Source of the DNA: a virus
Virus record (IMG/VR): IMGVR_UViG_3300024520_000050
Location: 64,001-128,000 of that record
DNA: 64,000 nucleotides
Direction: 5' to 3' (one strand)
Each line of letters opens with the position of its first letter. Within the stretch, counting starts at the first letter, position 1. Positions 1-64,000 of the stretch are shown here, one piece after another. Both the position numbers and the translations under genes were made by a program. A model generated the notes under the pieces. The model ran no database searches and was not told where the DNA came from. It saw nothing but the letters and a program-made list of their open reading frames with translations.

Positions 1-2
1 TT

Positions 3-770
3 CACGTAACAGGCACAACAACTATAGTAGGATTAGGTACAGCACCTCAAGCAGGATTATATAGAGTTGTAATATTTGACGGAGCATTAACATTGACACA
101 TGATGTAGCTAAAATTAAATTACCAGGAGGAGTTAACATAACTACTGAGGCAGGAGATAAAGCAATCTTTGTATCAGATACCACAGCTATATGGGAATGC
201 GTATCATACACTAGAGCAACAGGCGCTACTATAGCAGCAGATGCTATTGATACTGCAAACATTACAAACTTAGCAGTAACTACAGCCAAATTAGCCGTAG
301 GAGCTGTAACTACAGCCAAAATCACCGCATTAAATGTCACCGCTACTGAAATAGCAAATAATGCAGTAACTACAGCTAAAATACTTGCTGCGAATGTAAC
401 TGAAGCTGAGTTAGCTGATAATAGTGTTAGTATTAGAACTAATCGCTCTATGACAGTTGTAGCATTAGCAGATACAGTAACTACTTTGACTGCATCTCAA
501 CTAGTCAATAGTAGTATATTTACTGCAGTACCAACAGCGGCAAGAATTCAAACTACTGATACAGCAGTCAATATAATTGCAGCTGTTCCTAGTTTTGCTG
601 TAGGAATGCAAGTTGATTTTGCTATGATAAATACAGCAGCATTTACAGAAACTATTGCTGCGGGTGTGGGAGTAACACTAGTTGGCGATATGGTTACTAA
701 TAATAGTTCTGCAACATTTAAAATATTAATGACAGCAGCAGCAACAGTATCTATTTTTAGAGTAACTTAG
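3..770 (+). CDS. Tail fibre-like structural protein, 5'-partial
   Basis: The frame is open from base 3 (HVTGTTTIVGLG...FDGALTLTHD...LPGGVNITTEAGD...WECVSYTRA), a phage tail-fibre-type motif. It has periodic AVTTAK(L/I)A repeats. The track start at 93 is internal. Confidence 0.6.
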   Translation, partial: HVTGTTTIVGLGTAPQAGLYRVVIFDGALTLTHDVAKIKLPGGVNITTEAGDKAIFVSDTTAIWECVSYTRATGATIAADAIDTANITNLAVTTAKLAVGAVTTAKITALNVTATEIANNAVTTAKILAANVTEAELADNSVSIRTNRSMTVVALADTVTTLTASQLVNSSIFTAVPTAARIQTTDTAVNIIAAVPSFAVGMQVDFAMINTAAFTETIAAGVGVTLVGDMVTNNSSATFKILMTAAATVSIFRVT

Positions 771-852
771 TAAGAAAATAAAACCAATTAATAATTATAA
801 TGCGTCCTAATAACAATCGAATCAATATCCCTTATATTGATAATAAATAATA

Positions 853-1455
853 ATGAAAACACTTTTTGGAGAACACATATTTACAGCAATCTCATCTATG
901 TTTGGGCATAAATCTTTACTCCTAATCAGCTTTGGTATAACTGGAATAATTTCAGCAATAAAATCATTTTTAAAAATAGAATTTCTTGGTTTCAGCATGG
1001 CTGTACTAGGATTCTTAATAATTTTGATAATCTTTGATTTTATTACAGGGGTTAAAGCAGCAAAATATAACGGAGAAGAACTATCTTCACGTAAAGGATT
1101 ACGTAGTGTTGATAAACTAATGTCATACTTTATGTTCATTTGTTTTACAGCATTAATGCAATCATTACTACAAGATGAAAACTATCTATGGAGTATATGG
1201 TTAATATCTAATTTTAAAATATTAGTATTCGCTTCTATTTTCTTATGGGAGTTCCATTCAATTGGAGAAAACATTAAAAAAAGATATGGAAGTAAGCCTC
1301 GTATATTTACAGTACTTGATGTAATAACTAGAATCCTTGAGAGAAAAGTTATACATAAAATAGATAAAAATGCAGTTATCCCTGCAATGAAAGATGAAAT
1401 AAAAGAACTAGAAGAAGTCATCATAGAAGATGAACTTAACAAAGAAAATATTTAG
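853..1455 (+). CDS. Phage holin (Phage_holin_4_1-like)
   Basis: Several hydrophobic TM segments; motifs DFITGVKAA, SSRKGLRSVDK and EFHSIGENI; charged C-terminal tail. Confidence 0.75.
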   Translation: MKTLFGEHIFTAISSMFGHKSLLLISFGITGIISAIKSFLKIEFLGFSMAVLGFLIILIIFDFITGVKAAKYNGEELSSRKGLRSVDKLMSYFMFICFTALMQSLLQDENYLWSIWLISNFKILVFASIFLWEFHSIGENIKKRYGSKPRIFTVLDVITRILERKVIHKIDKNAVIPAMKDEIKELEEVIIEDELNKENI

Positions 1456-1481
1456 TTAGTTAGTTACAGCCTTATTTTTAC

Positions 1482-1512
1482 AGCCTCTATTTATTCAAAT
1501 AGAGGCTTTTTC
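1482..1512 (+). terminator. Intrinsic terminator after holin
   Basis: Perfect 11-bp stem AGCCTCTATTT/AAATAGAGGCT, ATTC loop, followed by a T run. Confidence 0.8.
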
Positions 1513-1580
1513 ATTTATTGCCCCCTTTAAGTCAAGTAATATGTGTATATTACATCATTACTAACTAATTAACATAAATA

Positions 1581-2522
1581 ATGAAAAATTTCAATAATTC
1601 TCCTAAGATAGAAAGAATTAAAAACAAAATAAATAAAGCTTTTTCTGGTCTAGCATTTGATGAAGAATCTCATACTTATATGGTTAATGGTAAACAGTTG
1701 ATATCTGTTACAACCTATTTAAAACGCTTCTCAGACTCGTTTAATTCATACTTTGCATCAGAAGCTAAAGGTAAAAAGATGATACGTTTAAACAGTACTG
1801 ACAAGCGTACAGGTCAATACTACAGACAACGTTGGAAGTTTATCCGTGATGAAGCTGCTTTTATGGGAAGTCGAGTTCACTTATTTGCAGAAACAGCACC
1901 TCATTTTGATACTCCAATTGATTGGAGAGAACAAGCTGTTTTAGATTTCTATGAATGGTTGCCTGCAAAATATGAAGTGTTATTTTTAGAATTAAGAGTA
2001 TATGATGAAGATACAGTTCATGCTGGTACGGTTGATGGATTGGCATTAAATACTGAAACAGATAAATTAGTTATTTTTGATTGGAAGACTAATAAACGTA
2101 ATATCAATGAATTATATAAGAATAAGAACTTCAAAGGTGCATTTAAACATCTTAAAGCTACATCATTAAATAAGTTCTCAATTCAACTATCTGATTACTC
2201 ACATGTAATTACTAAAAATACAGGATATGAATTTGAAGATAGATGGGTTATATGGTTAAGAGATACTCCAGTAAATAAGAAAGACTCTGATAGAAATTCA
2301 GATTACACTGTAAAACGTGTCAAGCCGGACGTAGATCAACCTAATTTTAAAATATATAAAGTTAAAGATTACACTAAAGAAATAGCATTAAGTTATAGTA
2401 AAACTAAAAAGGAGCTTAGAGAAAAATCTAAACCTGCTGTAGTTAAAAAGAGCTTATTTGCAAAGACACAAGATACGTCTTATAAAAGTAAAAAGAAAAA
2501 AGGTTTATTTTCAAAAAAATAA
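1581..2522 (+). CDS. PD-(D/E)XK exonuclease-family nuclease
   Basis: FDEESHTY...SVTT, GSRVH, ELRVY, AGTVD, IFDWKT and QLSDY motifs; Lys-rich C-terminal tail. Confidence 0.8.
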   Translation: MKNFNNSPKIERIKNKINKAFSGLAFDEESHTYMVNGKQLISVTTYLKRFSDSFNSYFASEAKGKKMIRLNSTDKRTGQYYRQRWKFIRDEAAFMGSRVHLFAETAPHFDTPIDWREQAVLDFYEWLPAKYEVLFLELRVYDEDTVHAGTVDGLALNTETDKLVIFDWKTNKRNINELYKNKNFKGAFKHLKATSLNKFSIQLSDYSHVITKNTGYEFEDRWVIWLRDTPVNKKDSDRNSDYTVKRVKPDVDQPNFKIYKVKDYTKEIALSYSKTKKELREKSKPAVVKKSLFAKTQDTSYKSKKKKGLFSKK

Positions 2523-2525
2523 TAA

Positions 2526-3218
2526 ATGGCAAATTTATCAATACAAGGTATAGTTGATTTAGTTCGTGAAGCTGTTAGAGAAATATCTGATGATAGTGTT
2601 TATCCAGATAAATACATCTTTAGATTAGTTCTAGAAGCTCGAGCAGAATTATTAGATCAAATGAAAAAGCAGAATAAAGAATTTAGTCCATGGCTATATC
2701 AACGATTCTGTTTAAAATTATGTCCATCTACATTTATTGAATGTGGGTGTGCACCATATAGTTTTGCATGTACAGTTTATAAAAGCGTGAATCCATTACC
2801 TCAACCTATTGGTAATGATTCATTAGAATTAAATATTAGTGAATTATTCGGTGACCACATTAATCGTGTTACAGAAAAACAATATAGACTATTAAAAGAT
2901 AGAAAGTATAGACGTTCATATTACTATTATATTGGTGATGTACAAGGTGCTAAACATCTATTTATATTAAGTGAAAATACTGTTATACCACCTAAATATA
3001 TTAAAGCTGAAGGAATATTTGAAGATCCAGCTGATGTATTATCATTTGCATGTTCAGATTCTGCATGTCCGAAATTATCAGGAACAGGATTTCCTTTTAC
3101 ATTGGCAAAAGAATCTGCATTAATTAAAATGGTGGTAGAATCATTATTAGCATCTAAAAAACTACCTGAAGATTTATCCAATGATGCTAAATCAACACCT
3201 GACCAACTAATTATATAA
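2526..3218 (+). CDS. crAss-like tail ring/neck structural protein
   Basis: N-terminal SDDS...ARAELL, Cys-rich CLKLC...CGC...C segment and GIFEDP; lies upstream of tail tube and muzzle genes as in crAss-like phages. Confidence 0.55.
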   Translation: MANLSIQGIVDLVREAVREISDDSVYPDKYIFRLVLEARAELLDQMKKQNKEFSPWLYQRFCLKLCPSTFIECGCAPYSFACTVYKSVNPLPQPIGNDSLELNISELFGDHINRVTEKQYRLLKDRKYRRSYYYYIGDVQGAKHLFILSENTVIPPKYIKAEGIFEDPADVLSFACSDSACPKLSGTGFPFTLAKESALIKMVVESLLASKKLPEDLSNDAKSTPDQLII

Positions 3219-3757
3219 TGATTGACAAAAGAGTATCTAGTATAGGTATGAGTTGTAAAACTTTACCTTATAAAAATGAACCTAAACATAAGAGACATTT
3301 ATCAGATAAGTTGTATAAAAACATATTAAACTTATTCTTTAAGAAGATAGTATATTATATGATACGTGATGGAAGTAAGTTTGTGATACCACAATTTCTA
3401 GGTACACTACAAATTACTAGATACAACTATGATCGTCAAGCAAAGAAATACAGAAATGGTGAAACTAAACGTGGACGCATCATGGTTGATTTTCATGCAA
3501 CTAAAAAGTTAAAGGAGCAAGGTATTAATAAGACTGTTAAACATACTTGTAGAACAACAGGAGGTTATTGGTGGAAACTACATTGGTTCAAAGCACACTA
3601 TGCTAGATTTCGTACACAAAGATTATACAGCATAAAGTTTTCTAGACCAAATGTAAGACCAAATACATATAATAAAGATAATCCAAAGTTATCAGTAGTT
3701 CCATACTTTAGAGATAAAGGATGGGAAATCTATGCAGAGATAACACCAAAAAGATAA
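3218..3757 (+). CDS. Basic IHF/HU-like DNA-binding protein (crAss-like)
   Basis: Very basic; segment FFKKIVYYMIRDGSKFVIPQFLGTLQI resembles the IHF/HU fold; sits between ring genes; TAATG coupling to the upstream gene. Confidence 0.45.
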   Translation: MIDKRVSSIGMSCKTLPYKNEPKHKRHLSDKLYKNILNLFFKKIVYYMIRDGSKFVIPQFLGTLQITRYNYDRQAKKYRNGETKRGRIMVDFHATKKLKEQGINKTVKHTCRTTGGYWWKLHWFKAHYARFRTQRLYSIKFSRPNVRPNTYNKDNPKLSVVPYFRDKGWEIYAEITPKR

Positions 3758-3759
3758 AA

Positions 3760-4617
3760 ATGATTAAATCAAAATTAATACCAATTACAAGTGTATTAAA
3801 AGATATATATTTACTAACAAATGAGAGTTCTGTCACTGAAGATTTAGTGATGGAATTTGCTATAAGAGGAATGGAACACTTAGCAGTTAATCAAACATAC
3901 GAAAGAGCAGTATGTGTATTACCTGTAGTTAATAGCCAAGCTTCATATCCTAAAGGAATGTATGGTATTCATTCAGTTCTTGGTAATAGTGATCCTAGTG
4001 ATGATACTGTTAAATATTTAGTTACATCAACTACATCACTTGCAGTAACTGAAGATGATCTTACATTTGAAATAGTAGATGATCCTGATGGATCTACATT
4101 ATATAAATTAATAGATTTCAAGTCTATTAATTTTGCTCAGAGTGGATGGAAATACTTATCTCTATCTAATAGTCCTTGGGACAAATCTATAGTTTGTGCA
4201 GATTCTGTAAATTTATCATCATGTTGTGATGATTGGTTCTTACCAGATAATGCAAATAATAGATTCATTCTATCATTTGATTACGGTCATATTGCAGTAT
4301 CATATTTTAGATTCCCACAAGATGATAAAGGTAACTTCCTAATTCCTGATCATCCACTTGTAGCTGAAGCATTAGAGTCATATGTATTTTCTAAAATATA
4401 TCAACGTATGTGGCATAGTTCGCAACAAGGTGCTCAACAAAAATACTATCACTATTTAGAAAAGTGGCAACAACTCGCCGCAGCTGCAACAGGTGAATTA
4501 AGAATGTTAAGTTTACCAGGATATGTTAATTTAACTAAAGATAATACATTCTTCAAAGACTATGCGGCTACCAAAATGTATGGTGGTTGGGGACGTCAAC
4601 GTACTAATTTTAGATAA
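3760..4617 (+). CDS. Tail tubular/ring protein (crAss-like)
   Basis: LIPDHPLVAEALESYVFSKI motif and position directly before the muzzle gene. The likely start is ATG 3760, in frame with track ORF 3721. Confidence 0.55.
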   Translation: MIKSKLIPITSVLKDIYLLTNESSVTEDLVMEFAIRGMEHLAVNQTYERAVCVLPVVNSQASYPKGMYGIHSVLGNSDPSDDTVKYLVTSTTSLAVTEDDLTFEIVDDPDGSTLYKLIDFKSINFAQSGWKYLSLSNSPWDKSIVCADSVNLSSCCDDWFLPDNANNRFILSFDYGHIAVSYFRFPQDDKGNFLIPDHPLVAEALESYVFSKIYQRMWHSSQQGAQQKYYHYLEKWQQLAAAATGELRMLSLPGYVNLTKDNTFFKDYAATKMYGGWGRQRTNFR

Positions 4618-7600
4618 TGATGAAGGATATACAACAAATAAATAAAGGTCTTGTAAAAGATATTAATCAGGAGTTCCAACCCGAAGCTACATATCGATTT
4701 ATGTTGAATGGAATGTTAGAAACATTAATTGGTGAGAAAGGTGGTGTTGCTAATGAACGTGGTAATGTTATCATCTTGGCAACTCCATCTGGTATAACAA
4801 GTCCTAATGTAATTGGAGATTGTTTATTGCCTAATCAAGATAAAGTAATATTTATCACAGGTAATGATGGGAATCAAGAAGTTCAAATTATAGGACTACA
4901 TAAAGAGAATAACACATTTGTTGAATTAGTACGAACTGAATGTCTTGAATTCTCTCAATGTGATCAAATAGATTGTATCTTTAAAGTACATAATGGTTGC
5001 GATATAATTATATATTTTACAGATCATGCAAATAAATATAAGAGTATTAATATTACAGCTATTGAAAATACTAATCGTTATATTAATCCTACTCATGCAC
5101 CATGGACAGGAGCTCCTGTAGGAACATTACCAAATATACCAACAGTAGATCCTGGTGTAGGAATAGGAACATATGGATGGCAATGTGATGCATTCTTTTT
5201 AACTCCAGTATCTGAGCATCCAAATATTTACTTTCATAAACAAAGTAGTAATGGTAACTTACGTACAGGAGCTTATACATTTTTTGTTAGGTTATTAGAT
5301 TTAGATTTAAATCCAACAGATTGGATTGCATGGTCAAATCCAATATACGTAAAACAAGGTGATTTTAATTTTAATACACCTTCGGATAATACAGATGGTT
5401 TCTATTCAGATGTAACAGTAGAAAAGTTTACACCTCGTTCACTTAGTTTAATTATAGATAATCTTGATATTAACTTTCAGTATTATGAAATAGGAATAAT
5501 GGAAAGAAGTTTAAATACAGGACTTCCTACATTTGCATATAGAACTGGTCAACGTAGAATACCACCTGCTGTAGCTCCAGCTACCAACGGAAGTGATATT
5601 TTCGTATTCAATGATGTAAGTGATTCAAGATTCATTACAACTGATATTGCATCATTACTTACAAAGACGCGTAAGATAGATGTGGTACAAGCACACAGTC
5701 AAATTAATAATAGATTAGTTGTAGGTAACATTGCTGGTACTACAAGAGATTGGTCATCATTTCAACAAGTTAGTAATGATATTCAAGTAGAATACTTTAC
5801 ATATAATAATGTTGGAATTGATGGAGTAAGTTGTGATGATAAGCATCATTTTGTTAGTACAGGTCAAATCTCATTAGATTATGAAATAGCAAATAACGTG
5901 GCAACGCCTGCTACTGCAGTAGGAGTTAATTATAGTTCTCCTGAATTCTTATCATATGGAATGTCACTTATGCGTGATGAAGTTTATGCATTAGGTATTA
6001 TTTATGTATTTAGTGATGGATCAGAATCTCCTGTATTTCATATACCAGGAAGACCTAAATTTAGTAATGTTGCATTAGATTGGACTATTGATGGAGATAT
6101 TGCAGTAACTGCATGGGATATTGGTGGTTACGATTATGCAGCTTATGCACAATTAATACAATCTACTTCTCATGCTACATTAGATGTATTTGCAGGAGCT
6201 GTATTAGCAGCAGGGTTAGGTTTGTTTGATGGTCAAGTATTAAGTCTTGGAACTGAAGGAGTTGGTGTACCTCATACTGATACAGGAACATGGGCAAGTA
6301 ATTTCCTTACTAATTTACCGCAAGATGATGTAATTTCAAATGTAGAAGATGATGAATATAAATATTTATATGGGTTTAAAGATCATATAACTTGTTGTTA
6401 TCATGTTCCATTTACAAATAATGCATGTCAAACAACTGACTTAGAAAGATGGCAATATTATAATACAGCAATACGTCGTAAAACTACAGCTGTGTGGATT
6501 GCTACTGCAGATGATAAACCAACACTAAGTGGTTCTAATCCAACGTATACATTCGAAGGTGGTTACCGTGGAGTTCCTGGTTACTTCAATACAGGTTTAG
6601 AATATCCTGCTATATTAGATTGTAGTGGAACTCGTATTTATCCAGAAGGGCCTGTAAGACATCATAGAATGCCAGATCATCGTATAGAACAAATATTCGA
6701 TTATAATGAAGCAACATATGATTTTTCTTTGCTCGGAGCTGGAGGACCAGCAAGAATGAATAATGCGGCATGGTTAGCATTAAGTAATATCCAAGTTGGT
6801 GCTAATTATGCAGCCGGAGAACCTTGGGCGATGAGTCATGCAGAGAAATCATTAAAATTATATCCTCTTGGTCTTAATCTACATAATGTAGAACCGCCAA
6901 CAGAATATAGAGATGAAGTCGTAGGATATTATATTGTTAGATCTGATAGAACTAATAATAAGACTGTAATTGATAAAGGGTTCATGAATGTATGTGATAC
7001 AAGCATTTCTGCAAGACATTGGCCTACAACGGGTTTTGGAGAAGGATTAGAAGCTGTTGACAAATTTAGTGCATTAGAGAATAATACAATGCATACAACT
7101 GATTTCTTCTTAACTCCTACTCACCCAGATCAAGTAACTGAATCTTTTTTCATCCCTGCAGATCCAACCAAAGCAGGTAATGGACATAGAATACCAACAC
7201 ATAGTTGGTGGAACATAATGGAGATACATACTCCTAAAAGTACATTTAATGAAAGAGAAACATTACAAGCAGATTATATTAAGTTAGAATCTACTGTATT
7301 TGGTGATATGTTTTTTGATAGTGAATTAATTCCATGGCCTACTACAATTACAGGTACATCATACGTAGAAAGATATGCAGCAACAGGATGGAATACAGGC
7401 GCAAGTCTTATGTTAAATAGACATAAGTATCCACGTGTACAAAATATATCTGCAAGACATGTTTGGTCATTTATATATAATATACCTCTTTCAGGATTAG
7501 CATATACTGATTATAATGAATCAACATCTACTTCAGGATTAGGACAAAATAGTACTACCCTTTGGAATAAGTTCCAGAAACAACGTAGTCTAGTAGCTAG

Positions 7601-9998
7601 ATATCATCAATCATGTACAGCAGTAGAACCACGATTTAACAATGATCCAGCTGCAGTATTAAGTATAGTAAGTGACACCGCGGCATTACTTTCTAATAAT
7701 AAATCAACATGCGATCTTAATAGACCATTTTATTATGATCAATTAAAGATGGATGTTATTGATGATTTTGCTAAAAGTATGTATTCGGCAACATCATTGC
7801 ACTATGGTATAGATAGATTTATGAATCGTGGAGATGCTTCAGCAGCATACTATGGTACAGAATCTTGGGCTCATTTTTCTAATGTAACTTCATATCATAA
7901 ATGGTCAATACCAAATTCACCATACATGTATTATGTTGGATTAAAATCAACAGCTGTACCTTATGAAGATTTCGATGCTATTAAGTACATCAAAATGCAT
8001 TCATACTTAATTCCGTTTGACCCAGTAACTAATCCAACAGTACAAGATTTTCCTGTAACTGGAGGAGATACATTCATTCAAAGATTTCAATTTGAAAAAG
8101 GAATGTGGGAAATGGAAGATCCAGCTAAAATTGGTACACCTAAAGATAATACTTTTGCTAAATTTTGTACATCATTGACAGTTGGTTATGTGGAATCAGA
8201 AATTAATAGTCAATTTAGACATTTACAGAATGGTGATTTATTTAGAACTTATCCATTTAATGATAGGAAAGGATATTATAACTTTCTTTATTATTCAAAT
8301 GAATTACATGGAACAACACAAGATGAAGTAGATGCATACCATTTAAAACAAGAAATATTCTATAGGTATAAAATAGATTATTCAAATGTTAATGAAGATG
8401 TTCCTGTATTTCCATTACCTAGTACATTTGATTTCTGTTCAAGTTGTTCAGAATCATTTCCAAATACAATACTTTATTCAGAAATATCATTAGATAGTCA
8501 AGTACAAGATTTCTATAAACTATTTTTAACTAATTCAGAGAAAGCTATTCCTTCATACACAGGATCTATTCAAGACTTATTTGTTAAGAATTCAGATTTA
8601 TATGTGCATACAGAAAATAACTTATGGAAGTTATCAGTAGCACCACAAACTATGAAGACTAGTGCAGATACAGTTGAAGTAGGTCAAGGTGAATTCTTAG
8701 AACGTGATCCAATTAAATTATTTAATAATGAGGACGGTTTTGCAAGAGGTGGAACTATTGATAAATTTGCGTCCGTATTTGGCTCAAATGGTGAACTCAT
8801 TTGGTTAGATCGTAATGGAGGAACAGTTTATGCTTTAAGTGGAGAAGGGCCCAAAATATTATCCAATAAAGGTATGTCTAGATGGTTTAGTAATAATTCC
8901 GAAGTTGAATTAGATACTCAATTTAGAGCATTAACATCTTTACCTTATCCACACAAAGGAACTGCATGTAATATAAATGTAGGATACAAGGGCGTATTGG
9001 ATCCAGAACATAATAGATATATCTTAACAAAGAAAGATTATAAATTATTACCTTCAGTGTTAGTTGCAAATGTAACTAATGGTCAACCTATAGCTGAATT
9101 GACTATTGTAGCTGGTGTATATAATCCAGCAACAATAATAGGTCAATACTATTATGATAATGATGGATTCTATGTAGGTATTGCAGTTGGTACAGATCCA
9201 GCATTAAAGAGTACATTAGTATCAGATATTGATTATAATGATGAATTACTTGCAGAGAATAAATCATGGACTATATCATACTCATTAAAGGATCAATCAT
9301 GGGCATCATTTCATTCATATATTCCTAACTGGATGTATAATGATACACATACATTTTATTCATTTGTAGATAATACTACAAGCAACATTAACTTGTCAAT
9401 ATGGGAACATAATTATGGTGAATTCACTGATTATTATGGAACTAAATTTGATTTCATTATAGATTATATATATAAGAAGAATCCATATCAAGAGAAAACA
9501 TTTGATACAATTGAATATACATCAAATGTATGGTTAGAAGATCTAAGTACAAACAGATGGATTGAAGTACCATTTACTACATTTGACAGATTCTATGTAT
9601 ATAACAACAATCAATTAAGTAATCTTAAAACTGTAACTGTTGGTAATTTAACACCTTATGCTAATTTAGCATATACGGTTGGTGATGCTACTGCACATAA
9701 GACTAGAAATATTTGGAAGATTAATAGACTTAGAGATATGGCTGTCAGTAGACTAGCTTTAAGTGAAAGTTTATTTAGTACAGATTGGTCTGAAGCAACA
9801 TATCAAACACAATTTGATAATGGATTTGGTTATATTGATCATGTTATTAATCCAGCTGCTATTGATGTAACTAAATCTGTTTATACAATTGAAAGATTAA
9901 CTGATAAATACTTGGGTGTTAGACTCTTTTTTAATCCAGCTAGTGATTACAAAATAACATTTAATTTACTAAGTGGACAAAAGCGCATAAAAATTTAA
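4617..9998 (+). CDS. Tail stabilisation/muzzle protein (P22 gp10-like, crAss Tstab)
   Basis: 1793 aa; N-terminal KGLVKD...QPEATYRFMLNG...ANERGN; internal MRDEVYALGIIYVFSDGSESPVFHIPGR; C-terminal WTISYSLKDQSWASFHSYIP. Confidence 0.7.
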   Translation: MMKDIQQINKGLVKDINQEFQPEATYRFMLNGMLETLIGEKGGVANERGNVIILATPSGITSPNVIGDCLLPNQDKVIFITGNDGNQEVQIIGLHKENNTFVELVRTECLEFSQCDQIDCIFKVHNGCDIIIYFTDHANKYKSINITAIENTNRYINPTHAPWTGAPVGTLPNIPTVDPGVGIGTYGWQCDAFFLTPVSEHPNIYFHKQSSNGNLRTGAYTFFVRLLDLDLNPTDWIAWSNPIYVKQGDFNFNTPSDNTDGFYSDVTVEKFTPRSLSLIIDNLDINFQYYEIGIMERSLNTGLPTFAYRTGQRRIPPAVAPATNGSDIFVFNDVSDSRFITTDIASLLTKTRKIDVVQAHSQINNRLVVGNIAGTTRDWSSFQQVSNDIQVEYFTYNNVGIDGVSCDDKHHFVSTGQISLDYEIANNVATPATAVGVNYSSPEFLSYGMSLMRDEVYALGIIYVFSDGSESPVFHIPGRPKFSNVALDWTIDGDIAVTAWDIGGYDYAAYAQLIQSTSHATLDVFAGAVLAAGLGLFDGQVLSLGTEGVGVPHTDTGTWASNFLTNLPQDDVISNVEDDEYKYLYGFKDHITCCYHVPFTNNACQTTDLERWQYYNTAIRRKTTAVWIATADDKPTLSGSNPTYTFEGGYRGVPGYFNTGLEYPAILDCSGTRIYPEGPVRHHRMPDHRIEQIFDYNEATYDFSLLGAGGPARMNNAAWLALSNIQVGANYAAGEPWAMSHAEKSLKLYPLGLNLHNVEPPTEYRDEVVGYYIVRSDRTNNKTVIDKGFMNVCDTSISARHWPTTGFGEGLEAVDKFSALENNTMHTTDFFLTPTHPDQVTESFFIPADPTKAGNGHRIPTHSWWNIMEIHTPKSTFNERETLQADYIKLESTVFGDMFFDSELIPWPTTITGTSYVERYAATGWNTGASLMLNRHKYPRVQNISARHVWSFIYNIPLSGLAYTDYNESTSTSGLGQNSTTLWNKFQKQRSLVARYHQSCTAVEPRFNNDPAAVLSIVSDTAALLSNNKSTCDLNRPFYYDQLKMDVIDDFAKSMYSATSLHYGIDRFMNRGDASAAYYGTESWAHFSNVTSYHKWSIPNSPYMYYVGLKSTAVPYEDFDAIKYIKMHSYLIPFDPVTNPTVQDFPVTGGDTFIQRFQFEKGMWEMEDPAKIGTPKDNTFAKFCTSLTVGYVESEINSQFRHLQNGDLFRTYPFNDRKGYYNFLYYSNELHGTTQDEVDAYHLKQEIFYRYKIDYSNVNEDVPVFPLPSTFDFCSSCSESFPNTILYSEISLDSQVQDFYKLFLTNSEKAIPSYTGSIQDLFVKNSDLYVHTENNLWKLSVAPQTMKTSADTVEVGQGEFLERDPIKLFNNEDGFARGGTIDKFASVFGSNGELIWLDRNGGTVYALSGEGPKILSNKGMSRWFSNNSEVELDTQFRALTSLPYPHKGTACNINVGYKGVLDPEHNRYILTKKDYKLLPSVLVANVTNGQPIAELTIVAGVYNPATIIGQYYYDNDGFYVGIAVGTDPALKSTLVSDIDYNDELLAENKSWTISYSLKDQSWASFHSYIPNWMYNDTHTFYSFVDNTTSNINLSIWEHNYGEFTDYYGTKFDFIIDYIYKKNPYQEKTFDTIEYTSNVWLEDLSTNRWIEVPFTTFDRFYVYNNNQLSNLKTVTVGNLTPYANLAYTVGDATAHKTRNIWKINRLRDMAVSRLALSESLFSTDWSEATYQTQFDNGFGYIDHVINPAAIDVTKSVYTIERLTDKYLGVRLFFNPASDYKITFNLLSGQKRIKI

Positions 9999-10018
9999 TT
10001 ATAATTAAAATTAACAAA

Positions 10019-13000
10019 ATGAAAAAAATAACTTTGTATAAAAAGGGTGGTAAGCTTTACTACAAGAAAGGTGGTAAGATGTGCTTATACCAAGGTGGAG
10101 GCCCAATAAGATACAGAAAGAAAGCTAAGAACACACTTAATACTTATCAGAATTCTGGTACTATTGGATTCGACGATAATCCTTCATTCTCTAGTCAATA
10201 TGGTAATAATGATTACAATATTACTCAAAAGAATCCTTACAGTAATAATACTGTATTAGATCAAAGTGCTGGCAAAAAGAAAAATAGCTATAATAACACT
10301 ATGGGTCAAATTTCTAATTATGCTAATATTGCAGGAGCTGGATTAAGTATGATACCTAAAGAAGAAACTACATTTGGTGGTACAGATATAGGAAAGAGTG
10401 CTTTTGGTAGAAGTCATGGAACTACAGGAGATGTTCGTGGTTTTATGGATTCAACTAGTTCTGCTGTCCCTGTTTGGGGAGCGATTGCAAATGCAACTAG
10501 AGGATTAACAGACACTATAGACCAAAAGGATGAATATGGTGTGTCTAAATCAGGTGTAGGTGCATTCTTTGGTAATGCCATGTCACCAAGTAAATCAATA
10601 ACTGAATCTATTGGTATAGGTCAGGATTATGGTGCGGGAAGTGGAATAGCAAATTTCTTAACTTTTGGATTATCTGGTAAAGCACAAAAAGAAGCAACTA
10701 GAGGAAAAGTAGAAGCTGAAAATGATTGGTTAGATAATCGTAAAAGTCAATTTGATACAAGTCAAAATACAAATCAAAACTATGCTAAAGATGGTAAAGA
10801 TATTCGTATAACTCCATATAATTCAATTAATAATCCTAATATTGAGTATAATGCTGAAGTTGAAAATGGCGAAATAATTATTGGAGATGGAATAAGTTCA
10901 TTACAACATGGTGGTAATTCTACATCATCAATGGTATCTCCTTATGCAGTTAAACTTAGTGGAGATAAACATAGTCAAGATTCAGATGGCGATGGTCAAT
11001 ATGGTATTCCAGTTAAAGCTCAAGAAGGAATGTATGTTGCTTCTAATTACTTAGGATTAAATGGTAAGAAGGCTAGAAAAGGTCAAAAGACTGTTGCTAA
11101 ATCAATGGAGCCACTTGTAGAATCATTAGCTATGGCAGAGAAAGGTGGTGATGTATATAATACTAATCCAGAATTAGTTAAACATCAACTTGCTGAATTA
11201 GAAGTAATGAAGAATGAGGCTGAGAAGAATAAGGCAGCTGAAGAACTAAAGAAAATGTTAAGTAAGAAGGATCGTAATATGGCTGAGATTAGTCAGTTTA
11301 TTCAAGAGAATGCTGAATACTTAATGCCGCAACAAACACCTCAACAACAAGAAGGTCCTCTACCAGAAATGGCACAAGGTCAACAACAAATGGCTCAAAC
11401 AGGTGGTAAATTACAAGGACCCATCCGTAATGACTTAAAGCAACATGCAACAGATGAGTTAGGTGTTCCTCAATCTATGGTTGATCAAGCACAAGATGTT
11501 GATCCTGGTAAAATAGCTTTTGCAGATCCAGGAGCATATACGGGTCAATCAGGTCAAGAGTATGAAACAGAGTCAAGTATAAATGATCAAGTAATTCCTG
11601 CTAGTGAAGCAGAGGAATTTATAGTAGAAGATACTGATGAATATACTGATTCACGTGAAGGGGCTACTGCAGATGAAACAACTCTAGGAGAACGTGCAGG
11701 TAAATCAGAATATACTGGTACATCTAACTTAATTCAAGAGAAGATGCAAGAAGTATTAGGTCCTAAAATGAAATCAGGACAAGTATTCTCTGAAGATGGT
11801 GGATTACATCCAGATGTGATAGAAAAAGGTGTTAAAGAAGGTATTCCTCGTAAAGCATTAATGGACGCTACAAGAAAAAGTATTACTGATGGTCAAGTTG
11901 GATCATGGTTAGGTATTAAAATGCAAGATGCAATTGGCGTTCGTACATTAGGTGGAAAGAATAAAGTAGATCCAGCAGTTAGTGGTAGATCACAAAACTT
12001 ATATAATAATGAAGAATTAAACTGGGCTGAAAATATACGTCAGAAAATTGAAGATAATGAAGGTATAGTACCTTCAGAATATACTGATTTACCAGAAGAT
12101 CTTTTAACTCAACTTACTAATTTAGCTAGATCAGGTAAACAAGCTCATGAGGGTACATTTGGTACATCATTGTCTAATTCATTTAGAGAAGCTAATACAC
12201 GTGGTACTGAAGAAATAGATCGTCAAGAAGCTGTAACATATAAATCTGGAGAAGAAGAAGGAGATAGGATTGATAGAAATACAGATCTTTCAACTGATGA
12301 AAGAGCAGGTAATATTAAATCATTTGGCGATGCATTTAAATTTGCTAATAAGAGTGATGATTTAGCAGATGAACCTTTCTTTACTTATAAAGGTCATACA
12401 TACTCAAAGAAAACAAGAACAGAAGATCCTGAATTAGCTAAAGCATCTGATGCTGCTGCTATTGCAGGTGAACGAGAAATACAACCAGAAAGACAAACAA
12501 CAATTAAGAATCAAACAATAAACAAAGAAGTAATGAATCCGAATAGTAGATTAAGTAAAATCATGCGTAAAAAACGTGGTGGACCAATGAGATATCGTAA
12601 TGGTGGATTAACACAATATCAATCAGGAGACCCTATAGAATTATCAAAAATTCAACAATTACCACCACAATTTCATACATGGCCAAAACAAGCCCAGATT
12701 CAATTTTTGAATCAAACAGCTAAAACTAATCCAGAATTAGCTCGTCAGTGGGCAGCTGAATATCAACAAAATAATAAAGTTAAAATGGTTAATGGAGTAC
12801 CTACAAATGTTCCTAATAGTAGAACAGTAGTAACTGATAATACTCAAGCAGGATTTGATGCTAGAAATCTTGCTGCAGATAAGCAAAGACAAATTGATGC
12901 ACAAAATCTTAATAAAGCAGTAACTGATCCTACTAGTATACATACAAGTAGTAAGAGATTACCTGATGCAGGACAAACAGGAGTAAGAACTGTAGGTAAT

Positions 13001-13552
13001 ACAGAATACAACCAACCAATCAAAAAGGATTATAATAATCCTTCGATTAAAATGAATGGTGGATATACAAATGGTATGAACTATAATTATAGTGCTGCAG
13101 GAATGGTACAACCTATCTATCAAGCAGGTGGAGAAACAGGATGGACTAATGACTTAGCACATTCAACTGTCTTTCAAGAAGGTGGAATGATGCCAGGACA
13201 AGAGCAAGAAATGCAACCAGGAGCAGAGTCTAATGCACACGCGCAACAATTAATGGGAGAAGAAGGACAAGCTCCTATGGAAGGAGATCCAAATGCACAA
13301 CCTGAACAAGGTGGACAAGTACCACCTCAGATTGCACAACTTGCACCTGAAGTACAACAAGTGTTCATGCAATTACCTCCAGAAGCACAAGAACAAATCT
13401 TACAATTACCTCCTGAGCAAATGGAAGTAGCTATTATGACTATAGCACAACAAATGCAACAACAACAAGGTGGAGGACAACCACAACAAGGTGGACAACA
13501 GCAAGGACCAGGATCACAAGTCCCACAAGGAGTAGTTGATCAAATGGGTTAA
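10019..13552 (+). CDS. Putative virion cargo/ejection protein with repeated QxGG motifs
   Basis: 1177 aa; follows the muzzle gene; AEVENGE...GDKH motif; Gly/Ala hydrophobic stretch; Q/P-rich C-terminus. Confidence 0.5.
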   Translation: MKKITLYKKGGKLYYKKGGKMCLYQGGGPIRYRKKAKNTLNTYQNSGTIGFDDNPSFSSQYGNNDYNITQKNPYSNNTVLDQSAGKKKNSYNNTMGQISNYANIAGAGLSMIPKEETTFGGTDIGKSAFGRSHGTTGDVRGFMDSTSSAVPVWGAIANATRGLTDTIDQKDEYGVSKSGVGAFFGNAMSPSKSITESIGIGQDYGAGSGIANFLTFGLSGKAQKEATRGKVEAENDWLDNRKSQFDTSQNTNQNYAKDGKDIRITPYNSINNPNIEYNAEVENGEIIIGDGISSLQHGGNSTSSMVSPYAVKLSGDKHSQDSDGDGQYGIPVKAQEGMYVASNYLGLNGKKARKGQKTVAKSMEPLVESLAMAEKGGDVYNTNPELVKHQLAELEVMKNEAEKNKAAEELKKMLSKKDRNMAEISQFIQENAEYLMPQQTPQQQEGPLPEMAQGQQQMAQTGGKLQGPIRNDLKQHATDELGVPQSMVDQAQDVDPGKIAFADPGAYTGQSGQEYETESSINDQVIPASEAEEFIVEDTDEYTDSREGATADETTLGERAGKSEYTGTSNLIQEKMQEVLGPKMKSGQVFSEDGGLHPDVIEKGVKEGIPRKALMDATRKSITDGQVGSWLGIKMQDAIGVRTLGGKNKVDPAVSGRSQNLYNNEELNWAENIRQKIEDNEGIVPSEYTDLPEDLLTQLTNLARSGKQAHEGTFGTSLSNSFREANTRGTEEIDRQEAVTYKSGEEEGDRIDRNTDLSTDERAGNIKSFGDAFKFANKSDDLADEPFFTYKGHTYSKKTRTEDPELAKASDAAAIAGEREIQPERQTTIKNQTINKEVMNPNSRLSKIMRKKRGGPMRYRNGGLTQYQSGDPIELSKIQQLPPQFHTWPKQAQIQFLNQTAKTNPELARQWAAEYQQNNKVKMVNGVPTNVPNSRTVVTDNTQAGFDARNLAADKQRQIDAQNLNKAVTDPTSIHTSSKRLPDAGQTGVRTVGNTEYNQPIKKDYNNPSIKMNGGYTNGMNYNYSAAGMVQPIYQAGGETGWTNDLAHSTVFQEGGMMPGQEQEMQPGAESNAHAQQLMGEEGQAPMEGDPNAQPEQGGQVPPQIAQLAPEVQQVFMQLPPEAQEQILQLPPEQMEVAIMTIAQQMQQQQGGGQPQQGGQQQGPGSQVPQGVVDQMG

Positions 13553-13559
13553 TACTATT

Positions 13560-13605
13560 TAGAATAAGTAGAGCGTGGGTTTATATCTATGCTTTACTTA
13601 TTCTA
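13560..13605 (+). other. Long intergenic RNA hairpin (21-bp stem, four G-U pairs)
   Basis: TAGAATAAGTAGAGCGTGGGT-TTAT-ATCTATGCTTTACTTATTCTA; every non-Watson-Crick pair is G-U on the + strand. Confidence 0.75.
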
Positions 13606-13669
13606 TCTATATTTTGTTTAAATTAATTCCAACCACAGCATAACAATTGTATATCCTAATTAAATAACC

Positions 13670-14941
13670 ATGGCTAAAAAGAAAAATAAAATACATATAA
13701 AGAAATCTAAACGTGGTACTTTTATTAAAGCTGCTAAGAAGAAAGGCATGTCTACTCAGGCATTTGCTAGTCTTGTATTAGCTAATAAAGATAAGTACTC
13801 ATCAGCTATGGTTAAGAAGGCTAATTTTGCTAAGAACTCAACTAAGTTCAAGCATCAAATTGGTGGGGATATTAATAAACAACAAGGAGGAAAGATTGTA
13901 CGTGCGCCCAGAGGTTATCATTGGATGAAACAAAGTAGTAATGACTACAACTTAATGAGACATGAAGATAATTTTATACCTCATACTAAAGCTTCACAAG
14001 AAGTTAAATTCCCTATACAGAAGAGACACCAATTAGGTGGCGACTTAACATTTCCTAATGCGAAGTCATATAATCAAATAGGAACTATTCCAAATAATAA
14101 AATAAATCATACTCCTTCAACTATGAAAAGAAATGAAGGTAGACCTATTATGAATTATCGCGATAAAGGTTTATTTCAATCAGGAGGTTCTATTAACATA
14201 AGCTCAATAGATCAAAATCAATTCTTACATCCAGCAGATTCAAATAGATTAAGTTATAAAACTAATCCTATAGGAACATCAATAATGATACGAAACAAAT
14301 ATCAATATCCTGCATTACATTTACCTGTATTAAAAACGAAAAATACAAATAGATTTAATATTGACTTAGGCAAAAAAGGATTTAAAGCAAAAGCTAATTA
14401 TCAGGTTAATCCTAATTTATCTATCACAGGACAATTTAAATATAAAACTAAACGAGGTCCACATGGACAAGTAGGATTAAAATATACACCAAATACTTAT
14501 CAACAAGGTGGGAATATAGCATCAACAGAACAAGAGTTCAAAAATGGATTAAATGATGGAATTAACGTATTCCAATTCCCCGGCAAAGGTCTAAAAAAAA
14601 TGACAATGAATCCAGAATCAGGAGCTATTGAATATCCAGTTGATTATAAAGGATATACAGATGGTGAACAAACTGATCAAGGTACAGCTAATCCAGGAGA
14701 AGACTTTAGTGTTAATGGAGATACTGTAGTTGAAACACCTAATCTATCAGAGATGGATTTTAATGCAGCCATTGCGTATGCAAATAAGAATAAATTACCT
14801 ATCTTTAGGTGGAGAGAAAATGACTATCCAATTAAGAAACATATGAAACGTCGTAAGAAGATGCAGGATGGTGGCATGTTTTCTAGTAAAGTAACAAATA
14901 AAGTAAAATTAGATCCAGGGTTCAGTCCTGATATACAATAA
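13670..14941 (+). CDS. Putative virion cargo protein built from short modules separated by QxGG
   Basis: 423 aa; N-terminal IHIKKSKRGTF...LANKDKYS...KKANFAKN module; APRGYHWMK module; six QxGG motifs. Confidence 0.5.
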   Translation: MAKKKNKIHIKKSKRGTFIKAAKKKGMSTQAFASLVLANKDKYSSAMVKKANFAKNSTKFKHQIGGDINKQQGGKIVRAPRGYHWMKQSSNDYNLMRHEDNFIPHTKASQEVKFPIQKRHQLGGDLTFPNAKSYNQIGTIPNNKINHTPSTMKRNEGRPIMNYRDKGLFQSGGSINISSIDQNQFLHPADSNRLSYKTNPIGTSIMIRNKYQYPALHLPVLKTKNTNRFNIDLGKKGFKAKANYQVNPNLSITGQFKYKTKRGPHGQVGLKYTPNTYQQGGNIASTEQEFKNGLNDGINVFQFPGKGLKKMTMNPESGAIEYPVDYKGYTDGEQTDQGTANPGEDFSVNGDTVVETPNLSEMDFNAAIAYANKNKLPIFRWRENDYPIKKHMKRRKKMQDGGMFSSKVTNKVKLDPGFSPDIQ

Positions 14942-14951
14942 ATTAATTATA

Positions 14952-17900
14952 ATGAAAAGAACTAAAAGAAATAGATTAGGATTACCTACATTTCAGAATG
15001 CTGGAACTATTGGCGACGATAAAAAATTTATGAAGCAAGTTGTGGATGAATTTGGTCTAGTTAGCTCAATATGGAAAGATGATAGTGGTGCTTACTTTAG
15101 ACGTCAAGAAGGACTAACTGTTAATGGTCGATTCCAAAGTATGGAACATACACCAGAAACTGAATTCGAATCTCTTAATAAAAAAGGAGTTGAAATATTT
15201 AATTCAGATAAATATAGAGATTTAAACTTTATACCTGAAAATGGTGCTGATGTCAGTAAGGAAGTATTATGGGCAAAAGGTACATTGCCTTCAGCTAAAC
15301 CAAAGGCAGGATTAGATGCACCAAATAGAGGAAATCTCTTTACTAGTAGTGGTAGGATTTACAATGCTAAAGTTTTACCAGATGGTAGTGTTGAATTATC
15401 TACACCTCAAGGTATTGCTTTACGTACTTACGCTAATGTTCAAGAATTTGAATCAATTATGAAAGTTAAACTTGATGATATAACTAGTACTGAACAAGCC
15501 CCACAAACTAATCAAGGTGGACCTAAAGATTATATTGATAAGATTCTTGATTATGAATTAAAACAAGGTGGTCCTGGAGGAGCTCCATTATCTTTAGCTG
15601 CTGCATTCCCAGATGTTGAAGGAATAGGAAAAGGTGCACCTGCTGAAGATAGAGTATTAGCTAGAAAATATATTGAAACTCTTGATGAGAAGTATAGTGA
15701 ACTTGGTTTATGGCCTGGATTAAAAGAAAGAGCTGTTGATTTTGCTGTTAATAGTGAAGATCCTAGAGCTGCATTATTAGAAGCTGCTGGTAAGATCACA
15801 CCTGAAGAAAAACTTCAATTATATACTAATGGAAAATTAGATGGAAAGAAAGTCGATAAGATATGGGATCAAGGATTTTTAGGACTTGGTAAAATATTTG
15901 ATGATCCAACATTTATACAAAAATTTGATCAAGCAAGAGATAGAAGTTATCAGAATACTAATGGAGCAGATGCAAATTACGAAGCTACTTGGAAACCAAG
16001 AGTACACTTATTTGATGATGTTCAACCAGAAGTAGTTACTCAACCTACTGTTGATCAAACAGGACAAAGTCCATTAAGTCAACCTGGTCCAGAACAAGGA
16101 TTTTACATGGATCCTACAACAGGACAAGTAGTAACTCCTGTTGAACAACCTAATATATTAGGTCCAATTGGTATGAATCAAGATGTACAACCTATTCAAC
16201 AAAATGTTGCTAAACCAGCAAATTGGACTAGAGATCCTCAATTAGATAATCAAATAAATCAATTTAATTTAAATCCTGAAGAATTAGATGATGATGGTAC
16301 ATTTGAAGAAGTAACTGACGAAGAGAACCCAACAGTTGTAACACCTAATGATCTTCCTGTTGTACCACAAACTCAAGAAGTACCTACTAATATTGCAACA
16401 ATATATGGTAAGAATACATATTCTCAACCTTATAATCAATCAGTACAATCTAATCAAGTACAAAAAGGTCCCAACTTCTTACAACAAGTTGGTCAATTCT
16501 TAGACCCAAGTGGTCAATTTGGTAGAGGAAATAGAAACCAAGGACAAAGAGTCAATCAATCAACTAATCAACAGAATAGATTTAATCTGAATAATGCAAT
16601 TAATAACTTAACTCAAGATAATAATCCACATAAAGGGATTTATGAAGATGATAGAGAATTACTTCAACAAAGTAGAGGTGATATTAAAGATGCAACTCAA
16701 AAGAATATTGCAGAAATAAGAGAATCGAATGCACAGCGTAAAATTGATCATAATAATAGAATATTAAATAGAAAAGCAGATAGGAATGTATTCTTAAAAG
16801 CTAAGCAACAAGAGATGGGTAAAACTCGTAAATATAAAAGATTTGCTAAAGAAGTTAGAGATGCTGATAAATTAGCTGATAAAATTGAAAGATTGCAAAA
16901 ACGTCATGATAAAAAACGTAATAGAATCGGTGCTATTGATGGTCAACCTAAATTTATGAATGATGAGATTCTACGACAACAAGCTACTAATCAAGTAGGT
17001 GGATATCAAATAGGTGGTAAAATTGAAACAAAACCTGCTGTAAAAACTGTAGTACAACCTAAATTACCTACAGTCTATCAAAAACAATTTAATAAAGTAG
17101 TTAATAGATATGCAACACCTAAAGTTGTAGTAACACCAAAACCTGTTAATACAGGTCCTAGGATTAAAGAGAATATGGATAAAATTAATCGTCATGGTGG
17201 GTATTTACCTACATTTCAAAAAGGTGCTTTAATTAATTGGGGAACACCAAATGGATTAATGACTGTAGATAAACCACAAAGTTCAAATGTTACAGATGTT
17301 CCTACTAATATACCAACATATAATTGGGATCCTAATAATGGTGATATGGTAGCTCCTGATTACGGACAATATTCAGTACCTGGTCAAACTAATAATAAAA
17401 CTAATACTATAGATTCAACTTCTAATTATAATCCATTTAAGTTACAAAATTATGGAAATAGATTACAAGAGAATGCAAATAGAGCAGTAGATACATTTAA
17501 TGTAAGTCAGCAATTACAACAAGCTCGTCCTAATCCATTAATTGTACCTGAAGATAAATCTAAGCATCAATTAGCTCAGGTTGATTATACAGCAGCAAAT
17601 GAGCAGGAAAATGTAGGTCGTCGTGCGATTGCTCAGAATAGTCGTGGGACTGCAGGATATATGGGTAATTTACAACAATTAGCTGCTAATATGGTTAAAG
17701 CTAAATCTAAGATCGCTAGGGCAGCTGCCGAAAAACAAAAGCAATATGATTCTACTTATGCAGGTCAACAGCAACAATATGCAAATGTAGTTGCTCAAGC
17801 TAAGATAAGAAAAGAAATGGAAGATAAAGCTGATTATGCTGCTGTAAAACAAGCTTTGAGTGATACTGTTACTCAACATGCTAAAGGTGAAATAGAAAGA

Positions 17901-18197
17901 GGACAGTTGTATAATGCTGAATTATTAACTAATAACCAGAAGGAATACGTTAATCAATTAAGTAATGAATATAAAGCTGTCACAGATGAGAATGGCTTAG
18001 TAAGTATTGTATTCGTACGTAATGGTAAAGTAGATCCTCAAAAGACTGCTCAAGCACAAGCATTAGGTAAGAATGGTACTAGTACGACTAGCACAACTAC
18101 TAAAACAGGTACTTTCCAATCAGGTGGAACTACAATTATGTATAAAGATGGTGGCTTAAAGAAAGGATTAAAAAAACGTAGAAATAGATTATTCTAA
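14952..18197 (+). CDS. Putative virion cargo protein with a GH108-like muramidase domain
   Basis: 1081 aa; segment KILDYELKQGG...AVDFAVNS...RDRSYQ...ATWKPRV (about 15528-16013) resembles GH108; Q/N-rich; QxGG motifs. Confidence 0.45.
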   Translation: MKRTKRNRLGLPTFQNAGTIGDDKKFMKQVVDEFGLVSSIWKDDSGAYFRRQEGLTVNGRFQSMEHTPETEFESLNKKGVEIFNSDKYRDLNFIPENGADVSKEVLWAKGTLPSAKPKAGLDAPNRGNLFTSSGRIYNAKVLPDGSVELSTPQGIALRTYANVQEFESIMKVKLDDITSTEQAPQTNQGGPKDYIDKILDYELKQGGPGGAPLSLAAAFPDVEGIGKGAPAEDRVLARKYIETLDEKYSELGLWPGLKERAVDFAVNSEDPRAALLEAAGKITPEEKLQLYTNGKLDGKKVDKIWDQGFLGLGKIFDDPTFIQKFDQARDRSYQNTNGADANYEATWKPRVHLFDDVQPEVVTQPTVDQTGQSPLSQPGPEQGFYMDPTTGQVVTPVEQPNILGPIGMNQDVQPIQQNVAKPANWTRDPQLDNQINQFNLNPEELDDDGTFEEVTDEENPTVVTPNDLPVVPQTQEVPTNIATIYGKNTYSQPYNQSVQSNQVQKGPNFLQQVGQFLDPSGQFGRGNRNQGQRVNQSTNQQNRFNLNNAINNLTQDNNPHKGIYEDDRELLQQSRGDIKDATQKNIAEIRESNAQRKIDHNNRILNRKADRNVFLKAKQQEMGKTRKYKRFAKEVRDADKLADKIERLQKRHDKKRNRIGAIDGQPKFMNDEILRQQATNQVGGYQIGGKIETKPAVKTVVQPKLPTVYQKQFNKVVNRYATPKVVVTPKPVNTGPRIKENMDKINRHGGYLPTFQKGALINWGTPNGLMTVDKPQSSNVTDVPTNIPTYNWDPNNGDMVAPDYGQYSVPGQTNNKTNTIDSTSNYNPFKLQNYGNRLQENANRAVDTFNVSQQLQQARPNPLIVPEDKSKHQLAQVDYTAANEQENVGRRAIAQNSRGTAGYMGNLQQLAANMVKAKSKIARAAAEKQKQYDSTYAGQQQQYANVVAQAKIRKEMEDKADYAAVKQALSDTVTQHAKGEIERGQLYNAELLTNNQKEYVNQLSNEYKAVTDENGLVSIVFVRNGKVDPQKTAQAQALGKNGTSTTSTTTKTGTFQSGGTTIMYKDGGLKKGLKKRRNRLF

Positions 18198-18209
18198 TAA
18201 CTAACTAAA

Positions 18210-21200
18210 ATGAAGTGTAAGATAATATATAAGAGAGATCCAAATACTCTTAAAATTACAGATGAAATACAAGCAGTGAAGGCTCCCAATGGTAAGAGGA
18301 GCCTTCTATATGATGCTATACGTAATCAAATAAATAATGATACTAAAGCATTAACTCAATACTTTAAGGTTTATACTGATGAGTTTAAAGAGGATTTTGG
18401 TGATTGGGAGATGACTACAATAGATAGAGATGAATCAATAAATGATATTAAAAATTCTTATAAATTAGTAATTGAAAATAATGATAAAATTGAAGATTTA
18501 AATATTGATATTGAAGATGCTATTCAATTTGATAAGAATAATATTAATAGTGTCACACAAAAAAGTAAAGATATTATTGAACAGGTTAATAAAATTAGAT
18601 GGCAGGTTAGAAGAGTTAGTGATGGACTTTTGCGTGAAGAGTGGGAACAATGGTCCCAATCTGCATACGACGAAGTTAAATCTGAACTGAGTACTGATTT
18701 TTTAAGCACCATTGACGAAGGTCCCATGAAAGGGAGTATTAGTCCGGGAAGTGCGAGCAATCTTTTAATATTTAGATATTTATATCCTAAAAATAAAGGC
18801 ATCACTACAGATCAAGAACTTTTTGTAGGTGCGTTTATACAGCAAATATTAGATTGGAATGTAGATGGAAATTCGTCCTTATTGAATAAACTTAATAAAG
18901 AGAATGAAGCACTAACTGATAGTTTGAATGATAACCTAAAAAGCATTATCATTAATCCAGAAGAATTAAATAATATTTCATCACTTATTACAAGTTCTGA
19001 TGAAAGTAATCAATCTCTTGGATTAGAGATTCTTAATAACTATGTAAATGACAAACTAGATCAAAACGGTGAACCTAAATATGATGAAGTAAAGGATTTA
19101 TTTATTGATGAAGAAGTTGATGAAGGAATTACTGTGAAGGAAGGTGTTGATGATGTATTTAAAGATAATAAAGAGTTATCTAAAATAGGTACACAAGAAG
19201 AATATAGTCAATATTTGGATAGTATATTTCCTGATAGTAAGGTTAAAGATATTGTTTATCATGGAACTGATAAGGAATTTGATAAATTTGAATTACAGAT
19301 TATACCAAAAACAGCGTGGACTAAAGAACTACCCGGATTTCATTTTACAAACAATAAAGCTGTCGCCAAAAGTTATTTTAACACAAAAGAAAGAGTTAGT
19401 AATTTAATACCATTGTATTTACATTTAAATAAATTTGCTGCCGATGGTAAACTTTTAACAGAACAAGAGTTTGATGATATTAAAGCAGATAATGATTTAC
19501 ATACTGAAATAATGCAACAAGTTCATTATTATGGTGGGATGGGAATTGATAATGTTAAAACTTATAATGAGTATAAAAGACTCTTTACAGAATTCTCTAA
19601 AGATGAAGGTTTTGATGGAATGACGAGCATAAGTGATATATTTGATCTTCAACAAGATGAGTATGAAGCTGAAAGAGAAGCTGAACATTTTGGTCGTCCT
19701 TTTACAAGTACCTTTAAAAATCCTCTTGATAAATATAAGAAGTCTGAACCTAAAGTATTAAAGTCAGTTATATTAAATATAGAAAATCCTTTACTTGTAA
19801 ATGATATATCAGGTCAAAGATATGTTCAAAATGTGGAAAATATAAAAAGTAAAATTGAATCTACTAATGATGGTATTATTGCAAAAGATGTACTCGACGC
19901 ATTAGAGGATAAAGAGGGTACTTATCATGGTGATACAATAGTTGCATTTGATAATGAGCAAATTCACATATTAGGTTCTAAAAAAGACATCCAAGGATTC
20001 AAAGATTATAAATCTAATATTGATCAAGATATTAGTCCAAAAATTATTTCTCCTTCTGATAAGATCATTTATGGTCATCCAGGTATAGGTAAAACTACAG
20101 CATTGAAAGCTAATAAAGATCAATTTATTGATTGGGATGTTGAGTTTAATAAGAAGAGAGATAAATGGATTGAGAATAAAAGTAAATCTAAAAAAGGTAC
20201 TCCTAGTTATAAAAAAGCAAGAACTAAATATCTTGTTAATTATAAAGACAATCCTGATTATATGACTTTTGTAACTAAAGAATGGGGTAGAGCAAAAGCA
20301 AAAGCTAAGAAAGAAGGTAAGCAATTATTTGCTTCACCTCATATATTACTTGATTTATTTCCTAATGACTTTGATAAAGTTATTAATATGAATGATGAGC
20401 TATTTATAAAAAGAGATATAGATAGAGGTGGAATTGAGCAAAGTGCACGATTATGGAAAGAAGGTATTAATAAAACATTATCAAAAATATCTCCATCTAA
20501 GATTGTAACTACAGATAAATATTTATCTGAGATATTAGCATCCGATGAGGTATCTAAAGTAGAAGATACTGATCAATATTCACTAACTTCATCATCTATA
20601 AAACACCAAGGTCAACCTACAACAGTATCTAAAACTGATACAGTTAAAATTGATACTGATCCATTTAAATCTCAATTAAATGATGATGGTTATACGCAAG
20701 AACAAATTAAGATATTAGATACTTATAACGCAGCTACATCATCACTTACTGGTAATACAATTAAAGTTAAAGTGTCTGAATTACCTGCTAACTTACGTAA
20801 AATATTTGAATTAAAAGGTGAAGAATATGCTGAAGTATATGAAACTATTGATCACGAAACAGGTAAGAAAGGATATATAAATTATCGTGTATCTAATTTA
20901 CAAGATTTAAAGAAAGTAAAAGGACAAACTCAAAAGGTAGCTACAGCACAAGAACAAAACCCTAAATCTGTAATATCTAGACAACGTGGTACAGAAATGC
21001 ATAGTATACAAGAGAAGTTCTTAAGTCATTTTGCATTATCTGATAATGATACTTTTAATATAGATACTCTTAGAAAATCTGATGCTAATATATGGGCTCC
21101 TGAAGCACTAGCTGAATTTAAAAAAACAGCTGAATATAGAAAGATATGGGAAGAATCAATAGATATATTCTTAACTAAGTCGAAATCAAATAGAGAAGGA

Positions 21201-24200
21201 AAAACCTGGTCTACACATAATGCATCATTACAAGTTGATAAATTAGCTATGTCTATGTTACATTTGTATCATCAAATACAAATGACTCAACAAGCTATTA
21301 ATCTTGAGACAGGTAAGAATAATAAACCTATATTTATATTAGAGAAACCATTCCTAGATTTAGGTAATGATGTTGCAGGAACAATGGATATTTTTGTAAT
21401 ATTCAGTGATGGTAGTGCATCTATTTATGATCATAAATTTACTGATTTACAAGCAGAAAGAAAATACTTCAAGAATCCATCTACAGAGAAGAAAGCTGAA
21501 ATAGATCGTATTAGAAAAGCACAAGGGCTTCCAGTTAATCCAGAAACTAATTGGTACTTTCAATTACCTAATAATCTTAAATTATTTAAGAAAGAAGAAT
21601 CATGGAATGCTCAGATAGGACGTTATGCTCAAATGGCAAAACAATTGTACGGAGTTACACATATTAGACAAGCACGGATTTTACCTGTAGCTACAACTTA
21701 TACAAGAGTGGATAGTAAACGTGAGGATAAGAATGGTGATACTATTATGCATGTTGGTCCTGGATCACAAGTAGAAGTATTATTAACTGGTATTAATGAT
21801 GATTTAGGAGTAAGTCAAATAGCATTGAATATAGAACGTACAGGCGATGTAAATCTTGATAGATTTATTGATATGCTTATTAAGAATAAAGAAACTCTTA
21901 AAAGAGAGATGAAAAGTAAGAATGCATATGGAGATCCTAAATATGTTAATCGTATTAAAGGATTAGATGAATCTATTCAGGCATTATTGAAGAGTAGAGA
22001 TATTACACATATATCTGAAGCAATTGATGCATTGGCTAAACAAATTGAAAATGATTTAGATCCAAATGCAGAAGATCCTATTACATTTGAACAAATCATA
22101 CTTCATCTAGGTGACATTAATATGTTTAATACATTTATTGAATTGTCAGGTAATGAGATTGATAAACTTGAAGATAAAGCTAATAAGGAAGCTGAGGAAG
22201 CTAAAGAAAGAGGAGAAGAACCTAAAGAAAATCCTTATGTTACATTTAAAAATAGATTATCTGCTGCTAATTTTGCTTTGACTAATCAAGCTAGAAGGAT
22301 GCATGATAAGATGACACTTATGGTAGAAGAGATAAATGAAAAAGGTGGTTATATGAATGAAGGATTATTTAAATCATTTACCAAGCAGAAGGATATGAGT
22401 GGCGTGGGTGTACAATTTACTCATTTACGTGAGTCTAATCATCCCATTATATCTTTATTTAGTCAATTACTTGATAACATTGAAACTAATGTTATGTTAG
22501 AACGTAGTAAATTAGAACAAAAGTTAAAGAAAATAAATAAAGAATTAACTGAATGGGGTAGTTCAAAGGGATTAACTGGACCTGCTATATATAATGATAT
22601 AATTGATGATGAGTTTGGTAATTTAATTCGTAAGTTTACTAATTTTAAAAAAGATTTATTTGAAGATTATTCTGATCCTAAAAATCATAAGAAGAACATT
22701 GTATGGTTCAAAGAAAACTTTGAGCGTTCTGCTTCGGCTGAGAAGATATTCCAGAACAAATACAAACAAATACAAGAATATTGGAAAAGAGAAACCAAGG
22801 GTGATAAAAACGAATATAAGAAAGAAATACAAAACTGGTTGAATCAAAATGATATCACTCATGCACAAGGTGATAATAAAGCCTGGTATAATCCATTTGT
22901 GCAGCACTGGTTGACTCCAAAGAAACCAGACGACTATTATACTGATGAGTATAAGAACTTGCTTAAAGCGGAGAATAAACCGCTATTAGATTTCTATAAT
23001 ATTTACATTGAGCAAATGAATATGTTAGCTCAAAAAGCTGATTTTAGGATATATGAAAATGCTATTCCTAATATTAGAAAGGATATGATCGACACAATGG
23101 TTCAAGATGGAATGTTTTTAGGTGGCAAACAACAAATTGAAAATATAAGAAATTGGTGGTCTAAGACTGATACTGATGATGGGATGCAAACTATACTTAC
23201 TGAAGATGGATTAGAACGTAGTGTTCCTATTTTCTATCAAAATAATGTAGGTAAAGATAACAAGTCATTTGACTTAGCTAAATCATTAATGTTGTTCTCT
23301 GACTTTGTACATAAGTATGATGGTATTAAAAATATTGAACATGCATCATTAGCGATGAGAGAATTAGTTAGTAAAACAGCAGGTATTAAATCAACTATAA
23401 CAGGGGCTATATTGCGTAGTGAATCTGGAGAGATGTTAGTTAAAGATGGTGCTAGTGCAAGTAATGATAAAACACTTAGTGCATTTGACACGTGGATTGA
23501 TTACTATATTTATGGTGAGAGGAAAAAAGGAAATGTTAAATTGAATAAAGCTGTTGATGCTGTAACTGCAATATCTAGTAGAAAAGGAGTTGCACTTAAT
23601 CTTATTAGTGCAATGGGAGGACATGTAAATGCTGAAGCACAACTTCAAATGATAGCTAAAAAGACTACTTATTTTACAACTGACACTCTTAGTAAAGCTA
23701 GACGTCAAGTTAAATTAGGTATTCCTGCTTTACGTAAATCAAAAGAAGCTAACGAAATGTTACATAGTAAAGTTGTTTTTGCTAATTTATTCTTTGAACC
23801 ATCTCAAGAAGATATGAGTCATGAGAAAGCAAATAGCATGAGCTTATCTAAATTACGTAATAATTCATTAATGGGTAAAAAAGATTATGCTTACATGCTA
23901 CAACGTTATTCTGATGATATTATAGATAATACAACCATGACAGCTATGATGATGGATTATGGGATTGATCCTATTACAGGTAAGACATATCCTTTATCTA
24001 GATTGAAAAAGGTGTATGGAGAAAATGAAAGTGAATTTAAACCTGGAGTAAGATATAAAGATATTGAATTTAAATCATTATGGGATATGACTATGATGAA
24101 AGATGGAGATGTAGATCTTGGTACTGGTAAAACGGTAAGTATTAAACTTGCTGAAGATGGTACTCCGCAAATGATAAATCAATTTACAGAAAAAGCTATT

Positions 24201-25181
24201 GATAGTAAAACATTCACTGATTTTAGACGTAAGACTAAACAAATGATAGCTCGTACTAAAGGTAATATGTCAGCGGATGATATTGCTGGTTATAAAACTC
24301 ATTGGATTGGCAGGTTAGTAATGCAATTCCGTGGTTGGATTCCTGCTACATTGACGGAACGATTTAAAGGATTACAATATAATTTAACTATGGAACAAAT
24401 GGAAGTAGGTAGATTTGTTGCTGTTAGGAATATGGTTGGTAAAAACCTCAAACGTGTAACAGGACAATTTGTAAAAGAATTACTTCCTTTCATGAGAGGT
24501 AATTTTGGGGATGGAAAAGTGATGAGTGATGTCTTAGATGAACAATCTCCATTGGAGTTAAAATACAAGCAATTTATAGCCGATAATCCACACCTTAAGC
24601 CTGATCCTGAAAACCCTACATTAGATCAAGTAACATATGAGGATTTCTTTAATAGTCATGTTGGTGAAATGAGAGCATTAGCTAAAGAAGTGCAGATATA
24701 CTTAGCATTAGCTGTAGCATTAGGTTTACTAACTCTTGCATCAGGAGATGATGAATTGAAAGCTAATCCGTTACTCCGAGGTCCATCTGCTTTATTAGAA
24801 AGAGCAATGTTAGAGATTGGATTTTTTATTCCTGTTGCTGGGATACCTGAACAGATGACATTATTTACAAGAGCTCCTGCAGCATCAATAAGTTTATTCC
24901 AAGCTGCAGGTTATACTGCAAAGAATACATTCACTGAAGCATATGATTTATTTACTGGTGCTGGTTCTGGAAAAACATCAGTACCTACATTAGGAGATAA
25001 ACCTTGGACGTTAGATTATTCTAAACGTAATGATACATCTGCTCCATTTAAACATACAATTGGGTGGATACCACCACTTAAATTTATAGATAATATTATT
25101 GGATTTACTAATACTACTAAACGTGAAGACACTTGGTATGAGTATTTCCAGAATAGAAACAATGCTGATATTATGAGGTAA
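18210..25181 (+). CDS. Large polyvalent virion protein: ART-PolyVal-like, P-loop, PD-(D/E)XK and helical C-terminal regions
   Basis: 2323 aa; APNGK...FKEDFGDWE; IVYHGT...GFHFT...LNIENP...VAFDNEQI; GHPGIGKT; GTEMH...AGTMD...YDHKF...QIGRY; C-terminal VMQFRGWIP...ERF. Confidence 0.65.
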   Translation: MKCKIIYKRDPNTLKITDEIQAVKAPNGKRSLLYDAIRNQINNDTKALTQYFKVYTDEFKEDFGDWEMTTIDRDESINDIKNSYKLVIENNDKIEDLNIDIEDAIQFDKNNINSVTQKSKDIIEQVNKIRWQVRRVSDGLLREEWEQWSQSAYDEVKSELSTDFLSTIDEGPMKGSISPGSASNLLIFRYLYPKNKGITTDQELFVGAFIQQILDWNVDGNSSLLNKLNKENEALTDSLNDNLKSIIINPEELNNISSLITSSDESNQSLGLEILNNYVNDKLDQNGEPKYDEVKDLFIDEEVDEGITVKEGVDDVFKDNKELSKIGTQEEYSQYLDSIFPDSKVKDIVYHGTDKEFDKFELQIIPKTAWTKELPGFHFTNNKAVAKSYFNTKERVSNLIPLYLHLNKFAADGKLLTEQEFDDIKADNDLHTEIMQQVHYYGGMGIDNVKTYNEYKRLFTEFSKDEGFDGMTSISDIFDLQQDEYEAEREAEHFGRPFTSTFKNPLDKYKKSEPKVLKSVILNIENPLLVNDISGQRYVQNVENIKSKIESTNDGIIAKDVLDALEDKEGTYHGDTIVAFDNEQIHILGSKKDIQGFKDYKSNIDQDISPKIISPSDKIIYGHPGIGKTTALKANKDQFIDWDVEFNKKRDKWIENKSKSKKGTPSYKKARTKYLVNYKDNPDYMTFVTKEWGRAKAKAKKEGKQLFASPHILLDLFPNDFDKVINMNDELFIKRDIDRGGIEQSARLWKEGINKTLSKISPSKIVTTDKYLSEILASDEVSKVEDTDQYSLTSSSIKHQGQPTTVSKTDTVKIDTDPFKSQLNDDGYTQEQIKILDTYNAATSSLTGNTIKVKVSELPANLRKIFELKGEEYAEVYETIDHETGKKGYINYRVSNLQDLKKVKGQTQKVATAQEQNPKSVISRQRGTEMHSIQEKFLSHFALSDNDTFNIDTLRKSDANIWAPEALAEFKKTAEYRKIWEESIDIFLTKSKSNREGKTWSTHNASLQVDKLAMSMLHLYHQIQMTQQAINLETGKNNKPIFILEKPFLDLGNDVAGTMDIFVIFSDGSASIYDHKFTDLQAERKYFKNPSTEKKAEIDRIRKAQGLPVNPETNWYFQLPNNLKLFKKEESWNAQIGRYAQMAKQLYGVTHIRQARILPVATTYTRVDSKREDKNGDTIMHVGPGSQVEVLLTGINDDLGVSQIALNIERTGDVNLDRFIDMLIKNKETLKREMKSKNAYGDPKYVNRIKGLDESIQALLKSRDITHISEAIDALAKQIENDLDPNAEDPITFEQIILHLGDINMFNTFIELSGNEIDKLEDKANKEAEEAKERGEEPKENPYVTFKNRLSAANFALTNQARRMHDKMTLMVEEINEKGGYMNEGLFKSFTKQKDMSGVGVQFTHLRESNHPIISLFSQLLDNIETNVMLERSKLEQKLKKINKELTEWGSSKGLTGPAIYNDIIDDEFGNLIRKFTNFKKDLFEDYSDPKNHKKNIVWFKENFERSASAEKIFQNKYKQIQEYWKRETKGDKNEYKKEIQNWLNQNDITHAQGDNKAWYNPFVQHWLTPKKPDDYYTDEYKNLLKAENKPLLDFYNIYIEQMNMLAQKADFRIYENAIPNIRKDMIDTMVQDGMFLGGKQQIENIRNWWSKTDTDDGMQTILTEDGLERSVPIFYQNNVGKDNKSFDLAKSLMLFSDFVHKYDGIKNIEHASLAMRELVSKTAGIKSTITGAILRSESGEMLVKDGASASNDKTLSAFDTWIDYYIYGERKKGNVKLNKAVDAVTAISSRKGVALNLISAMGGHVNAEAQLQMIAKKTTYFTTDTLSKARRQVKLGIPALRKSKEANEMLHSKVVFANLFFEPSQEDMSHEKANSMSLSKLRNNSLMGKKDYAYMLQRYSDDIIDNTTMTAMMMDYGIDPITGKTYPLSRLKKVYGENESEFKPGVRYKDIEFKSLWDMTMMKDGDVDLGTGKTVSIKLAEDGTPQMINQFTEKAIDSKTFTDFRRKTKQMIARTKGNMSADDIAGYKTHWIGRLVMQFRGWIPATLTERFKGLQYNLTMEQMEVGRFVAVRNMVGKNLKRVTGQFVKELLPFMRGNFGDGKVMSDVLDEQSPLELKYKQFIADNPHLKPDPENPTLDQVTYEDFFNSHVGEMRALAKEVQIYLALAVALGLLTLASGDDELKANPLLRGPSALLERAMLEIGFFIPVAGIPEQMTLFTRAPAASISLFQAAGYTAKNTFTEAYDLFTGAGSGKTSVPTLGDKPWTLDYSKRNDTSAPFKHTIGWIPPLKFIDNIIGFTNTTKREDTWYEYFQNRNNADIMR

Positions 25182-25196
25182 TACCTGCGAAGGTCT

Positions 25197-25235
25197 AAAA
25201 AAAAGGAGTAGAACAATTAAGTTTTACTCCTTTTT
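25197..25235. terminator. Bidirectional intrinsic terminator at the convergence of the two halves
   Basis: A8-GGAGTAGAAC-AATTAA-GTTTTACTCC-T5, lying between converging stop codons at 25181 and 25239. Confidence 0.85.
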
Positions 25236-25238
25236 ATA

Positions 25239-25568
25239 TTAAAGTGCTTCGTAAGCTTTAATCATCGAATCAAATATTCGATATTGGCTTCCGTTTATCT
25301 CTTTAATTATATAAGATGTTTTGTGACAATTGTAACCATCTTCCCCATACCATTCTTCCTCACCTGTCAGTTCTTCTAACCATTCTCTAGATTCCATAGT
25401 TTCGGTTTCTTCATTCCAATTATCCCAAAACTTTTCAAATAATTCAACACCTTTTTTCTCATCATTCCATTTAGCATCATTACTAACGTATTTTATAACT
25501 CCTCCATAATCTTGTGAACCATGAGGATCATAATAATATGTATATTCTGTTATCAAATAGTACTTCAT
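25239..25568 (-). CDS. Small acidic hypothetical protein
   Basis: 109-aa ORF, 4-nt overlap with the upstream gene; about 22% D+E, rich in W and Y. Confidence 0.6.
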   Translation of the reverse strand: MKYYLITEYTYYYDPHGSQDYGGVIKYVSNDAKWNDEKKGVELFEKFWDNWNEETETMESREWLEELTGEEEWYGEDGYNCHKTSYIIKEINGSQYRIFDSMIKAYEAL

Positions 25569-26419
25569 ATCAATTCAGATAATTGCATTGCCCGAATCAT
25601 TCGTGTTATTCCAATTCCTCCCCCACATCTAGGAAAGAAATTATGTTTTAAGAATTCTTCTAATTCAGCTTCAACTCGTTCTTTACCAAATAAATCAAAT
25701 AGACGTTGACAATAAGCACCATCTTCAATACTATAGAATGTATCACGCATCTCTTTTGGATTACAACTTCTTTCAGCTGAACCAATAGTTTCCTGCCCAT
25801 GTAGAATAACATCTACCTTCTCAGATATTGAAGCATCTTCTTCATTGCGTTTCATATTCCAAAAAGGACTTGTATATTCTGGAAAGTCTGTAATGAATAC
25901 AACATCTTTATCTTTGCACATTTCTTCTTCATGACCATGAGTAAGCTCTTCAACTCCATACATATCAGCAAAGAATTTATAAGTTTGTTTATTTTTTGGT
26001 TGTTGTAAAAATCCTAAATAATCAAGTAATTCTTTTTCAAGTTTTACTAGCTCGTCAACTCCACCAGGTAATTCAAATTCAAACATTGGAAAAATCATAC
26101 AATGACGTCCAGCTACGGGATCCGGTTCATTTCTATATGAAGTAGATACACAAAAGTAGCCAGGTACATCAGGTTTAGTTAATAATTCATGTTCTAACCA
26201 CATTTGTCCAGTTTGCGGCAAAGGCCATACTTCTCCCAAATATTCATAGGTTGCAATTGTAGTTGGATCTTCACATGCAGCCATTATACTTAGTCTATTT
26301 TGAGTATGTACTTCTAAGAATCCTTTATCTAAAAAGAATTGTCTCATACTATTAACGCACTCTGTAAATTGCTCTGGATCTATGATTGGACATAGTTCAT
26401 TTCTTTCTTCTTTTAACAT
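25565..26419 (-). CDS. Class II aaRS (Asp/Asn/Lys-type) catalytic-core-only protein; asparagine synthetase A-like or EpmA-like
   Basis: Motif 1 FLEVHT, PQTGQMWLE, motif 2 YRNEP...RH..FPMFEFE, ETIGSAER, motif 3 GGGIGITR; 284 aa with no N-terminal anticodon-binding domain. Confidence 0.8.
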   Translation of the reverse strand: MLKEERNELCPIIDPEQFTECVNSMRQFFLDKGFLEVHTQNRLSIMAACEDPTTIATYEYLGEVWPLPQTGQMWLEHELLTKPDVPGYFCVSTSYRNEPDPVAGRHCMIFPMFEFELPGGVDELVKLEKELLDYLGFLQQPKNKQTYKFFADMYGVEELTHGHEEEMCKDKDVVFITDFPEYTSPFWNMKRNEEDASISEKVDVILHGQETIGSAERSCNPKEMRDTFYSIEDGAYCQRLFDLFGKERVEAELEEFLKHNFFPRCGGGIGITRMIRAMQLSELI

Positions 26420-26499
26420 TATAATTTGTAATTAATATTATACATTATTGATTTTGGATATAGATACGACATTTAATTTAATGTAGTGCATCTATTAAT

Positions 26500-26991
26500 T
26501 TATTCTTCATCATATTCTTCAAATGAATTCCAAGCATGACAATATCCTGACCAGTTATCAACTCCTGAATTCTCCAAACATTCTAACCAATCTAAACGTT
26601 TTTTCATGGAATCATATTCGTCTTTGGGAATAGAAATCATCTCTTTCTTTTGTTCTGGAGCAGGGTTATAATACATCTCTACATCATCCCAACCACATAC
26701 TAAATTATGTCTATCATATCCTTTATAGTATTCTTTAGTTTCTGGATTAGTTATAGTAATATAATTATCTACATTTTGACTATCGTTATCATAATAACCA
26801 TCTGTTTCAAATTCTATAATCCATTCTTCTAATCCTTTCAACATTGATATATCAAACTCCTTAAAGTCTTCATCTTCTGGATCCCATGCGTTATAATCCT
26901 CAAATAATTCTTTAATAATTATAGGTTCGCATTGGGCTAAATAATTAGATATGGTATACTGATCTAATATAAATTTATCTTTTAATTTCAT
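26500..26991 (-). CDS. Acidic phage hypothetical protein
   Basis: 163 aa, about 25% D+E; C-terminal LECLENSGVDNWSGY motif of a kind common in small phage proteins. Confidence 0.65.
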   Translation of the reverse strand: MKLKDKFILDQYTISNYLAQCEPIIIKELFEDYNAWDPEDEDFKEFDISMLKGLEEWIIEFETDGYYDNDSQNVDNYITITNPETKEYYKGYDRHNLVCGWDDVEMYYNPAPEQKKEMISIPKDEYDSMKKRLDWLECLENSGVDNWSGYCHAWNSFEEYDEE

Positions 26992-27296
26992 TCTTCCTCG
27001 TTTTCTGCTCTTATCTGCTCATTCCATTCATAACGATCAACTGGATTAACCCCACTTTCTAGATTAAGATCTTCAATAATTTTAATTGCTGCTAGATCAT
27101 CTGATACTTCCCAAAGTACTGTATCGTCCATAATGACACTAACATCACTATGCTTTCCTAGTACTTCACCAAAATGAATTTCAATCCCATTTTTTAATAA
27201 GTATTCAACTTCACTTTTATATGCAGTGAACAATCCTTCTAGATCACCACTACGGTAAGTTTCATAATGAAACTTATAAACTGCTCTCGTATTCAT
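26988..27296 (-). CDS. Phage hypothetical protein
   Basis: 102 aa; GDLEGLF...FGEVLGKHS motif typical of a phage hypothetical family; coupled to its neighbours. Confidence 0.65.
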   Translation of the reverse strand: MNTRAVYKFHYETYRSGDLEGLFTAYKSEVEYLLKNGIEIHFGEVLGKHSDVSVIMDDTVLWEVSDDLAAIKIIEDLNLESGVNPVDRYEWNEQIRAENEEE

Positions 27297-27924
27297 TAAT
27301 TATTCTTTTCATTTCCCAAATCTTCGTTTTGATACTTTCTACGTTTTCAATTGTATTTATTACTTTGTCATTGAATAGTTCTGCTTCTGTAGATGGCAAG
27401 GGGTCTGGTTCTTTTACAAAGTCTATTCCACCATAAAAATGAACTCCTGAAACAGCAGTGTAATAATTATCACCTTCTCCTGTCCCCATATAATCACCAT
27501 CTTCATTATAAAGACTGCACTTAAAGTCTGTCATAGCTCCTTTACCTCCATCATATGTACCATCATCTGTATGAGTCTCTAATGACCATCCTGTTAGATA
27601 ATCTTGTCCACGACCACGATCAACAGCTTCTAATTCACTTATCGATAAACTTATTCCATAAGGCCAATCATATGGTTCAAAATCCATACCTTCTAAGAAA
27701 GTATATTTACCTTTACTCATTTCTTCTGTTACTGGTAACTTATCTTCACTTTGCAAGTAGGGTGTATCATTTCCATCATCGTAATGTAATATAATATGCC
27801 CACGACTATCATGATCGAGCCACACAAGATACTCACCTGCTTTAGTTGTTGATTCTTCTCCTTCCCAAGATGCCCGTTGACATTCCTGTAATTCTTCTTT
27901 TGTTAAATGTATTGCCATTTGCAT
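27274..27924 (-). CDS. Acidic hypothetical protein
   Basis: 216-aa ORF with an A-rich leader; first gene after the hairpin at 27961. Confidence 0.6.
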   Translation of the reverse strand: MQMAIHLTKEELQECQRASWEGEESTTKAGEYLVWLDHDSRGHIILHYDDGNDTPYLQSEDKLPVTEEMSKGKYTFLEGMDFEPYDWPYGISLSISELEAVDRGRGQDYLTGWSLETHTDDGTYDGGKGAMTDFKCSLYNEDGDYMGTGEGDNYYTAVSGVHFYGGIDFVKEPDPLPSTEAELFNDKVINTIENVESIKTKIWEMKRIINEYESSL

Positions 27925-27956
27925 ATACTTTTTGTATTCATTATATTAGTTAAATT

Positions 27957-27990
27957 AAAAAAGGTCCCACAAAATTAATTGTGAGACCTT
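27957..27990 (-). terminator. Intrinsic terminator after the RNAP gene
   Basis: On the - strand: AAGGTCTCACAA-TTAATT-TTGTGGGACCTT followed by TTTT. The single mismatch is a G-U pair only on the - strand. Confidence 0.8.
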
Positions 27991-28019
27991 ACTATTTTTA
28001 AACCACTTAAAAATATATA

Positions 28020-31000
28020 TTATAAATTACACGGATCTTTCTTAGCTTTTTCTTCTCTAGCTATCCGTATATCATTTGCGTTTGTAGTCATTTTCGACTT
28101 AGTACTTATTAAACTGTGTTGTTCAGTTACTGGTTTAATAGAAGATGATAAACCTGTTGATAACATTATTGTTTCATTAAAAGATTTCGCTTTTTTCAAC
28201 TTGGCTTCTATCTCTTTAGCTTTAGCATTAGAAAGTACCATCTTACTCTGTTGTTTATGTTCCATTATATTCTCTGGTTTTTCAGGAGTAAATAATGGCA
28301 GATTTTTTGGAATAAATTTACCATAACCTTCATTAATTAATGATTCTATCAGATTCCAATCTAACATTTGAGATAGATCTTGTGATTGAGTATCTAATTT
28401 GAAATATTCAGCATTACCTGTTCCCGAATGAGTATCTCTTTCAGCTCTAACTTTTTCAAGTTGTTTCTTAAGTTTAATATTCTTAGGAAGATTATCTCTA
28501 ATCTTAAGTAAATTCACAAGAACAAAATCAGGTGATGATTTTTGTACTTTATTTGTTCCAGTTGCAGAATTTCTAGCAAACGCCCACAAACTTCTAGCAT
28601 TTTTACCATGAAGTTTTAAAGCATCTATGATAGCATGTTTAATATTACTACCATTTATTTGCTTTAAATTAGATAAATCAGAAGTATTCAATGTAAGCAC
28701 TTGGGTTCCTGTAGTTGATTTATTCTTATCGGCAACTGTAATAAATACATCACTACCAATAGCTTCATTTAACACAGTTACTAATTCTTTAAATACTTTA
28801 GTATTTCCTTTAGGACCAAATAAATAACCGTCTTTACTCATATTAGTAAATCTAACATCAAATAATGACTGATCACCTCTTAATTTTCTTTCCATTACTG
28901 ATATTTTACCATACTTTTCTGTATTGAAATTAAAATGTAATCCTTCAGGTCTATTGATCATAATATAATCATTAACCTTTTTAGGGCTTACAAATCCATG
29001 GAAGTTATTACTGACAGTTAAGTCTTTTTCTAAAGCTTTTAATTTATCTTCAGTAATAGTACCTTCATCAATAACAATATTATCCTTTTCTGTAATTACT
29101 AAATCTAATTCTTTCATTTGTAAAGCTATTTCACCAGCATTATCACCATACTTTCTATGTAGTTCATTTTTCATAAAGTTCTTGTAATGATTAGATTTAT
29201 TTTGATTTAAACTTAAATCATAACCCATAAAGAATCTACCATGTCCAACAAACTCACCTACTGCAGGATACATTTTAAGATACACAGCTCTTCCTCCTCT
29301 GCTACCATCATACGGTTTATTAGAAAAACGCATGATTTCATTTCCTTTTCCATCAATTGCTGGAATACCAACAATCCCTACTTTATACATAGTTTGTGTT
29401 TTACTATCAAACTTGTTCTGAAGTAAGAAAGGAAATTTAGCTTTTGGTGAACTAGCAAGTACACTATATCCATAAGTATCATTACCAACTGTTTTAACAT
29501 TTGGTACATATTGTGTATTACGTGATAAGAATTGATACTCAAATTGATTTAATAATTTAACTTGATCATCTTTAGATAATACATCAAAGTCTTCAAATGC
29601 TCTCTTAAGTATAACGCCCATGTCTTCATTAGGTATTAAATTACTAAAGGTAATAGGTGAATTATGATGTATACCTGATTGATTAATAGCAAGTTTAATT
29701 AAATCATTGTATAAATTAGTACCATTCTTCTCGTCAAACTCTTTGATTATGATAAACTCATTTCTCAATTTATTTGCTGTAGTAACATCTATTTTACGAC
29801 TTCTACTTTGAAGAGTAGAAAATTGAGCTAATGATTTTAACTCTGTATTTTTAATAAATTCTTTGTATGATTTATGTGCTTTAAGTGAACTAACTCCTAA
29901 TAACTCTTGAATTACTGCATTGTTTTTCAATTCTTTCAATGCAAGTACACTAGAGTTTTTAGCAACTTTACTAAATTTAGTTTTACTACTTAATAATTCA
30001 AACATAATTTCAGCAAGAGGAGCAGGATCACCATCTTTATTAACATAAGTATTATCTTTATGTTGTATAAATAGTTGATTAAATACAACCTCTGGATTGA
30101 ATTCATTAATTATCTTCTTACCGTTCTCATCAATTCCACGAATATCAGCCATAACAATAGCAGTAGATAGATCGTTATCAATAGTACTTCTCAATTTAGA
30201 TTTCTGATCAGAACTTACCGTTCCAGCACCTTCAATCGTATTGAACAGTTTACGTTTAGCATATGCTATCTTTTCGTTTTGTTCAAAGTAGTATAATTCT
30301 TTATACATCATAACAGCTTTCTCTATTATTTTAGTAGGTTCTGATACGATTGATTCATTCTTAATCTTATCTAGATTAGTAAATCTACCTTTGAAGTCAA
30401 CTAATTCAGCTTCTTCTAAGAAAATCTTGTTATCATCATTATTCTTCTGTGATCCTTTTGTATCAGGACTTGTAGTACGAATCATCATTTGGAAATCTTT
30501 AGATTGTCTTTGATATTCTAAAAACATATCTAAGATATCTATCTGTAATCCTTCATATATATTTTGGTTATCATTAAGGAAACTTAAAGTTTTCATAACA
30601 ACTCCTTCACGCTTAGCAGCATCAAATAAAATATATTCACCTAATCTTTCTGTACTAAACATTTTGTTTTCTTCGAAACGTTTAATTACATTCCAACGCG
30701 ATTTAATTAATTTATCAGCATTACGATCTACAGCATCTACAGCGGCTTTAGCATTAGGTAAATCATCTAATTTAAATGTTCTAAATAATTCATCAATTTC
30801 AGTATCTGCTTTTGCATTAATAGTAGAAATTAAAGCTTTGTATTCAATTGGAACACCTTGAGTAAATTGTTCAAAGTCACTCATTGCTCTTTCAACAACA
30901 TGTTTCTTAGAAACTTCACCACCAAATATCTTATTGAACATAGATTCATTAGCTTTCTGATATCTCAAGTACGTTTTAATAATAGGTTGAGAAATAAATC

Positions 31001-34000
31001 TTGTCACCCATTGTACTTCAGCTCCACCACGAAGTAAATAGAATACCATATTGGCAGTTCTGTTCGTAGCATTAATATCAAAAATATAAGGATCTGCTGC
31101 AATATCCACATAAGCATTCAAGAATGCAGACAATGTTTCAGATATCCATTCACCTTCAGAGTCTCTTTTAGCACTAAAATGTGCTTTACCCTTAAGTTTA
31201 GTATGAGGGAATATCCAACGTGGATCGGCAACATTATATTGTAATCCGGCTGCCATCGCTAATTGATGATGTGTAATATGAACTGCTGTTTGACCTACAC
31301 CTGCTTTACCAGATAAGAAGTAAACAAATTTATCAATATTAACCGATGGATCAACAATGTCAGCTAAAGCTTTATTAGCTCTTTCATCATTGTCTTTTTT
31401 ACCCCATTCCTTTATTTTTGTAAAGTAAATAGGAGCCATCGCTAAAGCAAATTTTAAATTACCTTCATCTGTTAAATTAACTTGTTGTAAATCAACAGGT
31501 TTACCACTGTGTGTGACAGTACCATTTGCATCAACTGCAAGATCACTTCCATCAATGAATTTACCATCCTTAGTAATAATACTTTCAATCACTTCATTAC
31601 GACCTTCAATTAATACTTTAGTAAGTTCATTTCGTCTTTCTTCACTTAAGAACATTTGATCAGTACTTCCTTCTGTTCCACCATACAAATTAGTAACACC
31701 ATTCTTGCTGTTCAATCCTCTAATATCAACTGCTTGATTCTTAGTAATAGTATCATCAACAGGTGCCATTAATTGTCTATAATTGTACGGTAATGACATT
31801 ATATCATTATGTAGATTAACCATCTGATTCTGTAGTCCTTCTTTTCCATTCTGTTCGACAATTGGTAATTTAGAAAAATCATCTTCATTTAAAGCTTGAC
31901 TTTTCTCTTGCTTATAAGTTCTAATAGAACCTTTAATTGCATCTCTGTAATCTTCTCTAACTTCATCCTTCTCTTTATTGATAGCTTCAAATGTTTTACC
32001 TTTGCTTTCTTTAATTGCAGGTAACGCATCTTGCTCCCAACTCCAAGTTTCACTTACTTTCTCATCAATCCATGTAGCAAAATCTTTACCCATAGTATAT
32101 TTGATAATATCATCATAAGTTTCAATTAAAAATTCTAATTTTTCGATTGTTTTTAAAAGTGGAATTGCTACTCCAGCTTCAATCTCTCCTTTAGGATCTT
32201 CAATCAATACACGAATATCTTCAGTAGTATCTTCTGTTACTTGACCTTTGAGTTCATTTAAATATGTAACAGCTAATCCTTTGAATTGAATCGTTTTCTC
32301 AATGAAATCACCCGTATACTCACTATTGGCTTTCTTAAATGTTAATATAAGATTTGTATTTAATGTATTGAATGCTTCAAGTGATGCATCAGCAAATGGT
32401 TTCAAATCCTCTTTAGACTTAGCTTTAAATCCTTTTTCTAATCCAGCTTTATGCTCTTTAAAGTCAGCTTTAATAGTTTTAAAGTTACTTGTATTTACAG
32501 CTTTAGCTTGTTCATCATACGCATCTAAATCTTCAGCACGTTCCTTAGACATATCATCTAAGAAAGATTGAATTTCATCATCTTTAACTAAAGCGATATT
32601 ATCTAAGTATGCATCATGACGTTCACGTATTGTACTATTAGTATCATCCATAAACGTATAAGCTTCAGGAGCAGACCAGAAAGTACCTAAATATCTAGGC
32701 TTCTTATAATCCATTAGATATAGATTTAACTTATCAATATCATAATCCGAACCAGCCTTAGCAACCATTTCAGTTGGTACAACAATTGTATCACCTGCAG
32801 TTGTTGGTAAGAATCTCTGTACACGCATGAACTCATTTGAGTTTAATGCCTGATTAGGAATACGGAAACCAATAACAGTAATTAATGATTTAACTTTAGT
32901 AGCTAACTCATCTAATTCTTCATTAGAACCCTCTAATTCGATACGATCTAACAAAGGATGTAATTCCTCAGCTAAATATTTATTAAGTCCATCTAATCCA
33001 CCTTTACCATTAATTCCAAATTGCTCATCAGCCCAACCAATTAAATCAGCAGGTAATGCTAACATGCAATGTGCAGGTAATGTTATATTATTTGCACCTC
33101 TTTCATAATGACGTAAATCAGGACTAGAAAAATGCATTCCATCTTTACCTTCACGTTTAAACTCAGTACCGTCACTCTTCTCTATTTTTTCAAATAAAGT
33201 AGATGCAACTTGTGGAGAACCTTCACCTTTACGTTTCTCTTTAATAACACGAGAGTTAATAATAGCAAATAATACATTCTCAACTTTCTCTTTAGCTAAT
33301 ACGTGTTCAATATAAGTAGAATCCTCTTCCAAAGAAGCAATTGAATTCTTTACATTATCAGACATATTTCTATCCTTAGCCATTTCTAAAGCTACATTAA
33401 CTAAACTTGTTCTATTACCTATATGATATCCAACAATGTTTCCATTTTCAGTACCGTCGTGAGTAATAGGACTTAATTCAAGTTCCTTAATTAACTTATC
33501 AAAAGGACGTTTGTATAATTCAACTTGTATATCCTGATATTGTTTATATAATCCGTACATTGGAGAAGCTTCATACTGCTGTTCGGGGGTTAAATTATCC
33601 CAATTAGCTTTTACTTCTTCCCAATTATCACGAGCTGCATCTTCAATTTGTTCAATAGGTAATCCTCGATATGCATTCCCTTCTTTCAGTAATTGTATTT
33701 GATTCTCCATGTAATCAACTGGTACACCAGCTTCAATCATATTAGAAAGAATTAACTTTCTAAACTGAGTCGATGCTGTAATCTTACCTTTCATACTTGG
33801 AGATTGATCTAACTGTACACCAAAGTATTGGTATGATGTAGTTTGTGTAAGTACTTCGTCTACATTTAATGCAAATTCACCATTTTCATTATATAATGTA
33901 TTACTCTTTCCATCTTCTTTCAACTTTCTACCAAACTTATTAGCAGTAGTAAACTGAGCTAAAGTAACTCCTTTCTGTTGCATTATGTCATTTAACTTAG

Positions 34001-37000
34001 ATAAGTTAGTATCTTTAATCAACTGTGGAATTAATGGAAATACAGAGTGCTTATAACCTGTAGGTACAAATAAATTAGTGTCTTCATTTACTTCAGTTAC
34101 TTTAGAACCACTTGACTGATTAGAACTTTCGTTTAATGCCATAGGTCCTGTGTATTGAGTTTTAAGTACTCTAAATAAGAATAACTCTTTATCAGATAAT
34201 TCTTTACCTTGTATAATTTTATTATATGCTGCTTGATGCTTAGGTTTCCAATCTCCTGCTTTAAGTAGGATTTCTTTATACCCAGCCATTGTAGTATACG
34301 CTTGTGCATCTGCTTCTTCCATTTTTAAATATGGTTTCAAATAAGATGCAACCTTATCTTGTATTTTATCCTTTGATAATCCATCTTCTAAAAATGATTC
34401 AGAGAATGCTTTTCTCAATTTAGATACTTGTGGATAATTAGTAATATTACCAGCTGCATCTTTTTCAATATTGTCTTTGGATGCATCTAATGAGTTTCCA
34501 TCTTTATCTAAATAAGTAATAACACCATTTTTGATTTCAATATCAGCAACTTGATCTTTAGCTAAGTAAGACATTGTCAATACTTCTTCTAATATCATAG
34601 ATTTAAATGTACCATCATAGCGTTCTCCACTTAAAATATAATCTGGATTAAATCCAAGTAGAGGCTGTATTGTAATATCATCAATGTTCTTATCAGCTCC
34701 GATAAGAGCTTGTAATGCATCTCGTCTAGTTTTATCTAATGCTTTTGATAGAACATATTCATTGTTTATTAAAGCTTGTAATTCAGTAATATTTAAACTT
34801 TCAAAGTTAATAGTTCCATTTTCATCTTTAAGCACTACACCATTAGTTTCATTCAATACTTCATCAACTACTTTATCCATAACAGAAATCTTCTTAGTAG
34901 AATTCATCATTGACATTCTCTTAAAGAATGCATCTGAATTCTTATACATAGCAGGATCTCCTACAAATAATTTAGATTGTTCAATGTATGCACCAGTTTG
35001 AATCATATTGAAATCATATAACATTTCAGTTAATGCTGCTTCATTAAGTGCATCAATATCAACGTTTCCATCTTTATCTGTGAAATATTGAGTTGACTGT
35101 TTATCAATATATTCACCTAATAAATTAGATGGAATACCTGTAAATACCATATGAGAAGCGTTATCTTTAAATACTTCAGAAGGTTTATTTGTAACTTTAT
35201 TCCATTGCTTTTTAGTTTTAAAACTATCAGGAATAAGTCCTAATAAACCTTCTTCTCTAATTGTCTCTTTTACCTTTTTAGCTTTAGCATAAAAGAATTT
35301 ATCAAGACCATCATTAAAGTCATTTATATGTAAATCAAGATGTGCTTTAATATCAGCTAATGATTTACCAGCTTTAACCTTAGCTTTGATAGAACGTTTC
35401 ATATCTTCAGAAATCTTACTATCTGAAAAGAATCTAAAGTCACTACCTTTTTCACTGTTTCTAGAATCCTTACCATAAAATTGTAAATCTTGACCAACAC
35501 CAAGTTCATATTGAACCATGGCATTAATTTCATCTAATAGATAACCATAGTATGCTTTCTTAGCATTATCTCTGGTTCCCGGTCCTGCTTCAGTATAAAG
35601 CTTTTTAACTGCTTTAGTTTTACTATCTCTAAATACAAATGAATTCTCTGTACCACGATCTGCAGCTCTAAAGAATGTATAGTATCCTTGCATAGTTGAA
35701 CTAATCATCATTGACCACTTATCAGGAGAATCTAATTCTTTGTTTACAATACCATCTCTGATACCTTGAGCTATAAGTCCATTAAACATTCCTACTTCAA
35801 TAGTAGTATTACCTTCTTCTAGCCAATTTCTTACTACTGAATTCTTAGTAAATACATTGAATAAATGAGGTACTTCTGTACGAAGATCTTGATTAGGATC
35901 AGCAACAGCACTATTAATTCTATTAGTAGCTATTGATAAGAAATGATTTAAAGTAGCAGCATAAATTGTTTTCCCATCAACACTCATATGTTGATTATCC
36001 ACAACTTGATTAGTTACATCAGCAGTATATTCAGCTAATGATTTCATAGTAGCATCAATAGTTCTATCAGTAAATAAAGAATAGAATGGATCATCTGCAT
36101 TTTTCTCTAATGCTTGAGCTATACTATCTTTATCAAGTAATAATTTAAAGATGCTACTTTGTCCATTCTTTGCCATGATTAAATTATTAATATCAGATAT
36201 ACTATTAACTTTCTTAATCTCAATACCCACCGTAGCTAATGCTGTACGTAAGCGTTTAAATGCTTTTTCCTTAGCTTTATTTTCATTAGGTGCATTATGT
36301 GCTCCAGTATAAATATTTTCTGCATCACTTACAAGTCCAATAAATGCTTTTGCAACAACGGGATCCAAAGCTTTAACATCAATTGTTTTATCTTCTTCAG
36401 TAACAACTGACTTATCAACTAATGCATCATTGAAAGATTCTTCCCATCCACTTAATATTTTATCAGATGTTTTATATCTATTAGCATCAATATATTTAAT
36501 TTTACCTTCTCTATCCATTCTCGCAAGTAAAAACTTAGGAGAGAATTTAGAAAATGTTTGAATAAATTGATTTAATATATTTAATTCATCTAATGTAATG
36601 TCAGTATTTGCACTACCGTCAGCATTCATTATCTTACGTAAGATGCTATCTTTACCAACTAATGAACGTAAAGTAGAACCTGTAGTATATTGACCTTCAG
36701 CTTGCATTACTTCTGTTAAAGCAGACATGATTTTATCTCTATCACCTGGTGTATTAGATAATTTCTTAACTAATAAGTTATAGATATCATTGAATTCATT
36801 AGGTGAGGGTAATCCTAAATAACTAGTTACATTTTCATATACTTCTTTGTTATTTTTAGATTTCTGTTGATTTTTGATTTGATTACTTAAACTAGCAATC
36901 AATAATTTAATTGCAGGCGGAACAGAATCCTTTTGATTACGTTCTGTTGAATTATCAAAGAATGCTTTATCTTTAACTGCATGAATTTCATCATCCATCA

Positions 37001-40000
37001 TTGCATCATCAATAGCATCTTCAGAGAATTTAAATCCTAAATTATTTATTTGATTAGTATGCATACGAACAAGTTCATTGAATCTCTGAGCTGTATCTTT
37101 ATCTAAATTACCTTTTGTATTAGTAAGAAAGAAATTATTATACAAATTATTAATAGCTTCTATTTGTGCATCAATATCTGCTTTCTTAGTTTTAGTTCCC
37201 CTTAAATAACGACGGATCATATCTTGTACAACTAAATTCCCTCCAGTTCTATTAGCATATTGCCAGCGTCCTTTTGCAGGTCTACCTTTGCGTTCCCATG
37301 AACCAATTAAATCATGCATTCCTTTTACATACTTATGCATCTTTGTTCTTATACTATTATATATCTCATCGGTCACGAGTTTATTTGCAAAGAATGCATC
37401 TGCATCTTCACTGTTACGGAATAAATCGAATAAAAAATGTGTCATACCTCCCATGATAGATGATAACTCAACTTGTGAGATATCAATACCATTAAAGTGG
37501 TAAGTTGACGTTAACTGCTTATTAACTTTTGACATTTGTTGTTGTTTAGACGGTTTAAAATTATTTTCAATCGTATCAACTAGCATGATCAATGTATCTT
37601 TGTAGCCATCTAATGATGAGTCTATATCGGATTCACTTTGATCAAGTAAATTTTTAATAAATGTATTCTGTCCTTGTTTTAATTCTGTAGGTGTAAGTTG
37701 ACTTACTTCTTTGCCATTGAACATTACATCTATGTGAGTTTCAAAAAGAGGTTCATTTTGTAACTCATCCATAAATTTCATATACTCTGTAGGTGCAAGT
37801 ATTCCAGCTAATAACTGAGAATACTCCTCTTTATTCATATGTGCTTGAGCATCATCTTTACTAATATTTAATTTATCAGTAATAACATAAGTACCCATTA
37901 AACTGTATTGATCATCTTCATCAAATCCTTCTTCAAATTTAGCTTTCAAATCATCAGAACTCATAGATAACATTTCTTTGTATTCAGCATCACTTATTTC
38001 ACCAGATAATTGATCACTAATACTATCAGTGAATTCATTTGGCTCTGGCCACCAACTTAGAGATTCTAATTTATCCCATAGTTGATCAGTTAATGGTTGA
38101 TTAGGATCGATTTTAACAGCTTTCTTTTCTACTTTGATAGTAGGAGCTACCTCTCCTGGTTTAACTTCATCAGAAGGCGTTATTATAGGTTTAGTAACTA
38201 CTGTAGTAGGTTTACTTGAATATATAACATCTCCTTTAATATCTTGAAGTATACCAACTTTATTCTCACGGAAATGAGCAGCTCCAACCTCAAGTACTTC
38301 TTCAAGTACATTACCTTTAATCAAATCAATATTTAAACTCTTAAGTATATTACTTACGATATCAATAAATTCTTGGAATATATTTTTAATACCACGTTTA
38401 GTTTTCATACCTAATTCTTTAACAGAAACACTGTTTAAGAATGTTTGCCAATCAGTACTATTCATAGTATTAGCAAAGAATTCATTCATTGAGTTCTTTT
38501 CTGTTAAACCTAATGTTGTCATTAACTTATCTACATCTCCACCCGAAGTTTGCAATGCATCTGTAAATTGTCCTTGTGTAGTTGAAGTTGAATTAAACAT
38601 CCAATACGCTAATGAACTAATTGGTTTACCATTAATTTCAGATGTATGATTTAATATAGCATTATCTTTACCTGTTGTAGCTAACCATGTAACTAGTTTA
38701 TTTCTAATATCAGTTAAACGTGCTTTATGACCTTGGAGATCTTTATTACCATCTACATCAATTCTATGAATTAATTCATGTGCAATAATAGGGGCTAATT
38801 TATCAGCAGTTACATTACTACGAATTAAAGCACCTAAAGCAAGTTCAATAGCAGTATCTGCATCATCTCCTGTCTTAGAATTAGCAAGTTTAGCATTACG
38901 CCATAAATGCGGAGTATATTTAATTTTTAATCCAATATCTGATAGTTTTAATACAGACATAATTAACTTTACATGGGTTGGATCTGTAATACTAGCATTT
39001 GGATTTACAGCTTCTCCTGGAATTTGAATTAAACTAGCTATATTAGTATTCTCCGCTGGAGTAAAAGTAAGATTCACATTCGGAGAACCACCTACACTAT
39101 CAGATATTAATGAGAATACATTAGCGTCTTTACTATTTGAGTTTCTTCCAACACTTAAAGTTGTTCCAAACTCTTTAGCATTTCCACTTGTTAAATATGG
39201 TAAATACTTAGTTAAAAACTCAGTATTCATTTTTAAAGTATTGATTGTTTTTTCAATACTTTCTCTATTATCGTCAGTTATTTGAGACTGCATATGAGGA
39301 AATACTATAGTCATATAATCTTGTATACTCTTAATAGTACCACCAAACGTAGCACCTCTACTTTCATTATGTAATGTACTTCCTGAAATAATTTCTGTTT
39401 CGGTACTAATATCAGGGAAGTATTTTTTAGCACTATCTATTTGATCTTCTTCTATTAATGTAAGTTCTCCTTTTTTATTAACTAAGTAAAAGTCAGTATA
39501 TAATATGTCTGCTATTGTCATTTCTTGCATGACTATCATACCTTCTTTTGCTGCGACAGCAGTTATTTGAGTATGCCACTGTAATGGTTTTTTACTTACT
39601 TCTCCTCCTGAAACTGCAGTATCTTCACGATAGTTATTTGCAAATACTATTTTATCACCTGGTTTTAATACAGGAATTTCAGTATTAACTATTTTAGCTA
39701 ATGTAGTTGGTTTTTTTGACGCAACAATAACAGGTTTGACAACATCAAATTTTAAATCACTAATATTATTAGATGTAAGAAGTTCTCCATTAAATGCTAA
39801 GTCACCATCTATTGCAGTAAGTTCACCTTTAATATTACCTCTCATTACTTTCTGTCCAAGTTGAAGAGTTTTACCATTTACCTTTAATACATCAGCTGTA
39901 ATAACTCCACCATTTTCATCTTGTAATGAAGGTTTAAGTGACATGTATTTACCAACTACAGAAGTTTTAACACCTATCTTACTTAATTCATCTGGATTAA

Positions 40001-43000
40001 GTACATTAGATTTTAAGATCTGTTTCATGTATTCATTGTAACTATCGTATTTTCTAACTACAATTTCTTTAGTTGTAGCATCAATTTCTGGATGATAATA
40101 TTCATTCTTAGCAACATCTTCTTTAACTAATTGAAAATGAACGTGTTTACGTTTTTCTTTTAACATTTCAATCAATCTAGGTACTCCCCAATTACCATGT
40201 GTATCTGAGATTTTTTGCCCAGCAAGATATTCTACTAATGAACTTATTGGGAAAAAAGGTGCATTTGGAACTCTTCCGTCAGCTTTATCTTTTATATATT
40301 GTTTATCAGCAAAATGGATCTTACCACTTTTGATCCATATCATAAATGGTGTAACTGGATTGTCTTTACTTGGTCCACCCCAATTTAATACTTTATTCAA
40401 CAGACCAATATTTGATAGATCTTTACCATGAGTAACTAAATTCATAGATATTTTCTCAGTAGTCCCAACTACATTGAACTCACCTGTTTTATTAAACTCA
40501 CCTTTTCCTTTTGGAACTATATGTGTGATTAAACGCAATACAGTTTCAATATCACTTGATTTTTTTACACTGCTTTTAGGATCAACATAAGTCAATTTAC
40601 CAGATTGAGTAGGTGTTAAACTACCATCTTTACTCTTAATATAAGGTACACCAGATACAACTGTACGATCAGAACCATTTACTTGAATTATAGCAGTACC
40701 TTTAGAAGTTTCACTTCTTACTACTCCATCAAATGTATCTTCACTAAATAGATGTTCTACTGATCTAAATTCTTTACCATCATCAGGTTTACGTTTAAGC
40801 ATATCACCTTCCGATACATTACCAATTTCAGTAAATGCCTTCTTGCCAGAATTTATATGATCAACTATTAGTTTGCGATAATCTTGCATATCCTGCATGA
40901 TTTGCTCTCTAACAGCCTTTATTAAATCAACAACAGGTTCAGCTGCTTTATCTGTACTATTCGTTGTATGATATACTTTATCACCAAATATAACAGTGTC
41001 TCCGAATTGACCTAATTTAGTATAACCTTCGTAATTACTTTCTTGTAATTTATTTACAATCATATTCTCACCCATTACTAAACTGAATCCAGATTTAGTA
41101 GAATCATCTTTTCTGATATTAGGTATTGTACTAAATACTAAATTATAATCAACTGCTTTATCTCCTTCAAGCCCATACTTTAAGTCACCGTCTTTATTCA
41201 TATAAACACGCTCGCCTTTATTATTAACAACTACAGCATAAATACCAGGATTATCAATATCAGCTTGTAGTGCTTCTTTATCACCTACATAACTCTTATT
41301 ATGTAATTCTTTCTCTCCTGTTTTTGGATCAATTTGAACTATTGGTAACTTATTCATAGAATCATTCTCATCACGAACTATTCTAGGATCATTTTCTGTA
41401 ACACCAGGTTTACTTAATTGAACATATTCAACTTTGAAATTATTCTTAAGATCTTTCTTATTATCAATATATTTATTCATGAATTCCATATGATGTAAGT
41501 CATGCGGATTCTGTGTCATCAATGGCAAACCATCTGCGGTATATTTTCTAACATTGTTAGTTTTATCATAAGTAATATGGCGAGGTACTGTAGAATAAGG
41601 TGTTATTTTACCTCTAGTCCAACTAGATAATTCTTCAACTTTCTTACCAACATCTCCTTCAATCATGTTGCCATCTAGACCCATTTCTTCATCTAACTTC
41701 TTATATGCAGTTTGTTCTTTGGTATCAGTAGTTTTTTCAGCTTCATCCAATGTAGTACTTAATTCTGGATTATCAAAATTAAATATAGCAGTCACAATCT
41801 CTTTAGAATTCTCTAAACTTTTTTGCGCATCTTCTAGTCTACGTAAATCATTTTCTTGTGCTTCACGAATATCTAAAAGTACACCTAATCGTGAATCTTC
41901 TAATTCTATTATATCAACTTCAGTTAAAGTATCTAAGTCATTTAGATCACTTTCCCACATCTTAGCAACTAAATCTGAATATTGTTCATAACCAGTAAAT
42001 TGCTCAATTATTTTTTTACGTTTTTCAAAAGTTTCAGGAGACATTCCTGGATCTTCAGTTTTTAATGCAGCTATTAATTCCTTCTGTAATTTAATAGACT
42101 TATCTAATTTAGCTAACTCTAATACATTGGTTTCATAATGATTAGTGAATTTTGCTATTTCAGCTTCTATATCTTTAAGTAATTTATTATTACTATTATT
42201 ATCAATACTATCACTAATATAACTGATCATATCATTCATAGTACTTAACTCTGATTCTTGCTGGAACTCATTAGAATTTTCAGCTAGTGCATGTTTATAC
42301 TCATTCAACTCATGTCTTTCAGTTTCTAATTTAGTTATCTCTTCAGCTAAATCATTTAACTTGGTAAATAAGTTATGATGAGTATTCTGGTGATCTGACA
42401 TAATTTTATCAGCATTATCAGATAAAGTAGTTAAATTATTATAATGATCTACTTGATTACCTTTAAGCTTCTTATCTATTCTACTAAGTAAACGAATAGT
42501 ACCATTATGTGTATCTTTTAATTCTTTAACTTTGAATTTAACACTTTGCATTTTTTGCTCAGCATCGCCTAGGAATGCTTTAATTACTTCCTTATCAGCT
42601 TTATCTTTTATAATAGAATCCTTAGTAAATTGAATTGCACTATTGATTTGTTCAAGAGTCATATCACTAGCATAATCCATCTTAGTTAAGACCTTATCAT
42701 TTTGGTCATGTAACTTATTGAATGCGGCCAACTCATCAATCATTATAGATAAATTAATACCCATATCTTGTGATATTGCACCACTTTCGGCCATGTTCTC
42801 GATTATATCAAGTATTGCATCGGCATCAATTTTACCGTCTACATACAGGATGTCAGCTATTTTATCGAGGTATTCTTGAAGTGCGTCGTTATCATTCTTG
42901 AATTTATATTTTCCTATTTGTTCAAGTTTATCCATAATGGCATCACGCAGTTCAGACATATTACTTATATTCCTCTGATATTGCTTACTATTTAATAATC

Positions 43001-46000
43001 CAAGAAGTTGTTTCTGTAACTTCTTATTCTCCTTAATATTAGTGTCAACTCTATTTAAATTCTCTTGTTGGGTAGCAATAACATCTTCCCACTTTTCTAT
43101 ATCATTATATAACTGTTGAATAGGTAATCTAAGTTCATTCAACTTAGTATCTACAAAACCAATATCTTCAGTTACATTATCAAGTAATTGTGCATAAGCT
43201 TCATACTTTACTATTTGATTCTCCCAACTATTAATACTTCTATTAATACTACTTCTTAATTTTCTGGCTTTGTTATACTCTTTATTAAGTTTAGTTATTT
43301 GACCTTTGTGATAACCTAATGATCTTTTACTACCTTCACCTTTATTAACTATAGCTTCATGCTTAATTATCTCATCTTTAATCTCTTCAAGTCTTACATC
43401 TAATTTATGACTTTTCCAAGCTTGTTCTTCTACTTGATCACCTAATTTATAAAGTTTATCTTGTAATGCTTTAGTTTCACTATCAACAATTTCTTTTTGA
43501 TCAGATGAAAATTGAGCTATAATAGATTCCATTTGTACAACTAATGGATCTGCAAAATCTGTAGATGCATTAGTCAACTCTTCACCATTTTTAAGTGCTT
43601 CAGCTTGTGCCTGTAAATATGTACGTAATTCTACTAAATCATTAAATGTATCAATGATATCTTTATTACCTTCAATTGCAGCATTACGTTCTTCTATACT
43701 ACCATTAAGTAGTTTAGTTTTCTCTTTATTTAGACTCTTAAGTCTAATCATTTTAGCAATATATGCTTTCATGTAAGTATCTCTAGCTTTAGATACTTCA
43801 TTATCTTGTGGTGTACTAGTCTTAATATTCTTCTGTAAATTATCATAACTTAATACAACAGAAGGTTGAATAGGTGTTTTAGTTGGTTCAATTTGATTAC
43901 CTGTATCAATTGATATTTTCCAACTAGCTTCTCTAAAATTAGCTAATTTTGCATTATCTTTACCTTCAATTTTAGCTACAAATTTACCTTTATATTTAGC
44001 TGCTTTACCTACAAGAACATAACCTTTACCTTTTTCTTTCCTAGTATATATATTTGTACCTTTTTGTAATTCCCATTTATGAGTAATAGGTACCATTCTA
44101 CCTCCTGGTATCTTCTGATAATAAGAACCAATTGCCATTCGTTCAATTATACCATCATCGCCCTTATCAATTTCATATGTGAGATTACGTTTGACTATAA
44201 TACTATTATCTTTCTTGTTAGTTGTAATATTATACAAGCTCATATCTTGAGGTGGTACAATATTTTTAAGTGAATTAGTTAATACAGTTAATTCACGTTG
44301 TTTTAATTCTTTCTTTTTAGTTAATTTCTCACGTTCTTTCTTGAGTGAATTTAATTTCTTAATTAAATCACGTCTACGTGTTGCTTGTTTACTAAGTAAT
44401 TTAATAGGTGTTTTAATAGAATTATCAATAGGAAGACCTAATATAGTATTAACTTTATTTAATTCTTCTATAGCCTTATTAAATGCTTTTACATCTAAAC
44501 CTTTATCAAATGAATCTTCATCTTCATACTGTTTAAGAGCAGTTGCTCTATCTTCTTTCTTTATAGTACCTAACGCATTAGTATATTTAGTTTCATCTTT
44601 ATCTAACTCATCTAATTGTTTATCAACATTTTTTATAACTTCATTGATAGGATTCATTAAAGTTTCTTGTGAAGCAGTAAAATTCTTTTTATACTGCTTG
44701 AATGCTTCTTGGCTACCCGGCTTTAATTGAGACTTGTAATAATATGAATGAATAGCCATTGATGTAAATTCTTCTTCATGTAAAGCTTCAAATTTATATT
44801 CTCCATTTACTTCATCATATACTATACGACCAGGAACATTATGGAGTCCCCAATGTATTCCACCACCTTCTTCTTGTTTTTCAAGTAAATTATTTATTTG
44901 AAACTGGAACCATCTTCGTTTAAATATTTCAAGTGCTTTATTATATTCAATTTGTCTTAACTTATCTTCACCTTCTTGACTTGCTAATTCATCAAATATA
45001 CGATCTAATTCTTTAGATTTTTCTACTGCTTTAAGCTTCTTATTATATATTTCAGTTTGCTCCTTAGATTTAAGAGGTTTAATTCCTAATGCTTCAATGC
45101 GTTTATCATATGGTACAGCAAGAGCAGCTTCACGATGTTTAACTTCCTTAGCTGCCTTATCAATTTCTTTAATCTTACTTTCTACTTCATCATGGTGTTT
45201 TTTTGCTCCTTCAGTAGTAGCCGTATTTGCTTTACTAGATTTAGTAAGTTCCAGCATTTCTGCTTGTAAACGAGCATGATCTTCTTTTAATGCCTTAAGT
45301 CTTCGATCATAAAGAAGTATTTTATTCTTTTCTTTTTCAATCTTAAATGCTTCATCATACTTAGCTTTAGTAGATACTCCATCTTCATCTATTTCAGTTA
45401 AATCTATATCTTCTGATTGAGCTTGTGTAGCTATTTCTGCATCATGTACTTTCTTAGATTTTTCTTCTAAGTTTTTAATATCTTCAGTCAAAATATCATA
45501 ACTCATTCTATTTTTAAATAAAGCACGAGCAACATTACCAGAACGTTTACTATTGTATTCCATCCAACGATCGTAGTATTCATCTACTTTAGTCATGGCT
45601 TCATCAGCACGTTCTTTATAATTTTCATCATATCCTGCTTCCATAGCTTGTTCAGGAGTAAGATTTTTCATTTCATTTAATTGAGCCATTAAATGATCTT
45701 TAGTATTACTTTCGAATGATTCCATTGCAGTACGAGCTAATGAGAATTCTAATAATTCATCCTGCTTTTTACGAAGTTCTTGTTCGTTCATATTATCGAA
45801 CTGCTCAGAAAGTTCTTTCTTTTTTGTATCTAAAGCTTTTTTACCTGCTTCAGTATCAAGATCAATTCCTCCTGAATTAACCACTTCTAATGCAGCCCAG
45901 CCTGCAACAATACTTTCTTTTTGTTCTTTATTAAGAGTTTCTTTACCATTGTCAATAACATCATTAATATCAGATATAGTTCTACCTATTTGGGCTTGAT

Positions 46001-47693
46001 ATTTTGCTGTACCTAATACACGTGCATTCTTTTCTATATTAGACTTGAATGCTTTTAATCTATCGTCTACTTCTTTAAATTCATTTGCTTCAATTTCCTT
46101 TTTAGAATAAACACTTTTTGTCATTACAGGAACAGGATTTCCTTTACTATCAAGTTTAACTTTCTGACGTGCTTCTGCAGGTTGTTTTACTTTTTCTCCT
46201 TTCTCATCTAAAGTTGTAATATTAGATTCAATCATATCTTGAACCATTTCACCATCTTCATTCTCAACCATTACATCTTCTAATTCATATACACCATCTC
46301 CTGCATAATGTTTAACAGTTCCATCAGGATAATACTCCGTACTTTTTTGTTTCTCTTGTACAGCCTTTCCAAAACGTTTAGTTTTACCACCAAATGATTT
46401 TTCCGAACCCAATCTATGAAATAGATCAGTTGCTCCAGTTTGAGCCATACCACCTGCTAATCCTAGTACAGATGCTTCTCTTATATCTTTCCATGTTGCA
46501 TCACCATATACATTACCTGTTAATAAAGGTAATCCACCTTCTATTATTCCTCTAGATTTTCTACCGCTTTCTAATGCTAATGCAGCTTCTCCTTCAGCTT
46601 GCTTTTGTGCAATTAATTCTACATTTTCTTCAGCAACTTCTTGTAATCCTTCTTTTAATCCTGAACCAAGTGTCTTATCTTTTAATGATGGTAAGAATTT
46701 TTCAGGTTTAAATCCTTTTAAATTCTTAGTGCCAGCAAGAAATCTATTAGCAGATGTCATATTCAATATAATATTAGCTCTACTTGCATTTACAGTTGTT
46801 GATGCTGCTTGTGCAGCCACTTGCTTAGCATATTCTTCTCCATAACCCATTCCTTTAGCTTTATCATAAGTACTACCATATACTTCGGTGGCACTCATAA
46901 TTGCAGCAGATTGAGTTAATGCTGTTGATGATACTAAATTACGGCCAAAGTCAGCTGCTTTCATTTCCATTCCAACTTGTGTACCTGTTCGACCCATACC
47001 ACTCTTAGTTAATCCAGTTGCAGTTTCAACACCTCTACGTGTTAAATCGTCAAGTTTATCAATTTTACGTAAACTCTTCAGCCATTTAATACCTTGCATT
47101 CCTTTTCCAATTGTACTTGCAACTCCACCTCCTTGTGCAACAAAAGATAATGCACTAGATATTAATGATGAACCATTTTCCATCCACCATGAAGCCATTC
47201 CAGGACCTAACATGCCTGCTCCTGCTTTCTGATGTATCTTATATTGATCATTAGTTTCTGCTTTCTTCTCAGCTGCCCACTTAACTACATCAGTTAATAC
47301 TCCACTATTAGGATCATAATAACCTGGTAAATCAACAATAGCAGCTGCACCACCAATAGTGTCAAAAATAGTATTCCAAAAAATTCTATTTCCTGCATTT
47401 TTAGTTTGTTCCCATCCACCTTGTTTCTCCCACAAGTTGTCTTCATTATATATTCCACCTGGAGTATATACAGCCCCTAGTCGATCAGCTTCTTCTTTAG
47501 CATCCCAATCATAAGTTGTTTGTGCAGATTGATCATATAGATTCTTATCTTGATCATATTGGTCACGATAGTAATCAAAATCATTTGTTGCTTTTTGTCT
47601 TTTTTTAACATCCTTTACTAAGGTGTTTTGATATTGTTGTTGAGCACTAGAATTATATAAATTTTCTAAATATGCTTCTTCTTCTGGATTCAT
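28020..47693 (-). CDS. Giant virion-packaged crAss-like RNA polymerase, polyprotein/fusion (6557 aa)
   Basis: Catalytic GSDYDIDK (DYDID at 32733-32747, aa 4983-4987), GFRIPNQ, EADAQAY, YKHS, STQFRK, AYVDIAADP; HELIH zincin motif at 38766-38780; long coiled-coil N-terminal half. Confidence 0.9.
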   Translation of the reverse strand: MNPEEEAYLENLYNSSAQQQYQNTLVKDVKKRQKATNDFDYYRDQYDQDKNLYDQSAQTTYDWDAKEEADRLGAVYTPGGIYNEDNLWEKQGGWEQTKNAGNRIFWNTIFDTIGGAAAIVDLPGYYDPNSGVLTDVVKWAAEKKAETNDQYKIHQKAGAGMLGPGMASWWMENGSSLISSALSFVAQGGGVASTIGKGMQGIKWLKSLRKIDKLDDLTRRGVETATGLTKSGMGRTGTQVGMEMKAADFGRNLVSSTALTQSAAIMSATEVYGSTYDKAKGMGYGEEYAKQVAAQAASTTVNASRANIILNMTSANRFLAGTKNLKGFKPEKFLPSLKDKTLGSGLKEGLQEVAEENVELIAQKQAEGEAALALESGRKSRGIIEGGLPLLTGNVYGDATWKDIREASVLGLAGGMAQTGATDLFHRLGSEKSFGGKTKRFGKAVQEKQKSTEYYPDGTVKHYAGDGVYELEDVMVENEDGEMVQDMIESNITTLDEKGEKVKQPAEARQKVKLDSKGNPVPVMTKSVYSKKEIEANEFKEVDDRLKAFKSNIEKNARVLGTAKYQAQIGRTISDINDVIDNGKETLNKEQKESIVAGWAALEVVNSGGIDLDTEAGKKALDTKKKELSEQFDNMNEQELRKKQDELLEFSLARTAMESFESNTKDHLMAQLNEMKNLTPEQAMEAGYDENYKERADEAMTKVDEYYDRWMEYNSKRSGNVARALFKNRMSYDILTEDIKNLEEKSKKVHDAEIATQAQSEDIDLTEIDEDGVSTKAKYDEAFKIEKEKNKILLYDRRLKALKEDHARLQAEMLELTKSSKANTATTEGAKKHHDEVESKIKEIDKAAKEVKHREAALAVPYDKRIEALGIKPLKSKEQTEIYNKKLKAVEKSKELDRIFDELASQEGEDKLRQIEYNKALEIFKRRWFQFQINNLLEKQEEGGGIHWGLHNVPGRIVYDEVNGEYKFEALHEEEFTSMAIHSYYYKSQLKPGSQEAFKQYKKNFTASQETLMNPINEVIKNVDKQLDELDKDETKYTNALGTIKKEDRATALKQYEDEDSFDKGLDVKAFNKAIEELNKVNTILGLPIDNSIKTPIKLLSKQATRRRDLIKKLNSLKKEREKLTKKKELKQRELTVLTNSLKNIVPPQDMSLYNITTNKKDNSIIVKRNLTYEIDKGDDGIIERMAIGSYYQKIPGGRMVPITHKWELQKGTNIYTRKEKGKGYVLVGKAAKYKGKFVAKIEGKDNAKLANFREASWKISIDTGNQIEPTKTPIQPSVVLSYDNLQKNIKTSTPQDNEVSKARDTYMKAYIAKMIRLKSLNKEKTKLLNGSIEERNAAIEGNKDIIDTFNDLVELRTYLQAQAEALKNGEELTNASTDFADPLVVQMESIIAQFSSDQKEIVDSETKALQDKLYKLGDQVEEQAWKSHKLDVRLEEIKDEIIKHEAIVNKGEGSKRSLGYHKGQITKLNKEYNKARKLRSSINRSINSWENQIVKYEAYAQLLDNVTEDIGFVDTKLNELRLPIQQLYNDIEKWEDVIATQQENLNRVDTNIKENKKLQKQLLGLLNSKQYQRNISNMSELRDAIMDKLEQIGKYKFKNDNDALQEYLDKIADILYVDGKIDADAILDIIENMAESGAISQDMGINLSIMIDELAAFNKLHDQNDKVLTKMDYASDMTLEQINSAIQFTKDSIIKDKADKEVIKAFLGDAEQKMQSVKFKVKELKDTHNGTIRLLSRIDKKLKGNQVDHYNNLTTLSDNADKIMSDHQNTHHNLFTKLNDLAEEITKLETERHELNEYKHALAENSNEFQQESELSTMNDMISYISDSIDNNSNNKLLKDIEAEIAKFTNHYETNVLELAKLDKSIKLQKELIAALKTEDPGMSPETFEKRKKIIEQFTGYEQYSDLVAKMWESDLNDLDTLTEVDIIELEDSRLGVLLDIREAQENDLRRLEDAQKSLENSKEIVTAIFNFDNPELSTTLDEAEKTTDTKEQTAYKKLDEEMGLDGNMIEGDVGKKVEELSSWTRGKITPYSTVPRHITYDKTNNVRKYTADGLPLMTQNPHDLHHMEFMNKYIDNKKDLKNNFKVEYVQLSKPGVTENDPRIVRDENDSMNKLPIVQIDPKTGEKELHNKSYVGDKEALQADIDNPGIYAVVVNNKGERVYMNKDGDLKYGLEGDKAVDYNLVFSTIPNIRKDDSTKSGFSLVMGENMIVNKLQESNYEGYTKLGQFGDTVIFGDKVYHTTNSTDKAAEPVVDLIKAVREQIMQDMQDYRKLIVDHINSGKKAFTEIGNVSEGDMLKRKPDDGKEFRSVEHLFSEDTFDGVVRSETSKGTAIIQVNGSDRTVVSGVPYIKSKDGSLTPTQSGKLTYVDPKSSVKKSSDIETVLRLITHIVPKGKGEFNKTGEFNVVGTTEKISMNLVTHGKDLSNIGLLNKVLNWGGPSKDNPVTPFMIWIKSGKIHFADKQYIKDKADGRVPNAPFFPISSLVEYLAGQKISDTHGNWGVPRLIEMLKEKRKHVHFQLVKEDVAKNEYYHPEIDATTKEIVVRKYDSYNEYMKQILKSNVLNPDELSKIGVKTSVVGKYMSLKPSLQDENGGVITADVLKVNGKTLQLGQKVMRGNIKGELTAIDGDLAFNGELLTSNNISDLKFDVVKPVIVASKKPTTLAKIVNTEIPVLKPGDKIVFANNYREDTAVSGGEVSKKPLQWHTQITAVAAKEGMIVMQEMTIADILYTDFYLVNKKGELTLIEEDQIDSAKKYFPDISTETEIISGSTLHNESRGATFGGTIKSIQDYMTIVFPHMQSQITDDNRESIEKTINTLKMNTEFLTKYLPYLTSGNAKEFGTTLSVGRNSNSKDANVFSLISDSVGGSPNVNLTFTPAENTNIASLIQIPGEAVNPNASITDPTHVKLIMSVLKLSDIGLKIKYTPHLWRNAKLANSKTGDDADTAIELALGALIRSNVTADKLAPIIAHELIHRIDVDGNKDLQGHKARLTDIRNKLVTWLATTGKDNAILNHTSEINGKPISSLAYWMFNSTSTTQGQFTDALQTSGGDVDKLMTTLGLTEKNSMNEFFANTMNSTDWQTFLNSVSVKELGMKTKRGIKNIFQEFIDIVSNILKSLNIDLIKGNVLEEVLEVGAAHFRENKVGILQDIKGDVIYSSKPTTVVTKPIITPSDEVKPGEVAPTIKVEKKAVKIDPNQPLTDQLWDKLESLSWWPEPNEFTDSISDQLSGEISDAEYKEMLSMSSDDLKAKFEEGFDEDDQYSLMGTYVITDKLNISKDDAQAHMNKEEYSQLLAGILAPTEYMKFMDELQNEPLFETHIDVMFNGKEVSQLTPTELKQGQNTFIKNLLDQSESDIDSSLDGYKDTLIMLVDTIENNFKPSKQQQMSKVNKQLTSTYHFNGIDISQVELSSIMGGMTHFLFDLFRNSEDADAFFANKLVTDEIYNSIRTKMHKYVKGMHDLIGSWERKGRPAKGRWQYANRTGGNLVVQDMIRRYLRGTKTKKADIDAQIEAINNLYNNFFLTNTKGNLDKDTAQRFNELVRMHTNQINNLGFKFSEDAIDDAMMDDEIHAVKDKAFFDNSTERNQKDSVPPAIKLLIASLSNQIKNQQKSKNNKEVYENVTSYLGLPSPNEFNDIYNLLVKKLSNTPGDRDKIMSALTEVMQAEGQYTTGSTLRSLVGKDSILRKIMNADGSANTDITLDELNILNQFIQTFSKFSPKFLLARMDREGKIKYIDANRYKTSDKILSGWEESFNDALVDKSVVTEEDKTIDVKALDPVVAKAFIGLVSDAENIYTGAHNAPNENKAKEKAFKRLRTALATVGIEIKKVNSISDINNLIMAKNGQSSIFKLLLDKDSIAQALEKNADDPFYSLFTDRTIDATMKSLAEYTADVTNQVVDNQHMSVDGKTIYAATLNHFLSIATNRINSAVADPNQDLRTEVPHLFNVFTKNSVVRNWLEEGNTTIEVGMFNGLIAQGIRDGIVNKELDSPDKWSMMISSTMQGYYTFFRAADRGTENSFVFRDSKTKAVKKLYTEAGPGTRDNAKKAYYGYLLDEINAMVQYELGVGQDLQFYGKDSRNSEKGSDFRFFSDSKISEDMKRSIKAKVKAGKSLADIKAHLDLHINDFNDGLDKFFYAKAKKVKETIREEGLLGLIPDSFKTKKQWNKVTNKPSEVFKDNASHMVFTGIPSNLLGEYIDKQSTQYFTDKDGNVDIDALNEAALTEMLYDFNMIQTGAYIEQSKLFVGDPAMYKNSDAFFKRMSMMNSTKKISVMDKVVDEVLNETNGVVLKDENGTINFESLNITELQALINNEYVLSKALDKTRRDALQALIGADKNIDDITIQPLLGFNPDYILSGERYDGTFKSMILEEVLTMSYLAKDQVADIEIKNGVITYLDKDGNSLDASKDNIEKDAAGNITNYPQVSKLRKAFSESFLEDGLSKDKIQDKVASYLKPYLKMEEADAQAYTTMAGYKEILLKAGDWKPKHQAAYNKIIQGKELSDKELFLFRVLKTQYTGPMALNESSNQSSGSKVTEVNEDTNLFVPTGYKHSVFPLIPQLIKDTNLSKLNDIMQQKGVTLAQFTTANKFGRKLKEDGKSNTLYNENGEFALNVDEVLTQTTSYQYFGVQLDQSPSMKGKITASTQFRKLILSNMIEAGVPVDYMENQIQLLKEGNAYRGLPIEQIEDAARDNWEEVKANWDNLTPEQQYEASPMYGLYKQYQDIQVELYKRPFDKLIKELELSPITHDGTENGNIVGYHIGNRTSLVNVALEMAKDRNMSDNVKNSIASLEEDSTYIEHVLAKEKVENVLFAIINSRVIKEKRKGEGSPQVASTLFEKIEKSDGTEFKREGKDGMHFSSPDLRHYERGANNITLPAHCMLALPADLIGWADEQFGINGKGGLDGLNKYLAEELHPLLDRIELEGSNEELDELATKVKSLITVIGFRIPNQALNSNEFMRVQRFLPTTAGDTIVVPTEMVAKAGSDYDIDKLNLYLMDYKKPRYLGTFWSAPEAYTFMDDTNSTIRERHDAYLDNIALVKDDEIQSFLDDMSKERAEDLDAYDEQAKAVNTSNFKTIKADFKEHKAGLEKGFKAKSKEDLKPFADASLEAFNTLNTNLILTFKKANSEYTGDFIEKTIQFKGLAVTYLNELKGQVTEDTTEDIRVLIEDPKGEIEAGVAIPLLKTIEKLEFLIETYDDIIKYTMGKDFATWIDEKVSETWSWEQDALPAIKESKGKTFEAINKEKDEVREDYRDAIKGSIRTYKQEKSQALNEDDFSKLPIVEQNGKEGLQNQMVNLHNDIMSLPYNYRQLMAPVDDTITKNQAVDIRGLNSKNGVTNLYGGTEGSTDQMFLSEERRNELTKVLIEGRNEVIESIITKDGKFIDGSDLAVDANGTVTHSGKPVDLQQVNLTDEGNLKFALAMAPIYFTKIKEWGKKDNDERANKALADIVDPSVNIDKFVYFLSGKAGVGQTAVHITHHQLAMAAGLQYNVADPRWIFPHTKLKGKAHFSAKRDSEGEWISETLSAFLNAYVDIAADPYIFDINATNRTANMVFYLLRGGAEVQWVTRFISQPIIKTYLRYQKANESMFNKIFGGEVSKKHVVERAMSDFEQFTQGVPIEYKALISTINAKADTEIDELFRTFKLDDLPNAKAAVDAVDRNADKLIKSRWNVIKRFEENKMFSTERLGEYILFDAAKREGVVMKTLSFLNDNQNIYEGLQIDILDMFLEYQRQSKDFQMMIRTTSPDTKGSQKNNDDNKIFLEEAELVDFKGRFTNLDKIKNESIVSEPTKIIEKAVMMYKELYYFEQNEKIAYAKRKLFNTIEGAGTVSSDQKSKLRSTIDNDLSTAIVMADIRGIDENGKKIINEFNPEVVFNQLFIQHKDNTYVNKDGDPAPLAEIMFELLSSKTKFSKVAKNSSVLALKELKNNAVIQELLGVSSLKAHKSYKEFIKNTELKSLAQFSTLQSRSRKIDVTTANKLRNEFIIIKEFDEKNGTNLYNDLIKLAINQSGIHHNSPITFSNLIPNEDMGVILKRAFEDFDVLSKDDQVKLLNQFEYQFLSRNTQYVPNVKTVGNDTYGYSVLASSPKAKFPFLLQNKFDSKTQTMYKVGIVGIPAIDGKGNEIMRFSNKPYDGSRGGRAVYLKMYPAVGEFVGHGRFFMGYDLSLNQNKSNHYKNFMKNELHRKYGDNAGEIALQMKELDLVITEKDNIVIDEGTITEDKLKALEKDLTVSNNFHGFVSPKKVNDYIMINRPEGLHFNFNTEKYGKISVMERKLRGDQSLFDVRFTNMSKDGYLFGPKGNTKVFKELVTVLNEAIGSDVFITVADKNKSTTGTQVLTLNTSDLSNLKQINGSNIKHAIIDALKLHGKNARSLWAFARNSATGTNKVQKSSPDFVLVNLLKIRDNLPKNIKLKKQLEKVRAERDTHSGTGNAEYFKLDTQSQDLSQMLDWNLIESLINEGYGKFIPKNLPLFTPEKPENIMEHKQQSKMVLSNAKAKEIEAKLKKAKSFNETIMLSTGLSSSIKPVTEQHSLISTKSKMTTNANDIRIAREEKAKKDPCNL

Positions 47694-47720
47694 TAATTAA
47701 TAAATTATATTTTAATTAAA

Positions 47721-50700
47721 TTACGATTTGTCTTTTTGTGAATGATCTATTGTTTCTCCTGCAGGTCTTGACTCAGTTGCCACAGATACATCTATATGCA
47801 ATCCTGTTCCCGCATCGTGATATAATGCATTCATTCCATTTTCTTTTAAAAACATATTCCCCGAATACGTATTAAAAAATCCCCATAATGCTTTCCCTAC
47901 TCTACCTGCTTCACCACTGGTTTTTATATCAACTGAATTACCTCTCATATGAGGACTTCTAGTTAATTCATCTAGTCTATTTCTATAAGCTCTTGTATTA
48001 TCTTGTAATGATCTTAATACACTTGTTAATATCATCTTATCATTAGATGATAAACCTTGGAACATTTTAAAATCAGTAGGTTTCATATTTTGTGGAATAT
48101 TGCCATTAATAATACTACTTAATAAATCATCAGTGTTTTTAATAAAAGTTTGAATTGCAGGTGTAGCTTTCATTTTACTTTGTGATCGGATATTATTTAA
48201 GTTTGTTATATCTACTAAATTCTTTGGATCTGTTAAATATTTATGACCATCAGTATCAGTATACCAAGTTTCATTAACTAACTCCTCATTAAATTTTAAT
48301 CCTAAATTTGCTTGATCTTCAATATTCATATTATCAAATGTCGTCGCATCTATTTGATAAAAACCTGTTTCATTATTTTTTGAAACCACGCCAGTAGTAG
48401 TTAAATCTTCAATTGTAGAACTGGCATTAATCTTTCCCCCAGTTACTGTAGTTCCACCTGTTAATGTTTTTTCTAACATTGAATTTAATGCATTCCTAAC
48501 AGATTGTGGAGTAGGATATTTAGTTTTATCTCGGAATATACTTCCTTTTGGAAATACATATTCTACATCTGCACCATTATCTAATTGAGTTATTTGATTA
48601 ACTAAAGATTCTGATACTTGTCTTTCTCTAGGGTATTTCTTATCTTGATATGCAAAGAAATCATCAACAGTTTCAAAAGCATGTCTACTAATTCCTTCTT
48701 CATTAATACCATAATCTACAGATCCTGCATTAGGATCTTCACCCAATGAATTACCTTTATATAATACATAATATTGTCCATTTTTAACTTGACTTTCACC
48801 TTTGCCTATGTTTGCATTAGCTTTATGTACTCTAGTTTGAGGATGATTTCCATAATTATCTATATCAGCATACAATCGTCTATTCTTTTTCAAACCATCT
48901 TTTAATTGTTTACCTGTTGTATAATATTGCATTGGTACTCCAAAGAATTTAACAGCACTATATTTATCTAATGGAGCATCATGTTCAAAGAACCATTTCT
49001 TATTGTTCTCATCAATATATTCATAATGAGCAACCATTAAGCCACCTAATTCATCTGCTTCATATCTAATTCCTTTATACGCTTTATCTAATTCTGTCTT
49101 TTCGTAATCTTGATACGACATGGTTTTACCGTCTTCTTTTAACGTTTCCCATTGTTTCTCTATCTGATTTTTTAAATGTTGCTCTTGGAAGTTTTCATCT
49201 TTACTATTTCTAAAATTTGCTGCACGTCTAGTTGTACGCTCATCACCCAACATTCCTCGAGAGCCCATTATTTGCTTTTCTTCTTTAGTTTTCTCTGCAT
49301 ATTCTGCATCTTTAGTATTCGCTGTCGAAGTTCTATATAGCGTAACTGAAGTATTTTCAATTATATCATTCATTGATTCTACTGCATCCACAAAACCTTC
49401 AATATCTCCAACTTGAGTATTAAATCTATTACTTAATTCAGTTTTATAAGTTGTTTTATAATTTTTAATAACATCTTCATTCAATATAGCATATCCATTT
49501 TTTATTGAATAACTATGAGGTGTTGCATCTCCGGCGGTACCTCGCTCATAAGGAGGATCGAAAGCTTTTGATTCAACTAAAATACTATGATATAATTTAG
49601 CATGATTTTTAGAATTAAATAAAGGGTTATTGCCTGTATATGTTTGTAAGAATTTAGTTAACTCCGGATCTTTATCAATTTCATCTTTTAATGGTGCGCT
49701 TAAACCATATCTCAATCCTTGATGTTTTCGATCTACCCCAACCTCATGAGGACCTAAATCTGAACTTTTATATTCGCCTTTTACTATTTTTTCTCGATGA
49801 TTAGCCCATATAGTTTTTAATTTAAGTATGTGATTTTTACTTTCCTCTTCAGTAAATAATAAATCACCATTACCATCTTTTGTTAAATTAGCATCATTTT
49901 CGGCAATCATATTATCAATAAGAGAAGTTAAACCGATTACTTCAGATGCTTTTTTAGTAGATTCAATTACGTTAGTTTTAAATTTACTTGATTCTTCCCC
50001 TTCTGTTCCTTCAATTATTTCTTCAACAGTTTCAATACCAAATCCAAATTGTTGACCTATCGCTACAAAATTCTCTTTTAATATTTTAGCATGTTCATTA
50101 TTAAGAAGTACTTTTTTAGTAATACCATCAAATTTGGCTGCTTTGCGTGCTTGTAATTTTTTAGCATTTTCTATTTTAGATTGAATCTTTAATAGCTTAG
50201 CTTCATATAATATTTTAGTTGCTCCACCTGGATTGACGTCAGCTAATTTTTTAGTATACAATTCTTCTAAATTGTATAATAATGGATTAATAGTAATCTC
50301 ACCATCATATCTATTTACACTAAATGTAGATAAACTCTTATCGCCCTTACTTCCATCTCCAGCCACAGTAGCTGACCACGCTAAATCATTTTTCATTACA
50401 TCTTCTAATCCTTCTGATGCTGTTACAAGTTCACTTCTTAAAAATAAATCATCTCCTAATTGCTCTACTAAAGTTTCAGCACTTTTCGTTTCAAATGTAG
50501 GATTGCCATTTTCATCAGGCTCACCAGGAAGTTTAATCATACCATCTTTAGCATCAAAATTTTCATAATTAGCCGTTGTTGTATTCTCCCAACCTTTAGT
50601 TTTATCATTTTTCTTAAAGAATATAACAGCTGAATTAGATTTATAATCTTCTCCTACTGCACCTAAACTTTGTAATTCACCTTCACCTTCAGGAATGTCA

Positions 50701-51926
50701 GCTGTACCACCCCCTTCGCCACGATTAGTAGTACTCATAACAGAATTTACCAATGCATGATTATTATCTATAGTTGTATAAGAAAATCCATCAGTTTGTA
50801 AGTCTGCAGTAACTCCCACTAAATCAGCTTCTGCATGAATATTTCTATATTTATCTATCATATCACTTTCTTGTGATTTTGTACCATCAACTCCATGACT
50901 AGAAATAGAACTAGTATATGTCCTAACAACAGGTGGTCTTGATTCTGTGTCTGTTCCTGCTCCGTTATTTCCACTTTTAGCAGGTCTTTCTGCTTGATCA
51001 GAATTTTGAGCCATTTTTTGTCTAGTAACATCTGTAGTGTGTAAATCAGTTTTTTCAGATTGACCATATGTAAATATAAGATCTTGAGTTTTCTGACGAG
51101 CATAATCTATTGCTTCTTGTTCACTTTTACCTAATTTATACAATGCATGATCTTTTTGAAGTCTATAATATTGACTTCCTTCACTATCTTTAATAAATCC
51201 ATCTAATGCACCTTTAATAATATGATCTACTTGAGTCCAATTATCTGAATCTTTTTTAGAATGTTTTTGCCAATATGCAACCCAATCAGGGACAGAAGTT
51301 CCATCTGCTAATTTCTTATCAGGTAGTTTTGTAAAGTTAGGATCTTTTGCATACCATGACTTACCACTTATTGTTTTACCTATTTCATCGAATAATCTTT
51401 TAGCTGCTTGGGAATGATCCAAAGTTTTTTCCATTCCCCAATTACCAGTAAATTTACGAGCAGAACCATCATCTAAACGTAATGAACCACTTAAAGGATT
51501 ATAAGTTGGATCGCCAAAATAAGATACTGTACCATTTGCTGATTCTATTTTTTGTTTAATCATAATAGCTTCATCTGCATTTCTTTTAGCTTCAGATAAT
51601 ATTCTAAAATCTGTTTTTCCTGCCCATTCAGTTGCTAATGTTTGAAATTGATCTCTATTTATGCTAGAATAATCTCTATCAGCTGCATCAACCATTGATG
51701 ATACATCTGTACTAAAACCTTTTTCTAATTGTTGTGCTAACTCAAAATCATCATTATGATCACGAGTTTGTTTTAACATGGCTGCTTTACTTTTAGCTAT
51801 CATGTCTCTTAGTTCATTAGCGCGAGTATCCCTCGCGACAATGCCCTCTTTCATACTTGTTATGTCTTCGACATATGGAGTTACTTCACTTACTTTAGCT
51901 GATGTTACACCTTTAATTATTGCCAT
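47721..51926 (-). CDS. Large virion cargo protein with a C-terminal M15-like (LAS family) peptidase
   Basis: 1401 aa, directly upstream of the RNAP gene; C-terminal LTSVLRS...SPHMRGNSVD (H-x6-D)...HID. Confidence 0.65.
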   Translation of the reverse strand: MAIIKGVTSAKVSEVTPYVEDITSMKEGIVARDTRANELRDMIAKSKAAMLKQTRDHNDDFELAQQLEKGFSTDVSSMVDAADRDYSSINRDQFQTLATEWAGKTDFRILSEAKRNADEAIMIKQKIESANGTVSYFGDPTYNPLSGSLRLDDGSARKFTGNWGMEKTLDHSQAAKRLFDEIGKTISGKSWYAKDPNFTKLPDKKLADGTSVPDWVAYWQKHSKKDSDNWTQVDHIIKGALDGFIKDSEGSQYYRLQKDHALYKLGKSEQEAIDYARQKTQDLIFTYGQSEKTDLHTTDVTRQKMAQNSDQAERPAKSGNNGAGTDTESRPPVVRTYTSSISSHGVDGTKSQESDMIDKYRNIHAEADLVGVTADLQTDGFSYTTIDNNHALVNSVMSTTNRGEGGGTADIPEGEGELQSLGAVGEDYKSNSAVIFFKKNDKTKGWENTTTANYENFDAKDGMIKLPGEPDENGNPTFETKSAETLVEQLGDDLFLRSELVTASEGLEDVMKNDLAWSATVAGDGSKGDKSLSTFSVNRYDGEITINPLLYNLEELYTKKLADVNPGGATKILYEAKLLKIQSKIENAKKLQARKAAKFDGITKKVLLNNEHAKILKENFVAIGQQFGFGIETVEEIIEGTEGEESSKFKTNVIESTKKASEVIGLTSLIDNMIAENDANLTKDGNGDLLFTEEESKNHILKLKTIWANHREKIVKGEYKSSDLGPHEVGVDRKHQGLRYGLSAPLKDEIDKDPELTKFLQTYTGNNPLFNSKNHAKLYHSILVESKAFDPPYERGTAGDATPHSYSIKNGYAILNEDVIKNYKTTYKTELSNRFNTQVGDIEGFVDAVESMNDIIENTSVTLYRTSTANTKDAEYAEKTKEEKQIMGSRGMLGDERTTRRAANFRNSKDENFQEQHLKNQIEKQWETLKEDGKTMSYQDYEKTELDKAYKGIRYEADELGGLMVAHYEYIDENNKKWFFEHDAPLDKYSAVKFFGVPMQYYTTGKQLKDGLKKNRRLYADIDNYGNHPQTRVHKANANIGKGESQVKNGQYYVLYKGNSLGEDPNAGSVDYGINEEGISRHAFETVDDFFAYQDKKYPRERQVSESLVNQITQLDNGADVEYVFPKGSIFRDKTKYPTPQSVRNALNSMLEKTLTGGTTVTGGKINASSTIEDLTTTGVVSKNNETGFYQIDATTFDNMNIEDQANLGLKFNEELVNETWYTDTDGHKYLTDPKNLVDITNLNNIRSQSKMKATPAIQTFIKNTDDLLSSIINGNIPQNMKPTDFKMFQGLSSNDKMILTSVLRSLQDNTRAYRNRLDELTRSPHMRGNSVDIKTSGEAGRVGKALWGFFNTYSGNMFLKENGMNALYHDAGTGLHIDVSVATESRPAGETIDHSQKDKS

Positions 51927-51972
51927 TATTGTATATTATATAAAAAATAAAGTATTATTTTTGCTTAGTTAC

Positions 51973-51994
51973 TATTTGTAACTTTACAAATATA
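51973..51994 (-). promoter_or_regulatory. Candidate Bacteroidota sigma-70 -7 box (TATATTTG) overlapped by a 9-bp inverted repeat
   Basis: TATATTTG on the - strand at 51994-51987 matches TAnnTTTG; IR TATTTGTAA-CT-TTACAAATA at 51973-51992; lies in the 128-nt gap before the cargo/RNAP genes. Confidence 0.45.
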
Positions 51995-52054
51995 ATACTT
52001 TACCTTATAATTATCGAAACAATAGCTTAAAAACGTACGAATCCTTTACTTAGC

Positions 52055-52630
52055 CTAAGTTGACTTAATAATAGGTGTGTTTCGCCTTGTATATTCGCTA
52101 AGAAAGTTTTGTGCAATCTCCACCATTGATGAAGTATGCCTATCTCCTTTAAATTTATTTACTTGATCACATACAACTTGTACGTTGTCCATTGTGTATC
52201 CACCACTTGGAGCTATTTGATCCAATGATGGACTATGTGGATGTACTCGTTTATATTCTGATCTCCGTGAATAAGGTTTAATAAAGAAAGATGTTGTTGT
52301 GATTTCACACATTCCATTCTTTAATTTATTAATTACCCATTCTTCTGTTAAGTCAAAATCATTTCCTCGTGCTTTAGCTCGTGCTTTAGCTCCTGCAATT
52401 AATGTTCTAGCTCTATACTTAATTGGATTTGCTAGAGCCCATATTTCCATCTTCTTACGTCGTTTTTCTCTCTTTTGATCTTGTACTATTAAATCATCTA
52501 CATAACGCTTAATACTAGCTTTAGATCGTCTCCTAAGACCTGCAAAGTTAATAATTTGCTGTATCTCTACGATTGTTGCTGATATGTATGCACTCTTTAT
52601 GATTTCTTTTGTCTTTTTACAATATCTCAT
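52055..52630 (-). CDS. HNH-like (His-Me finger) endonuclease
   Basis: AKARAKARG..FDLT...CEIT...PSLDQI..SGGYTMDNVQVVCDQVNKFKG. Confidence 0.75.
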   Translation of the reverse strand: MRYCKKTKEIIKSAYISATIVEIQQIINFAGLRRRSKASIKRYVDDLIVQDQKREKRRKKMEIWALANPIKYRARTLIAGAKARAKARGNDFDLTEEWVINKLKNGMCEITTTSFFIKPYSRRSEYKRVHPHSPSLDQIAPSGGYTMDNVQVVCDQVNKFKGDRHTSSMVEIAQNFLSEYTRRNTPIIKST

Positions 52631-52650
52631 ATTATATTTATGAGTTAGAC

Positions 52651-52665
52651 AATATTCGTTATTTT
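52651..52665 (-). promoter_or_regulatory. Intergenic motif AAAATAACGAAKATT, copy 1
   Basis: AAAATAACGAATATT, 20 nt upstream of the HNH start codon. Confidence 0.5.
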
Positions 52666-53140
52666 ATTTTCCTGTACTTCCGAATCCACCTTCACGATCT
52701 GAATTATATTTTAATTCTTCTACTTCTATCCAATCAGTTTGTTCAACTTTAGTTGCAAACACTTGACCTACTCTATCTCCTATTTCATAAGGGAAATCAT
52801 GATATGTCAATTTGTATTCGTCATTTCTTTTTTCATGGAAAGCTTTAATAATTCCACTAGGAATACATGTAAATCTCATTTGATATTCACCAGGATAATC
52901 TGCATCACCTTGGCCTGGACTATTGTTCATAACCCAATTAGTTTTAGTTAAACTACTTCTTGGTACTAATTCTAGTTTATAATCATCAGGTAACTTAGCT
53001 GCAAAACCTAATTTGCAATATACTTTACTTGGTGATTTATATTCTATTTCAGTCACAACCACATCAAAACCACAAGCTAACTTAGTTGCTTTTGTTGGTA
53101 TTTTAAATAGAGGGTGTAATCTTTTAAATTCAATTTTCAT
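52664..53140 (-). CDS. dut: Trimeric dUTPase
   Basis: PTKAT..ACGFDV, LVPRSS, GQGDADYPGE, GDRVGQ, REGGFGSTG motifs. Confidence 0.93.
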   Translation of the reverse strand: MKIEFKRLHPLFKIPTKATKLACGFDVVVTEIEYKSPSKVYCKLGFAAKLPDDYKLELVPRSSLTKTNWVMNNSPGQGDADYPGEYQMRFTCIPSGIIKAFHEKRNDEYKLTYHDFPYEIGDRVGQVFATKVEQTDWIEVEELKYNSDREGGFGSTGK

Positions 53141-53763
53141 TATTTTGTATTATTATAAAATTCAACTAAAAATTCATCCATATAAGTACTTGGTATTTTC
53201 AATCTATATTTTAGATCGTTACAAGCAACTCTAAAATTATATTTAGTATTACTAACATGCCAATTACCAGGACCTATGTTATTATTAGATAATAGTAGTC
53301 TTGTACCATTATTTTTATTGATTAACAACCATGGAATCCATTTATCTTCTAACATTGCATCGCCAATTAATGTAATAGCTAACTTAACTTTTACTTTATC
53401 CATAGTCTTCAATAAGTCTATAATTTGACGTGAGTATTCACTCATATCTCTACTATTTACATTCTTAAGTAATAAAGCAAATTCATTTGGATTATATATA
53501 TTAGATTGACCTATTTTACGATATTGATTATCTTCTACTGATGTATAAGATTTAGGATAATTAAATATCCCACCCCTCCATGTCTTTGTAATGATTCTAG
53601 TTACATCAGGACTATATTTAATAGTCCATTTCATTTTCAAATCATCTAACATCTTTTTAACAGTAGTCTTATTATATGCTCCTGTAAAAGCACCATGTAA
53701 CCAAATTAATTGATCATCTTCAAACCAATCTTCAGTTAACTTTTGTTTCTGTTTATTTATCAT
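53140..53763 (-). CDS. Hypothetical protein (N-terminus weakly BRCT-like)
   Basis: 207-aa ORF coupled to both neighbours; the fold guess is weak. Confidence 0.5.
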   Translation of the reverse strand: MINKQKQKLTEDWFEDDQLIWLHGAFTGAYNKTTVKKMLDDLKMKWTIKYSPDVTRIITKTWRGGIFNYPKSYTSVEDNQYRKIGQSNIYNPNEFALLLKNVNSRDMSEYSRQIIDLLKTMDKVKVKLAITLIGDAMLEDKWIPWLLINKNNGTRLLLSNNNIGPGNWHVSNTKYNFRVACNDLKYRLKIPSTYMDEFLVEFYNNTK

Positions 53764-54149
53764 AGTACATTTTGCTCAACTAATAATTCTCGTATTTTTA
53801 TCCAATCAACATAAGGTCTATGATCATCATCTCCTTGTAATAATGGACATCCTAATGCCGCATCATCAATATAAAGACTACCATAACATTTTGGACTCTC
53901 TGTCCACTTCCATTGCATTGGGTTTCGTTGTACTCCACTTAATTTAATATCATTATCTTTAAACCATTGTACTGCATCTTGTAAATACATAATACCATCC
54001 TTATTAGATCGCATTGTAAACAAAAGTAAATGATGTCCTGCTTCTACTAATTCTTGGAGTACTTCAACAGAATTAGGAATAGTTATACTTACTGATAATG
54101 GCTTGGTATGCTTTACACACGTTCCATCCATATCTACACATATATACAT
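53760..54149 (-). CDS. HAD-superfamily phosphatase
   Basis: ICVDMDGT, LFTMR, SPKC and YIDD motifs. Confidence 0.85.
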   Translation of the reverse strand: MYICVDMDGTCVKHTKPLSVSITIPNSVEVLQELVEAGHHLLLFTMRSNKDGIMYLQDAVQWFKDNDIKLSGVQRNPMQWKWTESPKCYGSLYIDDAALGCPLLQGDDDHRPYVDWIKIRELLVEQNVL

Positions 54150-54153
54150 ATAT

Positions 54154-54339
54154 TTATTTTAATTTAACTACATATTCGGTTGGTCTAGCTAATATTGTAC
54201 GATTAGCCGTATGTTCTATTCTAAATCCACGAGGTGTGAATGCCTTGACTATTCCTTTTTGTAAACTTCTAATTCTTGGGGCAATAAAAGTAACAGTATC
54301 ACCTATTACTACTTCTTGTCCTATTGCATCTTTATTCAT
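54154..54339 (-). CDS. Small phage hypothetical protein
   Basis: 61 aa; DAIGQEVVIGDTV, an SH3-like small phage protein pattern. Confidence 0.55.
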   Translation of the reverse strand: MNKDAIGQEVVIGDTVTFIAPRIRSLQKGIVKAFTPRGFRIEHTANRTILARPTEYVVKLK

Positions 54340-54469
54340 TTTCTTTTGTTATTTTTACTATTCCAATACTATCAAAAAATATGTGTGTTGCTTCATCTTT
54401 ATTATCCGCTTCTATTTCAATCCAATATCTATCCTCTCCTACGTAATAATGTACTATAAATGTTTTCAT
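54332..54469 (-). CDS. Small ORF missing from the track (45 aa, MKTFIVHYYVGEDRYWIEIEADNKDEATHIFFDSIGIVKITKENE)
   Basis: Fills the gap exactly, with TAATG coupling upstream and an ATGAATAA overlap downstream. Confidence 0.6.
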   Translation of the reverse strand: MKTFIVHYYVGEDRYWIEIEADNKDEATHIFFDSIGIVKITKENE

Positions 54470-55038
54470 TATCCATAATGTTTATTCCTATCATCAATAC
54501 TACATCCAATAATGTCATTATCTAATAACATCAGTAAACACGATATAGCATGTGCTAGGTGATTTAAATTTGATTCTACATCAATGTCTTCATTCAATAA
54601 ATATCGATTGATATGACGTTGTGCAGCATCGGTATACGTTGTTTTATTTGCTCCTTTTGAGAAGTTATATGCATTGTATTTCTTAGCTCCGTAACTAAAT
54701 ACGTTTGCTACTTCTACAATTGCATTCTGTGGAATTAGAGAAAGACGAGGTTTTTCAACCCCATCTTTACTATATTCTTTCATTGCTTTTTCTTCAGGAG
54801 GATTCTCATCTAGGAATTTACTTAAAGAGTCAGTTGTAATAGTAGTTGTAAAATCATGCGTATTCGCACCAACCTTAAGTATTTGCTCTACGGTTACTTT
54901 TACTTCATCTCCCAAACGATCGAAAGTTAAAGTTCCATACACTTCATCAGTATTTATTACTTCTCCATTCCCGTAAACGGTTTGTACCCATTCTCCTTTT
55001 TTAATAGTGAATTCCTCACCATCTAATCTTATTTTCAT
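54469..55038 (-). CDS. dATP/dGTP diphosphohydrolase domain protein (DUF5664-like)
   Basis: KDGVEKPRLSLIP...VFSYGAKKY..YNF.KG...DAAQRH...DVESNLNHLAHAISCLLML. Confidence 0.8.
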   Translation of the reverse strand: MKIRLDGEEFTIKKGEWVQTVYGNGEVINTDEVYGTLTFDRLGDEVKVTVEQILKVGANTHDFTTTITTDSLSKFLDENPPEEKAMKEYSKDGVEKPRLSLIPQNAIVEVANVFSYGAKKYNAYNFSKGANKTTYTDAAQRHINRYLLNEDIDVESNLNHLAHAISCLLMLLDNDIIGCSIDDRNKHYG

Positions 55039-55715
55039 GCTGATATTAATTCATCAGTAAATCTTAATGTTTCTTGTTCGACGTAATACTTACTATCAAA
55101 TTCTTGTCTTGCCATGACATCAATAGTACTACTGTCTGTTATATTAAATTTATCTATAAGTCTATTCAACATCTCATCACTTCTGAGAAGAATATGAATA
55201 GAATCATCAAACTCATCTAATTTTGTTTCAGGATTCCACGCAGTATAAATAGCTTGAACTGTAGAGTTATTAACAATTGACTTACGTTCTTGCTCTTGAT
55301 ACATTTCACTATAATTAGATTCAATCATTTTTATAACCCGTTGTTTAATGGTTACTTTAAATCTAATTACTGCTATATTTGAATTAATATCTTGGTATTG
55401 ATAACAATCGATAAATCGTTTATGATCTCTCAATACGTCTAATTGATATTTAAATCGTGGATTTCTTGTATCACAAGTGATAAAGAATATAAAATTAGGT
55501 TCTTCTTGTTCAACTTCTGCATTGATACTATAATCTTTAATGTTTTCATCATCAACATAAACATTCAACGGTTTAAAAGTTTCAGCCAAATTAGGCTCTA
55601 ACTTCTGAACTGCTTCCTGAATAGCTAATGGAAAATATAAAGACTGTTCAATAAAGAAAATGTACTTTGCAAACTTAGTTAAGTCTACATTTTTAATATC
55701 TGTATTTATTGTCAT
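55035..55715 (-). CDS. Hypothetical protein
   Basis: 226-aa ORF coupled to its neighbours. Confidence 0.6.
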   Translation of the reverse strand: MTINTDIKNVDLTKFAKYIFFIEQSLYFPLAIQEAVQKLEPNLAETFKPLNVYVDDENIKDYSINAEVEQEEPNFIFFITCDTRNPRFKYQLDVLRDHKRFIDCYQYQDINSNIAVIRFKVTIKQRVIKMIESNYSEMYQEQERKSIVNNSTVQAIYTAWNPETKLDEFDDSIHILLRSDEMLNRLIDKFNITDSSTIDVMARQEFDSKYYVEQETLRFTDELISA

Positions 55716-55721
55716 TAATTC

Positions 55722-56492
55722 TTAGAAATTTAATTCTGAAAACTTTATTGGTTTCGGTGTTACCAAGCTCTCATTATGTGTCAGAATCCAACTCAATCTG
55801 AATCCTTCTTCGAGCTTTTTAATACCTTCTTCAATACCATAACGATCAACAAATAATTGAGTACAGACTTGTTTCATTTCCTCTTCTGTTGTCAAGTTTT
55901 TAAGTACATCATAAGTACTCACATCTCCCATTCCTTCCACTCCTTTGTAGTTCTCTTTCGGACTACCTTTTAACAATTGTGCATACGTTTGGAAATATCC
56001 AGTTGCATGTATTTTATTCTTACTAGTTAATGATATTTTTCCAGGATATCTAATAACTGTTGTTTTATTCGTCTTTATGTTATAATATATTCCTGGTGTA
56101 GCAAGATAGTCTCTATCATTTGCACACATTATAACATTATTTAATCTTGTAGCTAATATAGAAATAACGTCATCATTTTCCACACCCAAATAAGTTGTTG
56201 CTTTAAATGTAGAATTTATCTCACGAAAGCAATCGCTTAGGTAAGGTAAATAACTAGCTATTAATGCTTTCTTTTCAGGTGTACGACGTTGCCCTTTATA
56301 CTCATGACTTACCGCTATATCATTTCTAAAGTTACTATTACTATCCTCTGAGATGAAATTAAATTCATCTGTTTGAAACTGCTTGCATAGACTACCAAGA
56401 TGTTCATAAATAGTCTCTCGGCAATTCTTCTTGTTTCCATGTATAAAAGCCATTGAACTACTATCTATAGCTAATCTTGTTGTCTCTAACAT
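55722..56492 (-). CDS. 5'-3' exonuclease (FEN/T7 gp6-like)
   Basis: LAIDS, FR...YKGQR, ENDD, NDRDY and an H3TH-like G.....G..G.G segment. Confidence 0.8.
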   Translation of the reverse strand: MLETTRLAIDSSSMAFIHGNKKNCRETIYEHLGSLCKQFQTDEFNFISEDSNSNFRNDIAVSHEYKGQRRTPEKKALIASYLPYLSDCFREINSTFKATTYLGVENDDVISILATRLNNVIMCANDRDYLATPGIYYNIKTNKTTVIRYPGKISLTSKNKIHATGYFQTYAQLLKGSPKENYKGVEGMGDVSTYDVLKNLTTEEEMKQVCTQLFVDRYGIEEGIKKLEEGFRLSWILTHNESLVTPKPIKFSELNF

Positions 56493-57121
56493 AAAAATTG
56501 TTTTACTGTTGTTACTTTATATTTTAATTTAGAATCACCTTTGGTCCACTTAACCTTTCCGGTTTTGCGGTCCAATGTTGTCTTCTTGTACACACTTTCC
56601 ACGATCATAGACCTTGGTGTGAATGTCTTCAAAAACAGTGTCTCTTTCTTCGGTTTAGTTGCATAAGGTATAACCTTTTGCACATAAATATTGAATCGTT
56701 GACACATTAATGACTGACGATCAGGGAATGTAGCTGAACTAGTAAGTCCGCGCCCAAACGCTCCCTTGACATCAATGTATATAACACCTCTATTGTTATT
56801 ACAATAAAAGAAAGGGCGACCTTCATAGCCGCCCTTCTTATCATGATAGAGTTTCTTATATGCTTTCTTGTTAAACTTAAATATAAAGTCTGGTGTATAA
56901 TTTCGTTTCTTGGTAAGTATAAATCTTTCTTTCTTTTGTTTGGTTTTCAATTGTGCTACACGCGCGGAGCGCACTTCATTAGTAATCAAATATGTTTTCT
57001 TTTCAGACCATATCCAATCTATATAACCTTGGTCATATAATTCAACCAACCAATCATAGAAGTATCTTTCTTCATCAGAATCGAAATTAAAGTTTATTTT
57101 ACTCTGTAATTTATTATTCAT
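56486..57121 (-). CDS. PD-(D/E)XK endonuclease (DUF1064/resolvase-like)
   Basis: FDSDEERYFY, YTPDF, YIDVKG. Confidence 0.7.
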   Translation of the reverse strand: MNNKLQSKINFNFDSDEERYFYDWLVELYDQGYIDWIWSEKKTYLITNEVRSARVAQLKTKQKKERFILTKKRNYTPDFIFKFNKKAYKKLYHDKKGGYEGRPFFYCNNNRGVIYIDVKGAFGRGLTSSATFPDRQSLMCQRFNIYVQKVIPYATKPKKETLFLKTFTPRSMIVESVYKKTTLDRKTGKVKWTKGDSKLKYKVTTVKQFLC

Positions 57122-58235
57122 AATCTCTTACCGCGATACCAACAGCTTCAAGTGGTACTTTCTTATTTGAAAGTTTACGATACTCAACCGTAATCATTTG
57201 TCCTTTGACTTTGTCATCGAACTCGGCTGCCCATTTTTCACGTTGAGCACTTGTACCTTTCAATTTTACATGGAATTTTTCGCCGTCTTTAGTCTCACAA
57301 ATTAATGTAGACTGTAGAGCCATCTTACCTTTATTCCAGTAATGATCAATACACTTGAATTCATCAGTTACACGTGGTTTTATTTTCTTTTTACCAGATG
57401 TTCTGAAGCCAAAATCATACATAGAATTAGGGTCACAAAAGATAGTCCCTTCAAAACCTAACTCAAGTGATTCTTTATGGAATGCTATCAACTCTGCATG
57501 AGTATTAATAGGTGTTCCAACATCAACTTTAATGTTAGGTAAATTACTTACATCTAATGCAAGTAATAAACTACGACGTTGAGTGAATGTTAATCCGGGG
57601 ATTGCTATATCATAAATATGATACTCCAATTTTTCATTTGGATCATTACTCTTAACCATACTACCAATGTCTTGTAATGCTACTCCATGCAAATACAATT
57701 CACCATCGAATGTTTCATCCAATTGTTTATCATGCATTTCTGTAACAGAATCAAGAATATGTTGTAGATTAAATATTTTACCTTCACGAGATTTGTTTCT
57801 CACGAGGCCATTATAACGTTCAGCAAAGTTTCTACAACCATCATACTTTCTCTGTGCAAATCCAGGTTTAAATGGACCACTAGCTTCTTTATAAGGATTC
57901 AATAACATCGGCATGTCACTCAAATCCTTAAATGTATTGTACGTAGTAGATTTAACATAAGCTAAATTCAACTTATATCCTTTAGCAAACAATTTGGTAT
58001 GACGACTAACAAGCTCTTTCTCAGCTTGTTGCTTTGCTGTTGTAGCATTCTTCCTACCTAAATTCTTTCCTTCTCTAACTACGACTTTACTAGTCTTAGA
58101 ATTAACTTCATTGCCCACTGTTCCTGTTTCAGTGAACATAGTGTATTCATTTATACCCTTTGTCTTACGAGTATACATTTGCACATAGACTTCCTTTCCA
58201 GGTTTAGCCTTTCTATATAATTTTTTTAACTTCAT
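57114..58235 (-). CDS. ATP-dependent DNA ligase
   Basis: KYDGCR (motif I), FDGELY, YHIYDI, EGTIF, Y.FG.R...KIK, ITVEY. Confidence 0.9.
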   Translation of the reverse strand: MKLKKLYRKAKPGKEVYVQMYTRKTKGINEYTMFTETGTVGNEVNSKTSKVVVREGKNLGRKNATTAKQQAEKELVSRHTKLFAKGYKLNLAYVKSTTYNTFKDLSDMPMLLNPYKEASGPFKPGFAQRKYDGCRNFAERYNGLVRNKSREGKIFNLQHILDSVTEMHDKQLDETFDGELYLHGVALQDIGSMVKSNDPNEKLEYHIYDIAIPGLTFTQRRSLLLALDVSNLPNIKVDVGTPINTHAELIAFHKESLELGFEGTIFCDPNSMYDFGFRTSGKKKIKPRVTDEFKCIDHYWNKGKMALQSTLICETKDGEKFHVKLKGTSAQREKWAAEFDDKVKGQMITVEYRKLSNKKVPLEAVGIAVRDYE

Positions 58236-58255
58236 ATTATATTGTTTTTAATAAT

Positions 58256-58286
58256 AAAAAAGCCGATACAAATTAATGTATCGGCT
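58256..58286 (-). terminator. Intrinsic terminator
   Basis: Perfect 10-bp stem AGCCGATACA/TGTATCGGCT, AATTAA loop (+ strand), T run on the - strand. Confidence 0.8.
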
Positions 58287-58305
58287 ATGTTTCAATTGAG
58301 TTATA

Positions 58306-58590
58306 TTATTCACCCGGTGGATGATTTTCACTCTCTTTAATCTTTACGATTTTCCCAGTACTTACGTCCTTAATAGGATAAACTCTTTCGAATTCTGTAT
58401 CTCCTTCAATTACATATTTATACTCGGATTTTTGTAGAACAATACCTTGAAAGTATTCTCCACTTTGATCTTCTATAACTATTAACCAACGTGAATCACC
58501 TAAATCTTCTTGATATGCTAATTTAAGCACATCTGATTCTCCAGTAATTATTTTATTAATATAGTTATCATTAAGTTCTATCTTATTCAT
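58306..58590 (-). CDS. Small hypothetical protein
   Basis: 94-aa ORF coupled by TAATG. Confidence 0.6.
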   Translation of the reverse strand: MNKIELNDNYINKIITGESDVLKLAYQEDLGDSRWLIVIEDQSGEYFQGIVLQKSEYKYVIEGDTEFERVYPIKDVSTGKIVKIKESENHPPGE

Positions 58591-58898
58591 TACGTTACGA
58601 TTGCTAAAATAGATTCCGCAAGGCTAATAAGTTCAACACGCATTTCTTCTTTCTTTTCATCAGTTAAATTAATCTCTGATTTTAGAATATCGGTAAGAAT
58701 GTCTAATTTTTCTTTCTTCAATCCTATGGCTGCAGCACGAACACGAATTAAACTAAATTCATGATTCATTCTTTCAGCTAATTCTTGCATTGTTGGAAGC
58801 TGTTCTTTTGTTTCCCCTTGTACAGGTCCTTCTACTTCAGGTTGAGGTTGTGCTGTAGTTAACGGCATCTCTTTGATTTTGTCGTCTGACATTTTCAA
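58590..58898 (-). CDS. Small hypothetical protein
   Basis: 102-aa ORF overlapping the 3' end of the primase gene. Confidence 0.55.
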   Translation of the reverse strand: MKMSDDKIKEMPLTTAQPQPEVEGPVQGETKEQLPTMQELAERMNHEFSLIRVRAAAIGLKKEKLDILTDILKSEINLTDEKKEEMRVELISLAESILAIVT

Positions 58899-59853
58899 TT
58901 ATTGTTTTGGTATTAATTAGTCCCATTCCTTGACAGAATTCAGCTACATCTTTATAGATCCAGATGTTTTCTGTAGGAAGTATTATATTGTTTATTTGGT
59001 CTTCTTCAGCAAATTTAGTTGACATTTCAATTCCTGTTGGATCATTATCATATAAATAATAGATGTTTCTAAATCTTGATTTTAAATCCTTCATTATATG
59101 CGATGGAATACGAATACTTTCACTCTGAGGAGCTACTGCATTATAACCCATTTCCCACATACATAGCATATCTTTACCACCACTAACTATATACAAATCA
59201 TCACCAAAATGAGGAAGTTGCTTATAACCAAAGATGTTATTAATGCAAGTATTAGATTTCCATTTATTATAATCAGAATATGGTTGATATAATTTAACCT
59301 TATTAGATTTATTAAACGAATACATATAACATGGATCTGTAGATTTATATCTATATTTCAATTTAAAACTAACTGATCCAGCATTAGACATATATGAATT
59401 TACTGGTCTAGCTACTTTACTTACATTTTCAATTGTAATATGATATTGTTTCCAATAGTCAATATCATCTTGATTCCAATTCCTTAGTTTAATTTTAAAA
59501 TTAACACTTGGCTTCTTGTATTTCTTTTTTACTGAAACATCTCTTTGAGGTTTCAATACTTTCGAAACAGCATTTAATACCATATCATTATTAATTCTAA
59601 TCATTGCTTCATAGAAATTACAATCATGAATCCACATGACATATTTGAAACAATCAAAGTTGGCGTCTATTCCTCGGGCTCTATCTACAAAGATGTATTT
59701 TTGTCCATACCATTTAAAGAAACATGTTCCATTTCCATCTTGGCGCATAGGATTTTTATACATTGCTTTATTATCAGTTAGATGTTCACCCCAATAGTGT
59801 TCCATTATCTGCTTTTCTGTCGTTACTGACAGAATATCTTGTTTTAAAATCAT
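58837..59853 (-). CDS. DNA primase (crAss-like DnaG/TOPRIM type)
   Basis: KNPMRQD, D.F.YV......F.EAM..I, D..YW.QY, G..QL...GD.L.IVSGGKD, AVAPQSE, YDND.TG, KDVAE. Confidence 0.8.
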   Translation of the reverse strand: MILKQDILSVTTEKQIMEHYWGEHLTDNKAMYKNPMRQDGNGTCFFKWYGQKYIFVDRARGIDANFDCFKYVMWIHDCNFYEAMIRINNDMVLNAVSKVLKPQRDVSVKKKYKKPSVNFKIKLRNWNQDDIDYWKQYHITIENVSKVARPVNSYMSNAGSVSFKLKYRYKSTDPCYMYSFNKSNKVKLYQPYSDYNKWKSNTCINNIFGYKQLPHFGDDLYIVSGGKDMLCMWEMGYNAVAPQSESIRIPSHIMKDLKSRFRNIYYLYDNDPTGIEMSTKFAEEDQINNIILPTENIWIYKDVAEFCQGMGLINTKTIIENVRRQNQRDAVNYSTTST

Positions 59854-59922
59854 TCATTCCGTTCTATTATGTCCACACTTTTGATTATCTTAATTCTCTA
59901 CTGAATAGTTTCTCAAGATACA

Positions 59923-59957
59923 AAAGAAATTATACTACAGTGTAATATAATTTCTTT
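59923..59957 (-). other. AT-rich hairpin upstream of primase
   Basis: 16-bp stem with one mismatch that is G-U on the - strand; 3-nt loop. Confidence 0.55.
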
Positions 59958-59970
59958 GCGTCTTTATACA

Positions 59971-60005
59971 AAACAATGGGATTCCTTTACGTAGTCCCAT
60001 TGTTT
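59971..60005 (-). terminator. Intrinsic terminator after SSB
   Basis: 11-bp stem AAACAATGGGA/TCCCATTGTTT, ending in a T run on the - strand, just after the stop at 60014. Confidence 0.7.
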
Positions 60006-60013
60006 CTTATCAT

Positions 60014-61081
60014 CTAAAATGGTACGTCATCATTTGTTGGCTCCTCAACTTTAGTTTCACCTTCACTTGGAAGATCATCTATTGTTACTTCTTGGAAACT
60101 TAATGAATTACCCCAGAAAGATTTCCATGGATACTCTTCATGAGTCAAGTGCTCTACAGCTTTCTTGCTCAATTTAGATTCTCCCAATTTACTTCCTGCT
60201 ACTATAACATCATCATAGTTATTAGTACGATCAGTTATACGGAATGTTGCTTCAAATCCAACAGGAAATACTGTAAATGGAGCTAAAACATCGTGATAGA
60301 TTTTATCACCATCTTGGTTAGGACGTACTCCTAAGAATAATCCTAATGGGTTGTTGGCTCCATCTTTAGTAAAATACTCTTTACCTTCAAAGTCTTGACC
60401 GCTATCAGCCATTAACATGTTTAATGCAGTATACTCACCGTTGAAAATATTATCGATTACTTCAGTTGGATCTTCGCCCAATACAAAATCATCAAGACGA
60501 GTTGATTTAGCATCATCTTCATCAATGCGGTGTCTGTCCAAAGTAGACATTCTAAATACCAAATCATATAAAGCTACTTCTCCTTGACGAGCAACACGTG
60601 CTGTAGCAGCATTAATACGACGTAGAGGATCTTTTTCTGAATAAGCAGAATCTTCAGCCTGAGCCTTCAATACTTGCTTCTCCATTGATGCTTTACCTGA
60701 TAAAAGGATCCATCCATTTTGATTATGCGCATCGATAATTTGTGTTTTACCAGATGTCTTTCCAACCACTGGACGGTTAGAAATGTAGATTTTATAATCT
60801 ACGAATACTTCATCACTATAAACTGGTTGTTTAAGTTTCAATGTAGTATTTGGGTTAAATTTACAAAGCAATGAAACAACGCGATAGTCATTCTCTTTAA
60901 TTACACGAAGGTAATTAGGTTCTTTAACATCGTATTGTGCAGGGATCTCTTTAATTCTACGCAAGTCATCTGCGTTAGGATTAAACATGATTGGAGTTGC
61001 ATATACTCCACCTGTAAATGTTGCTTTATAATTGATTTGTGCTCTTTCTGAACTTTCTTTAGTTCTGTTAGTTGATCTCAT
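60014..61081 (-). CDS. Putative single-stranded DNA-binding protein (crAss-like)
   Basis: FNPNADDL, QIIDAH....W and RVARQGE.AL motifs; acidic tail ending DDVPF. Confidence 0.65.
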   Translation of the reverse strand: MRSTNRTKESSERAQINYKATFTGGVYATPIMFNPNADDLRRIKEIPAQYDVKEPNYLRVIKENDYRVVSLLCKFNPNTTLKLKQPVYSDEVFVDYKIYISNRPVVGKTSGKTQIIDAHNQNGWILLSGKASMEKQVLKAQAEDSAYSEKDPLRRINAATARVARQGEVALYDLVFRMSTLDRHRIDEDDAKSTRLDDFVLGEDPTEVIDNIFNGEYTALNMLMADSGQDFEGKEYFTKDGANNPLGLFLGVRPNQDGDKIYHDVLAPFTVFPVGFEATFRITDRTNNYDDVIVAGSKLGESKLSKKAVEHLTHEEYPWKSFWGNSLSFQEVTIDDLPSEGETKVEEPTNDDVPF

Positions 61082-61104
61082 TAATATAATTATTATATAT
61101 CAAT

Positions 61105-61119
61105 AATCTTCGTTATTTT
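61105..61119 (-). promoter_or_regulatory. Intergenic motif AAAATAACGAAKATT, copy 2
   Basis: AAAATAACGAAGATT, 23 nt upstream of the SSB start. Confidence 0.5.
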
Positions 61120-61130
61120 TAATTTTATCT

Positions 61131-61646
61131 CTACTGTTGTACAATGTCAACAGTCTCTCCTTTGTTGAATTCTACTTCAACGTCAATTGTATCATCAGTT
61201 GATACGTTAGGCATATGATTCAATACATATGCTCCAGTTAATCCATCAATACCTGTGATATTAAATTCATTTGATTCTGTATTTGATACTTCAAATAAGT
61301 TACAAATTGTATTATGAATATCAGTACTTTTCACACAACGTGTTGCTGTGTGGATTTGATAACTTTTGTGTTGTTTTTTAGGTCCTTTTACTGTAATATC
61401 TTTTACAATACCAATAACTGAATCATATTCAACATCTTCAGTTTGTGAAATGTTGTATTCAGGAAACATAATTAAACGATTAGCAGCATCGCTTACACCT
61501 AAAACTTCCATAGCTTTACGATTAAGTTTAATTGTTGGACGTTTGCCGTCTACAACTGGAAGTGTAGTTAATACAGGTTCGTTCGGATACTTGTCTTGTT
61601 GAACGATAGTTATTGTTTCTGATTTTACTCTAGTTAAATCTAACAT
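61131..61646 (-). CDS. Hypothetical protein
   Basis: 171-aa ORF within the replication operon. Confidence 0.6.
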   Translation of the reverse strand: MLDLTRVKSETITIVQQDKYPNEPVLTTLPVVDGKRPTIKLNRKAMEVLGVSDAANRLIMFPEYNISQTEDVEYDSVIGIVKDITVKGPKKQHKSYQIHTATRCVKSTDIHNTICNLFEVSNTESNEFNITGIDGLTGAYVLNHMPNVSTDDTIDVEVEFNKGETVDIVQQ

Positions 61647-61687
61647 TAATGTTTTATTTAAATAATTTATAGTTGTTTGTTATTTTT

Positions 61688-62395
61688 TTAATTAATTGGA
61701 ATAGCATCGTTATTTGCGTCAATATCATACTCAGCTCTAGTAAACTCTACTACTTCATGGGTATCATATAATCCACCAATTACATCTGATGCAACTCCTC
61801 TCGCTCCACGTACTACACATCGTGCATACATCATGAAACGAGGTAATTTCTTCCAATTATCCTTACCTGTCCATTTTGCTTTAACAGCATCTGACCAATA
61901 GAAAGAATAATCTGAAGATATAGTCTTCTGCATATCTTTAAAGTATCTAGAAAATCTTATAGTTGTTACAAATTCAGGATGATCGTTAACTTTAACTTGT
62001 TCATCTTTATACGCAACATTACCTTCTGGATCTTTATAGTATTTGAAAACACCTTCTTCATCCGCTGGTAAGATTTTACCATCTTCTCCTCGTAAATAAG
62101 CAGGAGTTCTCTTCATTACAGGTTCCATATCTTTAATCAATTCAACTCCAATTCCTGCTTTTGCAAGAAGTCCTGGAATAACTGATGATTTTAAAGCTAC
62201 ATTGCCTTGAATTAAATGCATAGAGTTAACTGCTGTTAAAGGATCCATACCTAACTGGGCACCTTTATTTACAATTACTACTACGTCTTCTGCTTTTTTA
62301 ATACCAGCTGGTATTAAATTCTTGTCAATCATTATTTGTGCGCGTTGGAACATGTCGTCCGTATCGATTACAATTAATTGCTTGTCTTTATTCAC
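61688..62395 (-). CDS. RecT-like ssDNA-annealing recombinase
   Basis: G..LGMDPL.A...MHLIQG...L, F.W.DA..A.W..KDNWKK.PR.M..AR......R....DVIGGLY; GTG start. Confidence 0.7.
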   Translation of the reverse strand: MNKDKQLIVIDTDDMFQRAQIMIDKNLIPAGIKKAEDVVVIVNKGAQLGMDPLTAVNSMHLIQGNVALKSSVIPGLLAKAGIGVELIKDMEPVMKRTPAYLRGEDGKILPADEEGVFKYYKDPEGNVAYKDEQVKVNDHPEFVTTIRFSRYFKDMQKTISSDYSFYWSDAVKAKWTGKDNWKKLPRFMMYARCVVRGARGVASDVIGGLYDTHEVVEFTRAEYDIDANNDAIPIN

Positions 62396-62419
62396 TTAAT
62401 TTAATTTATCATAGTGATA

Positions 62420-62434
62420 AATATTCGTTATTTT
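62420..62434 (-). promoter_or_regulatory. Intergenic motif AAAATAACGAAKATT, copy 3
   Basis: AAAATAACGAATATT; contains the DnaB stop codon; 24 nt upstream of the RecT start. Confidence 0.5.
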
Positions 62435-63267
62435 TTAATACATCTTCCTGTATTCTTAAACTGATCGCAATAATCTTCAAATTCAACTAAATCAATTTCG
62501 ACAAAGTCAAAATACTTTAAGTTATTTAACATCGGTATAATTTGATCTGGTATTCCTTCTCTATTCTTCACTATATGCCAGTATATGAAGTCAATATCTT
62601 CACCCTTGTGTTCCAATCTAATTGGAAAGTTGTGGTCTGTATAGGACTTTAAATTCAATTTGCTGGGCATGTGAGTGAACATTATATAATCTGAATACTG
62701 CTCCATACTTGAAGCACCAAATAAATCACTTGAATTAGGATATTGCATACTTGGAATTTGTATTCTTTCTGGTTTTTTAATCTCTCTATTCATTTGAGAA
62801 AGTAAAATGAAAAATACACTTCCTCCTTCATATGAAATCTTCTTCTTCACACCATTTAATGTTGCCATTAATTGATCAATCTTATCTTTTTGATTATCAC
62901 CTTTAATAATAACAGCATGATCAATTTCTACAACTAAGTACTCACCGTCCTTACATAATTCTTTCCAATAATAATATACAGTTTCACCAATAACTTTGTG
63001 AGTTTGTGGTTCTTCTACATATAATAAAGGATAATCAAATAATTGACTATGAAACTTATTGAATACATATTCCATCCTACTTGCCGCTAACGGATGTTCA
63101 CTTGAATACAGTTCTTGTAATGTGATTTTACTCATATTAGCAATCTCTCTACCAATTGTTTTTTGCGCTAACATTTCAAAGTTAAAACTTAATCCTATGC
63201 TCTTTTGACCAGCATCTATTAAATTCTTATGAATACTATTTGATATTCTTTTACTCAATGTTGATTT
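62428..63267 (-). CDS. dnaB: DnaB-like replicative helicase, 3' exon
   Basis: Begins KST (second half of Walker A), then FNFEM, VEIDH, LSQMNR, SDLFGASSMEQYSD and KNREG. The 5' exon lies beyond the window. Confidence 0.9.
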   Translation of the reverse strand, partial: KSTLSKRISNSIHKNLIDAGQKSIGLSFNFEMLAQKTIGREIANMSKITLQELYSSEHPLAASRMEYVFNKFHSQLFDYPLLYVEEPQTHKVIGETVYYYWKELCKDGEYLVVEIDHAVIIKGDNQKDKIDQLMATLNGVKKKISYEGGSVFFILLSQMNREIKKPERIQIPSMQYPNSSDLFGASSMEQYSDYIMFTHMPSKLNLKSYTDHNFPIRLEHKGEDIDFIYWHIVKNREGIPDQIIPMLNNLKYFDFVEIDLVEFEDYCDQFKNTGRCIKK

Positions 63268-64000
63268 CAAATTGTTATTATCTATGAGCTTTTTATCTCA
63301 TACTCTGGAAGTTTCCCTCATTTTCATCAGTTGGTCAATTCCAACTCAGTTTAGCGTACATTTTCATCTACTAGAGATGGTGGATACTCTTGGATCTATT
63401 ATATTCTGTTTCCAGTTTCAAGACCTACGCGTTACGGTACTTAATAGTTGTTAATCTATTAAGTTACCACGGTATTAGGATGCTAAACCCTTCACCGTAT
63501 TTACCCACTAATAATTTGGAAAATCGCTTTTCCAAGCGGCAAATCCATTTTGTTTAAATATTTTATACCTTATTAATTTTCTTTCTAAATAAACAGTAGA
63601 ATGATCATACATTAATCCTAGTAGCTTTGCAGCTTTAATACCAGACCAACGAACCATTTCTACATCAGTTCCTTTCTTTTTTGAATAATTTCTTTTTTCA
63701 TTAAGAAAATTACATATTGCGTCTAACATATACTTATTAGAAACTATATTAATTACAAGAGATCGTTTCCCTTCTTTATTTGTATTACCAAAAGTGATAC
63801 AACCATCCCCATCAAAATAACCTCTAATAAAATCTATTTTAAGATTCTTAGGTATGTTCGGAATAGAATTAATTGACCATGTCTTATTAGGGACACAACC
63901 CAAAGAAATTAAATCTTGACTTATCTGCTTACATCTTATACTAAGTCTGTAAGCATTTAATTTAGATCTATATGTAATCTTACAATCACTACCTAAGAAT
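63268..64000 (-). ncRNA. Group I intron (IA2-like) in dnaB, 5'-partial
   Basis: P2 TTGGAAAA-GCGA-TTTTCCAA; P3 GUGGGU/AUCCAC; P4 UACGGU/ACCGUG; P6a ACUUAAUAG/CUAUUAAGU; P7 GCGUA/UACGC; P8 CAUCU/AGAUG; P9 AGUUGG/CCAACU; terminal G at 63268. Confidence 0.9.
63508..63999 (-). CDS. Intron-encoded LAGLIDADG homing endonuclease, 5'-partial
   Basis: LGCVPNKT...FIRGYFDGDGCI...YLERK; the frame is open to the window edge; the TAG stop abuts intron P3. Confidence 0.88.
   Translation of the reverse strand, partial: FLGSDCKITYRSKLNAYRLSIRCKQISQDLISLGCVPNKTWSINSIPNIPKNLKIDFIRGYFDGDGCITFGNTNKEGKRSLVINIVSNKYMLDAICNFLNEKRNYSKKKGTDVEMVRWSGIKAAKLLGLMYDHSTVYLERKLIRYKIFKQNGFAAWKSDFPNY

Follow-up and report, generated by a model that had tools for sequence, protein, structure and literature searches.

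The 6,557-residue reading frame and its surroundings

The window, meaning the whole 64,000-nucleotide stretch of DNA analyzed here, carries on its minus strand an open reading frame (ORF) that starts with ATG and, in the ORF listing of the window, encodes 6,557 amino acids (aa; Table 1). As the preliminary description had stated, the ORF is single and uninterrupted: its translation reads through with no internal stop between 28020 and 47693, and a script scan found no letter N in the window. It comprises 19,671 nt without a stop at ~31% GC, and at a GC content of 28 to 34% a chance origin of 6,557 stop-free codons is impossible. The ATG start is supported by the conservation of N-termini in relatives (MNPEE.. 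in P0002 to P0004), and the continuity of the frame by independent metagenomic proteins of 5,748 to 6,541 aa that align colinearly over their full length. We refer to the product as the giant. It contains two cysteines in total, one of which is Cys6555. Two further particulars described earlier, the DYDID motif at aa 4983 to 4987 and a size about three times that of gp66 from Cellulophaga phage phi14:2 (2,180 aa), were borne out by script placement of the motif and by a length ratio of 3.0.

Table 1. Positions in the window of the giant, its regions, and the gene of its proposed partner.
Feature	Residues (aa)	Positions	Strand	Basis or remark
gp65/gp49-type protein	2323 in total	18210..25181	+	BLAST, Pfam; proposed partner of the giant's C-terminus
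Whole ORF	1-6557	28020..47693	-	739.7 kDa; gp67-type + virion RNAP fusion
C-terminal tail, ..EEKAKKDPCNL	6541-6557	28023..28073	-	Cys6555 (codon 28029-28031), proposed coupler
C-terminal region	6201-6540	28074..29093	-	Alignable to no recovered relative
Two-barrel virion RNAP module	3401-6200	29094..37493	-	phmmer to 6VR4, tblastn, HSP map
DYDID codons	4983-4987	32733-32747	-	Catalytic motif
P/T/K-rich linker and acidic variable segment	~3150-3400	37494..38243	-	Probable fusion junction
Zincin-like region	2881-3190	38124..39053	-	Conserved HExxH motif
HELIH codons	2972-2976	38766-38780	-	
Clade-specific middle region	2001-2880	39054..41693	-	Conserved only in P0002-P0007 and P0010
Charged, Pro/Gly-poor helical region	1031-2000	41694..44603	-	Coiled-coil-like by composition
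N-module, gp67/gp47 type	1-1030	44604..47693	-	HMM, homologue survey, AF2, KD scan

The gene layout of the window parallels that of Bacteroides phage crAss001. A member of the crAss_MUZ muzzle family (PF25731, E 2e-40) lies at 4617-9998. The 2,323-aa protein resembles crAss001 gp49 (BLAST E 4e-10), contains an ART-PolyVal domain (Pfam E 1.5e-8), and begins with MKCK, in which Cys3 (codon 18216-18218) is its sole cysteine. It represents the gp65/gp49 type, the third member of the trio formed in phi14:2 by gp67, gp66, and gp65, and is encoded here as a separate gene on the strand opposite to the giant, in the same convergent layout as in crAss001. A search of the phage genome for a thioredoxin gene yielded none.

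Searches with the whole giant in three pieces against Pfam and PHROGs returned nothing beyond chance-level coiled-coil matches. Megablast against GenBank phages gave no match, and neither did tblastn against phages with aa 1 to 2100, 2101 to 4200, or 5601 to 6557. When tblastn was run with the RNA polymerase (RNAP) part, crAss-like RNAP genes were the sole matches. Using phmmer, we aligned the giant to PDB 6VR4 in five colinear stretches (E 8.4e-34), with gp66 residues 864 to 1680 falling on giant residues ~4215 to 5584. The catalytic DxDxD is in the homologous position, SDYDIDKLN of the giant being aligned to SDFDIDKM of 6VR4 chain A, and crAss001 gp50 matched the giant in three BLAST blocks. 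By these homologies, aa ~3400 to 6200 are a virion RNAP of the two-barrel phi14:2 gp66/crAss001 gp50 type, which has an insertion at aa ~5000 to 5440 relative to many relatives in the HSP map.

The N-module is encoded in frame upstream of the RNAP. A hidden Markov model (HMM) built from 12 giant proteins gave a colinear N-terminal match to phi14:2 gp67 (E 9e-7), in which the profile matched gp67 aa 65 to 215, 434 to 532, and 631 to 732; crAss001 gp47 in turn matched phi14:2 gp67 at 2e-8. Judged from these matches, aa 1 to ~1030 share homology with the N-terminal part of a cargo protein encoded beside the RNAP, namely gp67 in phi14:2 and gp47 in crAss001. The module, with a core at aa ~88 to 450, was found in 173 homologues, always N-terminally at residues ~60 to 400. 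It is all-helical (AF2 model of aa 1 to 520, pLDDT 63.8), and the Gly/Ala helices described earlier are present as two Gly/Ala-rich, moderately hydrophobic helices at aa 104 to 122 and 177 to 195, with KD peaks at aa 104 and 177. The N-terminal 520 aa had no Pfam match at E<=10. With the AF2 model, Foldseek found nothing in the PDB at E<=0.001, its best rows being unrelated helical membrane proteins, and the ESM Atlas returned viral hypothetical clusters only, one with LPD22 on 12% of its members.

A long coiled coil had also been described. A charged, Pro/Gly-poor stretch is present at aa ~600 to 2000, and the assignment as a coiled coil is one of composition. Residues 1031 to 2000 (KERDQ 34 to 41%, P+G 3 to 8%) are variable, are alignable in the closest relatives only, and gave a weak match to the APG6_N coiled coil in Pfam. 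For the middle region, aa 2001 to 2880, Pfam, PHROG, and the ESM Atlas provided no lead.

The zincin domain of the preliminary description was upheld as a motif. The HELIH at aa 2972 is the giant's only HExxH according to a script; its H, E, and H are invariant in seven relatives, as is a Glu 98 residues downstream in the context ..NEFFAN.., a possible third metal ligand. A family or fold match was not obtained: the region had no match in Pfam (E<=10) or PHROG, chance matches only among PDB sequences, and no relative among IMG/VR loci, and iterated local HMMs did not reach phi14:2 gp65 or crAss001 gp47. The AF2 model of aa 2650 to 3400 was poor (pLDDT 38), and the best structural lead from it in a wide VIA-align search, the PhiM1 ejectosome protein 8vb2_A, is not a peptidase and at Z 6.6 is below a trustworthy level.

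In stand-alone RNAPs, alignment to the giant begins, with a block matching its aa 3369 to 3590, only after 200 to 440 residues. The segment at aa ~3150 to 3400, in which no cysteine was found, is the probable junction between the gp67-type part and the RNAP, its position being approximate. At the other end, HSPs to relatives all end by aa ~6207, and the C-terminal 360 aa had no Pfam match at E<=10; in place of aa 6201 to 6540, relatives carry varied add-on domains (precomputed Pfam).

The proposal that RNAP is fused to a cargo protein thus agrees with the sequence matches, which place a gp67/gp47-type N-module and a gp66-type RNAP in one ORF. Because the N-terminus is gp67/gp47-like and the later part gp66-like, the giant is a gp67-type + RNAP fusion, in which aa 1 to ~3200 correspond to the gp67/gp47 type: N-module, charged helical spacer, clade-specific middle, and HExxH region.

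Fusions among relatives and in named systems

The preliminary description implied that such a size is rare, and it named routine occurrence in close relatives as the finding against this. Relatives proved to be routinely this large. At least 16 metagenomic relatives have 5,740 to 7,062 aa (14, plus two more of 6,656 and 6,841 aa), and fusions of 4,272 to 5,443 aa occur in RefSeq crassviruses of the Suoliviridae. In some phages, the orthologues of gp65, gp66, and gp67 have been reported to form very large fused polyproteins (bioRxiv 10.1101/2020.03.07.982082), and crAss RNAP genes or polyprotein fusions as reaching ~6,000 aa (PMC10136315). The size of the giant is therefore not exceptional: double fusions of the gp67 type with RNAP are common, and the giant crAss-like virion RNAP polyprotein is a hallmark already described. 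Taken alone, the ORF is a large example of that hallmark, and its value is comparative.

The closest relatives, P0002 to P0004, are colinear with the giant over nearly their whole length at 39 to 50% identity. The large proteins P0002 to P0015, P0095, and P0097 (5,740 to 7,062 aa) all have the N-module, the RNAP, and a C-terminal cysteine tail as in the giant. Many of them have add-on domains before that tail (NADAR, 2OG-Fe(II) oxygenase, FtsK-gamma, and others in precomputed Pfam), whereas giant aa 6201 to 6540 match nothing.

In phi14:2, the three modules gp67, gp66 (PDB 6VR4), and gp65 occur in the same order as here. They are three genes on one strand (1,797, 2,180, and 1,421 aa), whereas here a single ORF combines the gp67 type with the RNAP, and the gp65 type is encoded on the other strand. 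The HExxH is in gp65 of phi14:2 and upstream of the RNAP in the giant, and identity between the two systems is at most 33 to 47%, in short blocks only. The phi14:2 proteins are packaged in the virion, and gp66 transcribes early genes (bioRxiv 10.1101/2020.03.07.982082).

The trio of crAss001, namely gp47, gp50, and gp49, consists of three separate proteins, the cargo having been found by virion mass spectrometry. The convergent layout is shared: one strand encodes the muzzle, the cargo genes, and a single member of the trio, and the RNAP is encoded on the other. In crAss001 it is gp47 (gp67 type) that lies on the muzzle strand, with gp49 (gp65 type) after the RNAP, whereas here the gp65 type is on the muzzle strand. 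An HExxH near the C-terminus of gp47 matches the domain order of the giant.

Three Suoliviridae phages, cr7_1 (5,443 aa), cr6_1 (4,400 aa), and cr114_1 (4,272 aa; RefSeq NC_055895/94/97), have a giant ORF with an RNAP motif and a cysteine tail, followed by a protein of 1,561 to 1,945 aa with a cysteine at position 3 to 5. From the RNAP motif and cysteine layout, they appear to share the double-fusion architecture. Their giants are 1,100 to 2,300 aa shorter than the 6,557-aa ORF, the gp65-type gene is directly downstream on the same strand, and identity with the window is ~28 to 37% in the RNAP core only. Table-11 translation of these giants gives in-frame stops, so the genomes appear to be recoded.

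Two functional analogues are the vRNAP gp50 of coliphage N4 (~3,500 aa) and the RNAP of Thermus phage P23-45 (5,002 aa), both of them giant polymerases that are carried in the virion and injected with the DNA to transcribe early genes. The N4 vRNAP belongs to the T7-like, single-subunit polymerases and is not homologous. The P23-45 enzyme is also a two-barrel RNAP with a virion structural or ejection protein as its fusion partner, in this case a tape-measure protein.

Distribution of terminal cysteines

Cysteine is scarce in these proteins and concentrated at their ends. Its frequency in 91 giants is 0.042%, and 86 of the 91 have a cysteine within the last 10 residues. We tallied the last 10 residues of 236 related proteins of at least 1,200 aa. 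A C-terminal cysteine was present in 187/202 proteins without a gp65-type module at their end and in 0/34 with one (Fisher p 1e-29, a value that overstates independence because the sequences are phylogenetically related). Some of the 15/202 proteins that lack the expected cysteine are probably truncated ORFs. At the other end, an N-terminal cysteine was found in 1/115 proteins with the N-module at their start versus 48/121 others, and gp65-type homologues had one at position 3 to 5 in 16 of 16 cases. A cysteine-bearing N-terminal motif of ~30 aa is common to gp65-type and some RNAP N-termini; when such short termini were aligned to proteins of full length, the alignments scattered, and only their terminal residues were used.

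The named systems follow the same pattern. In phi14:2, whose trio is identical in this respect to the proteins here, gp67 ends in its only cysteine; gp66 carries Cys3 and, one residue before its end at 2,180, Cys2179; and gp65 has Cys3 only. The pattern recurs in gp47, gp50, and gp49 of crAss001 and in cr128_1, cr108_1, cr114_1, cr6_1, and cr7_1, and stand-alone RNAPs often have exactly two cysteines, one per end. Fusions of RNAP with the gp65 type (P0020 and P0243) retain the N-terminal cysteine and no other. In triple fusions (4,573 to 5,537 aa) the terminal cysteines are absent, and most of these proteins are wholly cysteine-free. Fusions of the N-module with the gp65 type that lack the RNAP (P0137 and P0203) contain zero cysteines.

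As read from these sequences, a cysteine lies within 10 residues of the termini that would join the gp67 type to the RNAP and the RNAP to the gp65 type, and both cysteines are lost where the modules are fused. By this pattern, the counterpart of the giant's Cys6555 is Cys3 in the separate 2,323-aa protein, which suggests head-to-tail coupling, probably by disulfides, into a single chain that can be ejected. We found no description of a terminal-cysteine rule in the literature searched. Inteins or trans-splicing, and a signal at the nucleotide level, were both rejected as explanations of the terminal cysteines: only 0 to 10 residues lie beyond the cysteine, and the partner genes are on opposite strands, kilobases apart, in crAss001 and in this window.

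A proposed chain of three modules and competing explanations

It is likely that the ORF encodes the virion-packaged, host-injected early-gene RNAP of a 178-kb crAss-like phage, formed by in-frame fusion of two of the three Crassvirales "transcription-block" cargo proteins. By analogy with characterized relatives, the giant would be packed in the capsid, would exit via the tail in a partly unfolded state, N-terminus first, before or together with the DNA, and would then transcribe early genes with no need for host RNAP.

For the trio as a whole, we lean slightly toward a model in which all three modules are invariably linked in a single linear chain as they travel, with separate polypeptides joined from a C-terminal cysteine to the cysteine at position 3 to 5 of the next. 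Most simply, such a joint would be a disulfide, made once the virion is outside the cell and broken by reduction in the cytoplasm of the host. Because the cytoplasm in which phages assemble is reducing, a disulfide of this kind would have to arise after release. Virions of crassviruses do contain disulfides (PMC10172136). Here, the fusion would provide the first joint as a peptide bond, and the second would pair the giant's Cys6555 with Cys3 of the 2,323-aa protein. The putative HExxH domain beside the junction may process or activate the RNAP. In its general form, the proposal is that Crassvirales inject the gp67-type, RNAP, and gp65-type proteins as one covalent train, in which reversible head-to-tail cysteine links are interchangeable with peptide bonds and other cysteines would have been purged from trio proteins of 1,300 to 7,000 aa to avoid mispairing; here our confidence and our doubt are evenly balanced.

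The natural fusions and splits of the three modules amount to a genetic experiment that shows which ends go together, a single cysteine marking each open joint. If the cysteines are couplers, they would bear on the question, raised in the preliminary description, of packaging and passage through the tail, here of ~0.6 to 0.75 MDa of transcription machinery in a set order, and they would explain how fused and separate forms can replace each other. Such coupling would represent a mechanism of ordered ejection for multi-megadalton protein cargo via a phage tail, one that we did not find in the literature searched.

It is possible, at less than even likelihood, that the ORF is a true polyprotein precursor that is cut after assembly or ejection to give free RNAP and a gp67-like protein, its own HExxH domain being one candidate for the cut and the fusion a mere translational convenience. 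Drobysheva et al. considered fused polyproteins "likely cleaved" and suggested that a zincin-like domain may activate the RNAP (bioRxiv 10.1101/2020.03.07.982082). The HExxH is also always near the RNAP junction: the distance is 185 aa to the C-terminus in crAss001 gp47, 245 aa to the N-terminus in phi14:2 gp65, and at most ~200 to 450 aa to the presumed junction in the giant. However, AF2, Pfam, and PDB sequence searches yielded no protease fold for this region, and cleavage of a precursor is compatible with the chain model, not opposed to it.

It is unlikely that the terminal cysteines are selected without being bonded to one another, their partner being the portal, the capsid interior, a metal ion, a lipid or other modification, or their role that of a packaging or ejection signal. 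Fusion would bury a signal bound to a terminus and hence make it dispensable. Against this explanation, complementarity is strict, the outer ends of the trio nearly never having a cysteine (the gp67-type N-terminus and gp65-type C-terminus counted above); P0137 and P0203 are cysteine-free with no RNAP between their modules; and the near-total purge of cysteine (0.04%) fits the avoidance of mispaired disulfides.

Finally, that the single frame is an artefact of assembly or annotation and the gene really two or more genes is hardly credible: the record is a metagenomic IMG/VR contig, RNAP genes are interrupted in some crAss lineages (PMC7886860), and the RNAP of cr108_1 is split inside the catalytic motif, but the frame here holds no stop at its low GC content, colinear near-full-length homologues of 5,740 to 6,647 aa come from independent sources (lgn, ena, and jgi), and the N-terminus and C-terminal tail of the giant are both conserved.

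The giant ORF and its fused modules

The giant ORF translates as one frame, as the preliminary description had it, with the catalytic DYDID located by motif scan at aa 4983-4987. At the window's GC content of 28-34%, with its consistent strand skew, chance cannot account for 19.7 kb without a stop. The window spans bases 64001-128000 of its IMG/VR source record (178,400 bp), which is complete by CheckV. The predicted protein has a calculated mass of 739.7 kDa, a single HExxH (HELIH, aa 2972), and two cysteines (4876 and 6555).

No domain of the giant was recognized in Pfam or PHROGs. However, aa 3401-5600 matched phi14:2 gp66, a Cellulophaga phage virion RNA polymerase (RNAP; PDB 6VR4), over five colinear stretches (E = 8.4e-34), and SDYDIDK of the giant aligned with the catalytic SDFDIDK of gp66. 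We delimited the giant's regions by mapping HSPs against 90 long relatives; its last 340-360 aa matched none of them. A profile of the N-terminal module (N-module), built from 12 giants, matched the N-terminus of phi14:2 gp67 colinearly (E = 9e-7). This 1797-aa virion protein is encoded directly upstream of gp66, and crAss001 gp47 matched it at 2e-8. With a gp67-type N-module and an RNAP block in one frame, the giant is, judged by homology, a gp67-type and RNAP fusion, which bears out the earlier suggestion that the polymerase was joined to a cargo protein. The N-module is predicted to fold as an all-helical bundle (pLDDT 63.8), for which there was no significant match among solved folds.

Features of the window, with regions of the giant in amino acid positions
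Feature	Position	Strand	Description
Giant ORF	28020-47693	-	6557 aa; ATG start; no internal stops (ORF listing and translation)
N-module of giant	aa 1-~1030		Kept in all large relatives (HSP map)
Variable stretch of giant	aa ~600-2000		Charged, helical, Pro/Gly-poor
Middle and HExxH regions of giant			Conserved only in nearest relatives (HSP map)
RNAP block of giant	aa ~3400 to ~6200		HSP map
Muzzle protein ORF	4617-9998		1793 aa; PF25731 crassvirus muzzle family, E = 2e-40
Presumed cargo ORFs	10019-18197 (+) and 47721-51926 (-)		1177, 423, 1081, and 1401 aa
gp65/gp49-type protein	18210-25181	+	2323 aa; separate third trio member; BLAST to gp49, 4e-10; ART-PolyVal domain
Class II aaRS-like ORF	25565-26419	-	284 aa; PF00152 tRNA-synt_2, E = 1.4e-18
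gp5.9-like ORF	26500-26991	-	163 aa; PF25708, E = 4e-17

The gp67-type, RNAP, and gp65-type cargo proteins form a trio (gp67, gp66, and gp65 in phi14:2; gp47, gp50, and gp49 in crAss001). As in crAss001, the muzzle gene, cargo genes, and one trio member share one strand, and the RNAP gene is convergent on the other. Among GenBank phages, tblastn matched the giant only to RNAP genes of crAss-like phages (<60% identity) and found nothing outside the RNAP core; there was no nucleotide match. These RNAP-only matches and the neighboring muzzle-family ORF identify the phage as crAss-like, distant from every GenBank record. The 163-aa ORF, which follows closely on the giant, has a RecBCD-inhibitor domain of the T7 gp5.9 type at its C-terminal end. 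The 284-aa ORF matches the catalytic core of class II aaRSs and has no anticodon-binding domain.

Size and fusion among relatives

The preliminary description implied that such a size is rare, which did not hold: at least 16 relatives span 5740-7062 aa (at least 14 in one list, with a further two, of 6656 and 6841 aa, from the N-module search), several of them on 121-167-kb contigs. The exhaustive HMMER search (query aa 1-1030) placed the N-module at the N-terminus of 173 proteins, of ~1200-2900 aa when stand-alone (gp67 type) and 3000-7000 aa when fused. In RefSeq Suoliviridae, RNAP-containing ORFs of 4272, 4400, and 5443 aa are each followed by a 1561-1945-aa protein. RNAP genes encoding up to ~6000 aa are considered a hallmark of crAss phages (PMC10136315), and in some phages the gp65, gp66, and gp67 orthologues form one huge fused polyprotein, likely cleaved (10.1101/2020.03.07.982082). 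The fusion reading is thus correct, though such fusions had been described before, and proteins of this size are routine in the clade.

Variable add-on domains lie 3' of the RNAP core in relatives including P0009, P0011, P0029, P0053, P0058, P0062-P0066, and P0233-P0235 (NADAR, 2OG-Fe(II) oxygenase, ART-PolyVal, SF1 helicase, His-phosphatase, and FtsK-gamma in precomputed Pfam assignments); a cysteine tail still comes last in each. The giant has an unmatched 340-aa region at this position. In the uncultured phage cr108_1 (MT774385, 12549-24139), the RNAP gene is annotated as two pieces, separated by a ~290-nt gap that falls within the catalytic motif (...AKAGSD / LYDIDKMY). The gap probably marks an intron or some other break, as has been reported for crAss-like phages.

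Terminal cysteines of the cargo trio

Comparison of termini revealed a C-terminal cysteine in nearly all relatives. Although cysteine frequency is 0.042% over 91 giants, 86 of them carry one within the last 10 residues, against a chance expectation of ~0.4% of proteins. In phi14:2, gp67 ends in its only cysteine, gp66 has just Cys3 and Cys2179 of 2180, and gp65 has Cys3 alone. In crAss001, gp47 has one (2339 of 2341), gp50 has Cys5, one internal residue, and Cys2404 of 2412, and gp49 has Cys5 alone. The same pattern recurs in cr128_1, cr108_1, cr114_1, cr6_1, and cr7_1. In our phage, the giant has Cys6555 of 6557 and none at its N-terminal end, and the gp65-type protein begins MKCK, with that cysteine its only one.

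Across 236 related proteins of ≥1200 aa, with related sequences counted as if independent, a C-terminal cysteine occurred in 187/202 not ending in a gp65-type module versus 0/34 ending in one (Fisher P = 1e-29); the exceptions may include some truncated ORFs. All 16 gp65-type homologues had an N-terminal cysteine, as did most stand-alone RNAPs; many of the latter contain just two cysteines, one per end. A ~30-residue cysteine-bearing N-terminal motif is shared between gp65-type proteins and some of the RNAPs, gp66 among them. Only 1 of 115 proteins starting with the N-module had an N-terminal cysteine; the trio's two outer ends are essentially free of cysteine. Fusions follow suit. RNAP and gp65-type fusions (P0020 and P0243) retain the N-terminal cysteine alone, and triple fusions (4573-5537 aa) have no terminal cysteine, most being entirely cysteine-free. 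Two metagenomic proteins, P0137 (2321 aa) and P0203 (2197 aa), join the N-module directly to a gp65/gp49-type C-terminal module, with no RNAP block and no cysteine; they may belong to epsilon-type lineages that lack an RNAP.

A terminus thus keeps a cysteine only where it adjoins the neighboring module of the series gp67-type, RNAP, gp65-type. The simplest reading of the pattern is pairwise head-to-tail coupling, by which the trio would form one linear chain, genetically fused or not. We infer the bond itself, and give a disulfide-linked chain an even or slightly better chance. It would fit the purging of other cysteines, the disulfides documented in crAss001 virions, and the proposal that cargo is ejected N-to-C, partly unfolded, in an order set by cargo-cargo interactions (PMC10172136). 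Cysteine appears to be generally purged from capsid-stored cargo: the presumed cargo ORFs outside the trio have 1, 0, 0, and 0, with none at a terminus, and the adjoining muzzle protein has 18 in 1793 aa. Neither PMC10172136 nor the gp66 preprint (10.1101/2020.03.07.982082) mentions the trio's cysteines, and further full-text literature searches returned nothing relevant.

Alternatively, each terminal cysteine could pair with a third-party partner or a metal. The fusion could also be processed by its HExxH domain, a putative protease, which would be compatible with a linear chain. The HExxH, together with a Glu 98 positions C-terminal to it, does not vary among seven relatives. The trio's single HExxH sits in different modules in different phages (aa 245 of phi14:2 gp65; aa 2157 of the 2341 in crAss001 gp47) but in each case no more than a few hundred residues from a junction with the RNAP, and homology between these regions of gp65, gp47, and the giant was not detected. 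Neither a protein family nor a PDB sequence matched the giant's HExxH region, a zincin domain in the preliminary description; at a pLDDT of 38, the AF2 model of the region is unreliable, and the top structural hit, a phage PhiM1 ejectosome protein (Z = 6.6), is only a lead. Head-to-tail coupling through terminal cysteines offers a concrete, testable candidate answer to the question, raised earlier, of how the giant is packaged and passed through the tail.

The giant's second cysteine, aa 4876 (about nt 33066-33068), lies in ..LPAHCMLALP.., ~107 residues upstream of DYDID. A cysteine occupies this position in P0002, P0003, P0006, P0010, and P0011, and an alanine in P0004; the internal cysteine of crAss001 gp50 is at 1334.
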